Assembly (NCBI GenBank): GCA_964016885.1
Contig: OZ024759.1
Location: 4,836,001 to 4,900,000, forward strand
Length of the DNA: 64,000 nucleotides
Reading direction: 5' to 3'
Source: Eledone cirrhosa
Taxonomy: Eukaryota
Shown here: one piece after another, positions 1 through 64,000 of the stretch
Layout of the letters: every line of letters starts with the position of its first letter
How positions within the stretch are numbered: the first letter of the stretch is position 1
Notes under the pieces: generated by a model
Databases searched by the model: none
The model's input: the letters and a program-made list of their open reading frames with translations, nothing else
Told to the model about the DNA's origin: nothing
Position numbers and translations under genes: made by a program

Positions 1-600
1 ATGTAAGATATGTGAAATGTAAGAGATGTGAAATGTAAGAGATATGAAATGTAAGAGATGTGAAATGTAGGAGATGTGAAATGTAAGAGATGTGAAATGT
101 AGGAGATGTGAAATGTAAGAGATGTGAAATGTAGGATATGTGAACTGTAAGGATGTGAAATGTAAGATATGTGAAATGTAAGAGATGTGAAATGTAGGAG
201 ATGTGAAATGTAGGAGATGTGAAATGTAGGAGATGTGAAATGTAGGAGATGGAAATGTAAGGATGTGAAATGTAAGAGATGTGAAATGTAGGTGATGTGA
301 AATGTAGGAGATGTGAAATGTAGGAGATGTGAAATGTAAGGATGTGAAATGTAAGAGATGTGAAATGTAGATGTGAAATGTAAGAGATGTGAAATGTAGG
401 AGATGTGAAATGTAGATGTGAAATGTAAGGGATGTGAAATGTAGGAGATGTGAAATGTAGGAGATGTGAAATGTAAGGATGTGAAAGGTAAGAGATGTGA
501 AATGTAGGTGATGTGAAATGTAGGATATGTGAAATGTAAAGGTATGGATTGTATAATGTGAAATATAGATGTGAATTGTGTGAGATGTGAAATGTAGAGA
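1..600. repeat. ~16-bp minisatellite (GATGTGAAATGTAGGA)
   Basis: Direct tandem copies from the window start. Confidence 0.95.
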
Positions 601-659
601 ATGTACAAAAATAACAGTAAACATCAATAACAACAACAGCAACCATCATCAACAACAAT

Positions 660-874
660 AGTGGTGGTGGTGGTGGTGGTGGTGGTAATGGAGGTGGTGG
701 TGGTAGTGGTGGTGCTGGTAGTGGAGGTGGTGGTGGTAGTGGTGGTGGTGGCGGTGGTGGCAGTGGTGGTGGTAGTGGTAGTGGTGGTGGTGGTGGTAGT
801 GGTGGTGGTGGTGGTGGTGGTAGTGGTGGTAGTGGTGTGGTAGTGGTGGTGGTATTAGTGGTGGTGGTAGTGGT

Positions 875-905
<31 letters not shown>

Positions 906-2460
906 GTGGTGGTGGTGGTGGTAGTGGTGGTGGTAGTGGTGGTAGTGGTGGTGGTGGTGGTGGTAGTGGTGGTAGTGGTGGTGGTGGTGGTAGTTGAGGT
1001 GGTGGTGGTAGTTGAGGTGGTGGTGGTAGTAGAGGTGGTGGTGGTGGAGGTGGTGGTAGTGGAGGTGGTGGTGGTGGTGGTGGTGGTAGTGGTGGTGGTG
1101 GTGGTGTTGGTGGTAGTGGTAGTGGTGGTGGTGGTGGTGGTGGTGGTAGTGGTGGCGGTAGTGGTGGTGGTGGTGGTAGTGGTGGTGGAGGTGGTGGTAG
1201 TGGTGGTGGTGGTGATGGAGGTGGTGGTGGTGTTAGTGGTGGTAGTGGTAGTGGTGGTAGTGGTGGTGGTGGTGGTGGTGGTGGTAGTGATGGTGGTGGT
1301 AGTGGTTGTAGTAATGGCAGTGGTGGTAGTGGTGGTGGTAATGGCAGTCGTGGTAGTGATGGTGATGGTGGTGGTGGTAGTGGTGGTGGTGGTGGCGGTA
1401 GTGATGGTGGTGGTAGTGGTTGTAGTAATGGCAGTGGTGGTAGTGGAGGTGGTGGTGGTGGTAGTGGAGGTGGTGGTGATGGTGGTGGTGGTGGTGGTAG
1501 TGGTGGTGGTAGTGGTGGTGGTGGTGGTGGTGGTGGTAGTGGTGGTGGTGGTGGTGGTAGTGGTGGTAGTGGTGGTGGTGGTAGTGATGGTAGTGGTGGT
1601 GGTAGTGGTGGTAGTGGTGGTGGTGGTGGTGGTGGTGGTGGTAGTGGTGGTGGTGTTGGTAGTGGAGGTGGTGGTGGTAGTGGTGGTGGTGGTAGTAGAG
1701 GTGGTGGTGGTGGAGGTGGTGGTGGTGGTGGTGGTGGTTGAGGTGGTAGTGGTGGTGGTAGTGGTCGTGGTGGTGGTGGTGGTGGTAGTGGTAGTGGTAG
1801 TGGAGGTGGTGGTGGAGGTGGTGGTGGTGGTGGTGGTAGCGGTGGTGGTGGTAGTGGTGGAGGTAGTGGTGGTGGTGGTGGTAGTGGTGGAGGTGGTGGT
1901 GGTGATGGAGGTGGTGTTAGTGGTGGTAGTGGTGGTGGTGGTAGTGGTGGTAGTGGTGGTGGTGGTGGTGGTGGTGGTAGTGGTGGTGGTGGTGGTGGTA
2001 GTGGTGGTGGTGGTAGTGGTAGTGGTGGTGGTGGTAGTGGTGGTGGTGATGGTGGTGGTAGTGATGGTGGTGGTAGTGGTTGTAGTAATGGCAGTGGTGG
2101 TAGTGGTGGTGGTAATGGCAGTGGTGGTAGTTGAGGTGATGGTGATGGTGGTGGTGGTAGTGGTGGTGGTGGTCGATGTGGTGGTGGTGGTGGTGGCGGT
2201 AGTGATGGTGGTGGTAGTGGTTGTAGTAATGGCAGTGGTGGTAGTGGAGGTGGTGGTGATGGTGGTGGTGGTGGTGGTAGTGGTGGTGGTAGTGGTGGTG
2301 GTGGTGGTGGTAGTGGTGGTGGTAGTACAGAGTATGGTGGTGGTGGTGGTTGTTGAGGTGGTGGGGTTGTGGTGGTGGTTGCAGTGGGAGTTGTGGTGGT
2401 TGATAGTGATGTTGGGTAGTGGTTGCGGTTGTGGTTGTGGTAGTGGTGGTAGTAGTGATG
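660..2460. repeat. Imperfect (GGT/AGT)n trinucleotide tract, ~1.8 kb
   Basis: Direct reading; source of the poly-Val, poly-Pro and poly-His ORFs. Confidence 0.97.
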
Positions 2461-2512
2461 ATGATGATAATAACAATGATGATATTTATGATGATGATAG
2501 TACACCACTTAC

Positions 2513-2650
2513 CTGTCTGACAGTTGCCACCTTCATATCCAGGAGCACATCCTCCATTAGAGCAGCTACCAGTCTGTGGCTTACATTTACTCTTGTCAGC
2601 ACAATGACACATGTTTCGACAGTTTGGTCCAAATTTTCCTCTCTTACATC
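2513..2650 (-). CDS. Exon Q (138 nt), EGF-like repeat
   Basis: atttgtag / gtaagt; GCKRGKFGPNCRNMCHCADKSKCKPQTGSCSNGGCAPGYEGGNCQT. Confidence 0.9.
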
Positions 2651-2819
2651 CTACAAATCAATCAATAACAAATATATATTTTGGTGTGTATTTGTGTGGC
2701 CTTGTGGTAAGGGTGTTGGACTTACAATCATAATGTCGTGAGTTCTATTCCTCAACTAGGTTGTGTGTTGTGTTCTTGAGCAAAAGTATTTCCATTCATG
2801 TTGCTCCAGTATAATAATA

Positions 2820-3008
2820 ATTGTTTCTACTTTTGACACAAGGCCAGCAATTACCCAGTACATTACTGGTACTTTATTTTATCGACCCCGTAAGGATGAA
2901 AGGCAAAGTTAACCTTGGTGGGATTTGAACTCGGATCATAAAGGGACGTAACTCTATGCTTCAAAGCATGGCGTCCGACTCTCTACCAATACTGACAATC
3001 CACCGCTC
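2820..3008 (-). mobile_element. tRNA-derived SINE (family also at ~42846-43035, 44918-45298, 48252-48465, 50780-50960, 52860-53760)
   Basis: Box A/B-like head (GGCGGTGGATTGGCAG...GAGTTCAAATCC) and shared body CTTTCATCCTTACGGGGTCGATAAAATAAAGTACCAG. Confidence 0.8.
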
Positions 3009-3009
3009 C

Positions 3010-3215
3010 AGTATAATAATAATAATAGTGAAATTATTGTGTACAGTGCTCAGGTGCACTATAACTCATCAAAGGTGCATGTAAAGCACATAGAATAATG
3101 AACAAATGTCAGGAAAATGAACAGTGTATGAGTCATGATAAACATATGTACGTGTGTATGGAGGAGGGATATCAGGTGTAGTGTTGGCGAATTTCAGGAA
3201 GCTTGGAGATCAGTG
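3010..3215 (-). mobile_element. CR1-like LINE 3' end fragment
   Basis: Reverse complement matches the 3' UTR and tail at 9870-10050 (GAGTT.TAGTGCACCTGAGCA.TGTACACAATAATTTCA). Confidence 0.7.
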
Positions 3216-3574
3216 CCAGTAATAGCTGGTGATTTAACCTTGGGATGGACTGGTGCCCTGTCCAGGGGAAGTTTTGTATTTTAAGTCACTTCATGCCATA
3301 GATAGCACTGGCCTGATGACCCTCAGCACTCGAGACACACTTTAGACATTTTTTTGTTTTTGTATATTCAACAGCCCAGTCCTTCTAACTGTCGGTAGGT
3401 ATCACACTGAGCAGAGTCCACTGTATTCCCCACACCTGGACAGGATGCTAGTCCATTGCATGGTATTTCACTGCTATATTATTCTATCTACTCCAAAAGT
3501 ATGACAGAAAAAGTTGATTTTGGTGGGATTTGAATACCGTTTTAAAAAAGAACTCAAAATCACAACCCATTAAA

Positions 3575-3785
3575 ACCTTTAGAATTTAAACCGGCCACAA
3601 TTCTCTCACTTCTTTATGTTCAAACCAGCCATAACTGGCTGCTCATACTTATGTTAAGGTATTGTTCTCAAAATAAATAATATCAAAATCTCATAGATTT
3701 GATATTATGTGAGATAATTATATGAGATAAAGCCTTTACTGTGAAAATATAATAGTGTATATGAAGTAGTGTAAATGCTAAAGGG
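3575..3785. mobile_element. TTAA-MITE copy
   Basis: Same body as 50040-50260; right end TAAATGCTAAAGGG-TTAA. Confidence 0.7.
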
Positions 3786-4014
3786 TTAATCTGTAACTCT
3801 ACTGCCCCTGCTACTCACATCTTCCTCATGATGAACATTTAACATTCACTTCCCCTGTAACCAAGAGTGGGATGTGTCAACAGAGACCGACTCAGAACTT
3901 AATCGGAGCTACTGACCTCTCAGATGTTACTGGATACATTTCATCATGACTGAAGAGGACATTCATCCATTTGTCTGGTAGATTTTCTAAAGAAATAGAA
4001 CTACAAAAGAGCAC

Positions 4015-5830
4015 ACACGTGTCTGACAGGTGCTACCTTATAACCAGGACCACACCATCTACTGTAACACACCTGTCTGACAGATGATACCTTATAACCA
4101 GGACCACACCATCTACTGTAACACACCTGTCTGACAGGTGCTACCTTATAACCAGGACTACACTATCTACTGTAACACACTTGTCTGATAGATGATACCT
4201 TATAACCAGGACAACACCATCTACTGTAACACACCTGTCTGACAGGTGCTACCTTATAACCAGGATCACACCATCTACTGTAACACACCTGTCTGACAGC
4301 TGCTACCTTATAACCAGGACCACACCTTCTACTGTAACACACCTGTCTGATAGATGATACCTTATAACCAGGACCACACCATCTACTGTAACACACCTGT
4401 CTGACAGCTGCTACCTTATAACCAGGACTACACTATCTACTGTAACACACTTGTCTGATAGATGATACCTTATAACCAGGACCACACCATCTACTGTAAC
4501 ACACCTGTCTGACAGCTGCTACCTTATAACCAGGACCACACCATCTACTGTAACACAACTGTCTGACAGGTACTACCATATAACCAGGACCACACCATCT
4601 ACTGTAACACACCTGTCTGACAGCTGCTACCTTATAACCAGGACCACACCATCTACTGTAACACAACTGTCTGACAGGTGCTACCTTATAACCAGGACCA
4701 CACCATCTACTGTAACACACCTGTCTGACAGGTGCTACCTTATAACCAGGATCACACCATCTACTGTAACACACCTGTCTGACAGCTGCTACCATATAAC
4801 CAGGACCACACCATCTACTGTAACACACCTGTCTGACAGGTGCTACATTATAACCAGGACCACACCATCTACTGTAACACACGTGTCTGACAGGTGCTAC
4901 CTTATAACCAGGACCACACCATCTACTGTAACACACCTGTCTGACAGGTGCTACTTTATAACCAGGACCACACCATCTACTGTAACACACCTGTCTGACA
5001 GCTGCTACCTTATAACCAGGACCACACCATCTACTGTAACACACCTGTCTGACAGGTGCTACCTTATAACCAGGACTTCACCATCTACTGTAACACACCT
5101 GTCTGACAGGTGCTACCTTATAACCAGGACCACACCATCTACTGTAACACACCTGTCTGATAGATGATACCTTATAACCAGGATCACACCATCTACTGTA
5201 ACACACGTGTCTGACAGGTGCTACCTTATAACCAGGACCACACCATCTACTGTAACACACCTGTCTGACAGGTGCTACCTTATAACCAGGACCACACCAT
5301 CTACTGTAACACACCTGTCTGACAGGTGCTACCTTATAACCAGGACTTCACCATCTACTGTAACACACCTGTCTGACAGGTGCTACTTTATAACCAGGAC
5401 CACACCATCTACTGTAACACACCTGTCTGACAGCTGCTACCTTATAACCAGGACCACACCATCTACTGTAACACACCTGTCTGACAGGTGCTACCTTATA
5501 ACCAGGACTTCACCATCTACTGTAACATACCTGTCTGACAGGTGCTACCTTATAACCAGGACCACACCATCTACTGTAACACACCTGTCTGATAGATGAT
5601 ACCTTATAACCAGGATCACACCATCTACTGTAACACACGTGTCTGACAGCTGCTACCTTATAACCAGGACCACACCATCTACTGTAACACACCTGTCTGA
5701 CAGGTGCTACCTTATAACCAGGACTTCACCATCTACTGTAACACACTTGTCTGACAGGTGCTACCTTATAACCAGGCCACACCATGTACTGTAACACACC
5801 TGTCTGATAGATGATACCTTATAACCAGGA
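4015..5830. repeat. 54-bp minisatellite (~33 copies) derived from EGF exon 3' half
   Basis: Minus-strand unit AGGTGTGTTACAGTAGATGGTGTGGTCCTGGTTATAAGGTAGCACCTGTCAGAC aligns to exon ACAGGTGTGTGTTACAGTGGAGGGTGTACTGCTGGTTATGAAGGTAGCAACTGTCAGAC. Confidence 0.92.
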
Positions 5831-5918
5831 ACACACCTTCCACTGGAACACACACCTGTCTCTGTCTTACACCTACTATCATCTTGACTAAATATATTAA
5901 GTAGCAAACAAAGCTTAC

Positions 5919-6056
5919 CTGTCTGACAGTTGCTACCTTCATAACCAGCAGTACATCCTCCTCTAGAACACACACCTGTCTGTTTGTTACATTTACTGTT
6001 GTCAACACAGTGACATGTGTTGCCACAGTTGGCTCCAAATTTTCCATTTCTACAGA
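5919..6056 (-). CDS. Exon P (138 nt), EGF-like repeat
   Basis: ttccacag / gtaagc; [46 protein letters not shown]. Confidence 0.9.
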
Positions 6057-6309
6057 CTGTGGAAATAAAAATATGAGAACAATGACAATAACAACAACAT
6101 ATAACACTATACAAGATAATGCTTTCTGATTTAGGCACAAGGCCAGCAATTTTAGGGGAGGAGAAAATCAATTAAATCGACCCCAGTGTGTGACTGGTAC
6201 TTCATTTTATCAACCCTGTTGGGATGAAAGGGATAGCTACCACAATTCTATCATCTATATTATAGCGTTGTCATCTATACTATATCTATATCATCTGAAC
6301 TATATTTGT

Positions 6310-9300
6310 ATCATCTTAATTTCCATGTTTCTAACACCCATGGATATGCCTACAAAGTCAGAAAACAGCACAGCTCCCATGACTTTCGGAAACATTTTTT
6401 CAAGCTCCGAGTTGCTGAAGCATGGAACAAACTACCTGCATCAGTTGTTAGCTGTCGAGACACTACATCCTTTAAAACCTCCATGGAACAAACTACCTGC
6501 ATCAGTTGTTAGCTGTCGAGACACTACATCCTTTAAAACCTCCATGGAACAAACTACTTGGATCAGTTGTTCGCTGTCGAGACACTACATCCTTTAAAAC
6601 CTCCATGGAACAAACTACCTGCATCAGTTGTTAGCTGTCGAGACACTGCATCCTTTAAAACCTCCATGGAACAAACTACCTGCATCAGTTGTTAGCTGTC
6701 GAGACAGTACATCCTCTAAAACCTCCATGGAACAAACTACCTGCATCAGTTGTTAGCTGTCGAGACACATCCTTTAAAACCTCCATGGAACAAACTACCT
6801 GCATCAGTTGTTAGCTGTCTAGACACTACATCCTTTAAAACCTCCATGGAACAAACTACCTGCATCAGTTGTTAGCTGTCGAGACACTACATCCTTTAAA
6901 ACCTCCATGGAACAAACTACCTGCATCAGTTGTTAGCTGTCGAGACACTACATCCTTTAAAACCTCCATGGAACAAACTACCTGCATCAGTTGTTAGCTG
7001 TCGAGACACTACATCCTTTAAAACCTCCATGGAACAAACTACCTGCATCAGTTGTTAGCTGTCGAGACACTACATCCTTTAAAACCTCCATGGAACAAAC
7101 TACCTGCATCAGTTGTTAGCTGTCGAGACACTACATCCTTTAAAACCTCCATGGAACAAACTACTTGCATCAGTTGTTAGCTGTTGAGACACTACATCCT
7201 TTAAAACCTCCATGGAACAAACTACCTGCATCAGTTGTTAGCTGTCGAGACACATCCTTTAAAACCTCCATGGAACAAACTACTTGCATCAGTTGTTAGC
7301 TGTCGAGACACTACATCCTTTAAAACCTCCATGGAACAAACTACCTGCATTAGTTGTTAGCTGTCGAGACACTATATCCTTTAAAACCTCCATGGAACAA
7401 ACTACCTGCATCAGTTGTTAGCTGTCGAGACACTGCATCCTTTAAAACCTCCATGGAACAAACTACCTGCATCAGTTGTTAGCTGTCGAGACACATCCTT
7501 TAAAACCTCCATGGAACAAACTACTTGCATCAGTTGTTAGCTGTCGAGACACTACATCCTTTAAAACCTCCATGGAACAAACTACCTGCATTAGTTGTTA
7601 GCTGTCGAGACACTACATCCTTTAAAACCTCCATGGAAGAAACTACCTGCATCAGTTGTTAGCTGTCGAAATACTACATCCTTTAAAACCTCCATGGAAC
7701 AAACTACTTGGATCAGTTGTTCGCTGTCGAGACACTACATCCTTTAAAACCTCCATGGAACAAACTACCTGCATCAGTTGTTAGCTGTCGAGACACTGCA
7801 TCCTTTAAAACCTCCATGGAACAAACTACCTGCATCAGTTGTTAGCTGTCGAGACAGTACATCCTCTAAAACCTCCATGGAACAAACTACCTGCATCAGT
7901 TGTTAGCTGTCGAGACACATCCTTTAAAACCTCCATGGAACAAACTACCTGCATCAGTTGTTAGCTGTCGAGACACTACATCCTTTAAAACCTCCATGGA
8001 ACAAACTACCTGCATCAGTTGTTAGCTGTCGAGACACTACATCCTTTAAAACCTCCATGGAACAAACTACCTGCATCAGTTGTTAGCTGTCGAGACACTA
8101 CATCCTTTAAAACCTCCATGGAACAAACTACCTGCATCAGTTGTTAGCTGTCGAGACACTACATCCTTTAAAACCTCCATGGAACAAACTACTTGCATCA
8201 GTTGTTAGCTGTTGAGACACTACATCCTTTAAAACCTCCATGGAACAAACTACCTGCATCAGTTGTTAGCTGTCGAGACACATCCTTTAAAACCTCCATG
8301 GAACAAACTACTTGCATCAGTTGTTAGCTGTCGAGACACTACATCCTTTAAAACCTCCATGGAACAAACTACCTGCATTAGTTGTTAGCTGTCGAGACAC
8401 TACATCCTTTAAAACCTCCATGGAAGAAACTACCTGCATCAGTTGTTAGCTGTCGAAATACTACATCCTTTAAAACCTCCATGGAACAAACTACCTGCAT
8501 CAGTTGTTAGCTGTCGAGACACATCCTTTAAAACCTCCATGGAACAAACTACTTGCATCAGTTGTTAGCTGTCGAGACACTACATCCTTTAAAACCTCCA
8601 TGGAACAAACTACCTGCATTAGTTGTTAGCTGTCGAGACACTATATCCTTTAAAACCTCCATGGAACAAACTACCTGCATCAGTTGTTAGCTGTCGAGAC
8701 ACTGCATCCTTTAAAACCTCCATGGAACAAACTACCTGCATCAGTTGTTAGCTGTCGAGACACATCCTTTAAAACCTCCATGGAACAAACTACTTGCATC
8801 AGTTGTTAGCTGTCGAGACACTACATCCTTTAAAACCTCCATGGAACAAACTACCTGCATTAGTTGTTAGCTGTCGAGACACTACATCCTTTAAAACCTC
8901 CATGGAACAAACTACCTGCATCAGTTGTTAGCTGTCGAAATACTACATCCTTTAAAACCTCCATGGAACAAACTACCTGCATCAGTTGTTAGCTGTCGAG
9001 ACACTACATCCTTTAAAACCTCCATGGAACAAACTACCTGCATTAGTTGTTAGCTGTCGAGACACTACATCCTTTAAAACCTCCATGGAACAAACTACCT
9101 GCATCAGTTGTTAGCTGTCGAGACACTACATCCTTTAAAACCTCCATGGAACAAACTACCTGCATCAGTTGTTAGCTGTCGAGATACATCCTTTAAAACC
9201 TCCATGGAACAAACTACTTGCATCAGTTGTTAGCTGTTGAGACACTACATCCTTTAAAACCTCCATGGAACAAACTACCTGCATCAGTTGTTAGCTGTCG

Positions 9301-10052
9301 AGACACTACATCCTTTAAAACCTCCATGGAACAAACTACTTGCATCAGTTGTTAGCTGTTGAGACACTACATCCTTTAAAACCTCCATGGAACAAACTAC
9401 TTGCATCAGTTGTTAGCTGTCGAGACACTACATCCTTTAAAACCTCCATGGAACAAACTTCCTGCATCAGTTGTTAGCTGCCGAGACACTGCATCCTTTA
9501 AAACCTCCATGGAACAAACTCCCTGAATCAGTTGTTAGCTGTCGAGACACATCCTTTAAAACCTCCATGGAACAAACTCCCTGCATCAGTTGTTAGCTGT
9601 CGAGACACTACATCCTTTACAACCTCCATGGAACAAACTCCCTGCATCAGTTGTTAGCTGCCGAGACACTACATCCTTTACAACCTCCATGGAACAAACT
9701 ACCTGCATCAGTTGTTAGCTGTCGAGACACATCCTTTACAACCTCCATGGAACAAACTACCTGCATCAGTTGTTAGCTGTCGAGACACTACATCCTTTAC
9801 AACCTCCATGGAACAAACTCCCTGCATCAGTTGTTAGCTGTCGACATCCTTTAAAACCTCTATGCTTCCTGAGATTCGTCAACGCTGCACCTGATGTCCC
9901 CCCCTTCCATACACACGCACACATGTATTTCATGACTCATACACTGTTCCTTTTCTTGACATTTAAACATTATTCTATGTACTATACATGCACCTTTGAT
10001 GAGTTGTAGTGCACCTGAGCATTGTACACAATAATTTCATTATTATATTATT
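6310..10052 (+). mobile_element. CR1-like LINE 3' fragment containing an expanded 61-bp tandem array
   Basis: HGYAYKVRKQHSSHDFRKHFFKLRVAEAWNKLPASVVSCRDTTSFK resembles the CR1 ORF2 C-terminus (FF-RV--WN-LP--VV---SFK); 3' UTR and (ATT) tail resume after the array. Confidence 0.8.
6421..9860. repeat. 61-bp minisatellite (~56 copies)
   Basis: Unit CATGGAACAAACTACCTGCATCAGTTGTTAGCTGTCGAGACACTACATCCTTTAAAACCTC. Confidence 0.97.
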
Positions 10053-10221
10053 TTATACTCCAGTGGTATGACCTAAACTATATATAATCCATACTATATC
10101 TATACAATCTATATGATTTCCGTAACATCGATATTATGTCTATATACTTGCCGATTCTCTACACTCCATACCAATGTTATACTATATATTCATGTGGCTA
10201 TGATATCCCCTTTATATTGTA

Positions 10222-10557
10222 AGCACATAGCTTAGTAGTTAGAGCATTGGCCTTGCAATCGAAAGGTTGTGAGTTCAATTCTCAGACCGGGTGATGTGTT
10301 GTTTCCTTGAGCAGGACACTTTATTTCACATTGCTCCAGTTTACTCAGTTGTAGAAATGTGATGATAGGGACTGGAGTCCATTACATTCCACTGCAAAGT
10401 GGTCCTGGAGGTGCCACGGCAAAAAACACCCAATATTCACTGTAAATGAGGTTGGTGTTAGGAGGGGCATCCAGCTGTAGAAATCAAGCCAGAATCAGTT
10501 TCCGTCCCACCCTTGTAAGCAGGGAAAAGCAGACGTAAAATGATGATGATGATGATT
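10222..10557 (+). mobile_element. tRNA-SINE with RTE-like 3' tail (family also at 30287-30612 +, 31410-31727 -, 46455-46620 +)
   Basis: GGCTTAGTGGTTAGAGCATTGG...GTGAGTTCAATTCTC head; GCAGGGAAAAGCAGACGTAAAATGATGATG tail shared with RTE 3' ends. Confidence 0.8.
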
Positions 10558-10582
10558 GTAACTCCAAAACAGTTTAAATCTA

Positions 10583-10690
10583 CTTGTCTCACAGGTGTTA
10601 CCTTCATAACCAGCACTACACCCTCCACTAAAACACACACCTGTCTCTGTGTTACACCTAGCTGTGTGTTACACCTATTGTCATCTTGAC
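10583..10690 (-). pseudogene. 3' half-exon remnant carrying the same 17-nt insertion as exon K
   Basis: TGTAACACACAGCTAGG-TGTAACACAGAGACAGGTGTGTGT...GGTTATGAAGGTAACACCTGTGAGACA on the minus strand. Confidence 0.7.
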
Positions 10691-10733
10691 TCAATATATC
10701 ATGTTAGAAACAAAGCTATACTACACCACTTAC

Positions 10734-10871
10734 CTGTCTGACAGTTGCTACCTTCAGAACCAGCAGTACATCCTCCACTAGAACACACACCTGTCTGTTT
10801 GTTACACCTGTTATTATCAGCACAGTGGCATGTGTGTTTACAGTTAGCTCCAAATTTACCAATGTCACAGG
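10734..10871 (-). CDS. Exon O (138 nt), EGF-like repeat
   Basis: attacag / gtaagt; ACDIGKFGANCKHTCHCADNNRCNKQTGVCSSGGCTAGSEGSNCQT. Confidence 0.88.
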
Positions 10872-11144
10872 CTGTAATATGAAATGTAATGTAAACAGTT
10901 TGAACAATTTCAAGATATAATATTTACAATTATTAACCTTTTTGATATCAAAATACCTGACACCGATTAACTGTTTTACTCTATATATTTATCTAAAAAC
11001 TTCCCACTATAGTGTTATGTAAGAACTTTTGTTAGGTTATGTTCCATCCAAAATATTAGTGATGAAAATCTCAGTTATATAACTATAGCCCTTCAAATTC
11101 TTCATTATATAAAAATTTGTTTAAAATCGTATGCAATATATTTC

Positions 11145-14100
11145 TTTAGTAATATGGTAATGAAAGGATTAATGACATAGACAGTGTCTTTAAGTAGAAA
11201 TATGGTAATGAAATGGTTAATGATATAGACAGTGTCTTTAAGTAGAGATATGGTAATGAAGGGATTAATGACATAGACAGTGTCTTTAAGTAGAGATATG
11301 TAATGAAAGGTTTAATGACATAGACAGTGTCTTTAAGTAGAAATATGGTAATGAAAGGGTTAATGATATAGACAGTGTCTTTAAGTAGAAATATGTAACG
11401 AAAGGATTAATGACATAGACAGTGTCTTTAAGTAGAGATATGTAATGAAAGGGTTAATGACATAGACAGTGTCTTTAAGTAGAGATATGGTAATGAAAGG
11501 GTTAATGACATAGACAGTGTCTTTAAGTAGAAATATGGTAATGAAAGGGTTAATGATATAGGTAGTGTCTTTAAGTAGAAATATGGTAATGAAAGGTTTA
11601 ATGACATAGACGGTGTATTTAAGTAGAGATATGTAATGAAAGGTTTAATGACATAGACAGTGTCTTTAAGTAGAGATATGTAATGAAAGGATTAATGACA
11701 TAGACGGTGTCTTTAAGTAGAGATATGTAATGAAAGGGTTAATGACATAGACAGTGTCTTTAAGTAGAAATATGTAATGAAAGGATTAATGACATAGACG
11801 GTGTCTTTAAGTAGAGATATGTAATGAAAGGGTTAATGACATAGACAGTGTCTTTAAGTAGAGATATGTAATGAAAGGGTTAATGACATAGACAGTGTCT
11901 TTAAGTAGAAATATGGCAATGAAAGGGTTAATGACATAGACAGTGTCTTTAAGTAGAGATATGTAATGAAAGGGTTAATGACATAGACAGTGTCTTTAAG
12001 TAGAAATATGGTAATGAAAGGGTTAATGACATAGACAGTGTCTTTAAGTAGAGATATGTAATGAAAGGTTTAATGACATAGACAGTGTCTTTAAGTAGAG
12101 ATATGTAATGAAAGTTTTAATGACATGTCTTTAAGTAGAAATATGGTAATGAAAGAGTTAATGACATAGACAGTGTCTTTCATTAGAAATATGGTAATGA
12201 AAGGGTTAATGATATAGACAGTGTCTTTCATTAGAAATATGGTAATGAAAGGGTTAATGATATAGACAGTGTCTTTCATTAGAAATATGGTAATGAAGGG
12301 GTTAATGACATAGACTGTGTCTTTCATTAGAAATATGGTAATTAAAGGGTTAATGACATAGACAGTGTCTTTCATTAGAAATATGGTAATGAAAGGGTTA
12401 ATCACATAGACGGTGTCTTTAAGTAGAGATATGTAATGAAAGGGTTAATGATATAGACAGTGTCTTTAAGTAGAGATATGTAATGAAAGGGTTAATGATA
12501 TAGACAGTATCTTTAAGTAGAGATATGGTAATGAAAGGGTTAATGACATAGACAGTGTCTTTAAGTAGAGATATGTAATGAAAGGATTAATGACATAGAC
12601 GGTGTCTTTAAGTAGAGATATGTAATGAAAGGTTTAATGATATAGACAGTGTCTTTAAGTAGAAATATGGTAATGAAAGGGTTAATGACATAGACAGTGT
12701 CTTTAAGTAGAGATATGTAATGAAAGTTTTAATGACATGTCTTTAAGTAGAAATATGGTAATGAAAGAGTTAATGACATAGACAGTGTCTTTCATTAGAA
12801 ATATGGTAATGAAAGGGTTAATGATATAGACAGTGTCTTTCATTAGAAATATGGTAATGAAAGGGGTAATGACATAGACAGTGTCTTTAAGTAGAAATAT
12901 GGTAATGAAAGGATTAATGACATAGACAGTGTCTTTCATTAGAAATATGGTAATGAAAGATTATATGATATAGACAGTGTCTTTAAGTAGAGATATGGTA
13001 ATGAAAGGATTAATGACATAGACAGTGTCTTTAAGTAGAAACTTGGTAATGAAAAGTTTAATGACATAGAGTCTATGTCATTAAGCCTTTATCCAAATAT
13101 TCAATTACTTTCAATCAAGAAACAAATGCAAATATCCGACTAACTTGAATTTTCCCTCGGATTTTAAAATTATTTTACGTATTTTTTCTATATTAGTTTT
13201 TTGAACTTAATATTATTATTTTTCTATTGTATTTCTTTATAATTATGTGAAGGCAAAAATATTTTATATTGTAACTTTTTATGTTAAATAATAAATGACT
13301 ATAAAACTATACAAATTTTATATACTATATATTATAATAATTTCACAAAAGTCGCATTTATAGGTATATCAACTTATGCGGCCTCCTTTATTACTGCCTA
13401 ATTTAAATGTGGCCTCTAATGGTAAAAAGGTTCCTCTCCTCTGACATAGACAGTGTCTTTCATTAGAAATATGGTAATGAAAGGGTTAATGACATAGACA
13501 GTGTCTTTAAGTAGAGATATGTAATGAAAGGGTTAATGATATAGACAGTGTCTTTAAGTAGAAATATGGTAATGAAAGGGTTAATGACATAGACAGTTTC
13601 TTTAAGTAGAGATATGTAATGAAAGTTTTAATGACATGTCTTTAAGTAGAAATATGGTAATGAAAGAGTTAATGACATAGACAGTGTCTTTCATTAGAAA
13701 TATGGTAATGAAAGGGTTAATGATATAGACAGTGTCTTTCATTAGAAATATGGTAATGAAAGGGGTAATGACATAGACAGTGTCTTTAAGTAGAAATATG
13801 GTAATGAAAGGATTAATGACATAGACAGTGTCTTTCATTAGAAATATGGTAATGAAAGATTAAATGATATAGACAGTGTCTTTAAGTAGAGATATGGTAA
13901 TGAAAGGATTAATGACATAGACAGTGTCTTTAAGTAGAAACTTGGTAATGAAAAGTTTAATGACATAGAGTCTATGTCATTAAACCTTAATCCAAATATT
14001 CAATTACTTTCAAGCAAGAAACAAATGCAAATATCCGATTAACTTGAATTTTCCCTCGGATTTTAAAATTATTTTACGTATTTTTTCTATATTAGTTTTT

Positions 14101-14485
14101 TGAACTTAATATTATTATTTTTCTATTGTATTTCTTTATAATTATGTGAAGGCAAAAATATTTTATATTGTAACTTTTTATGTTAAATAATAAATGACTA
14201 TAAAACTATACAAATTTTATATACTATATATTATAATAATTTCACAAAAGTCGCATTTATAGGTATATCAACTTATGCGGCCTCCTTTATTACTGCCTAA
14301 TTTAAATGTGGCCTCTAAAGGTAAAAAGGTTCCTCTCCTCTGACATAGACAGTGTCTTTCATTAGAAATATGGTAATGAAAGGGTTAATGACATAGACAG
14401 TGTCTTTCATTAGAAATATGGTAATGAAAGGGTTAATGACATAGACAGTGTCTTTTATTAGAAATGTGGTAATGAAAGGGTTAAT
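11145..14485. repeat. 47/48-bp minisatellite with a ~900-bp tandemly duplicated block
   Basis: Unit GACATAGACAGTGTCTTTCATTAGAAATATGGTAATGAAAGGGTTAAT; unique AT-rich spacer repeated at 13070-13441 and 13970-14341. Confidence 0.95.
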
Positions 14486-14500
14486 TACTACACCATATAC

Positions 14501-14638
14501 CTGTCTGACAGTTGCTACCTTCATAACCAGCAGCACATCCTCCACTAGAACACACACCTGTCTGTTTGTTACATTTACTGTTGTCAGCACAGTGACATGT
14601 GTTGCCACAGTTGGCTCCATATTTACCTGATTTACAGA
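14501..14638 (-). CDS. Exon N (138 nt), EGF-like repeat, near-identical to exon M
   Basis: atttccag / gtatat; [46 protein letters not shown]. Confidence 0.87.
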
Positions 14639-14746
14639 CTGGAAATAAAATATGAGAACAATGACAATTATAACAACATTTACGCTATACAAGATAATAA
14701 ATATCACAATATTATATCATCTATATTATAGTGTTGTCATCTATAC

Positions 14747-17700
14747 CAGAGGTCGGCATCCTTTTGGGGCGTGCGGGCCACATTGCTATGGAGTGTCACA
14801 CAGGCAGGCCACATTTCTATGCAGTGTCTCACTGGCAGGCCACATTGTTACGAAGTGTCTTGTCAGTTGCTCACATTGTTATACAGTGTCTTGTCAGCAG
14901 GCCACATAGCTATGGAGTGTCTTGTCAGCAGGCCACATAGCTATGGAGTGTCTTGTCAGCAGGCCACATAGCTATGGAGTGCCTTGTCAGCAGGCCACAT
15001 AGCTGTACAGTGTCTTGTCAGCAGGCCACATAGCTATGCAGTGTCTTGTCAGCAGGCCACATTTCTATAGAGTGTCTTGTCAGCAGGCCACATAGCTATG
15101 GAGTGTCTTGTCAGCAGGCCACATTGTTACGAAGTGTCTTGTCAGTTGCTCACATTGCAATACAGTGTCTTGTCAGCAGGCCACATAGCTATGGAGTGTC
15201 TCACCAGCAGGCCACATTGCTATACAGTGTCTTGTCAGCAGGCCACATAGCTATACAGTGTCTTGTCAGCAGGCCATATTGCTATGGAGTGTCTCACGAG
15301 CAGGCCACATAGCTATGGAGTGTCTTGTCAGCAGGCCACATTGCTATAGAGTGTCTTGTCAGCAGGCCACATAGCTATGGAGTGTCTCACCAGCAGGCCA
15401 CATTGCTATGCAGTGTCTCACCAGCAGGCCACATAGCTATGCAGTGTCTCACCAGCAGGCCACATAGCTATGCAGTGTCTCACCAGCAGGCCACATTGCT
15501 ATGCAGTGTCTTGTCAGCAGGCCATATTGCTATGTAGTGTCTCACTAGCAGGCCACATAGCTATGCAGTGTCTCACCAGCAGGCCACATTGCTATGTAGT
15601 GTCTCACCAGCAGGCCACATTGCTATGTAGTGTCTCACCAGCAGGCCACATTGCTATGTAGTGTCTTGTCAGCAGGCCACATAGCTATGTAGTGTCTCGT
15701 CAACAGGCCACATAGCTATGTAGTGTCTCACCAGCAGGCCACATTGCTATGTAGTGTCTCACCAGCAGGCCACATTGCTATGTAGTGTCTCACCAGCAGG
15801 CCACATTGCTATGTAGTGTCTTGTCAGCAGGCCACATAGCTATGTAGTGTCTCGTCAGCAGGCCACATAGCTATGGAGTGTCTTGTCGGCAGGCCACATA
15901 GCTATGGAGTGTCTCACCAGCAGGCCACATAGCTATGGAGTATCTCACCAGCAGGCCACATTGTTACGAAGTGTCTTGTCAGTTGCTCACATTGCAATAC
16001 AGTGTCTTGTCAGCAGGCCACATAGCTATGGAGTGTCTTGTCAGCAGGCCACATAGCTATGGAGTGTCTCACCAGCAGGCCACATTGCTATACAGTGTCT
16101 TGTCAGCAGGCCACATAGCTATGGAGTGTCTTGTCAGCAGGCCACATAGCTATGGAGTGTCTCACCAGCACGCCACATTGCTATACAGTGTCTTGTCAGC
16201 AGGCCACATAGCTATACAGTGTCTTGTCAGCAGGCCATATTGCTATGTAGTGTCTCACCAGCAGGCCACATAGCTATGGAGTGTCTTGTCAGCGGGCCAC
16301 ATAGCTATGGAGTGTTTCAGCAGCAGGCCACATAGCTATGCAGTGTCTTGTCAGCAGGCCACATACAGTGTCTTGTCAGCAGGCCATATTGCTATGCAGT
16401 GTCTTGCCAGCAGGCCACATTGCTATAGAGTGTCTTGTCAGCAGGCCACATAGCCATGGAGTGTCTCACCAGCAGGCCACATTGCTATGCAGTGTCTCAC
16501 CAGCATGCCACATAGCTATGTAGTGTCTTGTAAACAGGCCACATAGCTATGCAGTGTCTCACCAGCAGGCCACATAGCTATGCAGTGTCTCACCAGCAGG
16601 CCACATTGCTATGCAGTGTCTCACCAGCAGGCCACATTGCTATGTAGTGTTTCACCAGCAGGCCACATTGCTATGTAGTGTCTCACCAGCAGGCCACATT
16701 GCTATGTAGTGTCTTGTCAGCAGGCCATATTGCTATGCAGTTTCTCACCAGCAGGCCACATAGCTATGTAGTGTCTTGTCAGCAGGCCACATAGCTATGC
16801 AGTGTCTCACCAGCAGGCCACATTGCTATGCAGTGTCTCACCAGCAGGCCACATTGCTATGCAGTGTCTTGTCAGCAGGCCATATTGCTATGTAGTGTCT
16901 CACCAGCAGGCCACATAGCTATGTAGTGTCTCGTCAGCAGGCCACATAGCTATGGAGTGTCTTGTCGGCAGGCCACATAGCTATGCAGTGTCTCACCAGC
17001 AGGCCACATAGCTATGCAGTGTCTCACCAGCAGGCCACATAGCTATGGAGTGTCTCACCAGCAGGCCACATAGCTATGGAGTGTCTCACCAGCAGGCCAC
17101 ATTGCTATGCAGTTTCTCACCAGCAGGCCACATTGCTATGTAGTGTCTCACCAGCAGGCCACATTGCTATGCAGTTTCTCACCAGCAGGCTACATAGCTA
17201 TGTAGTGTCTCACCAGCAGGCCACATAGCTATGTAGTGTCTCACCAGCAGGCCACATAGCTATGTAGTGTCTCACCAGCAGGCCACATAGCTATGTAGTG
17301 TCTCACCAGCAGGCCACATAGCTATGTAGTGTCTCGTCAGCAGGCCACATAGCTATGGAGTGTCTTGTCGGCAGGCCACATAGCTATGGAGTGTCTCACC
17401 AGCAGGCCACATAGCTATGTAGTGTCTCGTCAACAGGCCACATAGCTATGGAGTGTCTTGTCAGCAGGCCACATTGCTATAGAGTGTCTTGTCAGCAGGC
17501 CACATAGCTATGGAGTGTCTCACCAGCAGGCCACATTGCTATGCAGTGTCTCACCAGCAGGCCACATAGCTATGCAGTGTCTCACCAGCAGGCCACATAG
17601 CTATGCAGTGTCTCACCAGCAGGCCACATTGCTATGCAGTGTCTTGTCAGCAGGCCATATTGCTATGTAGTGTCTCACCAGCAGGCCACATAGCTATGTA

Positions 17701-20700
17701 GTGTCTCGTCAGCAGGCCACATAGCTATGGAGTGTCTTGTCGGCAGACCACATAGCTATGCAGTGTCTCACTAGCAGGCCACATAGCTATGCAGTGTCTC
17801 ACCAGCAGGCCACATTGCTATGTAGTGTCTCACCAGCAGGCCACATTGCTATGTAGTGTCTCACCAGCAGGCCACATTGCTATGTAGTGTCTTGTCAGCA
17901 GGCCACATAGCTATGTTGTGTCTCGTCAACAGGCCACATAGCTATGTTGTGTCTCGTCAACAGGCCACATAGCTATGTAGTGTCTCACCAGCAGGCCACA
18001 TTGCTATGTAGTGTCTCACCAGCAGGCCACATTGCTATGTAGTGTCTCACCAGCAGGCCACATTGCTATGTAGTGTCTTGTCAGCAGGCCACATAGCTAT
18101 GTAGTGTCTCGTCAGCAGGCCACATAGCTATGGAGTGTCTTGTCGGCAGGCCACATAGCTATGTTGTGTCTCGTCAACAGGCCACATAGCTATGTTGTGT
18201 CTCGTCAACAGGCCACATAGCTATGTAGTGTCTCACCAGCAGGCCACATTGCTATGTAGTGTCTCACCAGCAGGCCACATAGCTATGGAGTATCTCACCA
18301 GCAGGCCACATTGTTACGAAGTGTCTTGTCAGTTGCTCACATTGCAATACAGTGTCTTGTCAGCAGGCCACATAGTTATGGAGTGTCTTGTCAGCAGGCC
18401 ACATAGCTATGGAGTGTCTCACCAGCAGGCCACATTGCTATACAGTGTCTTGTCAGCAGGCCACATAGCTATGGAGTGTCTTGTCAGCAGGCCACATAGC
18501 TATGGAGTGTCTCACCAGCAGGCCACATTGCTATACAGTGTCTTGTCAGCAGGCCACATAGCTATACAGTGTCTTGTCAGCAGGCCATATTGCTATGGAG
18601 TGTCTCACCAGCAGGCCACATAGCTATGGAGTGTCTTGTCAGCGGGCCACATAGCTATGGAGTGTTTCACCAGCAGGCCACATAGCTATGCAGTGTCTTG
18701 TCAGCAGGCCACATACAGTGTCTTGTCAGCAGGCCATATTGCTATGCAGTGTCTTGTCAGCAGGCCAGATTGCTATAGAGTGTCTTGTCAGCAGGCCACA
18801 TAGCCATGGAGTGTCTCACCAGCAGGCCACATTGCTATGCAGTGTCTCACCAGCATGCCACATAGCTATGTAGTGTCTTGTAAACAGGCCACATAGCTAT
18901 GCAGTGTCTCACCAGCAGGCCACATAGCTATGCAGTGTCTCACCAGCAGGCCACATTGCTATGCAGTGTCTCACCAGGAGGCCACATTGCTATGTAGTGT
19001 CTCACCAGCAGGCCACATTGCTATGTAGTGTCTCACCAGCAGGCCACATTGCTATGTAGTGTCTCACCAGCAGGCCACATTGCTATGCAGTGTCTCACCA
19101 GCAGGCCACATAGCTATGCAGTGTCTCACCAGCAGGCCACATTGCTATGCAGTGTCTCACCAGCAGGCCACATTGCTATGTAGTGTCTCACCAGCAGGCC
19201 ACATAGCTATGTAGTGTCTCGTCAGCAGGCCACATAGCTATGGAGTGTCTTGTCGGCAGGCCACATAGCTATGCAGTGTCTCACCAGCAGGCCACATAGC
19301 TATGCAGTGTCTCACCAGCAGGCCACATAGCTATGGAGTGTCTCACCAGCAGGCCACATAGCTATGGAGTGTCTCACCAGCAGGCCACATTGCTATGCAG
19401 TTTCTCACCAGCAGGCCACATTGCTATGTAGTGTCTCACCAGCAGGCCACATTGCTATGCAGTTTCTCACCAGCAGGCTACATAGCTATGTAGTGTCTCA
19501 CCAGCAGGCCACATAGCTATGTAGTGTCTCACCAGCAGGCCACATAGCTATGTAGTGTCTCACCAGCAGGCCACATAGCTATGTAGTGTCTCACCAGCAG
19601 GCCACATAGCTATGTAGTGTCTCGTCAGCAGGCCACATAGCTATGGAGTGTCTTGTCGGCAGGCCACATAGCTATGGAGTGTCTCACCAGCAGGCCACAT
19701 AGCTATGTAGTGTCTCGTCAGCAGGCCACATAGCTATGGAGTGTCTTGTCAGCAGGCCACATTGCTATAGAGTGTCTTGTCAGCAGGCCACATAGATAAT
19801 GGAGTGTCTCACCAGCAGGCCACATTGCTATGCAGTGTCTCACCAGCAGGCCACATAGCTATGCAGTGTCTCACCAGCAGGCCACATAGCTATGCAGTGT
19901 CTCACCAGCAGGCCACATTGCTATGCAGTGTCTTGTCAGCAGGTCATATTGCTATGTAGTGTCTCACCAGCAGGCCACATAGCTATGTAGTGTCTCGTCA
20001 GCAGGCCACATAGCTATGGAGTGTCTTGTCGGCAGACCACATAGCTATGCAGTGTCTCACTAGCAGGCCACATAGCTATGCAGTGTCTCACCAGCAGGCC
20101 ACATTGCTATGTAGTGTCTCACCAGCAGGCCACATTGCTATGTAGTGTCTCACCAGCAGGCCACATTGCTATGTAGTGTCTTGTCAGCAGGCCACATAGC
20201 TATGTAGTGTCTCGTCAACAGGCCACATAGCTATGTAGTGTCTCACCAGCAGGCCACATTGCTATGTAGTGTCTCACCAGCAGGCCACATTGCTATGTAG
20301 TGTCTCACCAGCAGGCCACATTGCTATGTAGTGTCTTGTCAGCAGGCCACATAGCTATGTAGTGTCTCGTCAGCAGGCCACATAGCTATGGAGTGTCTTG
20401 TCGGCAGGCCACATAGCTATGGAGTGTCTCACCAGCAGGCCACATAGCTATGGAGTATCTCACCAGCAGGCCACATTGTTACGAAGTGTCTTGTCAGTTG
20501 CTCACATTGCAATACAGTGTCTTGTCAGCAGGCCACATAGCTATGGAGTGTCTTGTCAGCAGGCCACATAGCTATGGAGTGTCTCACCAGCAGGCCACAT
20601 TGCTATACAGTGTCTTGTCAGCAGGCCACATAGCTGTGGAGTGTCTTGTCAGCAGGCCACATAGCTATGGAGTGTCTCACCAGCAGGCCACATTGCTATA

Positions 20701-23023
20701 CAGTGTCTTGTCAGCAGGCCACATAGCTATACAGTGTCTTGTCAGCAGGCCATATTGCTATGGAGTGTCTCACCAGCAGGCCACATAGCTATGGAGTGTA
20801 TTGTCAGCGGGCCACATAGCTATGGAGTGTTTCACCAGCAGGCCACATAGCTATGCAGTGTCTTGTCAGCAGGCCACATACAGTGTCTTGTCAGCAGGCC
20901 ATATTGCTATGCAGTGTCTTGTCAGCAGGCCACATTGCTATAGAGTGTCTTGTCAGCAGGCCACATAGCCATGGAGTGTCTCACCAGCAGGCCACATTGC
21001 TATGCAGTGTCTCACCAGCATGCCACATAGCTATGTAGTGTCTTGTAAACAGGCCACATAGCTATGCAGTGTCTCACCAGCAGGCCACATAGCTATGCAG
21101 TGTCTCACCAGCAGGCCACATTGCTATGCAGTGTCTCACCAGCAGGCCACATTGCTATGTAGTGTCTCACCAGCAGGCCACATTGCTATGTAGTGTCTCA
21201 CCAGCAGGCCACATTGCTATGTAGTGTCTTGTCAGCAGGCCATATTGCTATGCAGTTTCTCACCAGCAGGCCACATAGCTATGTAGTGTCTTGTCAGCAG
21301 GCCACATAGCTATGCAGTGTCTCACCAGCAGGCCACATTGCTATGCAGTGTCTCACCAGCAGGCCACATTGCTATGCAGTGTCTTGTCAGCAGGCCATAT
21401 TGCTATGTAGTGTCTCACCAGCAGGCCACATAGCTATGTAGTGTCTCGTCAGCAGGCCACATAGCTATGGAGTGTCTTGTCGGCAGGCCACATAGCTATG
21501 CAGTGTCTCACTAGCAGGCCACATAGCTATGGAGTGTCTCACCAGCAGGCCACATAGCTATGGAGTGTCTCACCAGCAGGCCACATTGCTATGCAGTTTC
21601 TCACCAGCAGGCCACATTGCTTTGTAGTGTCTCACCAGCAGGCCACATTGCTATGCAGTTTCTCACCAGCAGGCTACATAGCTATGTAGTGTCTCACCAG
21701 CAGGCCACATAGCTATGTAGTGTCTCACCAGCAGGCCACATAGCTATGTAGTGTCTCACCAGCAGGCCACATAGCTATGTAGTGTCTCGTCAGCAGGCCA
21801 CATAGCTATGGAGTGTCTTGTCGGCAGGCCACATAGCTATGGAGTGTCTCACCAGCAGGCCACATAGCTATGTAGTGTCTCGTCAGCAGGCCACATAGCT
21901 ATGGAGTGTCTTGTCGGCAGGCCACATAGCTATGGAGTGTCTCACCAGCAGGCCACATAGCTATGGAGTGTCTCACCAGCAGGCCACATTGCTATGTAGT
22001 GTCTCACCAGCAGGCCACATAGCTATGGAGTGTCTCACCAGCAGGCCACATTGCTATGTAGTGTCTCACCAACAGGCCACATAGCTATGTAGTGTCTCAC
22101 CAGCAGGCCACATAGCTATGTAGTGTCTCGTCAGCAGGCCACATAGCTATGGAGTGTCTTGTCGGCAGGCCACATAGCTATGGAGTGTCTCACCAGCAGG
22201 CCACATAGCTATGGAGTGTCTTGTCAGCAGGCCACATTGCTATGTAGTGTCTCACCAGCAGGCCACATAGCTATGGAGTGTCTCACCAGCAGGCCACATT
22301 GCTATGTAGTGTCTCGTCAGCAGGCCACATAGCTATGCAGTATCTCATCAGCAGGCCGCATTGCTATGTAGTGTCTCGTCGGCAGGCCATGATATAAAAT
22401 AAGTAATGAGAACATATGTAAAAATGAATGCAGTAATATAATAAAATACTCTGACAATTTTAATAAACTCTGACAAAGCCATGACACCTGGCAGTGTATT
22501 TAAACCAGGGTTGCCATTTGTTCATTGAACATATTTACTTCTAATAATACTGAACACTTTTAACATAGAAAAATAAATAAACATTGATTATTATCAAATA
22601 CAGTCCCTTACAGATGTTTTACTAGGAGACAGCTAACTAAAATGAACAATTTTGAGGATGAAATGAAATAACTATGTCAGACATACTGACTTTTTTAGGT
22701 AAGTCTGGGTCATTTCACATCCCTGCCATACAGATACTATGTATGTACATATATACACGAATACACACACACAGTCCCTTTGACCTCGATGTCTGACTAT
22801 TCTATCTCTCTGAGTTTGATTGTTTCTTACTGTCACATTAAAACATTACGTTCAGTTAAGTGAGTCTTGTGGTTAGACGTGTTCTCTAGTTGGTATTTTA
22901 ATCCCAAATAATTCAGAACACTTTTTCAGGGGATCGCTTAGTCTAAGATTGAAACCTGTCGGCAGGCCAGATGTGGCCCGCGGGCCAGATGTGGCCTACG
23001 GGCCAGGGATTTAATGACCCCTA
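14747..23023. mobile_element. Non-autonomous hAT (Charlie-like) transposon inflated by a 31-bp minisatellite
   Basis: Ends CAGAGGTCGGC / TGACCCCTA, subterminal GCGGGCC motifs, exact 8-bp TSD ATCTATAC at 14739-14746 and 23024-23031. Confidence 0.85.
14775..22390. repeat. 31-bp minisatellite (~7.6 kb) with higher-order structure
   Basis: Unit CAGCAGGCCACATAGCTATGGAGTGTCTTGT and variants; a diagnostic variant block recurs at ~15940, 18290, 20456. Confidence 0.97.
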
Positions 23024-23389
23024 ATCTATACTATAGTGATATCAACTATTTTATATCTATATCATCTGTACTATATCCCTACAACCTATATTATATCTAT
23101 AGCTATACTATATCTATTCCTCTATATTATATCTATTGAAGGCGCAAGGATTAGTGGTAAGAGCGTCAGGCTTACAATCATAAAGTTGTGAGTTCGATGC
23201 CTGAATCTTACTGTGTTTTGTGTTCTTGAACAACTCACTTTATTTCATGTTGCTCAAGATACTCTGCTATAGAAATGAGTTGTGATGTCACACTTTCAAT
23301 AGGAACACACACCTGTCTCTCAGTTACACCTGCTGTTGTTTTATTTCAATATATTATGCTACAACAAAGTTATGCTACATCACTTATCT

Positions 23390-23562
23390 TATTAGAAATA
23401 TGGTAATGAAAGGGTTAATGACATAGACAGTGTCTTTCATTATAAATGTGGTAATGAAAGGGTTAATGACATAGACAGTGTCTTTCATTAGAAATGTGGT
23501 AATGAAAGGGTTAATGACATAGACAGTGTCTTTCATTAGAAATGTGGTAATGAAAGGGTTAA
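23390..23562. repeat. 48-bp minisatellite (short array)
   Basis: Same unit as 11145-14485. Confidence 0.9.
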
Positions 23563-23578
23563 TTACTACACCATATAC

Positions 23579-23716
23579 CTGTATGACAGTTGCTACCTTC
23601 ATAACCAGCAGCACATCCTCCACTAGAACACACACCTGTCTGTTTGTTACATTTACTGTTGTCAACACAGTGACATGTGTTGCCACAGTTGGCTCCAAAT
23701 TTACCTGATTTACAGA
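23579..23716 (-). CDS. Exon M (138 nt), EGF-like repeat
   Basis: atttccag / gtatat; [46 protein letters not shown]. Confidence 0.87.
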
Positions 23717-23824
23717 CTGGAAATAAAATATGAGAACAATGACAATTATAACAACATTTACACTATACAAGATAATAAATATCACAATATTATATCATCT
23801 ATATTATAGTGTTGTCATCTATAC

Positions 23825-26800
23825 CAGAGGTCGGCATCCTTTTGGGGTGTGCGGGCCACATTGCTATGGAGTGCCACACAGGCAGGCCACATTTCTATGC
23901 AGTGTCTCACTGGCAGGCCACATTGTTACGAAGTGTCTTGTCAGTTGCTCACATTGCTATACAGTGTCTTGTCAGCAGGCCACATTGCTATGGAGTGTCT
24001 TGTCAGCAGGCCACATTGCTATGGAGTGTCTTGTCAGCAGGCCACATAGCTATGGAGTGTCTTGTCAGCAGGCCACATAGCTATGGAGTGTCTCACCAGC
24101 AGGCCACATTGCTATGGAGTGTCTTGTCAGCAGCCCACATAGCTATGGAGTGTCTTGTCAGCAGCCCACATAGCTATGGAGTGTCTTGTCAGCAGGCCAC
24201 ATTGCTATACAGTATCTTGTCAGCAGGCCACATAGCTATGGAGTGTCTCACCAGCAGGCCACATTGCTATGGAGTGTCTTGTCAGCAGGCCACATAGCTA
24301 TGGAGTGTCTTGTCAGCAGGCCACATAGCTATGGAGTGTCTCACCAGCAGGCCACATAGCTATGTAGTGTCTTGTCAGCAGGCCACATAGCTATACAGTG
24401 TCTTGTCAGCAGGCCACATAGCTATGTAGTGTCTAACCAGCAGGCCACATAGCTATGTAGTGTCTTGTCAACAGGCCACATAGCTATGGAGTGTCTCACC
24501 AGCAGGCCACATAGCTATGTAGTGTGTCACCAGCAGGCCACATAGCTATGGAGTGTCTCACCAGCAGGCCACATAGCTATGGAGTGTCTTGTCAGCAGGC
24601 CACATTGCAATGCAGTGTTTCACCAGCAGGCCACATAGCTATGGAGTGTCTCACCAGCAGGCCACATAGCTATGGAGTGTCTCACCAGCAGGCCACATAG
24701 CTATGGAGTGTCTCACCAGCAGGCCACATAGCTATGTAGTGTCTCACCAGCAGGCCACATAGCTATGTAGTGTCTCACCAGCAGGCCACATAGCTATGTA
24801 GTGTCTTGTCAGCAGGCCACATAGCTATGGAGTGTCTCACCAGCAGGCCACATAGCTATGTAGTGTCTCACCAGCAGGCCACATAGCTATGGAGTGTCTC
24901 ACCAGCAGGCCACATAGCTATAGAGTGTCTTGTCAGCAGGCCACATTGCAATGCAGTGTTTCACCAGCAGGCCACATAGCTATGGAGTGTCTCACCAGCA
25001 GGCCACATAGCTATGGAGTGTCTCACCAGCAGGCCACATAGCTATGGAGTGTCTCACCAGCAGGCCACATAGCTATGTAGTGTCTCACCAGCAGGCCACA
25101 TAGCTACTTAGTGTCTTGTCAGCAGGCCACATTGCAATGCAGTGTTTCACCAGCAGGCCACATAGCTATGCAGTGTCTCACCAGCAGGCCACATAGCTAT
25201 GTAGTGTCTTGTCAGCAGGCCACATAGCTATACAGTGTCTTGTCAGCAGGCCACATAGCTATGGAGTGTCTCACCAGCAGGCCACATAGCTATGGAGTGT
25301 CTCACCAGCAGGCCACATAGCTATGGAGTGTCTCACCAGCAGATCACATAGCTATGGAGTGTCTCACCAGCAGGCCACATAGCTATGTAGTGTCTTGTCA
25401 GCAGGCCACATAGCTATACAGTGTCTTGTCAGCAGGCCACATAGCTATGGAGTGTCTCACCAGCAGGCCACATTGCTATGCAGTGTCTTGTCAGCAGGCC
25501 ACATAGCTATGTAGTGTCTCACCAGCAGGCCACATAGCTATGTAGTGTCTTGTCAGCAGGCCACATAGCTATGGAGTGTCTCACCAGCAGGCCACATAGC
25601 TATGGAGTGTCTCACCAGCAGGCCACATTGCTATGTAGTGTCTCACCAGCAGGCCACATAGCTATGCAGTGTCTCACCAGCAGGCCACATTGCTATGCAG
25701 TGTCTTGTCAGCAGGCCACATAGCTATGGAGTGTCTCACCAGCAGGCCACATAGCTATGGAGTGTCTCACCAGCAGATCACATAGCTATGGAGTGTCTCA
25801 CCAGCAGGCCACATAGCTATGTAGTGTCTTGTCAGCAGGCCACATAGCTATACAGTGTCTTGTCAGCAGGCCACATAGCTATGGAGTGTCTCACCAGCAG
25901 GCCACATTGCTATGCAGTGTCTTGTCAGCAGGCCACATAGCTATGTAGTGTCTCACCAGCAGGCCACATAGCTATGTAGTGTCTTGTCAGCAGGCCACAT
26001 AGCTATACAGTGTTTTGTCAGCAGGCCACATAGCTATGGAGTGTCTCACCAGCAGGCCACATAGCTATGGAGTGTCTCACCAGCAGGCCACATTGCTATG
26101 TAGTGTCTCACCAGCAGGCCACATAGCTATGCAGTGTCTCACCAGCAGGCCACATTGCTATGCAGTGTCTTGTCAGCAGGCCACATAGCTATGCAGTGTC
26201 TCACCAGCAGGCCACATAGCTATCTAGTGTCTCACCAGCAGGCCTCATAGCTATGTAGTGTCTCGTCAGCAGGCCACATAGCTATGGAGTGTTTCACCAG
26301 CAGGCCACATAGCTATGTAGTGTCTCGTCAGCAGGCCACATAGCTATGCAGTGTCTTGTCAGCAGGCCACATTGCTATGTAGTGTCTCGTCAGCAGGCCA
26401 CATTGCTATGTAGTGTCTCGTCAGCAGGACACATAGCTATGTAGTGTCTCGTCAGCAGGCCACATTGCTATGTAGTGTCTCGTCAGCAGGACACATAGCT
26501 ATGGAGTGTCTCACCAGCAGGCCACATAGCTATGGAATGTCTCACCAGCAGGCCACATTGCTATGTAGTGTCTCGTTGGCAGGCCATGATATCAAATAAG
26601 TAATGAGAACATATGTAAAAAGAATGCAGTAATATAATAAAATACTCTGACAGTTTTAATAAACTCTGACAAAGCCATGACACCTGGCAGTGTATTTAAA
26701 CCAGGGTTGCCATTTGTTCATTGAACATATTTACTTCTAATAATACTGAACACTTTTAACACAGAAAAATAAATAAACATTGATTATTATCAAATACAGT

Positions 26801-27193
26801 CCCTTACAGATGTTTTACTAGGAGACAGCTAACTAAAATGAACAATTTTGAGGATGAAATGAAATAACTATGTCAGACATACTGACTTTTTTAGGTAAGT
26901 CTGGGTCATTTCACATCCCTGCCATACAGATACTATGTATGTACATATATACACGAATACACACACACAGTCCCTTTGACCTCGATGTCTGACTATTCTA
27001 TCTCTCTGAGTTTGATTGTTTCTTACTGTCACATTAAAACATTACGTTCAGTTAAGTGAGTCTTGTGGTTAGACGTGTTCTCTAGTTGGTATTTTAATCC
27101 CAAATAATTCGGAACAATTTTTAAGGGGATCGCTTAGTCTAAGATTAAAACCTGTCGGCAGGCCAGATGTGGCCAGGGATTTGATGACCCCTA
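23825..27193. mobile_element. Second copy of the hAT element (31-bp array ~23855-26590)
   Basis: Same ends, same TSD ATCTATAC (23817-23824, 27194-27201) and same flanks as 14747-23023. Confidence 0.85.
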
Positions 27194-27559
27194 ATCTATA
27201 CTATAGTGATATCAACTATTTTATATCTATATCATCTGTACTATATCCCTACAACCTATATTATATCTATAGCTATACTATATCTATTCCTCTATATTAT
27301 ATCTATTGAAGGCGCAAGGATTAGTGGTAAGAGCGTCAGGCTTACAATCATAAAGTTGTGAGTTCGATGCCTGAATCTTGCTGTGTTTTGTGTTCTTGAA
27401 CAACTCACTTTATTCCATGTTGCTCAAGATACTCTGCTATAGAAATGAGTTGTGATGTCAAACTTTCAATAAGAACACACACCTGTCTCTAAGTTACACC
27501 TGCTGTTGTTTTGTTTCAATATATTATGCTACAACAAAGTTATGCTACATCACTTACCT

Positions 27560-28490
27560 TATTAGAAATATGGTAATGAAAGGGTTAATGACATAGACAG
27601 TGTCTTTCATTAGAAATATGGTAATGAAAGGGTTAATGACATAGACAGTGTCTTTCATTAGAAATATGGTAATGAAAGGGTTAATGACATAGACAGTGTC
27701 TTTCATTAGAAATATGGTAATGAAAGGGTTAATGACATAGACAGTGTCTTTCATTAGATATATGGTAATGAAAGGGTTAATGACATAGGCAGTGTCTTTC
27801 TTTAGAAATATGGTAATGAAAGGGTTAATGACATAGACAGTGTCTTTCATTAGAAATATGGTAATGAAAGGGTTAATGACATATACAGTGTCCTTCATTA
27901 GAAATATGGTAATGAAAGGCTTAATGACATAGACAGTGTCTTTCATTAGAAATATGGTAATGAAAGGGTTAATGACATAGAGTGTCTTTCATTAGAAATA
28001 TGGTAATGAAAGTGTTAATGACATAGACAGTGTCTTTCATTAGAAATATGGTAATGAAATGGTTAATGACATATACAGTATCTTTCATTAGAAATATGGT
28101 AATGAAAGGGTTAATGACATATACAGTGTCCTTCATTAGAAATATGGTAATGAAAGGGTTAATGACATAGACAGTGTCTTTCATTAGAAATATGGTAATG
28201 AAAGGGTTAATGACATAGAGTGTCTTTCATTAGAAATATGGTAATGAAAGGGTTAATGACATATACAGTGTCCTTCATTAGAAATATGGTAATGAAAGGG
28301 TTAATGACATATACAGTGTCCTTCATTAGAAATATGGTAATGAAAGGGTTAATGACATAGACAGTGTCTTTAAGTAGAGATATGTAATGAAAGTTTTAAT
28401 GACATGTCTTTAAGTAGAAATATGGTAATGAAAGGGTTAATGACATATACAGTGTCTTTCATTAGAAATATGGTAATAGGAAGTTTAATT
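27560..28490. repeat. 48-bp minisatellite
   Basis: Same unit as 11145-14485. Confidence 0.95.
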
Positions 28491-28504
28491 ACTATACTAC
28501 TTAC

Positions 28505-28590
28505 CTCTCTGACAGTTGCTACCTTCATAACCAGCAGCACATCCTCCACTAGAACATACACCTGTCTCTATGTTACACCTGATGTTGTTT
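28505..28590 (-). pseudogene. 3' half-exon remnant of EGF repeat
   Basis: [25 protein letters not shown] followed by gtaagt; 5' half and phase-1 acceptor absent. Confidence 0.7.
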
Positions 28591-28764
28591 TGTTTCAATA
28601 TATTAAGCTACAGACTAAGCTATACTACACAACACACTTCATTGGAACACACACCTGTCGCTGTGTTACATCTCGCTGTTTGTTACACCTCTCTGTATGT
28701 TACACCTGCTGTTGTCTTGACCCACTATATTAAGTTATAAACAAAGCTATACTACACCACTTAC

Positions 28765-28901
28765 CTGTCTGACAGTTGCTACCTTCATAACCAGCAGTAC
28801 ATCCTCCACTAGAACACACACCTGTCTGTTTGTTATATTTACTGTTGTCAACACAGTGACATGTGTTGCCACATTGGCTCCAAATATACCATTTCTACAG
28901 A
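28765..28901 (-). pseudogene. Exon L, EGF-like exon with 1-nt deletion (137 nt)
   Basis: Near copy of exon P but GCC AA TGT instead of GCC AAC TGT, plus Cys>Tyr (AAA TAT AAC); splice sites intact. Confidence 0.75.
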
Positions 28902-28964
28902 CTGTGGAAATAAAAATATGAGAACAATGACAACAACAACAACATATAACACTATACAAGATAA

Positions 28965-29672
28965 TCATCATCCTCATCATTACCATATAATGTCCATTTT
29001 CTATGCTAGCATGGGTTAGATATACTGTCCCATTGTGAGAAAAGTTGGGTCAGATGGCCATGTCTTGCTTATGCAGAACTGATTTGGGATTGGTTTTGAT
29101 GGCTGGATGCCCTTCCAAATGCCAACCACTTTACAGTGTGGACTGGGCACTTTTTGTTGTGTCACCAACTTGACCACTTTACAATGAGAGCTGAGCACTT
29201 TTTGTTGTGGCATTATCACAACCATTTTACAGTGTGTGCTGGGCACTTTTTGTTGTGGCATTATCACAACCATTTTACAGTGTGTGCTGGGCACTTTTTG
29301 TTGTGGCACTATCACAACCATTTTACAGTGTCGGCTGGGCACTTTTTGTTGTGACACTATCACAAGCACTTTATAGTGTGGGCTGGGCATTTTTGTTGTG
29401 GCACTATCACAACCACTTTACAATGAGGGCTGGGCACATTTTGTGTCACCAACATGACCACTTTATAGTGTGGGCTGGGCATTTTCGTTGTGGCACTATC
29501 ACAACCACTTTACAGTGTGGACTGGGGACTTGAGTGGGGCAGTTGCATGGGGATTGAGGAGGTAGATTTAGGGGCATGGGTGAGGGGTGGGGATTTAGTA
29601 GCTCACTGACCTTTCTTCAACCCATTCTCACACTGGCTACTGTGCTTTCAGAACACCTTCCTCCACTGCAAG
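28965..29672 (-). mobile_element. RTE-derived fragment (short ORF remnant plus 3' UTR) with internal 48-bp tandem repeat at ~29130-29530
   Basis: (GAT)n tail; AACCCATGCTAGCAT.GAAAATGGAC end; 29595-29672 matches the RTE segment GCSESTVARVRTGW; unit CACTTTTTGTTGTGGCATTATCACAACCATTTTACAGTGTGTGCTGGG. Confidence 0.65.
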
Positions 29673-29731
29673 TAACAGAAACTATGTACCACTTCTTCAT
29701 AACCAGCACCACACCCTCTACTGTAACACAC

Positions 29732-29886
29732 CTGTCTTACAGTTGCTATCTTCATAACCATCACCACACACTTCACTGGAACACACACCTGTCTCTGTGT
29801 TACATCTAGCTGTTTGTTACACCTGCTGTTGTTAGTACAGTGACATGTGTGTTTACAGTTAGGTCCAAATTTACCTGTTTTACACC
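29732..29886 (-). pseudogene. Exon K, EGF-like exon with 17-nt insertion (155 nt, frameshift)
   Basis: Good attttcag acceptor; CKTGKFGPNCKHTCHCTNNSRCNKQ, then a TGTAACAAACAGCTAGA duplication shifts the frame; remainder reads [24 protein letters not shown]; weak gtgtgt donor. Confidence 0.75.
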
Positions 29887-30049
29887 CTGAAAATAAAAAT
29901 ATGGAATGTTCTGCATGAGTATGCGGTCGAAGGACAGCTCCTTGCTCCGATAAATCATGTCACTTCTAACACATGTAGCATACATGTTTCCCTTCCATGT
30001 AATAACCCAATATATTAAGTTAGAAACAAAGCTATACTACACCACTTAC

Positions 30050-30187
30050 CTGTCTGACAGTTGCTACCTTCATAACCAGCAGCACATCCTCCACTAGAAC
30101 ACACACCTGTCTCTTTGTTACACCTGCTGTTATCAGCACAGTGACATGTGTATTTACAGTTGGGTCCAAATTTACCTGTTTTACAGA
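30050..30187 (-). CDS. Exon J (138 nt), EGF-like repeat
   Basis: ccgacag / gtaagt; [46 protein letters not shown]. Confidence 0.85.
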
Positions 30188-30920
30188 CTGTCGGTATTAA
30201 ATATGAGAACAATGACAATTACAGCAACATATAACACTATACAAGATAATAAATATCATAATTATATCATCTATATATATATGGTGGCACATGGCTTAAT
30301 GGTTAGAGCATTGGCCTTGCAATCGAAAGGTTGTGAGTTAAATTCTCAGACCGGGTGATGTGTTGTTTCCTTGAGCAAGACACTTTATTTCACATTGCTC
30401 CAGTTTACTCAGCTGTAGAAATGAGATGATAGGGACTGGGGTCCCTATCATTCCACTGCAAAGTGGTCGTGGAGGTGCCATGGCAAAAAAGCACCCAGTA
30501 CTCACTGTAAATAAGGTTGGTGTTAGGAAGGGCATTCAGCTGTAGAAATCAAGCCAGAATCAGTTTCCGTCCCACCCTTGCAAGCAGGGAAAAGCGAACG
30601 TAAAATGATGATGAGTCTAACCCATGCTGGCGTGGAAGATGGACGTTAAACGAAGATGATGATGATATTATAGTGTTGTCATCTATGATATAGTGATATC
30701 ATCTATACTATATCTCTACAACCTATATGATATCTATATCCTATATATTATATCTAATCATCTGTATTATATCTATATCATCTGTATTATATCTATATCA
30801 TCTGTATTATATCTATATCATCATAACCAGCATCACACCTGTCTCTGTCTGTTTTTTTACACCTGCTGTTGTTTTGTTTCATATATCAAGTTAGAAACAA
30901 ATCTGTACTACAGTACTTAC

Positions 30921-31058
30921 CTGTTTGACAGTTGCTACCTTCATAACCAGCAGCACATCCTCCACTTGAACACACACCTGTCTCTTTGTTACACCTGCTG
31001 TTATCTGCGCAGTGACATGTGTATTTACAGTTGGCTCCAAATTCACCTGTTTTACAGA
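30921..31058 (-). CDS. Exon I (138 nt), EGF-like repeat
   Basis: attttcag / gtaagt; [46 protein letters not shown]. Confidence 0.9.
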
Positions 31059-31808
31059 CTGAAAATAAAAATATGGAAGTCTAAATATATTTAATAATTC
31101 ACATTAATTTCTGATATTTTCATATTTTACATGGTAGACATTATTTGAATTTTGAAAATGTGAGACCAGAGAAATTGCTTCATGTGACACTGTAAGAAAA
31201 CATTAAAGAAAACATTAAAAAAATGAAATGTATATCTTCTTCTTTATCATTAAGAATGTCAGCAGCAGCAGCAGCAGCACCACACACACACACACATATA
31301 TATATACAGAGAGAGAGAGAAGAGAGAGAGTAGTTAATAATAAATACAAAGACCAAAATCTAGAGAGGGCTCAATAAGATAAGAGTTTTATGTATATGTA
31401 TATATATGTATCATCATCATCATCATTTTACGTCCACTTTTCCCTGGTTGCGAGGGTGGGATGGCTTGATTTCTACAGCTGGATGCCCTTCCTAACACCA
31501 ACCTTATTTACAGTGAGTGCTGGGGGCTTTTTTGCTGTGGCACCTCCACGACCACTTTACAGTGGAATGATAGGGACCGCAATCCCTATCATCTCATTTC
31601 TACAGCTGAGTAAACTGGAGCAATGTGAAATAAAGTGTCTTGCTCAAGGAAACAACACATCACCCGGTTTGAGAATTGAACTCACAACCTTTTGATTGCA
31701 AGGCCAATGCTCTAACCACTAAGCCATAGAGAGAGAGAGAAGTGAGAGAGTAGTTAATAATAAATACAAACACCAAAATCTGGAGAGGGCTCAATAAGAT
31801 AAGAGTTA

Positions 31809-34800
31809 TCATCATCATCATCATCGTTTAACGTCCCTGTTCCACGCTTGCATGGGTTTGGACGGGAGTTTTCCGACTTGAGGCAAGAGTGGTTGTCTTG
31901 CTCGCATAGGACTGTCTGGCGGGTTTTCTACAGCTGGATGCCCTTCCTAACACCAACCACATTTACAGTGTGGGGCTGGGAGGTTTTTACCGTGTTGCCT
32001 ACACGGCCACATTACAGCGTGGACTGTGTTTTTTTGTCGTGACACCTACACGATCTCATTTGTTTCGGCCTGGATGTTGTGGTACCAACATAACTTTACA
32101 TGGAAAGGGGCGGTGTGGATGGGGTGGGGGTGTGGGTAGTGGGTGAATTTTGTTAGATATGCCTACTGACTGTAGTAGGTTTTACTTTGTATTTAGGTAA
32201 GGCGGGTCTTCTCTATTACTGAGTACCGCCAAAGGTCTCGGTCCAGTGACATTGTCTTGGAGAGGTGTAAGTGTGTGAGGTCGGAATTTATCAGCTCGTC
32301 CCAGGTTTTTCTGGGTCTGCCTACTCCGTGGCTACCGTCTATCTTTATTGCCCTGCACTTTGTTATACAGTTGTCGTCTTTCATGCGCATCACGTGACCA
32401 TACCAACGTAGCCTTCTCTCGAGTAAACAACATCTGATCCCTCTTATTTCTAATTTTTTCCTTAGTTCGTTTATGCTCTGCCGTTCACGTATATTACTAT
32501 TACACATCCAGCGGAGCATGCAAGCTTCGTTCCTCTCTAGTCTGCGTATATCCTCTGCACACAATGCCCAGGTCTCACTGCCATGCAACATTGTTGTTCG
32601 TATGCAGGCATTATACAACCTGCCTTTCATTCTTAGGGAGAACCCTTTAGCGGCTAATAGTGGTTGTAGCGGTTGTCTCCCTTGTTGTGACTCACAACCC
32701 CAATAGATTAACAACATCTAGACGGGAAGTAGAACCCTTTCTGTAACTTCTGGTCAGAACCCTATAAAACTAACAACTTTAAGTTCTCATTCTCTCATTT
32801 GCCCTTCCAGCGCCTGGCCTTCGCCAGGCGTCTCGCCTTTACCAGGCGTCTCGCCTTTGCCTGGCAATCAAAACGGTAACTACTAACTTTGCTTCATTCT
32901 ATCATCTATTTCTTTGACATGTCAACTATACTGTTCTATATATATCCATGATTGTTAATTAAATATTATACACACAAACCATGTCTCCTTGTTACATTCA
33001 TACAACCCAGTATCTACGCTATATGGTATAAGCTCTCTGAACTTTTTCCATCCAGTTCTGACTCTAGCTACTGTACTTACAGAGCACCCTCCCCCACTGC
33101 TGATTTTGTCACCCAGGTAACGGAAGCTGTCCACTATTTCTATAGAACCCTCTGCGCAATTGAAAGAGCTAGTATTCTGTGGGCACTTGCTGCTACTTAT
33201 TGCACCAGAGCACCGGCCACATGTAAAATCTATGTTCTTAGTAAGCTTACCTGTGATCCCACTACATCTTTTATGCATCCATACTTTGCATTTGGGACAT
33301 AAAATGGAGTTTCTACCTACGCCTTTCCTACACACTGAGCATGGCCACTTCCCGGAAGGGACCGCCGCCTTATTTTCTTTCTTACAAACTAGAACTTTAG
33401 TCTTAGCCAGGTTAATTTTAAGGCCTTTTGATTCTAGGCCATGTTTGGAATTTCTTCTCTAGCTCGGCCATTGATTCAGCTATGAGCGTTAGATCATCTG
33501 CGTATAGGAGTTCCTATGGGCAGCCGGTCTTGAACTCCTCTGTTATAGCCTGAAGGACAATAATAAATAGTAGGGGGCTAAGAACAGAGCCTTGATGGAC
33601 ACCAACTTTTACGCTAAACTCTTCACTATATTTGTTGTTAATTCTAACCTTACTGACTGTTTCTTTATACATGGCTTGTATAGCTCTCACAAGCCATTCA
33701 TAAACACCGAGTTTTCTAAGAGCCCACCAGATAATGGAATGGGGGACTCTGTCGAAGGCTTTCTCCAAGTCGACAAAAGCTAAGTATAGGGGTTTACTTT
33801 TAGCTAGGTACTTCTCCTGTAGTTGTCGTACAATGAAAAGAGCGTCTGTGGTACTTTTGCCTGACACAAACCCGAACTGCATTTCATCTAGATCAATTCT
33901 CTCTCTGATTAGTTGCGCTATTACTTTTTCTGTGACCTTCATGACCTGGTCGATTAATTTAATGCCTCTATAGTTACTCCTATCTAGGGCATCTCCTTTA
34001 CCCTTGTAACAGTTAATGATGCTGCTGCTACGCCAGTCCTTCGGAACAACCCCATTCTGTACGACTTGGTTTACTATCCGGGTGACCATGGTGTGTCCCA
34101 CCGTTCCAGATGCCTTCAGTATCTCAGCAACTATTTCCGAAGGCCCAGCCGCCTTACCCGTCTTCATATCTTTGATTGCCTTACTTATTATACTACCCTC
34201 GACTAACACTGCTGGTCCCTCTATTGGATCGATGTGGGGGAGACTGTCTTTCTCCCATTTATTCTCCTCATTTAGTAGCCTTTCGTAGTGACACTTCCAA
34301 GCTACCTTCTTATCAGCATCGGTGATGGCAAGTACGCCATCATCATTAAGTACACACTTCTCCCCAACAATATCACGGTTTTCCTTGACACATTGCCTAG
34401 CAATCCTGAACACCTCACGTTTTTGGTCCTCGCATTGTAGTACATGCTTGGACTTTCTTTCCTCTGCTTCCCTTCTTTCGAAGTACACTTGTCTCCTAGC
34501 TTCCCTCCTGGCCACTTGATAGTTTTCTCTACTTCCCCATCCCGCCATACTTTCCAAGCCTGCTTTTTGGCCTTAATTGACCCCTCTACCTTACTGTTCC
34601 ACCACCATGTTACTCTCCTCCTGCCTACAGGCCTGCTCCAGCCACAGACTTCATCTGCCGCCATCAGCAGGTTTGCTTTCAGGAATTCCCACTGTTCCTC
34701 TATATTGTACGACTCTAATTGCTCTTCCTTACTGTCGAAAGCATCAAGTAATATGCTTTTAAATTTATTTCTGGCTGTGGGGTCCTTTAGCTTCCATATT

Positions 34801-35713
34801 TTCCTCCTGAGGATAGTCCTCTTCTGCTGTCTAGTACGTCTCGTCCTGACTATTAGGTCGCTAATTATCAGTCTATGTTGGGACGTGCATTCTTCATGGG
34901 GGAGGGATTTAGTGTTTACAACAGACACTCTGTCACGTCTTCTGGTAAGGATATAATCTACCTGGCTTGTGTGTTCCCCCGATCTATAGGTGATCAGGTG
35001 ATTGTCTCGTTTTTTGAAGTTAGTGTTACAGATAGTTAGGTTATTTGCGTCACAGAATTCCAGGATTCTGGAGCCTTCCACATTTCTAGTACCAAACCCA
35101 TAGCCTCCATGGATTCCGTCGTAGCCGTCACAATGTTGTCCAACGTGACCATTTAGGTCGCCTGCAATAATTATATAGTCACTGTCAGATATTTGGGAGG
35201 TAGTTAGCAACAGTGTCTCATAGAATCTGTCTTTTATAGAGCCAGGCAGTCTGGATTGGGGTGCGTACGCAGATATTACTGTCACCGTAGTTCTATTGAG
35301 GACAAGTCTTATTTTAATTATTCTGTCGTTCACTATATTTACGTCTATTATCTTATCTGCCCACTTTTCTGCTACCATGATTCCTACCCCACCCAGCCTA
35401 TTGTCATTTCCCACCCAGAAAAGCTTATAGCATCGTTTTTTACCCACAATGAATCTAGCAGACCCACCCTCCACCTGGTCTCTTGGATACAGCAAACATC
35501 AACCTCCTTACGTTCAAGCATTTCTACAACCTCGTTGGAGCGACCCTTTAAGGTGCCTACATTCATGGTACCAACTCTGAAGTTTTGGATTGCGTTTGGT
35601 GGGTGGGAGCGGTGGGGCACGGGGGGAGATGGGGTTATGTTAGCCATCCGCGGCCGAAACAAAGAGGAGGAGTGCTCGCATTCTCGTCCACGAGGTGAAT
35701 GAGGTGAATTTGT

Positions 35714-35715
<2 letters not shown>
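31809..35715 (-). mobile_element. Near full-length decayed RTE-clade LINE (APE endonuclease + RT + PHD-like finger)
   Basis: GTMNVGTL, CIQETRW, AYAPQ, GDLNGHVG, QVDYIL, SQHRL (APE); NYRGIKL, FVDLEKAFD, GVHQGSVLSPLLF, YADDL, FRYLG (RT); (GAT)n tail; several frameshifts and stops. Confidence 0.95.
32665..33023. mobile_element. Solo LTR (359 bp) inserted in the RTE ORF
   Basis: Termini TGTAGCG...CGCTATA, 4-bp TSD TGGT on both sides; splits RTE codons ELIP|LLAAKGF. Confidence 0.8.
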
Positions 35716-35765
<50 letters not shown>

Positions 35766-36330
35766 TCAATACATAAACAGAGAAAGCCTTAAGCGATACT
35801 CTGACCAACACCATCTCACTCAACAAACATTAGGATATACCTAAGTATTTTCCTAATTTAGTGTTTGGGGTGCTAACTAATCAGTATTTCGTGGATAGCT
35901 GGTTGTATTATTTTATATGAGACATTATTAAATAAATATCTCTTTCCTTCCAGACGGCCGTTTCTTTATAAGATTTCTACAATTTGGGATAAATAATTTC
36001 CAGGTTATGTAGAAACTTGTATATAATCCATAGTTTTATACACAAGCGGGCTCTTATAAACTCATCAGTGGATGCCCAAATAATATCGATATAAGAATTA
36101 TATCAACATTAATAGATTAGTGATGGTCTCCCTCAGCGCTAAGAAGATCCAGCGCTTAGAAAATCCAGCAGTCCTCTCAAAGATAAAATACACGCTGTCC
36201 CCAAGAGGGTAAAGGGAGGTCATCTTAAAATAAAACAATATACACGCTGGTCATTTAAACCTGTTAGGTATTAACCACGTGTATAAGAACTCAATTGGAT
36301 ATTAAAAGAATAACCATATGTATAGACAAT

Positions 36331-36374
<44 letters not shown>

Positions 36375-36622
36375 TATATATATAAATAAATCTATAGAGC
36401 AAATATTTCTAATATTTCAGATCAGTGGTTGGCGTTGGGAAGGGCATCCAGCCGTAAAAAAACAGTCAGAAACTCTCGTATATGAGCGAGACATGGTCAC
36501 CCGACCCAACATGCCTCTAAATGGGACAACCCTGTCTAACCCAAGCTAGCATGGAAGATAGACGTTAATTGATGATGATGATGATGATACATATATATAT
36601 ATAGCTACATTACACCACTTAC

Positions 36623-36760
36623 CTGTCTGACAGTTGCTACCTTCATAACCAGCAGTACACCCTCCACTGTAACACACACCTGTCTCTGTGTTACATTTGC
36701 TGTTGTCTGCACAGTGACAATTTCTACTACAGCTGGGACCAAACTTTCCTACAGGACACA
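36623..36760 (-). CDS. Exon H (138 nt), EGF-like repeat with mutated acceptor
   Basis: [46 protein letters not shown] is open with a gtaagt donor, but the expected AG reads GG (ttttctatgg). Confidence 0.65.
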
Positions 36761-36848
36761 CCATAGAAAATATTTAAAATTCACTTCTAATATTCACTCA
36801 CTTTTTTCAGGTAACATGTTTGATGTTTGTAAAACCTATGAAGACCTG

Positions 36849-36897
<49 letters not shown>

Positions 36898-37049
36898 TAT
36901 ACATATATATATATATTAACATATATATATATATATATACACATATATATACATATATATATACACATATATATATACATATATACTGAAGTAAAAGTTA
37001 AGTGGAAATATCCAAGAGTAAGAGCACTCAGTCCATAGGACGAGTTTAG

Positions 37050-37229
37050 TATAAATAATTACAACAGTGACATAAACAGGTACTCAAGTTTGAATGGGTT
37101 CTGGGCCCCAATTTCTTCAGCCTGTCATGAGATGTTTTCCATTTTCCTCATGACAGGCTGAAGAAATTTGGGGCCGAGAACCCAACGAAACTTGAGTACC
37201 TGTTTATGTCACTGTTGTAATTATTTATA
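37050..37229. repeat. Inverted repeat (~80-bp arms, ~15-nt spacer)
   Basis: TATAAATAATTACAACAGTGACATAAACAGGTACTCAAGTTT... is mirrored by ...AAACTTGAGTACCTGTTTATGTCACTGTTGTAATTATTTATA. Confidence 0.92.
37153..37203 (+). ncRNA. Candidate minimal type I hammerhead ribozyme
   Basis: ACAGG-CTGAAGA-aat-TTGGG(gccgagaa)CCCAA-c-GAA-AC(ttga)GT-A-CCTGT. Confidence 0.5.
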
Positions 37230-37231
37230 TC

Positions 37232-37270
<39 letters not shown>

Positions 37271-37378
37271 AATTAATTAAATTAAATTAAATTAGATTAA
37301 GGGAGTCATGTCCAAGACATGCGCCATATCCACCGAAGAATAAGCTCAAAGATTTCAATGAATAGATCCGAGCAGTTT

Positions 37379-37704
37379 ATATCAACTAGAAATAGATTGA
37401 CATATATATATATTTAAAATAAACACATGAAACAATCACAGGGGATAATTTGTAAAGTGTGTAATCACACATAGCTAGGTAGGTAACTAATTAAAGTTTA
37501 ACTAGAGCTTCAAATATTTCCTTTTTAAAAAATTAATCATTTTTTTATTATTTTTTAAAAAGGTAATATTTGAAGCTCTAGTTAAACTTTAATTAGTTAC
37601 CTACCTAGCTATGTGTGATTACACACTTTACAAATTATCCCCTGTCATTGTTTCATGTGTTTATTTTAAATATATATCTATGTCAATCTATTTCTAGTTG
37701 ATAT
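37379..37704. repeat. Near-perfect long palindrome (~155-bp arms)
   Basis: ATATCAACTAGAAATAGATTGACAT... / ...ATGTCAATCTATTTCTAGTTGATAT with a short AT spacer near 37535-37548. Confidence 0.92.
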
Positions 37705-38261
37705 ATATATATATATATATCCAGGGAGTGTAACATGAAGTTACTGTAGGTTCACCCAGGTGAGCACTCAATCTTTAGATTCTCGTCCGTCATTACAACA
37801 GCAGAGGTCCGACGACCTTTTGATTCCTCAGTCTGGCTAGATCAATACTGATCAAACTTTGAGCTGAGCAATAGCAAAACGTGCATCACCAATCAATAAA
37901 CGTAATGAAGGCTTAACAAATCGTCATTGTATTATTATTATTATACACACACACACACATATATATGTATATATAAATATATATATATTTATATATATAT
38001 CACAGAAAAAAAGATAGGAAAATCTGCTTCATAGAATCAAGACGTATCTGAGGACCTTGCGATTTTCAAAGTCAGGTTTGATCATCACATCGATCGTGCC
38101 TCGAGCTGGTCGCCAGAGAAACAATTGTAATATGTCCAATAAATTCCATTCGTCGCAACACTGATTCCCTTTTTTTCTGTGATATCATATTCTGCTCTAT
38201 GAGAGCATTGAGTGCTCAAATGGCCTACCTCATACGGACACTTTAAGCATCCAACACCAAT

Positions 38262-38293
<32 letters not shown>

Positions 38294-38340
38294 TATATAT
38301 ATACACACCCACACACATATATATATATACACATATGTAT

Positions 38341-38377
<37 letters not shown>

Positions 38378-38380
<3 letters not shown>

Positions 38381-39635
38381 CATCATCATCAGGTCGAGCT
38401 TGCTCGGCCTTCTACGACACGTTTCCTCCATCCATCTCTGTCTCTCATAGCGTTTGCCAGTTCTTCCACAGTGCATCTAGTATCGTCCTCAAGTTGCTTG
38501 ACGTATGTCTTCTTGGGACGACCAGCGTTTCTTGCTCCAAGAGATGGACTCCATAACAACACATCACCTGCTATTTCTTCCTTGCTGCGCCAACAGTGGC
38601 CAGCAAATCTGAGTATCTGTCCACATATTGACCTCCTGATAGGTGGTATATTGCCATAGAGATCCTTATTTGTTGGGTGTTCCCTCCAAGACACATTTAA
38701 AGCAGCGTGGGGCATACGTGTGTATGCCCCGTCTAGCTTTTTCTCCAGTTTTGACGTTAGCGTCCAAGTGATAGAGCCATAAACAAGCACAGATTCCACA
38801 GCAGCTCTGAAGAAATTCCTTTTCAGTTTGACCAGCAGGTTTGATTTCTATATCTTCTCCATTGCATTCAATGCTCCCCGGGCTTTTCCCAGTCTGATGT
38901 TAACATCATGTTCTGTGGAGATGATATAGCTACCCAGGTATTTGAAGTCGTCAACTTGCTTGATTATATCACCGTTTAGACTTCGCATACCAACTGAGGA
39001 GTCTTGGTTCAGGCAAATATATTCTGTTTTGCCTGTCTTGACATAGAGTTGGATTTCCTTTGCAACTGATTCGATGCTGTGAAGTAGTGATGTTGCATCC
39101 TTAAGGTAGTCAGCGAGGACCGCTAAATCATCCACATAGTCAGCATCGGTGATTTTCTGAGCTGCATGGCGTCTACACTTTCGTTTTGTGAGAGTGAAAC
39201 CAAGCTCTAAGTTTTCGTCCAGGGCTTTTCTCAATACATAGTCGAGGCAGATGATAAAAATGTATGGTGCAAGTGTATCCCCTTGGAGTACTCCTGCAAT
39301 GATGTCAAAGAAGTTGGTATCTCCATCAGGTGAGCGCACCATTGCGCAGGTGTTTTTATATAACATCATGATGGCATTTACTGTTTCCCTTGGCAAGCCG
39401 TAGGCTAGAAGTATCTCTCTCATCCTCCCACGATGGATGGAATCGAATGCTTTTGAAAAGTCAATAAACAGGAGAGTTGCTGGGAGGTTTGGGCTTTTAC
39501 ACCTTCCAAGATACGCCGAATAGTAAGTATTTGCCCTGATGTTGATCTGTTGGTGCGGAAGCCCTTTTGGTTTTTTCTCAGCAAGGGGTCAATGACAGGT
39601 CTTATTCTGTCAAACAGCATGAGATTGTATATCTT
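38378..39635 (-). mobile_element. 5'-truncated RTE-like LINE (RT region, second family)
   Basis: LRKNQKGFR, GVLQGDTLAPYIFIICLDYVLR, DYVDDLA, FKYLGS, LRFAGHCWR, GRPKKTY; (GAT)n tail; sits between (TA/CA)n tracts. Confidence 0.92.
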
Positions 39636-39730
39636 TGCGTGTGTGTATATATATACACACACGCACACATATATATGTATATACACACACACATATATAT
39701 ATACTGTAATATACATCATAATATACATAC

Positions 39731-39864
39731 CGTGGTGACAGTCAGGTCCCTGGTAACTGGGTTGACAACCTCCACTGGAACACACACCTGTGATGAAGTT
39801 GTGGTGACATCAGCACAGTGGCAGGTTTCTTTACAGTTGAGGCCGTAGTTACCTTGACGACACT
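39731..39864 (-). pseudogene. Exon G, frameshifted EGF-like exon (134 nt)
   Basis: CRQGNYGLNCKETCHCADVT/NFITGVCSSGGCQPSYQGPDCHH; 4 nt short of 138, 5th Cys missing, weak GAG acceptor, gtatgt donor. Confidence 0.75.
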
Positions 39865-39884
39865 CTCAAATATTGGACATTATG

Positions 39885-40232
39885 TACCAACATCACCATC
39901 ACCACCATCAACATCACCATCACCACCACCATTGTCCTCCTCACCACCACCACCAACATCACCACCATCACCATCACCACCACCACCAACATCACCACCA
40001 CCATCAACATCACCATCATCACCATCAACATCACCACCATCACCACCATCATCATCACCACCATCATTATCACCATCACCATCATGACCACCACCACCAT
40101 CAACATTATCACCATCATCACCATCACTACCACCATCATCAGCATCATTCTTATCACCATCACCACCATCACCATTGTCCTCCTCATCACCACCACCACC
40201 ACCACCACCACCATCATCATCACCACCACCAT
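39885..40232. repeat. (CAC/CAT)n trinucleotide tract
   Basis: Direct reading. Confidence 0.95.
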
Positions 40233-42570
40233 CTGGGAGATCAAAAATACTGTTGTGGTCCCATTCCATTACTTCACCAATCTTGTAGACCCTAAATATT
40301 GTAATGGTCACTGTCCCTTCTCTTCCACCAACCTGAGAGACCCTAAATACTGTTGTGGTCCATGTCCCTTCTCTTCCACCAATCTGGGAGTCACTAAATA
40401 CTGTCATGGTTCCTGTTCCTCCCTCCAGTAATCTTGGAGACCCTAAATACTGTTGTAGTACCTTCCCATTCCTTCCACTAATTTTGGAGACCCTAAATAT
40501 TGCAATGGTTACTGTCCCTTCCTTCCTTTCATTCAATCTAGTGGATCCTAAATACTGTTCTGGTCCCTGTTCCTTCTCTTCCACCAATCAGTGAGTCCCT
40601 AAATACTGTCATGGTTCCTGTCCCTTACTTCTCTTCCACCAATCAGTGAGTCCCTTAATACTGCCGTAGACCCTGTCTCTTCTCTTCCACCAATCAGTGA
40701 GTCCCTTAATACTGTTGTGGTCCCTGTCTCTTCTCTTCCACCAATCAGTGAGTCCCTTAATACTGTTGTGGTCCCTGTCTCTTCTCTTCCACCAATCAGT
40801 GAGTCCCTTAATACTGTTGTGGTCCCTGTCTCTTCTCTTCCACCAATCAGTGAGTCCCTAAATACTATCATGGTCCCTGTCTCTTCTCTTCCACCAATCA
40901 GTGAGTCCCTAAATACTGTCATGGTCCCTGTCTCTTCTCTTCCACCAATCAGTGAGTCCCTAAATACTATCATGGTCTCTGTCTCTTCTCTTCCACCAAT
41001 CAGTGAGTCCCTTAATACTGTCGTGGTCCCTGTCTCTTCTCTTCTACCAATCAGTGAGTCTCTTAATATTGTCGTGGTCCCTGTCTCTTCTCTTCCACCA
41101 ATCAGTGAGTCCCTAAATACTGTCGTGGTCCCTGTCTCTTCTCTTCCACCAATCAGTGAGTCCCTTAATACTGTCGTGGTCCCTGTTTCTTCTCTTCCAC
41201 CAATCAGTGAGTCCCTAAATACTGTCGTGGTCCCTGTCTCTTCTCTTCCACCAATCAGTGAGTCCCTTAATACTGTTGTGGTCCCTGTCTCTTCTCTTCC
41301 ACCAATCAGTGAGTCACTAAATACTGTCGTGGTCCCTGTCTCTTCTCTTCCACCAATCAGTGAGTCCCTTAATACTGTCGTGGTCCCTGTCTCTTCTCTT
41401 CCACCAATCAGTGAGTCCCTAAATACTGTCGTGGTCCCTGTCTCTTCTCTTCCACCAATCAGTGAGTCCCTTAATACTGTCGTGATCCCTGTCTCTTCTC
41501 TTCCACCAATCAGTGAGTCCCTTAATACTGTCGTGGTCCCTGTCTCTTCTCTTCCACCAATCAGTGAGTCCCTTAATACTGTCGTGGTCCCTGTCTCTTC
41601 TCTTCCACCAATCAGTGAGTCACTAAATACTGTCGTGGTCCCTGACTCTTCTCTTCCACCAATCAGTGAGTCCCTAAATACTATCATGGTCCTTGTCTCT
41701 TCTCTTCCACCAATCAGTGAGTCCCTTAATACTGTTGTGGTCCCTGTCTCTTCTCTTCCACCAATCAGTGAGTCCCTTAATACTGTCGTGGTCCCTGTCT
41801 CTTCTCTTCCACCAATCAGTGAGTCCCTAAATACTATCATAGTCCCTGTCACTTCTCTTCCACCAATCAGTGAGTCCCTAAATACTATCATGGTCCCTGT
41901 CTCTTCTCTTCCACCAATCAGTGAGACCCTAAATACTGTCGTGGTCCCTGTCTCTTCTCTTCCACAAATCAGTGAGTCCCTTAATACTGTCGTTGTCCCT
42001 GTCTCTTCTCTTCCACCAATCAGTGAGTCCCTTAATACTGTCGTGGTCCCTGTCTCTTCTCTTCCACCAATCAGTCAGTCCCTTAATACTGTCGTGGTCC
42101 CTGTCTCTTCTCTTCCACCAATCAGTGAGTCCCATAATACTGTCGTGGTCCCTGTCTCTTCTCTTCCACCAATCAGTGAGTCCCTTAATACTGTCGTGGT
42201 CCCTGTCTCTTCTCTTCCACCAATCAGTGAGTCCCTAAATACTATCATGGTCCCTGTCTCTTCTCTTCCACCAATCAGTGAGTCCCTAAATACTGTTGAG
42301 TTCCCTGTCTCTTCTCTTCCACCATTCAGTGAGTCCCTAAATACTGTCGTGGTCCCTGTCTCTTCTCTTCCACCAATCAGTGAGTCCCTAAATACTGTCG
42401 TGGTCCCTGTCTCTTCTCTTCCACCAATCAGTGAGTCCCTAAATACTGTCGTGGTCCCTGTCTCTTCTCTTCCACCAATCAGTGAGTCCCTAAATACTAT
42501 CATGGTCCCTGTCTCTTCTCTTCCACCAATCAGTGAGTCCCTAAATACTATCATGGTCCCTGTCCCTTCC
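40232..42570. repeat. 51-bp minisatellite (homogeneous 40560-42560, degenerate 40232-40560)
   Basis: Unit CCCTGTCTCTTCTCTTCCACCAATCAGTGAGTCCCTTAATACTGTCGTGGT. Confidence 0.96.
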
Positions 42571-42601
42571 CTCTCTAAAGGGTAAACAGATAAAAACTTA
42601 C

Positions 42602-42739
42602 TTGACTGGCAGCTGTGTCCCCTGTAAGCAGGTGAGCACCTTCCATTGATGCAGATACCATTGTCAGAGTAACATTTGCCATTATTCAGACAGTGGCACT
42701 TCTTAACACAGTTGACACCAAACATGCCATGGGCACATC
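42602..42739 (-). CDS. Exon F (138 nt), EGF-like repeat 2
   Basis: ttttctcag / gtaagt; GCAHGMFGVNCVKKCHCLNNGKCYSDNGICINGRCSPAYRGHSCQS. Confidence 0.9.
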
Positions 42740-42767
42740 CTGAGAAAACAACTTCAATATGTAATTA

Positions 42768-43137
42768 CTGTATTTCCTGACGCCGAAGACACTTCGTCCT
42801 CGAGGACACACCCTAATTCTGACAACCAAAAATTTGAAAAAAAATAATTGTTTCTACTTTTGGCACAAGGCCAGCAATTATCCCAGTGTATTACTGGTAC
42901 TTTATTTTATCCACCCCGTAAGGATGAAAGGCCAAGTTAACCTCGGCGGGATTTGAACTCAGAATGGCAAGTGCTGTAACTCTATGCGTCAAAGCATGGC
43001 GTCCGACCCTCTACCGATACTGCCAATTCACCGCCCTTTGAAGAAAAATAATAAACAACTTTCGGCCTCCAGGATGCATGGTAGATTTTTGAGACTTATT
43101 TTAGTAAAAGTAGCGTCTTTGACGCCGGGAAATACGG
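42768..43137. mobile_element. Tc1/mariner-type MITE with nested SINE
   Basis: TIRs (TA)CTGTATTTCCTGACG / CGCCGGGAAATACGG. Confidence 0.6.
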
Positions 43138-43309
43138 TGAGTTTAATTAATTTAAATTTCAGAGTTGTTATCTTTCATCCTTTGAGTGTATCCCATTTAC
43201 AATAGTAACTCTATAACCCTGCATGTTGTAGAAAGAGCCTAAAATAGTTTGGCATCAAGAAGGGCATCCAGCAGCAAAATAATGCCTCAATACTATATAT
43301 CATCATCAT

Positions 43310-43680
43310 CATTGGATGCGCAATGTCAATGTGCATGAATGAGCAAGCATAGACGAGTTGAGAAAGAAATTGTGTATAATAGGGATAAGCTGTAGTGTGT
43401 GGGAGAGAAGACTGCGTTGGTATAGACATATGATGTGCATGGAGGATGACTGCTGGGTAAAGAAGTGCCAAGAAATCCCAGTAGAAAGAAGATGCAGTAG
43501 AGGAAGACCACGAAAATCATGGACGAAGGTGGTGAGATCTGACCTCAGATTGCTGAAGCTCATGGAGGAGATGACGAAAGACTGTGATGAATGGAGAGAT
43601 GCTGTGCTGTATAGGACCCATCCCACCCTTGCAAGCAGGGAAAAGCGGACGTAAAATGATGATGATGATCATCATCATGG
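43310..43680 (+). mobile_element. RTE LINE 3' fragment
   Basis: ERRLRWYRHMM...GRPRKSW...RSDL; (GAT)n tail. Confidence 0.85.
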
Positions 43681-44745
43681 TTATCATCATCATCATCATC
43701 ATTGTTTAACATCCATCTTCCACACTAGTCTGGATTAGATGGTTTTGTTCCACTTGAGGTGAGATTGGTCTGGAGACCGTGTCTTGCTTGTACAGAACTG
43801 TCTTTGGTAGGTTTTTTACCCCTGGAGGCCCTTCCTAACACCAACCACATTTACAGTGTACATCTTCTGTTTATTACATAATTCTGTTATACGTATTTCG
43901 AAGATGTCAGAGTGGTTGCATAACTTTCTGACATGTTCTCTTCAGACAAGTTGAAATTTGTGTTCTTTTATTTTGTTTTTGATATGCTACCAAGGAGTGG
44001 GGGTTAGAGTTGTGTTTGCATTCCTGTCCAGTTGTTATATGGTTTGGATGGCTATTCTAGTAGGCAGATATAAAGCAGGAGGTGCTATTGTTGCTGACAT
44101 ACTAGGGATGCTAAGTAGGTTAAGGTATCAAATTACCAGAGGGGTAAGTCATCACCCCACCCCCCGTTCATATATGTTAAAGAATTTGTTCGAATAATCT
44201 ACTTATTTTTTTATTTATTTGAACTTTGTTTATTTGTTTGAACTACATAGCTATATATCCAGGCTGTGTATTATTAGAGAAGGTGATTCTTGTGTAACTA
44301 TGTAAGGATGCATTAAATGTATAGATTTAGTCATTATGTTCAGCTCTAGGTGGAAGTTAGCATGGAACGTGTTAACTATCTAATCTAAGGAAAGTTTTAG
44401 ATATTTTATGCATACAAGTATTAACTCTTTAGCATTTACATTACTCTGTAATGTATTTTCTCTGTAAAGTCTTTACCTCACATAATAATCTCACATAATA
44501 TCAAATCCACAAGATTTTGATATTATTTATTTTGAGAACAATACCTTAACAAAAGTATGAGCAGCCAGTTACGGCTGGTTTGAACAGAAAAAGCACCACC
44601 TACACTCCACTCCTACTATAACCATGACAGCCACCTCCACTCCACCACCACCTACACTCCACTCCCACTATAACCACGACAGCCACCAACACTCCCCTCC
44701 CACTATAACCATGACAACCACCTACACTCCACCACCACCACTCAC

Positions 44746-44880
44746 CTTTACAAGTGTTATTCACATCAATATATCCATCTTTACATCCAGTCACACATTT
44801 GCCAGTCAATTGATCACATGTCTTTCTGCAGTTGTTGCACTCTTCTTTACAATTTCTTCCATAGAATCCAGGGAGACATT
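44746..44880 (-). CDS. Exon E (135 nt), EGF-like repeat 1 of array
   Basis: tttctag / gtgagt; CLPGFYGRNCKEECNNCRKTCDQLTGKCVTGCKDGYIDVNNTCK. Confidence 0.9.
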
Positions 44881-45335
44881 CTAGAAAGACAAACAATCTT
44901 AGTCATTATTTCAATCTAGGGCAGTGGATTGGCAGAATCGGTGGAGCATCGAACACCATGCTTTGCGGCATAAAGTTATGGCCCTTTATGATCTGAGTTC
45001 AAATCGCGCCGAGGTTAACTTTGCTTTTCATCCTTACGGGGTCTTGTGCCTATATAAGGAACCATTATTTTAATCAAGGGCGGTGGATTGGCAGTATCGT
45101 TAGAGTGTCGAACACCATGCTTTGCGGTATTGAGTTACGACCCTTTCCATTCTGAGTTCAAAACCCGCCAAAGTTAGCTTGGCCTTTCATCCTTACGGGG
45201 TCGATAAAATAAAGTACCAGTCACACACTGGGGTCATTTAAATCGACTTTCCCCCTTCCCTTCAAATTGCTGGCCTTGTGCCAACAGTAGAAACAATTAT
45301 TTCAATCTGCACTTTGACAATGCTGTTTATTTTAA

Positions 45336-45990
45336 CCCTTTAGCATTTACATTACCCTGTATTTACTATTGTATTTTCATGGTAAAGGCTTTACCTCACA
45401 TAATTATCTCACATAACATTTACATTACTCTGTATTTACTATTGTATTTTCATGGTAAAGGCTTTACCTCACATAATTATCTCACATAACATTTACATTA
45501 CCCTGTGTTTACTATTGTATTTTCATGGTAAAGGCTTTACCTCACATAATTATCTCACATAACATTTACATTACTCTGTATTTACTATTGTATTTTCATG
45601 GTAAAGGCTTTACCTCACATAATTATTTCACATAACATTTACATTACCCTGTATTTACTATTGTATTTTCATGGTAAAGGCTTTACCTCACATAATTATC
45701 TCACATAACATTTACATTACTCTGTATTTACTATTGTATTTTCATGGTAAAGGCTTTACCTTACATAATTATCTCACATAATATTTACATTACCCTGTAT
45801 TTACTATTGTATTTTCATGGTAAAGGCTTTACCTCACATAATTATCTCACATAATATTGAATCTACGAAATTTTAATATTATTTATTTTGAGAAGAAAAC
45901 CTTAACATCAGTATGAGTGGCCAGTTGCAGCTGATTTGAACAGAGGTTAGAGAATTCTGGCCGGATATGGCCAGTTTAAATGCTAAAGGG
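45336..45990. mobile_element. piggyBac-like TTAA-MITE with internal ~73-bp tandem expansion
   Basis: TTAA-CCCTTTAGCATTTA ... TAAATGCTAAAGGG-TTAA. Confidence 0.85.
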
Positions 45991-47663
45991 TTAAACTGTT
46001 TACATTCCATTATAATTTCATGTAAGAACCTTTGTTAAGTTATATTCCAAACCACCTGAAACTGCTCCAGGTTCTATGCTACAAAATTGTTTATTCCAAA
46101 GCCTTTATATTATCTAAAAATCTTCCATCTAATTTCATGTAAGAACCTTTGTTAAGTTACATTCCAAACCACCTGAAACTGCCCTTATTCCACTTTAAGT
46201 TTACGGTTCATTTCTTTTTCATTTAGAATTGTCTCCTGCAAGAACATAGATGAAAATGGATGAAAATGCACAAAAATTCAAACTGGTTATAATCAACAAG
46301 TAAAATCTTTTTCATTTTTTTTTTTTTGGCATGGCATTGGAAAAGCATCACACTGTCTAAAAAAGTCTGTCTTAAACCATAAGGCTTGTTAGGCCAATGC
46401 TTATCTCGGTTTCATGGCATGAAGCAACTTGAAGTACAAGACACCTTGCTGTGAAGGCACATGGCTTAGTGGTTAGAGCATTGGGCTTGCAATTGAAAGG
46501 TTGTGAGTTCAATTCTCGGACCAGGTGATGTGTTGTTTCCTTGAGCAAGACACTTTATTTCACATTGCTCCAGTTTACTCAGCTGTAGAAATGAAATGAT
46601 AGGACTGGGGTCCCTATCATTAAATTACCCTAGACACCTCCAACGAGATATACCTTGGAGGAGGCCAGCTAAACCTGCATATGTGTGAGCTGTAACAACA
46701 ACAACCTCGCTGGACAGGACACCAGTCCATCACAGTGTTAAACCTCCAGCTATTACAGGTACTCATTTTCAGCTATATAATACAATATATTTTTCGTTAG
46801 GCTGGTGCTTATCTCTGTTTCATGGCGTGAAGCGACTGGGAGTACAAGATTCCCCCCTGGACAGGACACCAGTCCATCACAGGGTTAAACCTCCAGCTAT
46901 TACTGGTACTCATTTTCAGCTGAGTATACTGGAGCAATGTGAAGTGAAGTGTTTTGCTCAAGAACACAACATGTAACCCAGCTCAGGAATCGAACCCATG
47001 ACATTATGATTCTATGTCCAACACCCTTACCACTAGGCAATGCACCAAACTGTGCAACTCCTAAATATTTTTGTATCTCCTCGTGTTTGTGTTTTTGTAG
47101 TTTTTATGTCAAATGAATTCAGAGCATAATCGACATGAGATGATTTCAACTAAAACCTGTTTCCCTATAAATATGAAACACCCTAATATATATGTATATA
47201 TGTTAAAGGTATATTATAAAGAGAAAGGACCTGCTGGCTGAGCTCTTGCTCTTTATAAAATAGCCATGCTCTACTACTGTGGGCTTTGTGTTGTGTTCTT
47301 GAGCAAGACACTTTATTTCACGTTGCTCCAGATCACTCAGCTGTGGAAATGGGTTGCGATGTCACTGGTGCCAAGCTGTATCGGCCATTGCCTTTCCCTT
47401 GGACAATATCAGTGGCATAGAGAGGGGAGGCTGTTATGCATGGGCTACTGCTGGTCTTCTACAAAACAACCTTGCCCAGACTTGTGCCTTGGAGGGGAAC
47501 TTTCTAGACTCAAATTCTATGGACATTCGTGACCGAAGGATCTCTTTACCTTTTACCCTTACTAACCCATGTATCGAATACTCTGTTCAGTAATGGTCTA
47601 ACTAGTTTTAAACTGGTTCTATCCTGATTTATGTTAAAGGTATAAAGGTATCTATATACTTAC

Positions 47664-47864
47664 GAAAGACCTCCACTTCACACATGCTAAGGCTAGGTCC
47701 TGACAGCAGAATTATTGTGATTTTGTTGCCCTTAACAGGACTAGAACATTGCACATCAATAACTTTTGTCTTCTCTAGATTGGAAATCTTCTTACATATT
47801 CTGTGTTTTTTGTCATTTGATACCAACACTATTATTGAGAATTTATTTTGTGCTGCAGAAAAAC
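47664..47864 (-). CDS. Exon D (201 nt), C-terminal part of F-type lectin domain
   Basis: ttcttaccag / gtaagt; ...ICKKISNLEKTKVIDVQCSSPVKGNKITIILLSGPSLSMCEVEVF ends in the FTP L-x-CEVEVF motif; a second in-frame acceptor lies 12 nt downstream. Confidence 0.88.
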
Positions 47865-48093
47865 CTGGTAAGAAAGTTAAAACAAAAAACAAATAGCAAT
47901 GGTATTTGGTGGTGGTGGTGGTGGTGGTGAGGAGGAGGGAGGTTTGGGTAAAGTTTAGTCAAAAAGTGATTGGCAAACATGGGCTTGGACCAGTGCAAGA
48001 TTTAGGGCACATGAAGCCCTGTGCTAGTTATGTTATGAGGCCTCTTACTCGTAAAAAATTCATCATAAAAAATTGTGCCAAATTTAGAATTAA

Positions 48094-49747
48094 CCGTTTA
48101 GCATTTAAACCGGTTATATTCGGCCAGAATTTTCTCAACTCTTTCTATTCAAACTGGCTGTAACTGGACACTCATACTTATATTAAGGTATTGTTCTCAA
48201 AATAAATAACATCAAAATCTCATAGATTCGATATTATGTGAGATAATTATGAGGGCGGTGGATTGGCAGTAACGGTAGAGGGTCGGACGCCATGCTTTGC
48301 CGCATGGAGTTACGGCCCTTTATGATTTTAGTTCAATCCCGCCGAGGTTAACTTTGCCTTTCATCCTTATGGGGTTGATAAAATAAAGTACCAGTCACTC
48401 ACTGGGGTCGATTTAATCGACGTTCCCCTACCCCAAAATTGCTGACCTTGTGCCTATATAAAAATCCCTTATGTGATATAATTATGAGGTAAAGCCTTTA
48501 CTGTGAAAATACAATAGTATATATAGAGTAATGTAAATGTTATGTGAGATATTATGTGAGGTAAAGCCTTTACTGTGAAAATACAATAGTATATATAGAG
48601 TAATGTAAATGTTATGTGAGATATTATGTGAGGTAAAGCCTTTACTGTGACAATACAATAGTATATATAGAGTAATGTAAATGTTATGTGAGATATTATG
48701 TGAGGTAAAGCCTTTACTGTGACAATACAATAGTATATATAGAGTAATGTAAATGTTATGTGAGGTAAAGCCTTTACTGTGTAAATACAATAGTATATAT
48801 AGAGTAATGTAAATGTTATGTGAGATATTATGTGAGGTAAAGCCTTTACTGTGACAATACAATAGTATATATAGAGTAATGTAAATGTTATGTGAGGTAT
48901 TATGTGAGGTAAAGCCTTTACTGTGACAAAACAATAGTATATATAGAGTAATGTAAATGTTATGTGAGGTAAAGCCTTTACTGTGTAAATACAATAGTAT
49001 ATATAGAGTAATGTAAATGTTATGTGAGATATTATGTGAGGTAAAGCCTTTACTGTGAAAATACAATAGTATATATAGAGTAATGTAAATGTTATGTGAA
49101 ATATTATGTGAGGTAAAGCCTTTACCACAAAAATACAATAGTATATATAGAGTCATGTAAATGTTATGTGAGGTATTATGTGAGGTAAAGCCTTTACTGT
49201 GAAAATACAATAGTATATATAGAGTAATGTAAATGTTATGTGAGATATTATGTGAGGTAAAGCCTTTACTGTGACAATACAATAGTATATATAGAGTAAT
49301 GTAAATGTTATGTGAGGTATTATGTGAGGTAAAGCCTTTACTGTGACAATACAATAGTATATATAGAGTAATGTAAATGTTATGTGAGATATTATGTAAG
49401 ATAAAGCCTTTACTGTGAAAATACAATAGTATATATAGAGTAATGTAAATGTTATGTGAGATATTATGTGAGGTAAAGCCTTTACTGTGACAATACAATA
49501 GTATATATAGAGTAATGTAAATGTTATGTGAGGTATTATGTGAGGTAAAGCCTTTACTGTGAAAATACAATAGTATATATAGAGTAATGTAAATGTTATG
49601 TGAGGTATTATGTGAAGTAAAGCCTTTACTGTGAAAATACAATAGTATATATAGAGTAATGTAAATGTTATGTAAGGTATTATGTGAAGTAAAGCCTTTA
49701 CTGTGAAAATACAATAGTATATATAGAGTCATGTAAATGCTAAAGAG
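48094..49747. mobile_element. TTAA-MITE (opposite orientation) with nested SINE and 72/60-bp tandem expansion (48470-49740)
   Basis: TTAA-CCGTTTAGCATTTA ... TAAATGCTAAAGAG-TTAA; tandem unit is the reverse-complement homolog of the 45345-45860 unit. Confidence 0.85.
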
Positions 49748-50039
49748 TTAAAACATAACTTAACAAATGTTCTTACATAAAGTTAGGATAGAAGGTTTTA
49801 AGATAGTTATAAACATTTTATCATAAACTAAGATGCGTGGCTTTGTGTTTAGAGTATTCGCCTCACAATCGTAAGGTCATGAGTTTGTTTACCAGCGGAG
49901 TGTTGTGTCCTTGAGCAAGACACTTTATTTCATATTGTTCCAGTTCACTCAGCTGGCAAAAATGAGTTGTACCTGTAATTCAAAGGGTCAGCCTTGTCAC
50001 ACTCTGTGTCATGCTGAATCTCCCTGAGAGCTATGTTAA

Positions 50040-50260
50040 CCCTTTAGCATTTAAACTGGCCGTACCCGGCCAGAATTTTCTCACCTCTTTCTGTTCAAAC
50101 CAGCCATAACTGGCTGCTCATACTTATGTGAAGGTATTATTCTCAAAATATATAATATCAAAATCTCATAGATTTGATATTATGTGAGATAATTATGTAA
50201 GATAAAGCCTTTACCACAAAAATGTAATATTAGATATGGAGTAATGTAAATGCTAAAGGG
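50040..50260. mobile_element. Intact 221-bp TTAA-MITE inserted in a SINE
   Basis: 14-bp TIR CCCTTTAGCATTTA, TTAA on both sides. Confidence 0.88.
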
Positions 50261-50497
50261 TTAAGGGTATGCATGTCTGTGGAATACTCAGCCACTTGCA
50301 CGTTAATTTCATGAGCAGGCTGTTCCAGTAATAGTGTCAACTGGAACACTCATTGTTGTAACCGACAGTGCCAGTTCAAGTTCAAGGGGTAGAGTTGATT
50401 CAGACAGTTTGGTATCCAAACAGTTAAACAATTAGGAACATGTGTGTTTCATGCCAATTATAAATAAATGTCTTTAGTAAATGGTGACATTCTAGAA

Positions 50498-51677
50498 CAG
50501 AGGTTCTCAAACTTTTTCGGGCCATCGCCCCCCACACGGCCTTGTAATACCCTCTAAAACACCACACCTATTTCCAGAGAGACCTACCTACAAGCAAATT
50601 GTAAATAATATAAAAAAAAGGAACGATTGACTTTCGTCAAATCGGACCGAGGAAACAATGTTTCCGTTGGTCTTTCCAATTGCTAATACTATCTATCGGT
50701 CGCAACTCCAGGTCGAAGGAGCAACGTGAAATAAAGTAAATAATATATAATACATAAAATGGTTGATATATAATAAATAATTCTTTCTACTTTTGGCACA
50801 AGGCCAGCAATTACTCCAGTGTATTACTGGTACTGTATTTTATCGACCCAGTAAAGGTGAAAGGCAAAATTAACCTAGGAGGGATTTAAACTCAGATAAT
50901 AAAGGGCCGTAACTCTATGCTGCAAAGCATGGTGTCCTACCTTCTATAATATATCGACAGTCGATCAACTTCCATCAAATTGGACCACGGAATCAATGCT
51001 TCCATTGGTCTTTCCAATTGCTAATACTATCTATCAGTTGCAACTCCAGGTAGAAAGAACAACCTCACAACCTCACGATTGCAAATCCGATTCGCTAATC
51101 ACTCAGCCTTCACTATCATCATCATTATCATCATTTTACATCCGCTTTTCCCTGCTTGTAAGGGTGGGACAGGTCTTATTAAACACAGCATCTCTCCATT
51201 TGTCACGGTTCCTTGTCATCTCCTCCATGAGCTTCAGTGATCTGAGGTCTGCTCTCACCACCTCTGCCCATGTTTTTCGTGATCTTCCTCTACTGTGTCT
51301 TCCTTCTACTGTGATTTCTTGGCAGTTCTTTACCCAGCTGTCATCCACCATGCGCATCACATGTCCATACCAACACAGTCTTCTCTCCCACACACTACAA
51401 CTTATCCCTCTTATACACAGTTTCTCTCTCAACTCGTCTATACTTTGTCGTTCACACACATTGACATCACACATGCAACAGCATATACTTGCTTCATTTC
51501 TATCCACTATATAATATATACTATGTATCAATAAATATCATATACTTTTTTTATTTTACTATATTTATATATAAAATTTATCATTTGATATTTGATATAC
51601 TATTATATCCTCTCCACCCCCATCCTTAAGCCCCAGCACCCCTCTTGGGGCAGTAGCACCCACTTTGAGAACCTCTG
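50498..51677. mobile_element. hAT (Charlie-like) non-autonomous element with nested SINE and RTE 3' fragment (51115-51510, -)
   Basis: TIR CAGAGGTTCTCAAA / TTTGAGAACCTCTG; 8-bp TSD TTCTAGAA / TTCTAGAG. Confidence 0.85.
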
Positions 51678-51756
51678 TTCTAGAGGGAAGTGAAATTGTA
51701 AAGTGTAACAGGCAAGAAGACAACATTTTTCCAAACAAACAAAAAAACCAACTTAC

Positions 51757-52014
51757 TATCAATATAGTTATAATATATCCTTAGTTGGGAAATATCGTAT
51801 GTTTGTCTGAGTTCAAGAGTCCACAATGATGTTGGAGAGCTCATTGTATGAGAACAAGATCTGTGTTGTGGGTTTTGATCGAAGTTACCATCTACAGCCA
51901 GGTTAGCTGACATTGAGTACATTTCATTGCGACAAACATTGTTTTTCATTAGAATTACACTGCTTGTTTTGTCTGTCGTGGTTTGTGTAGCTACTTTACC
52001 AATAGCTATATTTC
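51757..52014 (-). CDS. Exon C (258 nt), N-terminal part of F-type lectin (FTP) domain
   Basis: ttttcag / gtaagt; NIAIGKVATQTT...SANLAVDGNFDQNPQHRSCSHTMSSPTSLWTLELRQTYDISQLRIYYNYID matches FTP motifs NIA-GK-A-Q, A-AVDGN, SC-HT, W-L-L. Confidence 0.9.
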
Positions 52015-52645
52015 CTGAAAAAGAATGAAAGAAAATTTAATGAAAGTCAATTACTATGAAATGAAATGGATCTCAGTCAGTTGAAACGATGATTGATCCA
52101 GTGGGAAAAGACAAATTGTTTTCTATATACTAAACTTTTGAAATATCTTTTACGTTATCTCTAAATTATTCCATATTTCCAGTAGAGGCATGTGGCCTAG
52201 TGTTAAGTGTGTTGGACTTACAATCATAATGTCATGGGTTCGATTTCTGGGGTGGGTTGTGTGTTGTGTTCTTGAGCAAAACACTTCATTTCACGTTGCT
52301 CCAGTATACTCTGCTGAAAATGAGCACCAGCAATAGCTGTGGAGGGTGTAACCCTGCAATGGACTGATGTCCTGTCCAGGAGGAAGTCTTGTACTCACAG
52401 TCGCTTTATGCCATGAAACCAGGATAAGCATTGGCCTAATGAGCCTTCAGGCTTGAGACAGTATAGTCCTATACGAACGAGACACGGTCACCCGACCAAT
52501 CTTGCCTCAATTGGGACAACTCCCGACTAACCCATGCTAGCATGGAAGATAGACGTAAACGATGATGATGATGATGATGATATAGCAACCTCAGCCTCAA
52601 CAGCGACAGCAACAACAATGGCATGATAATTAGAAATCTACTTAC

Positions 52646-52789
52646 TATAGGTTTTTACTTGGCAATCCGGTCCGGTCCATCCTTCTTCCCAGCCATATGG
52701 GCAAGCCCCAGTTTGTTGATGGCAGTCAGCATCGTTTAAACAATGGCATTGCTTGTTACAAGTATATCCATACCATTGAGATGCACAAC
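52646..52789 (-). CDS. Exon B (144 nt), EGF-like repeat
   Basis: aacatag acceptor, gtaagt donor; GCASQWYGYTCNKQCHCLNDADCHQQTGACPYGWEEGWTGPDCQVKTY (7th Cys position is Trp). Confidence 0.88.
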
Positions 52790-53911
52790 CTATGTTAAAA
52801 GTTAGAATTTATCACACTGATGGACTACATTTCCACAGTTCTCTCTCATCTACAGTTAATTGTTTCTACTATTTGGCACAAGGTACCAGTAATACACAGG
52901 GGTAATTGCTGAATTACCTCAGTGCATTACTGGTGCTTTATTTTATTGACCCCCCCCCCCCATAAGAATGAAAGGCAAACCTTGGCGGGTTTGAAATCAG
53001 AACGTAAAGGGCCATAACTCTATGCTGCAAAGCATGGTGTCTGACACTCTATGGATTACTGCCAATCCAATAATAATAATTGTTTCTACTTTTGGCACAA
53101 GGCCAGCCAGCAATTACCCCCAGTGCATTACTGGTACTTTATTTTATCGACCTCCATAAGAATGAAAGGCAAAGCTAACTTCAGCAGGATTTGAACTCAG
53201 AACGTAAAGGGCCATAATTCTATGCTGCAAAACATGGTGTCTGATGCTCTACGGATTACTGCCAGTCCAATCCAGCAATTACCCCAGTGCATTACTGGTA
53301 CTTTATTTTATCGACCCCTGTAAGGATGAAAGGCAAAGTTAACCTCGGCGGGATTTGAACTCAGAACATAAAGGGCCGTAAACATGATGTCTGACACTCT
53401 ACCGATTACTGCCAGTCTCACATAATTATCTCACCTAATATTATGGTCTGAGTTCAAATCCCGGCGAGGATAACTTTGCCATTCATCCTTACGGGGGTCG
53501 ATAAAATAAAGTACCAGTAATACACTGGGGTAATTGCTGGCCTTGTGCCCCCAAAAGTAGAAACATAATATTGAATATATTAGATTTTGATATTATCTAT
53601 TTTGAGAACATTATCTTAACATTAATAAGGACGGTGGGTTGGCAGTATCGGTGGAGGGTCGGACGCCATGCTTTCCAGCATAGAGTTACGGCCCTTTACG
53701 ATCTGAGTAATGCACTGGGTAATTGCTGGCCTTGTGCCTAAAGTAGAAACAATTATCTTAACATGAATATGAACGGCTGGTTACAGCCAGTTTGAACAGA
53801 AAGAGGTGAGAGAATTCTGGCCAGATACAGTCGCTTTAAATGCTAAAGGGTTAACAGTCACAGTTTGTAGAGATTAACAACTAAAGTTTGAATGAATAAA
53901 GATCAACAGAC

Positions 53912-54061
53912 CTGATAATGATAATGTTTCGATACAGGTACCCTCTCCTTTTATAGAAATAGACCAAGCGTTTACATCCCCTGAACAGCTCAAAGGTCTG
54001 GTTGTACATATTGATGTACAAAAGGGTTCCTTATTTTTGCCAAAAAATACTGAAACTGTCT
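53912..54061 (-). CDS. Exon A (150 nt), Cys-containing extracellular segment
   Basis: ttcatttcag acceptor, gtctgt donor, phase 1-1, open: ETVSVFFGKNKEPFCTSICTTRPLSCSGDVNAWSISIKGEGTCIETLSLS. Confidence 0.6.
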
Positions 54062-54094
54062 CTGAAATGAGAAGTGTAAATATATATATATATT

Positions 54095-55410
54095 TATATA
54101 TAACGGAGGAAATGTGGTAAGGAACCAGGTGGACCATAACGCACCAAAGTACTCAATACTTAGGGTAGTAGAGTGGGTAATAGGAACGAGTAGGACCCCG
54201 ACGGCTGAGCTCAAGCCGTTTCGACGGCTAATTCTGGACTAAATGAACATTTTTATCCTGGTATTTGAATAGCCGAGCTTCTAAAGGGGTAATTCCATAT
54301 ATGGTAAAAGTGATTGTCACGAGGATTGGTCAAAAGTTTGTTGTTGAGACATAATAATTCTATGATGGCAATTTGTGGAGGGAAGGGGTAGCTGAACCTG
54401 CCAGTAGGAGAAAGAGGGAGAGGAGGTGGAGGAGACCCAGTCATGCGTTGATAGTGCCGACTACAGCTGGGCATGAGGTCAAAGAGGATACTAGGGAGGG
54501 GGAGGGGGAGGAAGTCGAAACAATTAGTAAAACAATTAGTAAAACAATATGGGGTAAATATATAGAAAAATACCGAGAGTGTTAAAAAGCAATTAAATGT
54601 AAAAAAGAAAAAAAATAAACAAATCGACCTAAGTCTCTCACTGGTACTGCTAGGCTAAAGAAAGGTTTACTAGGTGGGACGGAATTATAATGAGACCCTT
54701 TTAAGAGGTATAAGTAATAAACCAAGTATATCTTACGGCGACGGGTCAACAAGTGAGGGGCCAAAATACTAAAGAAACTACCACGAAATAATAAATAAAG
54801 GTTTCTACCCCAGGCACAAGGCCAGCAACCACCCAGTGCAAAAAGTAAACTAATACGAAATAATAATTCAGAGTCCCGAAAAAGAATACTAATACTATCT
54901 CTAAGGGTGCCGCCACGATACAAAAGTTCTAGTGCAAACTACATAAAAGCTCGTACGAAGTATATGTAAAATTTGATACGGAAAATTAGTTCAGAATCCC
55001 CCCCCAGTAGCGGTGTTGTAGTGGGAAGTGTTTTTCAATGAGCCTAAAGAAGATTTTCCCGATAGGAGTTGTCACCTCGGCGTTGTGGGGAGGATTGAAC
55101 TGGTTACTGCATGTAAACACAGATTGCGTAGGACTTACCTCGCCCTAAAACCCCATAATGACCCGTGGGGTAGACTAGGGCTATAACACCCCACTTGCCG
55201 ATTTTGTAATGGGTAACCCCTGCTTGCAAAGGTAGACGTAAGATCTTTTATATCTTTTTATCGCTTCCTCTATATTTCCTTCTTCTCCCCATCCCTCCCT
55301 AGTCCTTCCACCCCAGTCCTCTTTCTTTGTCGTCGTCCTTTTCATTTTCTCGCCCACCCGAGGCAGCCCCTCGGTCCTTTGTAGCTTCAGTAGCCCCACC
55401 CCCTTCCCCT
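54095..55410 (-). mobile_element. Penelope-like retroelement remnant with pseudo-LTR
   Basis: Minus-strand 54990-55100 reads FNPPHNAEVTTPIGKIFFRLIEKHFPLQHRY, resembling the PLE RT-to-GIY-YIG linker (WFNPP...IGK.F..LI.KHFP); terminal repeat holds a hammerhead fold; (TA)n flanks. Confidence 0.65.
54195..54290 (-). ncRNA. Hammerhead-like fold, U3-A8 core with G5>U (probably inactive)
   Basis: ACCCC-TTTAGAA-G..CGGCTA..TAGCCG.C-GAA-ACGGCT(tgagctc)AGCCGT-C-GGGGT. Confidence 0.55.
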
Positions 55411-55606
55411 ATTCTATATATATATATATATATATATGTGTGGAAAAAATGAAACGAAATTTCATTTCTCACTCTTAGTGCGGCTGTTACTTAAATATAA
55501 AGTATGTATACATACATACATATATGTATACAGACGTACAGTAGTATATATACATGCACACATATATATATGTACGTATGGCACTCAATGACAATGTCAC
55601 AGATTA

Positions 55607-58600
55607 AGACAAATTCACCTCCTGCTGCAAGACGAGAATACAAGGACCCCTCTTTATTTCAGACACAGATGACCAACAAAATCCCGTCTCCCACACCCCT
55701 CCCTGCCCCTCCAACCCATCCATCCCACCCTCCCAACTTAGAGTTGGTACCATGAACGTAGGCACATTGAAAGGTCGCTCAAATGAGGTTGTAGAGATGC
55801 TTGAACGTAAAGAAGTTGATGTTTGTTGTATTCAAGAGACTAGGTGGAGAGGGGGATCTGCCAGATTCATCGTGGGTAAAAAACGATGCTATAAACTTTT
55901 CTGGGTGGGAAATGACAACGGACAGGGTAGTGTAGGAATTATGTTAGCTGAAAAATGGGTAGATAAGGTAATTGACGTAAATATAGTGAATGACAGAATA
56001 ATTAAATTAAGACTAGTTCTAAATAGAATTACTGTGACAATAATATCTGCTTATGCACCCCAATCTGGTCTCCCTGATGTTATAAAGGACAGGTTCTATG
56101 AGATGCTAATGCACACTACCTCCCAAATAACCGACAGCGACTACTTAATTATTGCTAGCGATCTAAACAGTCACGTTGGACAACATAGTGATGGCTATGA
56201 TGGAATTCATGGAGGCTATGGGGTTGGAAATAGAAATGAGAAGGGTTTCAGAATCCTGGAATTCTGTGATGCAAATAGCCTAACTATATGTAACACAAAC
56301 TTCAAAAAACGTGAAAACCACTTGATCACCTATAGATCAGGGGAACACGCCAGCCAGATAGATTATATCCTTACTAGAAGACGGGACAAAATGTCTGTTG
56401 TAAACTCTAAATCCCTCCCCCGTGAAGAATGCCCCTCCCAACATCGCCTAGTAGTTAGTGACCTCATAGCCAGGAATAGACGTACTCGACGACAGAGGAG
56501 GCCTACCTTGAGGAGAAGAATATGGAAGTTGAAGGACCCCATAGCCAGTGACAAATTTAAAAGCTTATTATTTGTTGCCTTTGACAATAAGGAAGAGCAA
56601 TTAGAGACGTGCAATAGAGAGGAACAGTGGCAATCCTTGAAAGTGAACCTGCTGAAAGCAACGGATGAAATCTGTGGCTGGAGCAGACCTATTGGCAGGA
56701 GGAGAGTAACTTGGTGGTGGAACAGTGAGGTGGAAGAGACAATCAAGGGCAAAAAGCAGGCTTGGAAAGAATGGCAGGATGGGGGGCGTAGAGAGCACTA
56801 TCAAGTGGCCAGGAGAGAAGCTAGGAGACAAGTGTACCTTGCAAAAAGGGTAGCAGAGGTTAGAAAGTTCAAGCATGTTCTGCAACGTGAGGACCAAAAA
56901 CGTGAGGTGTTCAGGATTGCTAGACAATGTGTCAAGGAAAACCGTGATATTGTCGGGGAGAAGTGTGTCCGTAATGATAATGGTGTACTTGCGCTCACTG
57001 ATACTGATAAGCTTGGAAGAGGCACTACGAGAGACTATTAAATGAGAAGAATAAATGGGAAAAAGATAGTCTGCCCCAAATCGATCCAATGGTGCAAGGT
57101 AAAGGTAGTATAATAAGTAAGGCAATCAAAGATATGAAGACAGGCAAGGCAGCTGGGCCTTTGGAGGTAGTTGCTGAGATGCCTTCAACATCTGGTATGG
57201 CGGGACACACTATGGTCACACGTATAGTTAACCAAGTAATACAGAATGGAGTCATACCGAAAGACTGGCGTAGCAGCATCATCATTAACTGCTACAAGGG
57301 TAAAGGGGATGCTCTAGATAGGGGAAACTATAGAGGCATTAAGTTAGTTGACCAGGTCATGAAGGTCACAGAAAGAGTAATAGCGCAACTAATCAGAGAG
57401 CGAATTGATCTAGATGAAATGCAGTTTGGGTTTGTGTCAGGTAAAAGTACCACAGACGCTCTTTTCCTTGTACAACTACAAGAGAAGTACCTAGCTAAAA
57501 GTAAACCCCTCTACTTAGCTTTTGTAGACCTGGAGAAAACTTTTGACAGAGTCCCCCGCTCCATTATCTGGTGGGCTCTTAGAAAACTAGATGTAGATGA
57601 ATGGCTGGTGAGAGCTATACAAGCTATGTATAATGAAACAGTCAGTAAGGTTAGAATTAACAATGAATATTGTGAAGAATTTAGTGTAAAAGTTGGCGTT
57701 CATCAAGGCTCTGTCCTTAGCCCCCTCTTATTTATTATTGCCCTTCAGGCTATAACAGAGGAGTTCAAGACCCGCTGCCCATGAGAACTCCTATACGCAG
57801 ATGATCTAACGCTCATAGTTGAATCAATGGCTGAACTAGAGAAGAAATTCGAAACATGGAAGCATGGCCTAGAATCAAAAGGCCTTAAAGTTAACTTGTC
57901 TAAGACTAAAGTTCTAGTTTGTAGAAAGGAAAATAGGGCACAGGTGCCCTCAAGGAAATGGCTATGCTCAGTGTGTAGGAAAGGAGTAGGCAGAAATTCC
58001 ATTTTATGTCCCAAATGCAAAGTATGGGTACATAAAAGATGTAGTGGGATCACAGGTAAACTATCTCAGAACGTAGACTTTATATGTGGCCAATGCTCAG
58101 GTGCAATAAGTAGCAAGTGTCCAAAGGATACTAGCTCCTTCCATTGCCCAGATGGTTCTATAGAAATAGTAGACACTTTCCGTTACCTGGGTGACGAAAT
58201 CAACAGTGGTGGAGGGTGTTCTGAAAGTACAGTAGCCAGAGTCAGAACGGGATGGAAAAAGTTCAGAGAGCTTATACCGTTGTTGGCCACAAAAGGTTTC
58301 TCTCTAAAAATGAAAGGCAGATTGTATGATGCCTGTTTCTCTCTAAAAATGAAAGGCAGATTGGTATGGCCATGTGATGCGCATTAAAGACGACAGTTGT
58401 ATAAAAAAAAGTGCAGGGCGATCAAAATTGATGGTAGTTACGGAGTAGGTAAACCCAGAAAAACCTGGGATGATCTGATAAATTCCGACCTTACATACTT
58501 ACATCTCTCTAAGACAATGTCTCTGGACCGAGATCTTTGGTGCTATGCAGTAATACAGAAGACCCGCCTTGCCTATGTACAAAACGAAACCTACAGTCAG

Positions 58601-58943
58601 TAGGCACCTCTTAACCAAATATACACCCCAATCTACTACCCCTACCCTATCCTCCCACTCCCACCAACAGCATGAGAAAATGAAATCGAGTTCGTGTAGG
58701 TGTCACGGGAAAGAAAAAAAAAACACACAGTCCACGCTGTAATGTGGTCGTGTAGGTAACATGGTAAAAAGTTCCCAGTTCCACACTGTAAATGTGGTTG
58801 GTGTTAGGAAGGGCATCCAGCCGTAGAAAACCTGCCAGATAGTTCTATATGAGTGAGACACGGTCACCCGACCAGCCTTGCCTCAACTCCCGTCTAACCC
58901 ATGCTAGCGTGGAAAATGGACGTTAAACGAAGATGATGATGAT
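55607..58943 (+). mobile_element. Second decayed RTE-clade LINE, same family as 31809-35715, opposite orientation
   Basis: APE ORF 55752-57041, RT 57089-57784, YADDL, PHD-like Cys cluster, GGACGTTAAACGAAGATGATGATGAT tail; internal deletion and duplication near 58330. Confidence 0.95.
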
Positions 58944-58949
58944 ATATAT

Positions 58950-59412
58950 AGGAAAATGTATGACCTCGACAGTAGAGCTCAAGCCGTTTCGACGGCTATT
59001 TCTGGACTAAATTAGAATTTTTAGCCTGGTAAATAAATAGCCGAACTTTTCAAGGGGTACTTCCTTATATGGGAAGATTGTAGCTGTCAAGAGGATTGGT
59101 CAAAAATTCCTGGTAAACACAATTAAGTCTATCATGGCAGTGGGTGGGAGGTGGGGATGGCTGAACTTGCCTGTAGAGCAAAGAGGGAGTGGGTGGAGCC
59201 GGTCAAGCGTTGAAAGTGAAATCTAAACAGCAAATTCTAAGGATTGTGTAAGAAAGTAGGCCAACTTTCATACTTTCCACCATAGCGATTAAACTGCATA
59301 CCCTGCTTTCCAGGTTACCCTTTGCCACTGATATATATATATTTATATATTGAGTAGTCTGGTGCATTATGGTCCTTCTGGTTCCTTACCACACCTCCTT
59401 TGTTATATATAT
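58950..59412 (-). mobile_element. Second Penelope-like pseudo-LTR segment
   Basis: 58960-59210 is a direct homolog of 54192-54450; 59345-59412 is an inverted homolog of 54095-54160. Confidence 0.6.
58963..59058 (-). ncRNA. Candidate type I hammerhead ribozyme with U3-A8 core variant
   Basis: ACCCC-TTGAAAA-G..CGGCTATTT...AAATAGCCG.C-GAA-ACGG(...)CTGT-C-GAGGT. Confidence 0.6.
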
Positions 59413-59816
59413 ACAACGGCGGCGAAGATTGGAAACCGAATCTGAGCTTTCCCACCTCTGGGACAAGCCATGGTAAGTTGTTTACGCTCAAGAGACTAAC
59501 CCCCTGGGGGATGCTAAACACAGGTCAGAGGTGTTTAAGCCTGACAGAAAATAGGTCAGAGGATATATCCATCTTTCTGAGTTGTTTACGCTTGGCAAAC
59601 TAATCCCTTGGGAGACTCTAACCAAAGTTCAGAGGATATATCTATCCTTCTAACTTCAACTCTTATAAATACAGGGGTTGTTTACGCCCCGACAGAAAAG
59701 AAGTGATATACAGACAAGACAAGTGGCCTTTACAAGCTCTCGTCACGAAATACCAGTCCGTCACTAATTTCCTCTCCTGCCTGGCTGATCGATACAACCA
59801 CATATTCCGTTACAAC

Positions 59817-59827
59817 TGGTGACCCCG
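59817..59827 (+). promoter_or_regulatory. Primer-binding site (tRNA-Trp-like)
   Basis: TGGTGACCCCG two nt after the LTR end TTACA. Confidence 0.75.
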
Positions 59828-59866
59828 TAAAACAGACACACAACTTCTGATCATCCACTACAAACG

Positions 59867-59998
59867 ATGTCTCTAGCACACGACGATTCATCTACGGCAG
59901 AAATGGCAGTGAGGGGGGCATTTACATTAAGAATTCCACCATTCTGGGTGCACGATCTAACACTGTGGTTCGCGCACATCCAAGCGCAGTTCGCATAA
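59867..59998 (+). pseudogene. gag: Gypsy gag N-terminal stub
   Basis: [43 protein letters not shown] contains the PPFW...LWF...AQF motif of Gypsy gag N-termini. Confidence 0.75.
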
Positions 59999-62520
59999 TA
60001 ACACACGACCCACCTGTCGCTGCACGACCTAGAAGGCTACCACCAGACCGGCTGAAGTCCGTCAAACAAGAATTTCAGCACATGCTGGATCTCGGCATCA
60101 TACGTCTGTCCTCACCCATACACTGTGTACCCAAGAAGTCGTCGAACGACTGGCGAATCTGTGGCGACTACCGTGCACTAAACAACTGCACCGTTCCTAA
60201 CTCTTATCCAGTACCTCATCTACAGGACTTCTCTAGCTCGCTGCACGGGGCTCGCATATTTTCGAAGATCGATCTTGTCGAGCTTAACAATCAGATACCC
60301 GTTGAGCCCGCAGATATTCCAAAGACCGCAGTCACAACACCCTTTGGAATGTTCGAATTTCTGCGTATGCCTTTCGGTTTGCGAAATGCAGCGCAAACAT
60401 TCCAGCGATTCATCGATACAGTCACCAGGGGTCTACCTTTTGTATACGCATACATTGACGACTTACTGGTGGCCAGCAGCTCCGACGAAGGACATGAGAA
60501 ACACCTGGATCTCCTATTCACACGTTTGCGTGAATATGGAATTGTTATCAACCCCAGCAAATGTGAGTTCGGAGTTGCGTCCCTTCATTTTCTGGGACAC
60601 ATCATTGACAAAGATGGTATTTGCCCACTTAAGGAGAAAGTCAAATCCATCATTGATTTTCCACAACCTATATCTCTCCGCAAACTGCGAGAATTTCTTG
60701 GCCTGGTAAACTTCTACAGAAGATTTATACCCCACTGTGCAGAGACAGCCCAACCACTCACAGATTTGCTGCGGCAGCGTACAATCAAAAACGCAAACAT
60801 CAAGCTTCGCTGAGTTGAAGAAAATGTTGTCCGAGGCTACAATGCTGAGTTACCCCAAACCTGACGCCCCAATGTGTTTATTGACTGATGCATCCGATTT
60901 CGGAGTTGGAGGTGTGCTTCAACAACTCTCTGGCGATATTTGGCGACCTGTATCTTTTTTCTCTAAGCGATTAAAACCCGCCGAAACTAAGTACAGCACA
61001 TTCAGTCGTGAATTATTGGCAGCATACCTTGCTGTCAAGAATTTTCGACACATGCTAGAAGGTCGTGTGTTCTCTATATACACCGACCACAAACCACTAG
61101 TGTACGCGTTCAATGCCAAGCCTGACCGACACTCACCCAGGGAGGTCCGACATCTGGACTTCATTTCTCAGTACACTACTGATATTCGGTACATTAAGGG
61201 TGCCACCAACTCAGCAGCTGATGCCCTATCGCGCATGGAGCTTAAGGCAATCCACACCACTGCCACTATCGACCTCCAGAAGATTGCAGCGGATCAACAG
61301 AATGACGAGGAACTGCTGCAACTCCGGAAATCATCCTTGAAATTGAAGGAATGCCTGCTGCCCTCTTCTTCGGGTTATATTTGGTGTGACATCTCCACAG
61401 GCCGCGAGCGCCCATACGTGCCCCGGAAACATCGACGCGACGTTTTCTCGACACAGCATTCTCTGGCACATCCTGGCGTCTGCGCCACGCAGAAACTGAT
61501 GGTTGCCCGCTTTGTGTGGCCCAACATCAACAAGGACACCCGCGAATGGGCTAGGAACTGCATCGCGTGCCAGAAGGCGAAAATTCACCGGCACATCAAA
61601 GCCCCGATCGCTTCTTTCGCAACACCTGATGCACGGTTCCAACATGTGCATATAGACATAGTTGGACCTTTGCCTCCTTCTCAAAACTACACTCATCTTC
61701 TCACCTGTGTCGACCGATTTTCTCGCTGGCCAGAAGCTTTTCCCCTGATGGATATTACTGCGGAAACTGTTGCCAAAACGTTAGTGTTTCACTGGGTTTC
61801 GCGTTTCGGCACACCCGTGACCATCACTACGGATAGAGGACGTCAGTTCGATTCGAACCTATTTACCGAGCTGCCTCGTCTCCTCGGGTGCAAACACATC
61901 CATACAACAGCGTATCACCCTGCCGCTAACGGCATGGTAGAACGCTTACACCGCCAGCTAAAATCATCTATCAAGGCTTACGAAGACTCCACTAACTAGT
62001 TCGAATACCTCCCACTCATTCTTCTTGGTATTTGTTCCACTGTTAAAGAGGGAGTCGGACATTCTCCGGCTGAAATCGTGTATGGCACCGTACTCACTCT
62101 ACCCGGACAAATGATCACTCCTGTTTCGCCACAAGAACTTCCAGACCCTACAAAATATGTGCACCGTTTACGGTCATCAATGTCGCATCTGTCTCCTTCA
62201 GCCCCTAAACAACAGCACGTTACTTCACACATACCAAAAGACATCGATACATGTTTTCGTTAGAAATGACGATATTCCATCGCAACTTCGTCCACCGTAT
62301 TCCGTCCGGGCCCTACAAGGTGATACAGAAATGCCCTAAGTATTTCGTCCTCGACTTGAACGGGAAGCGAAATACCGTCTCCATTGATCGTTTAAAAAAA
62401 GCGTTCATAGAACAGGAATTGCCACCAGTACCCACCGTTTCTCCAGACTCACCAACAACTTTGCCCGACACAAACACGGCAAATATTGCACACCAAATCC
62501 GGAAGAACAGTCCGATGGCC
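59995..62520 (+). pseudogene. pol: Gypsy pol remnant (RT, RNase H, H2C2 zinc finger, DDE integrase)
   Basis: [35 protein letters not shown]; TDASD, RELLA, YTDHKPL, ADALSR; HPG..CIACQ; [22 protein letters not shown]; frameshift near 60810, stop at 61997-61999. Confidence 0.93.
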
Positions 62521-63725
62521 CACGCCATGGGATACGTACAAGTTTATCGGGTAAGTACAAATTATGCATCTGGTCGACATTTCGGCTAATTTGTACATTT
62601 CAACGAATCGGCCAATTTCTGTGGTCATGAACTACACACAAATCAATTAACTCTGTGCATCACCCACATCAAAAGAACAGACAAAAGAACATTTTTCTGT
62701 TTCTATGAAATGAACAAACTTTTAATCAACAAACTTTTCGTACGAACATTTTCAATATTATGTAACATCACAGTACATTTTCCTGAATGTAAATTTCTTT
62801 TGCTTTGCATGTTTTCTTCCATGTCTCCTGTTTGTAAATGACTTTCATGTGTTTTTTTATTTTTACTGATTTTCTTCAACAACACACCTAGTCATACCTA
62901 TCTTCATTTCACATGCACCTAGATCGTTCAATCTTAACTTGTTTACGCTCAAGAGACTAACCCCTTGGGAGAGGCTAAACGCAGGTCAGAGGTGTTTACG
63001 CCTGACAGAAAATAGGTCAGAGGATATATCCATCTTTATGACTTGTTTACGCTTGGCAAACTAATCCTTGGGAGACTAACCAAAGTTTAGAGGATATATC
63101 TATCCTTCTAAATTCTACTCTTATAAAGACAGGGATTGTTTACGCCAAAAACAGAAAACAAGTGGGATACAGACAAGACAAGACGTTTTACAAGCTCTCG
63201 TCACGAAAAACCAGTCTATCACTTATTCTCACCTTCCTGGCTGATCGCTGACTCCTGCAATACAAATAAGTAAATATACTGATACGCCGCACACACGCAT
63301 TCATAGTGAGTCCAGCATTTGTACACGTATCATTCATTTCTGTTTACACGTATTATAATCGTATTCTGTGATATTTGAATTTACGTGGCTCGAAGAGCCA
63401 CCAAATTATTGTATGAATATTTTGTGTCAATTATTTTATCATTCAATATTCAAATTGAATATTGTTGTAATAAAATAAACTTTGTAACAACACTCCTGGT
63501 ATTTTTCTTTACACCGAAACCACCATACCAACAGTTACATCCATCCATCCACTTGTCGTTACAACCACACATAATATTCCGTTACACCTCCGTCTATATT
63601 TCAACCACTGGAACAACCTCACACAAGAAACAGTTGTCGCACCCTCAGTCAACATTTTAATGTCAAACATCGAAATAAATGTTATGAGTGTATATAGATA
63701 GATGTATATTGTGTGTGTATATATA

Positions 63726-64000
63726 CAGTAATCCCCCGTTACATGGCGGATATTTCTTTGGAACGTATCTAATTTCCTATCGCGGTAATCCTCGCCACAT
63801 CGCGGATTATTCGTTAGAACATATCTATTTTCTTATCGCGGTACGTCTGAGTAAAAAGTGTTTAAAATTTAAACTTATTAAATAAGTTTCGATGTTATTA
63901 AAGAGTATATCGTAAGGAAGGGACATCTTAAGGCTTTAATTATGAACAAATTTTTATATTTTCATTCCATTATTGTTTTACTGATTGTTTTGCTCTAATC
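63726..64000 (+). mobile_element. Probable Tigger/pogo-like DNA element left end
   Basis: TA-CAGTAATCCCCCGTTACATGGCGG terminus with a sub-repeat CGGTAATCCTCGCCACATCGCGG. Confidence 0.45.

Follow-up and report, generated by a model that had tools for sequence, protein, structure and literature searches.

A tandem array of receptor-gene fragments in Eledone cirrhosa that is likely transcribed and drifting

The window, a stretch of 64,000 nt of the Eledone cirrhosa genome (GCA_964016885.1, OZ024759.1:4,836,001-4,900,000, forward strand) to whose positions all coordinates refer, represents one unit of about 110 kb of a tandem segmental duplication. Its gene-fragment exons all lie on the minus strand. 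The unit starts with a Cys-rich exon, termed exon X (53912..54061, 150 nt, phase 1-1), which is the counterpart of exon 4 in the model of a gene on C22. It is followed by a pre-lectin EGF-like exon (52646..52789), which shows a Cys>Trp change relative to C22 and is joined to exon X in run X4. Next comes a galactose-binding/F-type-lectin-fold domain. X4 holds a contig that spans exactly its exon 1 (51757..52014, 258 nt). The acceptor of its exon 2 (47664..47852, 189 nt) was set by comparison with C22, and the donor is intact in the window and mutated (GT>AT) in the units referred to below as types B and C.

The 13 EGF exon copies that the initial annotation had placed after this domain are present, with starts running from 44880 down to 2650. 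Exons 1 (44746..44880, 135 nt) and 2 (42602..42739, 138 nt) are followed by exon 3 (39731..39864), which is broken by a 4-nt loss (134 nt) and has a weak GAG acceptor, and by exon 4 (36623..36760), which has lost its acceptor (AG>GG). Exons 5 (30921..31058) and 6 (30050..30187) are intact. Exon 7 (29735..29886) is a dead relic with an insertion and no donor at the expected place, and exon 8 (28765..28901) is frameshifted by a 1-nt loss (137 nt) between intact splice sites. Exons 9 (23579..23716, a local duplicate of exon 10), 10 (14501..14638), 11 (10734..10871), 12 (5919..6056) and 13 (2513..2650) are all intact, the protein sequence of exon 13 being found 100% identical at 22 genomic places. 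Five more EGF exons follow past the left edge of the window.

Dead copies are thus interleaved with live ones, as had been claimed: four of the 13 are damaged (39864, 36760, 29886 and 28901), and half-exon relics lie at 28586-28490, 27507, 23337, 10665-10581 and 5884-5798. Moreover, the 3' half of an EGF exon gave rise to a minisatellite of 34 copies of 54 bp (4013..5853, no strand assigned). Of the three frame-broken exons, two (39864 and 28901) are intact in C22, and so is the acceptor-mutated exon at 36760, which indicates that these three lesions arose by decay after the duplication. The relic exon 7 is dead in C22 too and was excluded from the lesion and pN/pS counts. The 1-1 phase proposed for all 13 copies holds for every length-intact one (nine have 138 nt). 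The last ten are indeed close paralogues, with 73-98% DNA identity (mean 84%) among the eight length-intact members. They were thought to differ mainly in the N-terminal loops; columns 2-3 and 11-13 do vary most, but the variable columns number 9, 9 and 6 in the three successive thirds.

The F-type lectin label is correct only at the level of the fold. The first half of the domain, and only this half, shows homology to F-type lectins (FBP32 3cqo, E=2e-8; 2j22, 7.6e-7; 1k12, 3.1e-5), while its PF22633 score of 24.2 bits stays below the cut-off of 27.8. The fucose-binding motif, given as HX(26)RXDX(4)R/K in the accessible part of a report on F-type lectins (PMC5297725), is absent: C22 has the His, an Asn at +27 and no R-x-D-x4-R, and the two exons of the window are the same at these positions.

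Homology to C22 ends upstream of exon X in a partial Gypsy LTR (59474..59791, plus strand; inner limit 59474 transferred from the neighbouring unit), where window position 59791 corresponds to C22:1,669,018. A Gypsy RT-RNaseH-integrase remnant with an LTR (59851..63586, plus strand; coordinates transferred from the neighbouring unit, class read from the translation) opens the non-gene spacer. The initial annotation had pictured the locus as a receptor whose tail lies out of view. Instead, the last EGF exon of the unit is followed by 46 kb that contain LINEs, one Helitron and one Gypsy but no TM exon, and beyond them lies the next unit. Neither the window unit nor the spacer holds a signal peptide or TM, both of which are found only in the predicted C22 model, and head and TM exons are missing from every copy examined. 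The tested head exon is single-copy on C22, with no second one assembled (145/145 candidates scored). For the tail exon there is one full copy on C22 plus one 42-residue fragment, again with no second full copy assembled (79/79 candidates scored). When the genome was searched at the DNA level for the TM region, only 40 of 6,316 candidates were scored, and the tail was therefore re-tested by protein. Helitron-driven capture of the gene fragment is unsupported: the frameshifted Rep/helicase lies inside the spacer, and the 5' break of the fragment falls in a Gypsy LTR.

At least 26 near-identical copies of 100-200 kb, all from the middle part of one octopus-type cell-surface receptor gene, make up the array, which totals about 3 Mb. 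Its lectin exon has 27 genomic matches at ≥96% amino acid identity (49/49 candidates scored), 14 of them in one 1.9-Mb block on C20. Neighbouring units are arranged head-to-tail, 103-116 kb apart and 98.7-100% identical. C22 is the outgroup to all nine unit stretches compared (divergence 1.6-2.3%); unit types differ from each other by 0.85-1.4% and sister units by 0.1-0.25%. The types are mosaic: type B diverges from type A by 0.12% in its 3' half and by about 1% in its 5' half. A full-length sense-strand LINE occupies the lectin intron in 10 of 11 units examined. Post-lectin EGF exon copies total 18 in the unit of the window and 14 in the unit next to it; a type C unit has 24 and type B 14, against 41 intact ones in the same stretch of C22. 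These differences bear out the proposed gain and loss of exons, which proceeds through tandem duplication and deletion.

Identity of up to 100% over several kb between sister units is also what an assembly artefact of repeated or unpurged haplotype copies would produce. Moreover, the C20 block has an assembly gap at each end, both inside a 111-bp satellite, and one block sits on an 811-kb scaffold, which makes the chromosomal placement of the blocks doubtful. However, unit types differ by about 1% and in deletions, exon triplications and LINE presence, which exceeds two haplotypes. The part of the C20 block that was examined, about 0.91 of 1.94 Mb, showed no gap, and copy-type alleles are present in the runs of two samples. 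We therefore give the artefact reading very little credence. Contig depth on non-repetitive parts is about 820-990 (DNA, X1-X3), a value that has no single-copy baseline and is not read as copy number. In the literature searched, no account of an array like this in cephalopods turned up.

Judged by its sequence, the intact C22 gene is the source of the array and belongs to the molluscan MEGF/GBD(-RPTP) family. The model comprises 64 predicted exons in one ORF of 3,022 aa, with AG/GT at all junctions and a terminal stop. It encodes, in this order, a signal peptide, the galactose-binding-like domain, 53 further EGF exons, a TM and a tail. EGF repeats and a galactose-binding-like domain, the MEGF/GBD set, are present, with single-exon Pfam scores below the curated cut-offs. 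A lectin-fold and EGF-stalk receptor family, as initially proposed, is thus upheld, but not the window locus as a receptor. The suggested PTP tail did not materialize either: the predicted tail is PTP-less and has five YxxM motifs (YDEM, three YEVM and YGVM) and no NPxY or YxxL. In the first 14 Mb of C22 and on C20, PF00102 has no match (113/113 candidates scored), and octopus RPTPs have none beyond the TM within C22:1.58-1.84 Mb. Three head exons scanned singly revealed no EMI domain; a short head exon may be absent from the model. In protein searches the lectin exon had one relative (62%), and the tail exon and exon X had none, which is weak evidence. We predict, from the model, that the C22 gene encodes the working receptor, which would have a long stalk, serve in recognition or engulfment and signal through YxxM motifs and PI3K. 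X4 has no contig of C22-type exon X; since its contigs drop rarer variants, this is uninformative on expression of the parent gene.

Broken exons number 3/21, 2/18, 5/27, 6/25 and 3/25 in five units and 3/19 in a sixth, and two of 27 lectin exons carry stop codons. Variants among the copies comprise 39 nonsynonymous and nine synonymous changes, including Cys losses and a stop. The resulting pN/pS is 1.07 for 19 unambiguous exons, a count that excludes near-identical exons of uncertain orthology, and 1.32 for 22 exons. Both are indistinguishable from neutral, and between-type pN, from which exons of uncertain orthology were likewise dropped, matches intron divergence. On these sequence comparisons the unit copies likely evolve neutrally; with so few synonymous changes, selection may still act weakly. 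The 18 exons of the young C22 cluster (93% mean identity), in contrast, show purifying selection (pN/pS 0.46, p=0.015). Diversifying selection was found in neither set.

These results bear on the idea that the headless copies add diversity to an immune receptor, either as cassettes or as a donor library drawn on by trans-splicing or gene conversion. The mosaic unit types would suit it, as would the snail MEGF/GBD family, in which EGF number varies at a parasite-resistance-linked locus according to the available portion of the report (PMC12297450). But comparison of unit stretches with C22 revealed no long identical tract, the longest measuring 514 bp, and gene conversion from or to C22 was not seen. 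The copies are nearly invariant in protein and would add little diversity, selection on the young C22 exons is purifying rather than diversifying, and the fucose-binding motif is missing. We regard either role of the copies as highly improbable, and cassette splicing for recognition diversity as unsupported.

Exons of the units are nevertheless likely spliced. A 354-nt X4 contig joins a last EGF exon, exon X and an EGF exon in frame. Over the three exons it has no mismatch to four type B units, three to the window and eight to C22. The library of X4 is not on record, and we take it as RNA only from its exon-exact, spliced contigs; the junction, seen in one contig of one run, is likely RNA-derived. 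A retrocopy origin is ruled out, since all 27 lectin exon matches have open frames of only 117-121 aa.

Could the junction be a back-splice, with type B units giving a circular RNA of about 2.5 kb and the spacer not transcribed across? Contigs alone give the same junction for linear and circular RNA, and only type B alleles, those of four units, appear in it, though other types are more numerous. Against this, the genomic donor and acceptor stand in linear order, about 46-50 kb apart. The depth of the junction (88) is of the same order as that of the lectin exon (143), and a last EGF exon is the only upstream neighbour of exon X in X4. The three 3'-most C20 units are type B, which fits the 3' bias expected of a linear transcript. 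A circular RNA is, in our judgement, decidedly unlikely.

An in-frame junction that is the sole upstream connection of exon X could also point to a giant protein-coding gene produced by intragenic amplification. Its units would be joined in frame by splicing that skips broken exons, giving a multi-module EGF/lectin-fold chain, and its head and tail would be unassembled or shared with an array-bearing C22 allele. The expressed type B units have an unbroken frame if lectin exon 2 is skipped (17 exons, 2,481 nt, 827 codons), as a coding module would need, and the 4-nt-deleted exon has its weak GAG acceptor in five of five copies. The gaps that close the C20 block at both ends could hide a head and tail of its own. 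These features of type B and of the block boundaries also run counter to the explanation that we prefer below. However, pN/pS among the copies is at least 1, with Cys losses and a stop, and in the lectin domain of type B the donor of exon 2 is lost and V40E stands beside the DGN motif. In types A and C there are frameshifted exons whose splice sites are intact, partial copies on C19, C23 and C27 pass gaplessly into unrelated satellite DNA, and no second head or full tail is assembled. We consider a giant gene unlikely. It is also improbable that the 1.9-Mb C20 block is one transcription unit whose 100-200 kb modules are spliced end-to-start in frame. Its product would reach the scale of titin, with EGF repeats in the hundreds and 827 residues per type B module. 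Such a chain would act as a secreted decoy or represent, at extreme length, an allele of a cephalopod recognition receptor, and unequal crossing-over would set the number of its modules.

The array is likely a satellite of gene fragments that is transcribed and drifts, and not an immune cassette system; more specifically, we lean towards a non-functional macrosatellite transcribed with unit-to-unit read-through. About 76 kb of the C22 gene (1,669,018-1,745,323) would have been duplicated beside an older transposon-rich duplicon, and the 100-200 kb composite then amplified by unequal exchange, which may also add or drop symmetric exons and yield recombinant unit types. Units lacking head and membrane exons would drift neutrally. 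Transcription, presumably from a borrowed promoter upstream of the block or in the full-length sense LINE of the lectin intron, would cross the spacer, and the last exon of one unit would be spliced to the first exon of the next. The product, without a signal peptide, is probably a non-functional RNA.

Such module-to-module splicing of head-to-tail, multi-exon repeats is known from LPA kringle IV-2, the CR1 long homologous repeats and NBPF/Olduvai. Those repeats are flanked by the head and tail of a single gene, and their units measure a few to about 20 kb, whereas the array has 100-200 kb units, a foreign spacer of about 46 kb and no assembled head or tail. HYDIN2 and ROCK1P1 are truncated human segmental duplicates that regain transcription (PMC6169893, in the part available). 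They share with the array incomplete duplication, loss of the ancestral promoter, borrowed transcription and splicing to neighbouring duplicated exons. The array, in contrast, has at least 26 copies, each without either end of the gene, and a copy is spliced in frame to a tandem copy of the same fragment.

Draper, CED-1, MEGF10 and SREC are EGF-stalk receptors, and the first three have an N-terminal EMI domain and a tail with NPxY and YxxL motifs. The C22 gene resembles these proteins and PEAR1 in its eight-Cys EGF-like stalk and tyrosine-motif tail, with a weak SCARF1 match (E=0.008). It differs by its lectin-fold domain, by five YxxM motifs instead of one, by the lack of NPxY and YxxL in the predicted tail and by the lack of an EMI match in the head exons tested. 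PEAR1 signals through YxxM and PI3K, as far as the accessible text of PMC12557594 goes.

With its very long stalk and its tail of repeated YxxM motifs, the C22 gene is a candidate for a cephalopod receptor of engulfment or recognition. Its family is already described: MEGF/GBD receptors and MEGF/GBD-RPTPs are reported in snails, with SudRes1 of Biomphalaria sudanica, and tied to parasite resistance (PMC12297450, available portion). Shared features are an EGF, a galactose-binding domain, an EGF run and a single TM, as well as clustered paralogous segments and variable EGF number. Differences lie in the 53 EGF exons that follow the lectin domain in the C22 gene, in its YxxM tail, which has no PTP domains, and in the amplified unit, an internal fragment rather than a whole gene. 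A symmetric-exon gene would have been amplified at two scales: as single exons within the gene, and as a 100-200 kb multi-exon module that built up an array of about 3 Mb, in which splicing would still join one unit to the next in frame. This makes testable whether decoy receptors or giant modular proteins may arise from gene-fragment satellites as their raw material. The case also calls for caution, as many molluscan 'expanded MEGF10/draper/fucolectin' annotations may be headless fragments of one gene. Octopus relatives are named RPTP T-like, draper and fucolectin-5. On C2, distant paralogues have PTP exons within about 0.1 Mb of them on the same strand.

The exon anatomy described in the initial annotation, a lectin-fold domain followed by 13 EGF-like exon copies, is correct. 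The order on the minus strand is Cys-rich exon X (54061-53912), an EGF exon (52789-52646), the two exons of the lectin-fold domain (52014-51757 and 47852-47664) and the 13 copies, the last of which is at 2650-2513. Nine of the copies are 138 nt and one is 135 nt long; three (39864, 29886 and 28901) are frame-broken or dead, and one 138-nt exon (36760) has lost its acceptor. Tandem repeats make up 46% of the window, and half an EGF exon is the building block of one of them. Introns also contain long minisatellites of 31, 61 and 48 bp and a GGT tract (14776-26574, 6421-9844, 11147-13070 and 661-2450); several of these vary in length from unit to unit and might mediate the gain or loss of exons.

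The window (C20:4,836,001-4,900,000) is part of a repeat unit, a 100-200 kb tandem copy of the middle part of a receptor gene plus spacer. The protein encoded by its last exon recurs with 100% identity at 22 or more places (best 150 of 1,356 candidates scored), and the lectin exon has 27 matches of at least 96% (all 49 candidates scored): 14 on C20, the contig of the window, eight on C27, two each on C23 and C16 and one on C22. Among the lectin exon matches in the assembly there is no retrocopy. Units adjoining the window are spaced 103-116 kb and are 98.7-100% identical. Beyond the window follow five further EGF exons, a ~46-kb spacer and the start of the next unit. The spacer contains a frameshifted Helitron (Rep/PIF1 helicase; C20:4,810,480-4,814,900, stretch L018; present in the units examined), LINEs, a C2H2 zinc-finger remnant (C20:4,796,518-4,797,124) and Gypsy. 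It forms part of an older duplicon, with older copies of 90-98% identity on C10, C18, C19, C26 and C28.

The C20 block spans 1.94 Mb and is bounded by gaps at 3,365,346 and 5,304,094, both bordered by a 111-bp satellite, so that the assembly fixes neither its placement nor its true ends. That the array itself is an assembly artefact is very improbable; in the ~0.91 Mb of the block examined there is no gap. Partial copies on C19, C23 and C27 pass without a gap into unrelated satellite DNA. In type B units (one of several sequence classes), a 17-bp satellite occupies up to ~76 kb of one intron (C20:3,390,027-3,466,301; 3,586,688 onward).

A complete version of the gene is present at C22:1.64-1.79 Mb. 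The model, built ab initio without cDNA, has 64 exons, AG/GT throughout and a single ORF of 3,022 aa. It begins with a signal-peptide-like exon 1, three head exons, an EGF exon and the lectin-fold domain. These are followed by 53 EGF exons, one TM exon and a tail in which the motifs YDEM, YEVM (three times) and YGVM occur. The YEVM-bearing exon consists of ~11-residue repeats (C22:1,790,803-1,791,125; L038:803-1125), and one 183-nt EGF exon (C22:1,761,361-1,761,543) carries an in-frame poly-Gly expansion from a GGT microsatellite. Downstream of the TM and tail exons no PTP domain was found; the start of the last exon resembles an RPTP juxtamembrane region, which suggests that PTP domains were lost. 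An 18-exon cluster (1,713-1,725 kb; mean identity 93%) has expanded recently inside the gene, and its 28 nonsynonymous versus 15 synonymous variants (pN/pS 0.46, p=0.015) indicate purifying selection. The receptor family is already known: the gene resembles the snail SudRes1 locus in its MEGF/GBD(-RPTP) architecture, and such genes, paralogous segments and EGF loss are reported for that locus (PMC12297450). YxxM-PI3K signalling is known for PEAR1 (PMC12557594), and by analogy the C22 receptor may signal likewise. The literature searched contained no description of a parent with 53 EGF exons and a YxxM tail, nor of a ~3-Mb array spliced in frame.

The copies have neither head nor tail. Homology to C22 begins at 1,669,018, within a Gypsy LTR of intron 3, and ends near 1,745,323; a head exon is single-copy in the assembly, and for the YxxM exon there is a single full copy besides a short fragment (C22:10.45 Mb). 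C22 is the outgroup to all nine unit stretches compared (1.6-2.3% divergence), with ~1% divergence between unit types and 0.1-0.25% between sisters. Exon content varies through deletions and local duplications, and type B is recombinant. Six non-B units have disabling lesions in 2-6 exons each, variants among copies give a pN/pS of 1.07-1.32, and pN equals intron divergence. The exon array seen in the initial annotation is real, but rather than an expanding cassette receptor with a possible immune or self-recognition role, we somewhat favour a macrosatellite of the receptor's middle part that drifts neutrally and is partly transcribed. Type B units count against such drift of headless and tailless copies, since in the halves compared (four 5' and three 3') they show one lesion in 18 exons, the donor of lectin exon 2, and keep the frame when that exon is left out. 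A system in which the copies act as donors or cassettes is quite improbable.

Spliced, exon-exact contigs came from X4, a sequencing run that, like all the others, is not recorded as RNA. One is exactly the lectin exon. The other (354 nt) is spliced over the intron between exon X and the EGF exon, and its loose upstream end matches the 3' end of a unit's last EGF exon (31 places), joined in frame, phase 1 to phase 1. Over three exons (13-14 copies compared per exon), the contigs show no mismatch to four type B units, three to the window's unit and eight to C22. Thus, some copies are transcribed and spliced from last exon to first exon, and the alleles matched are those of type B, not of the window's unit. 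Linear read-through is the simplest reading, since the acceptor follows the donor at a distance of 46-50 kb and the three units at the 3' end of the C20 block are all of type B. Back-splicing into a circular RNA would yield an identical contig, but with both sites already in linear order it is unlikely. The in-frame join speaks for a single giant multi-module gene, which we regard as rather unlikely.

A full-length sense LINE interrupts the 72-bp minisatellite in the lectin intron of 10 of the 11 units examined; it is missing from the window's unit and from C22 and might act as a promoter of the units within the macrosatellite. Similar routes back to transcription are described for truncated human duplicates (PMC6169893). 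The LINE has frames of 621 and 1,152 codons (endonuclease, RT and zf-RVT; e.g., C20:4,767,597-4,777,064 and L175:5390-8845), is duplicated in two units and looks like a repeat-targeting element.

Solved fucolectins match the lectin exon; a sequence check of the domain did not find the motif HX(26)RXDX(4)R/K (PMC5297725). Relatives bearing names are octopus proteins, which points to an octopod genome. Distant lectin-fold paralogues (30-42%) are clustered at C2:230-233, 257, 261 and 314-315 Mb and also occur at C17:40.2 Mb. Several of those on C2, unlike the C22 gene, are close to PTP exons and are likely MEGF/GBD-RPTP genes. Finally, intron-less PTP domains with long open frames are found at C22:17.64 Mb, C14:9.15-9.16 Mb and C10:12.09 Mb.
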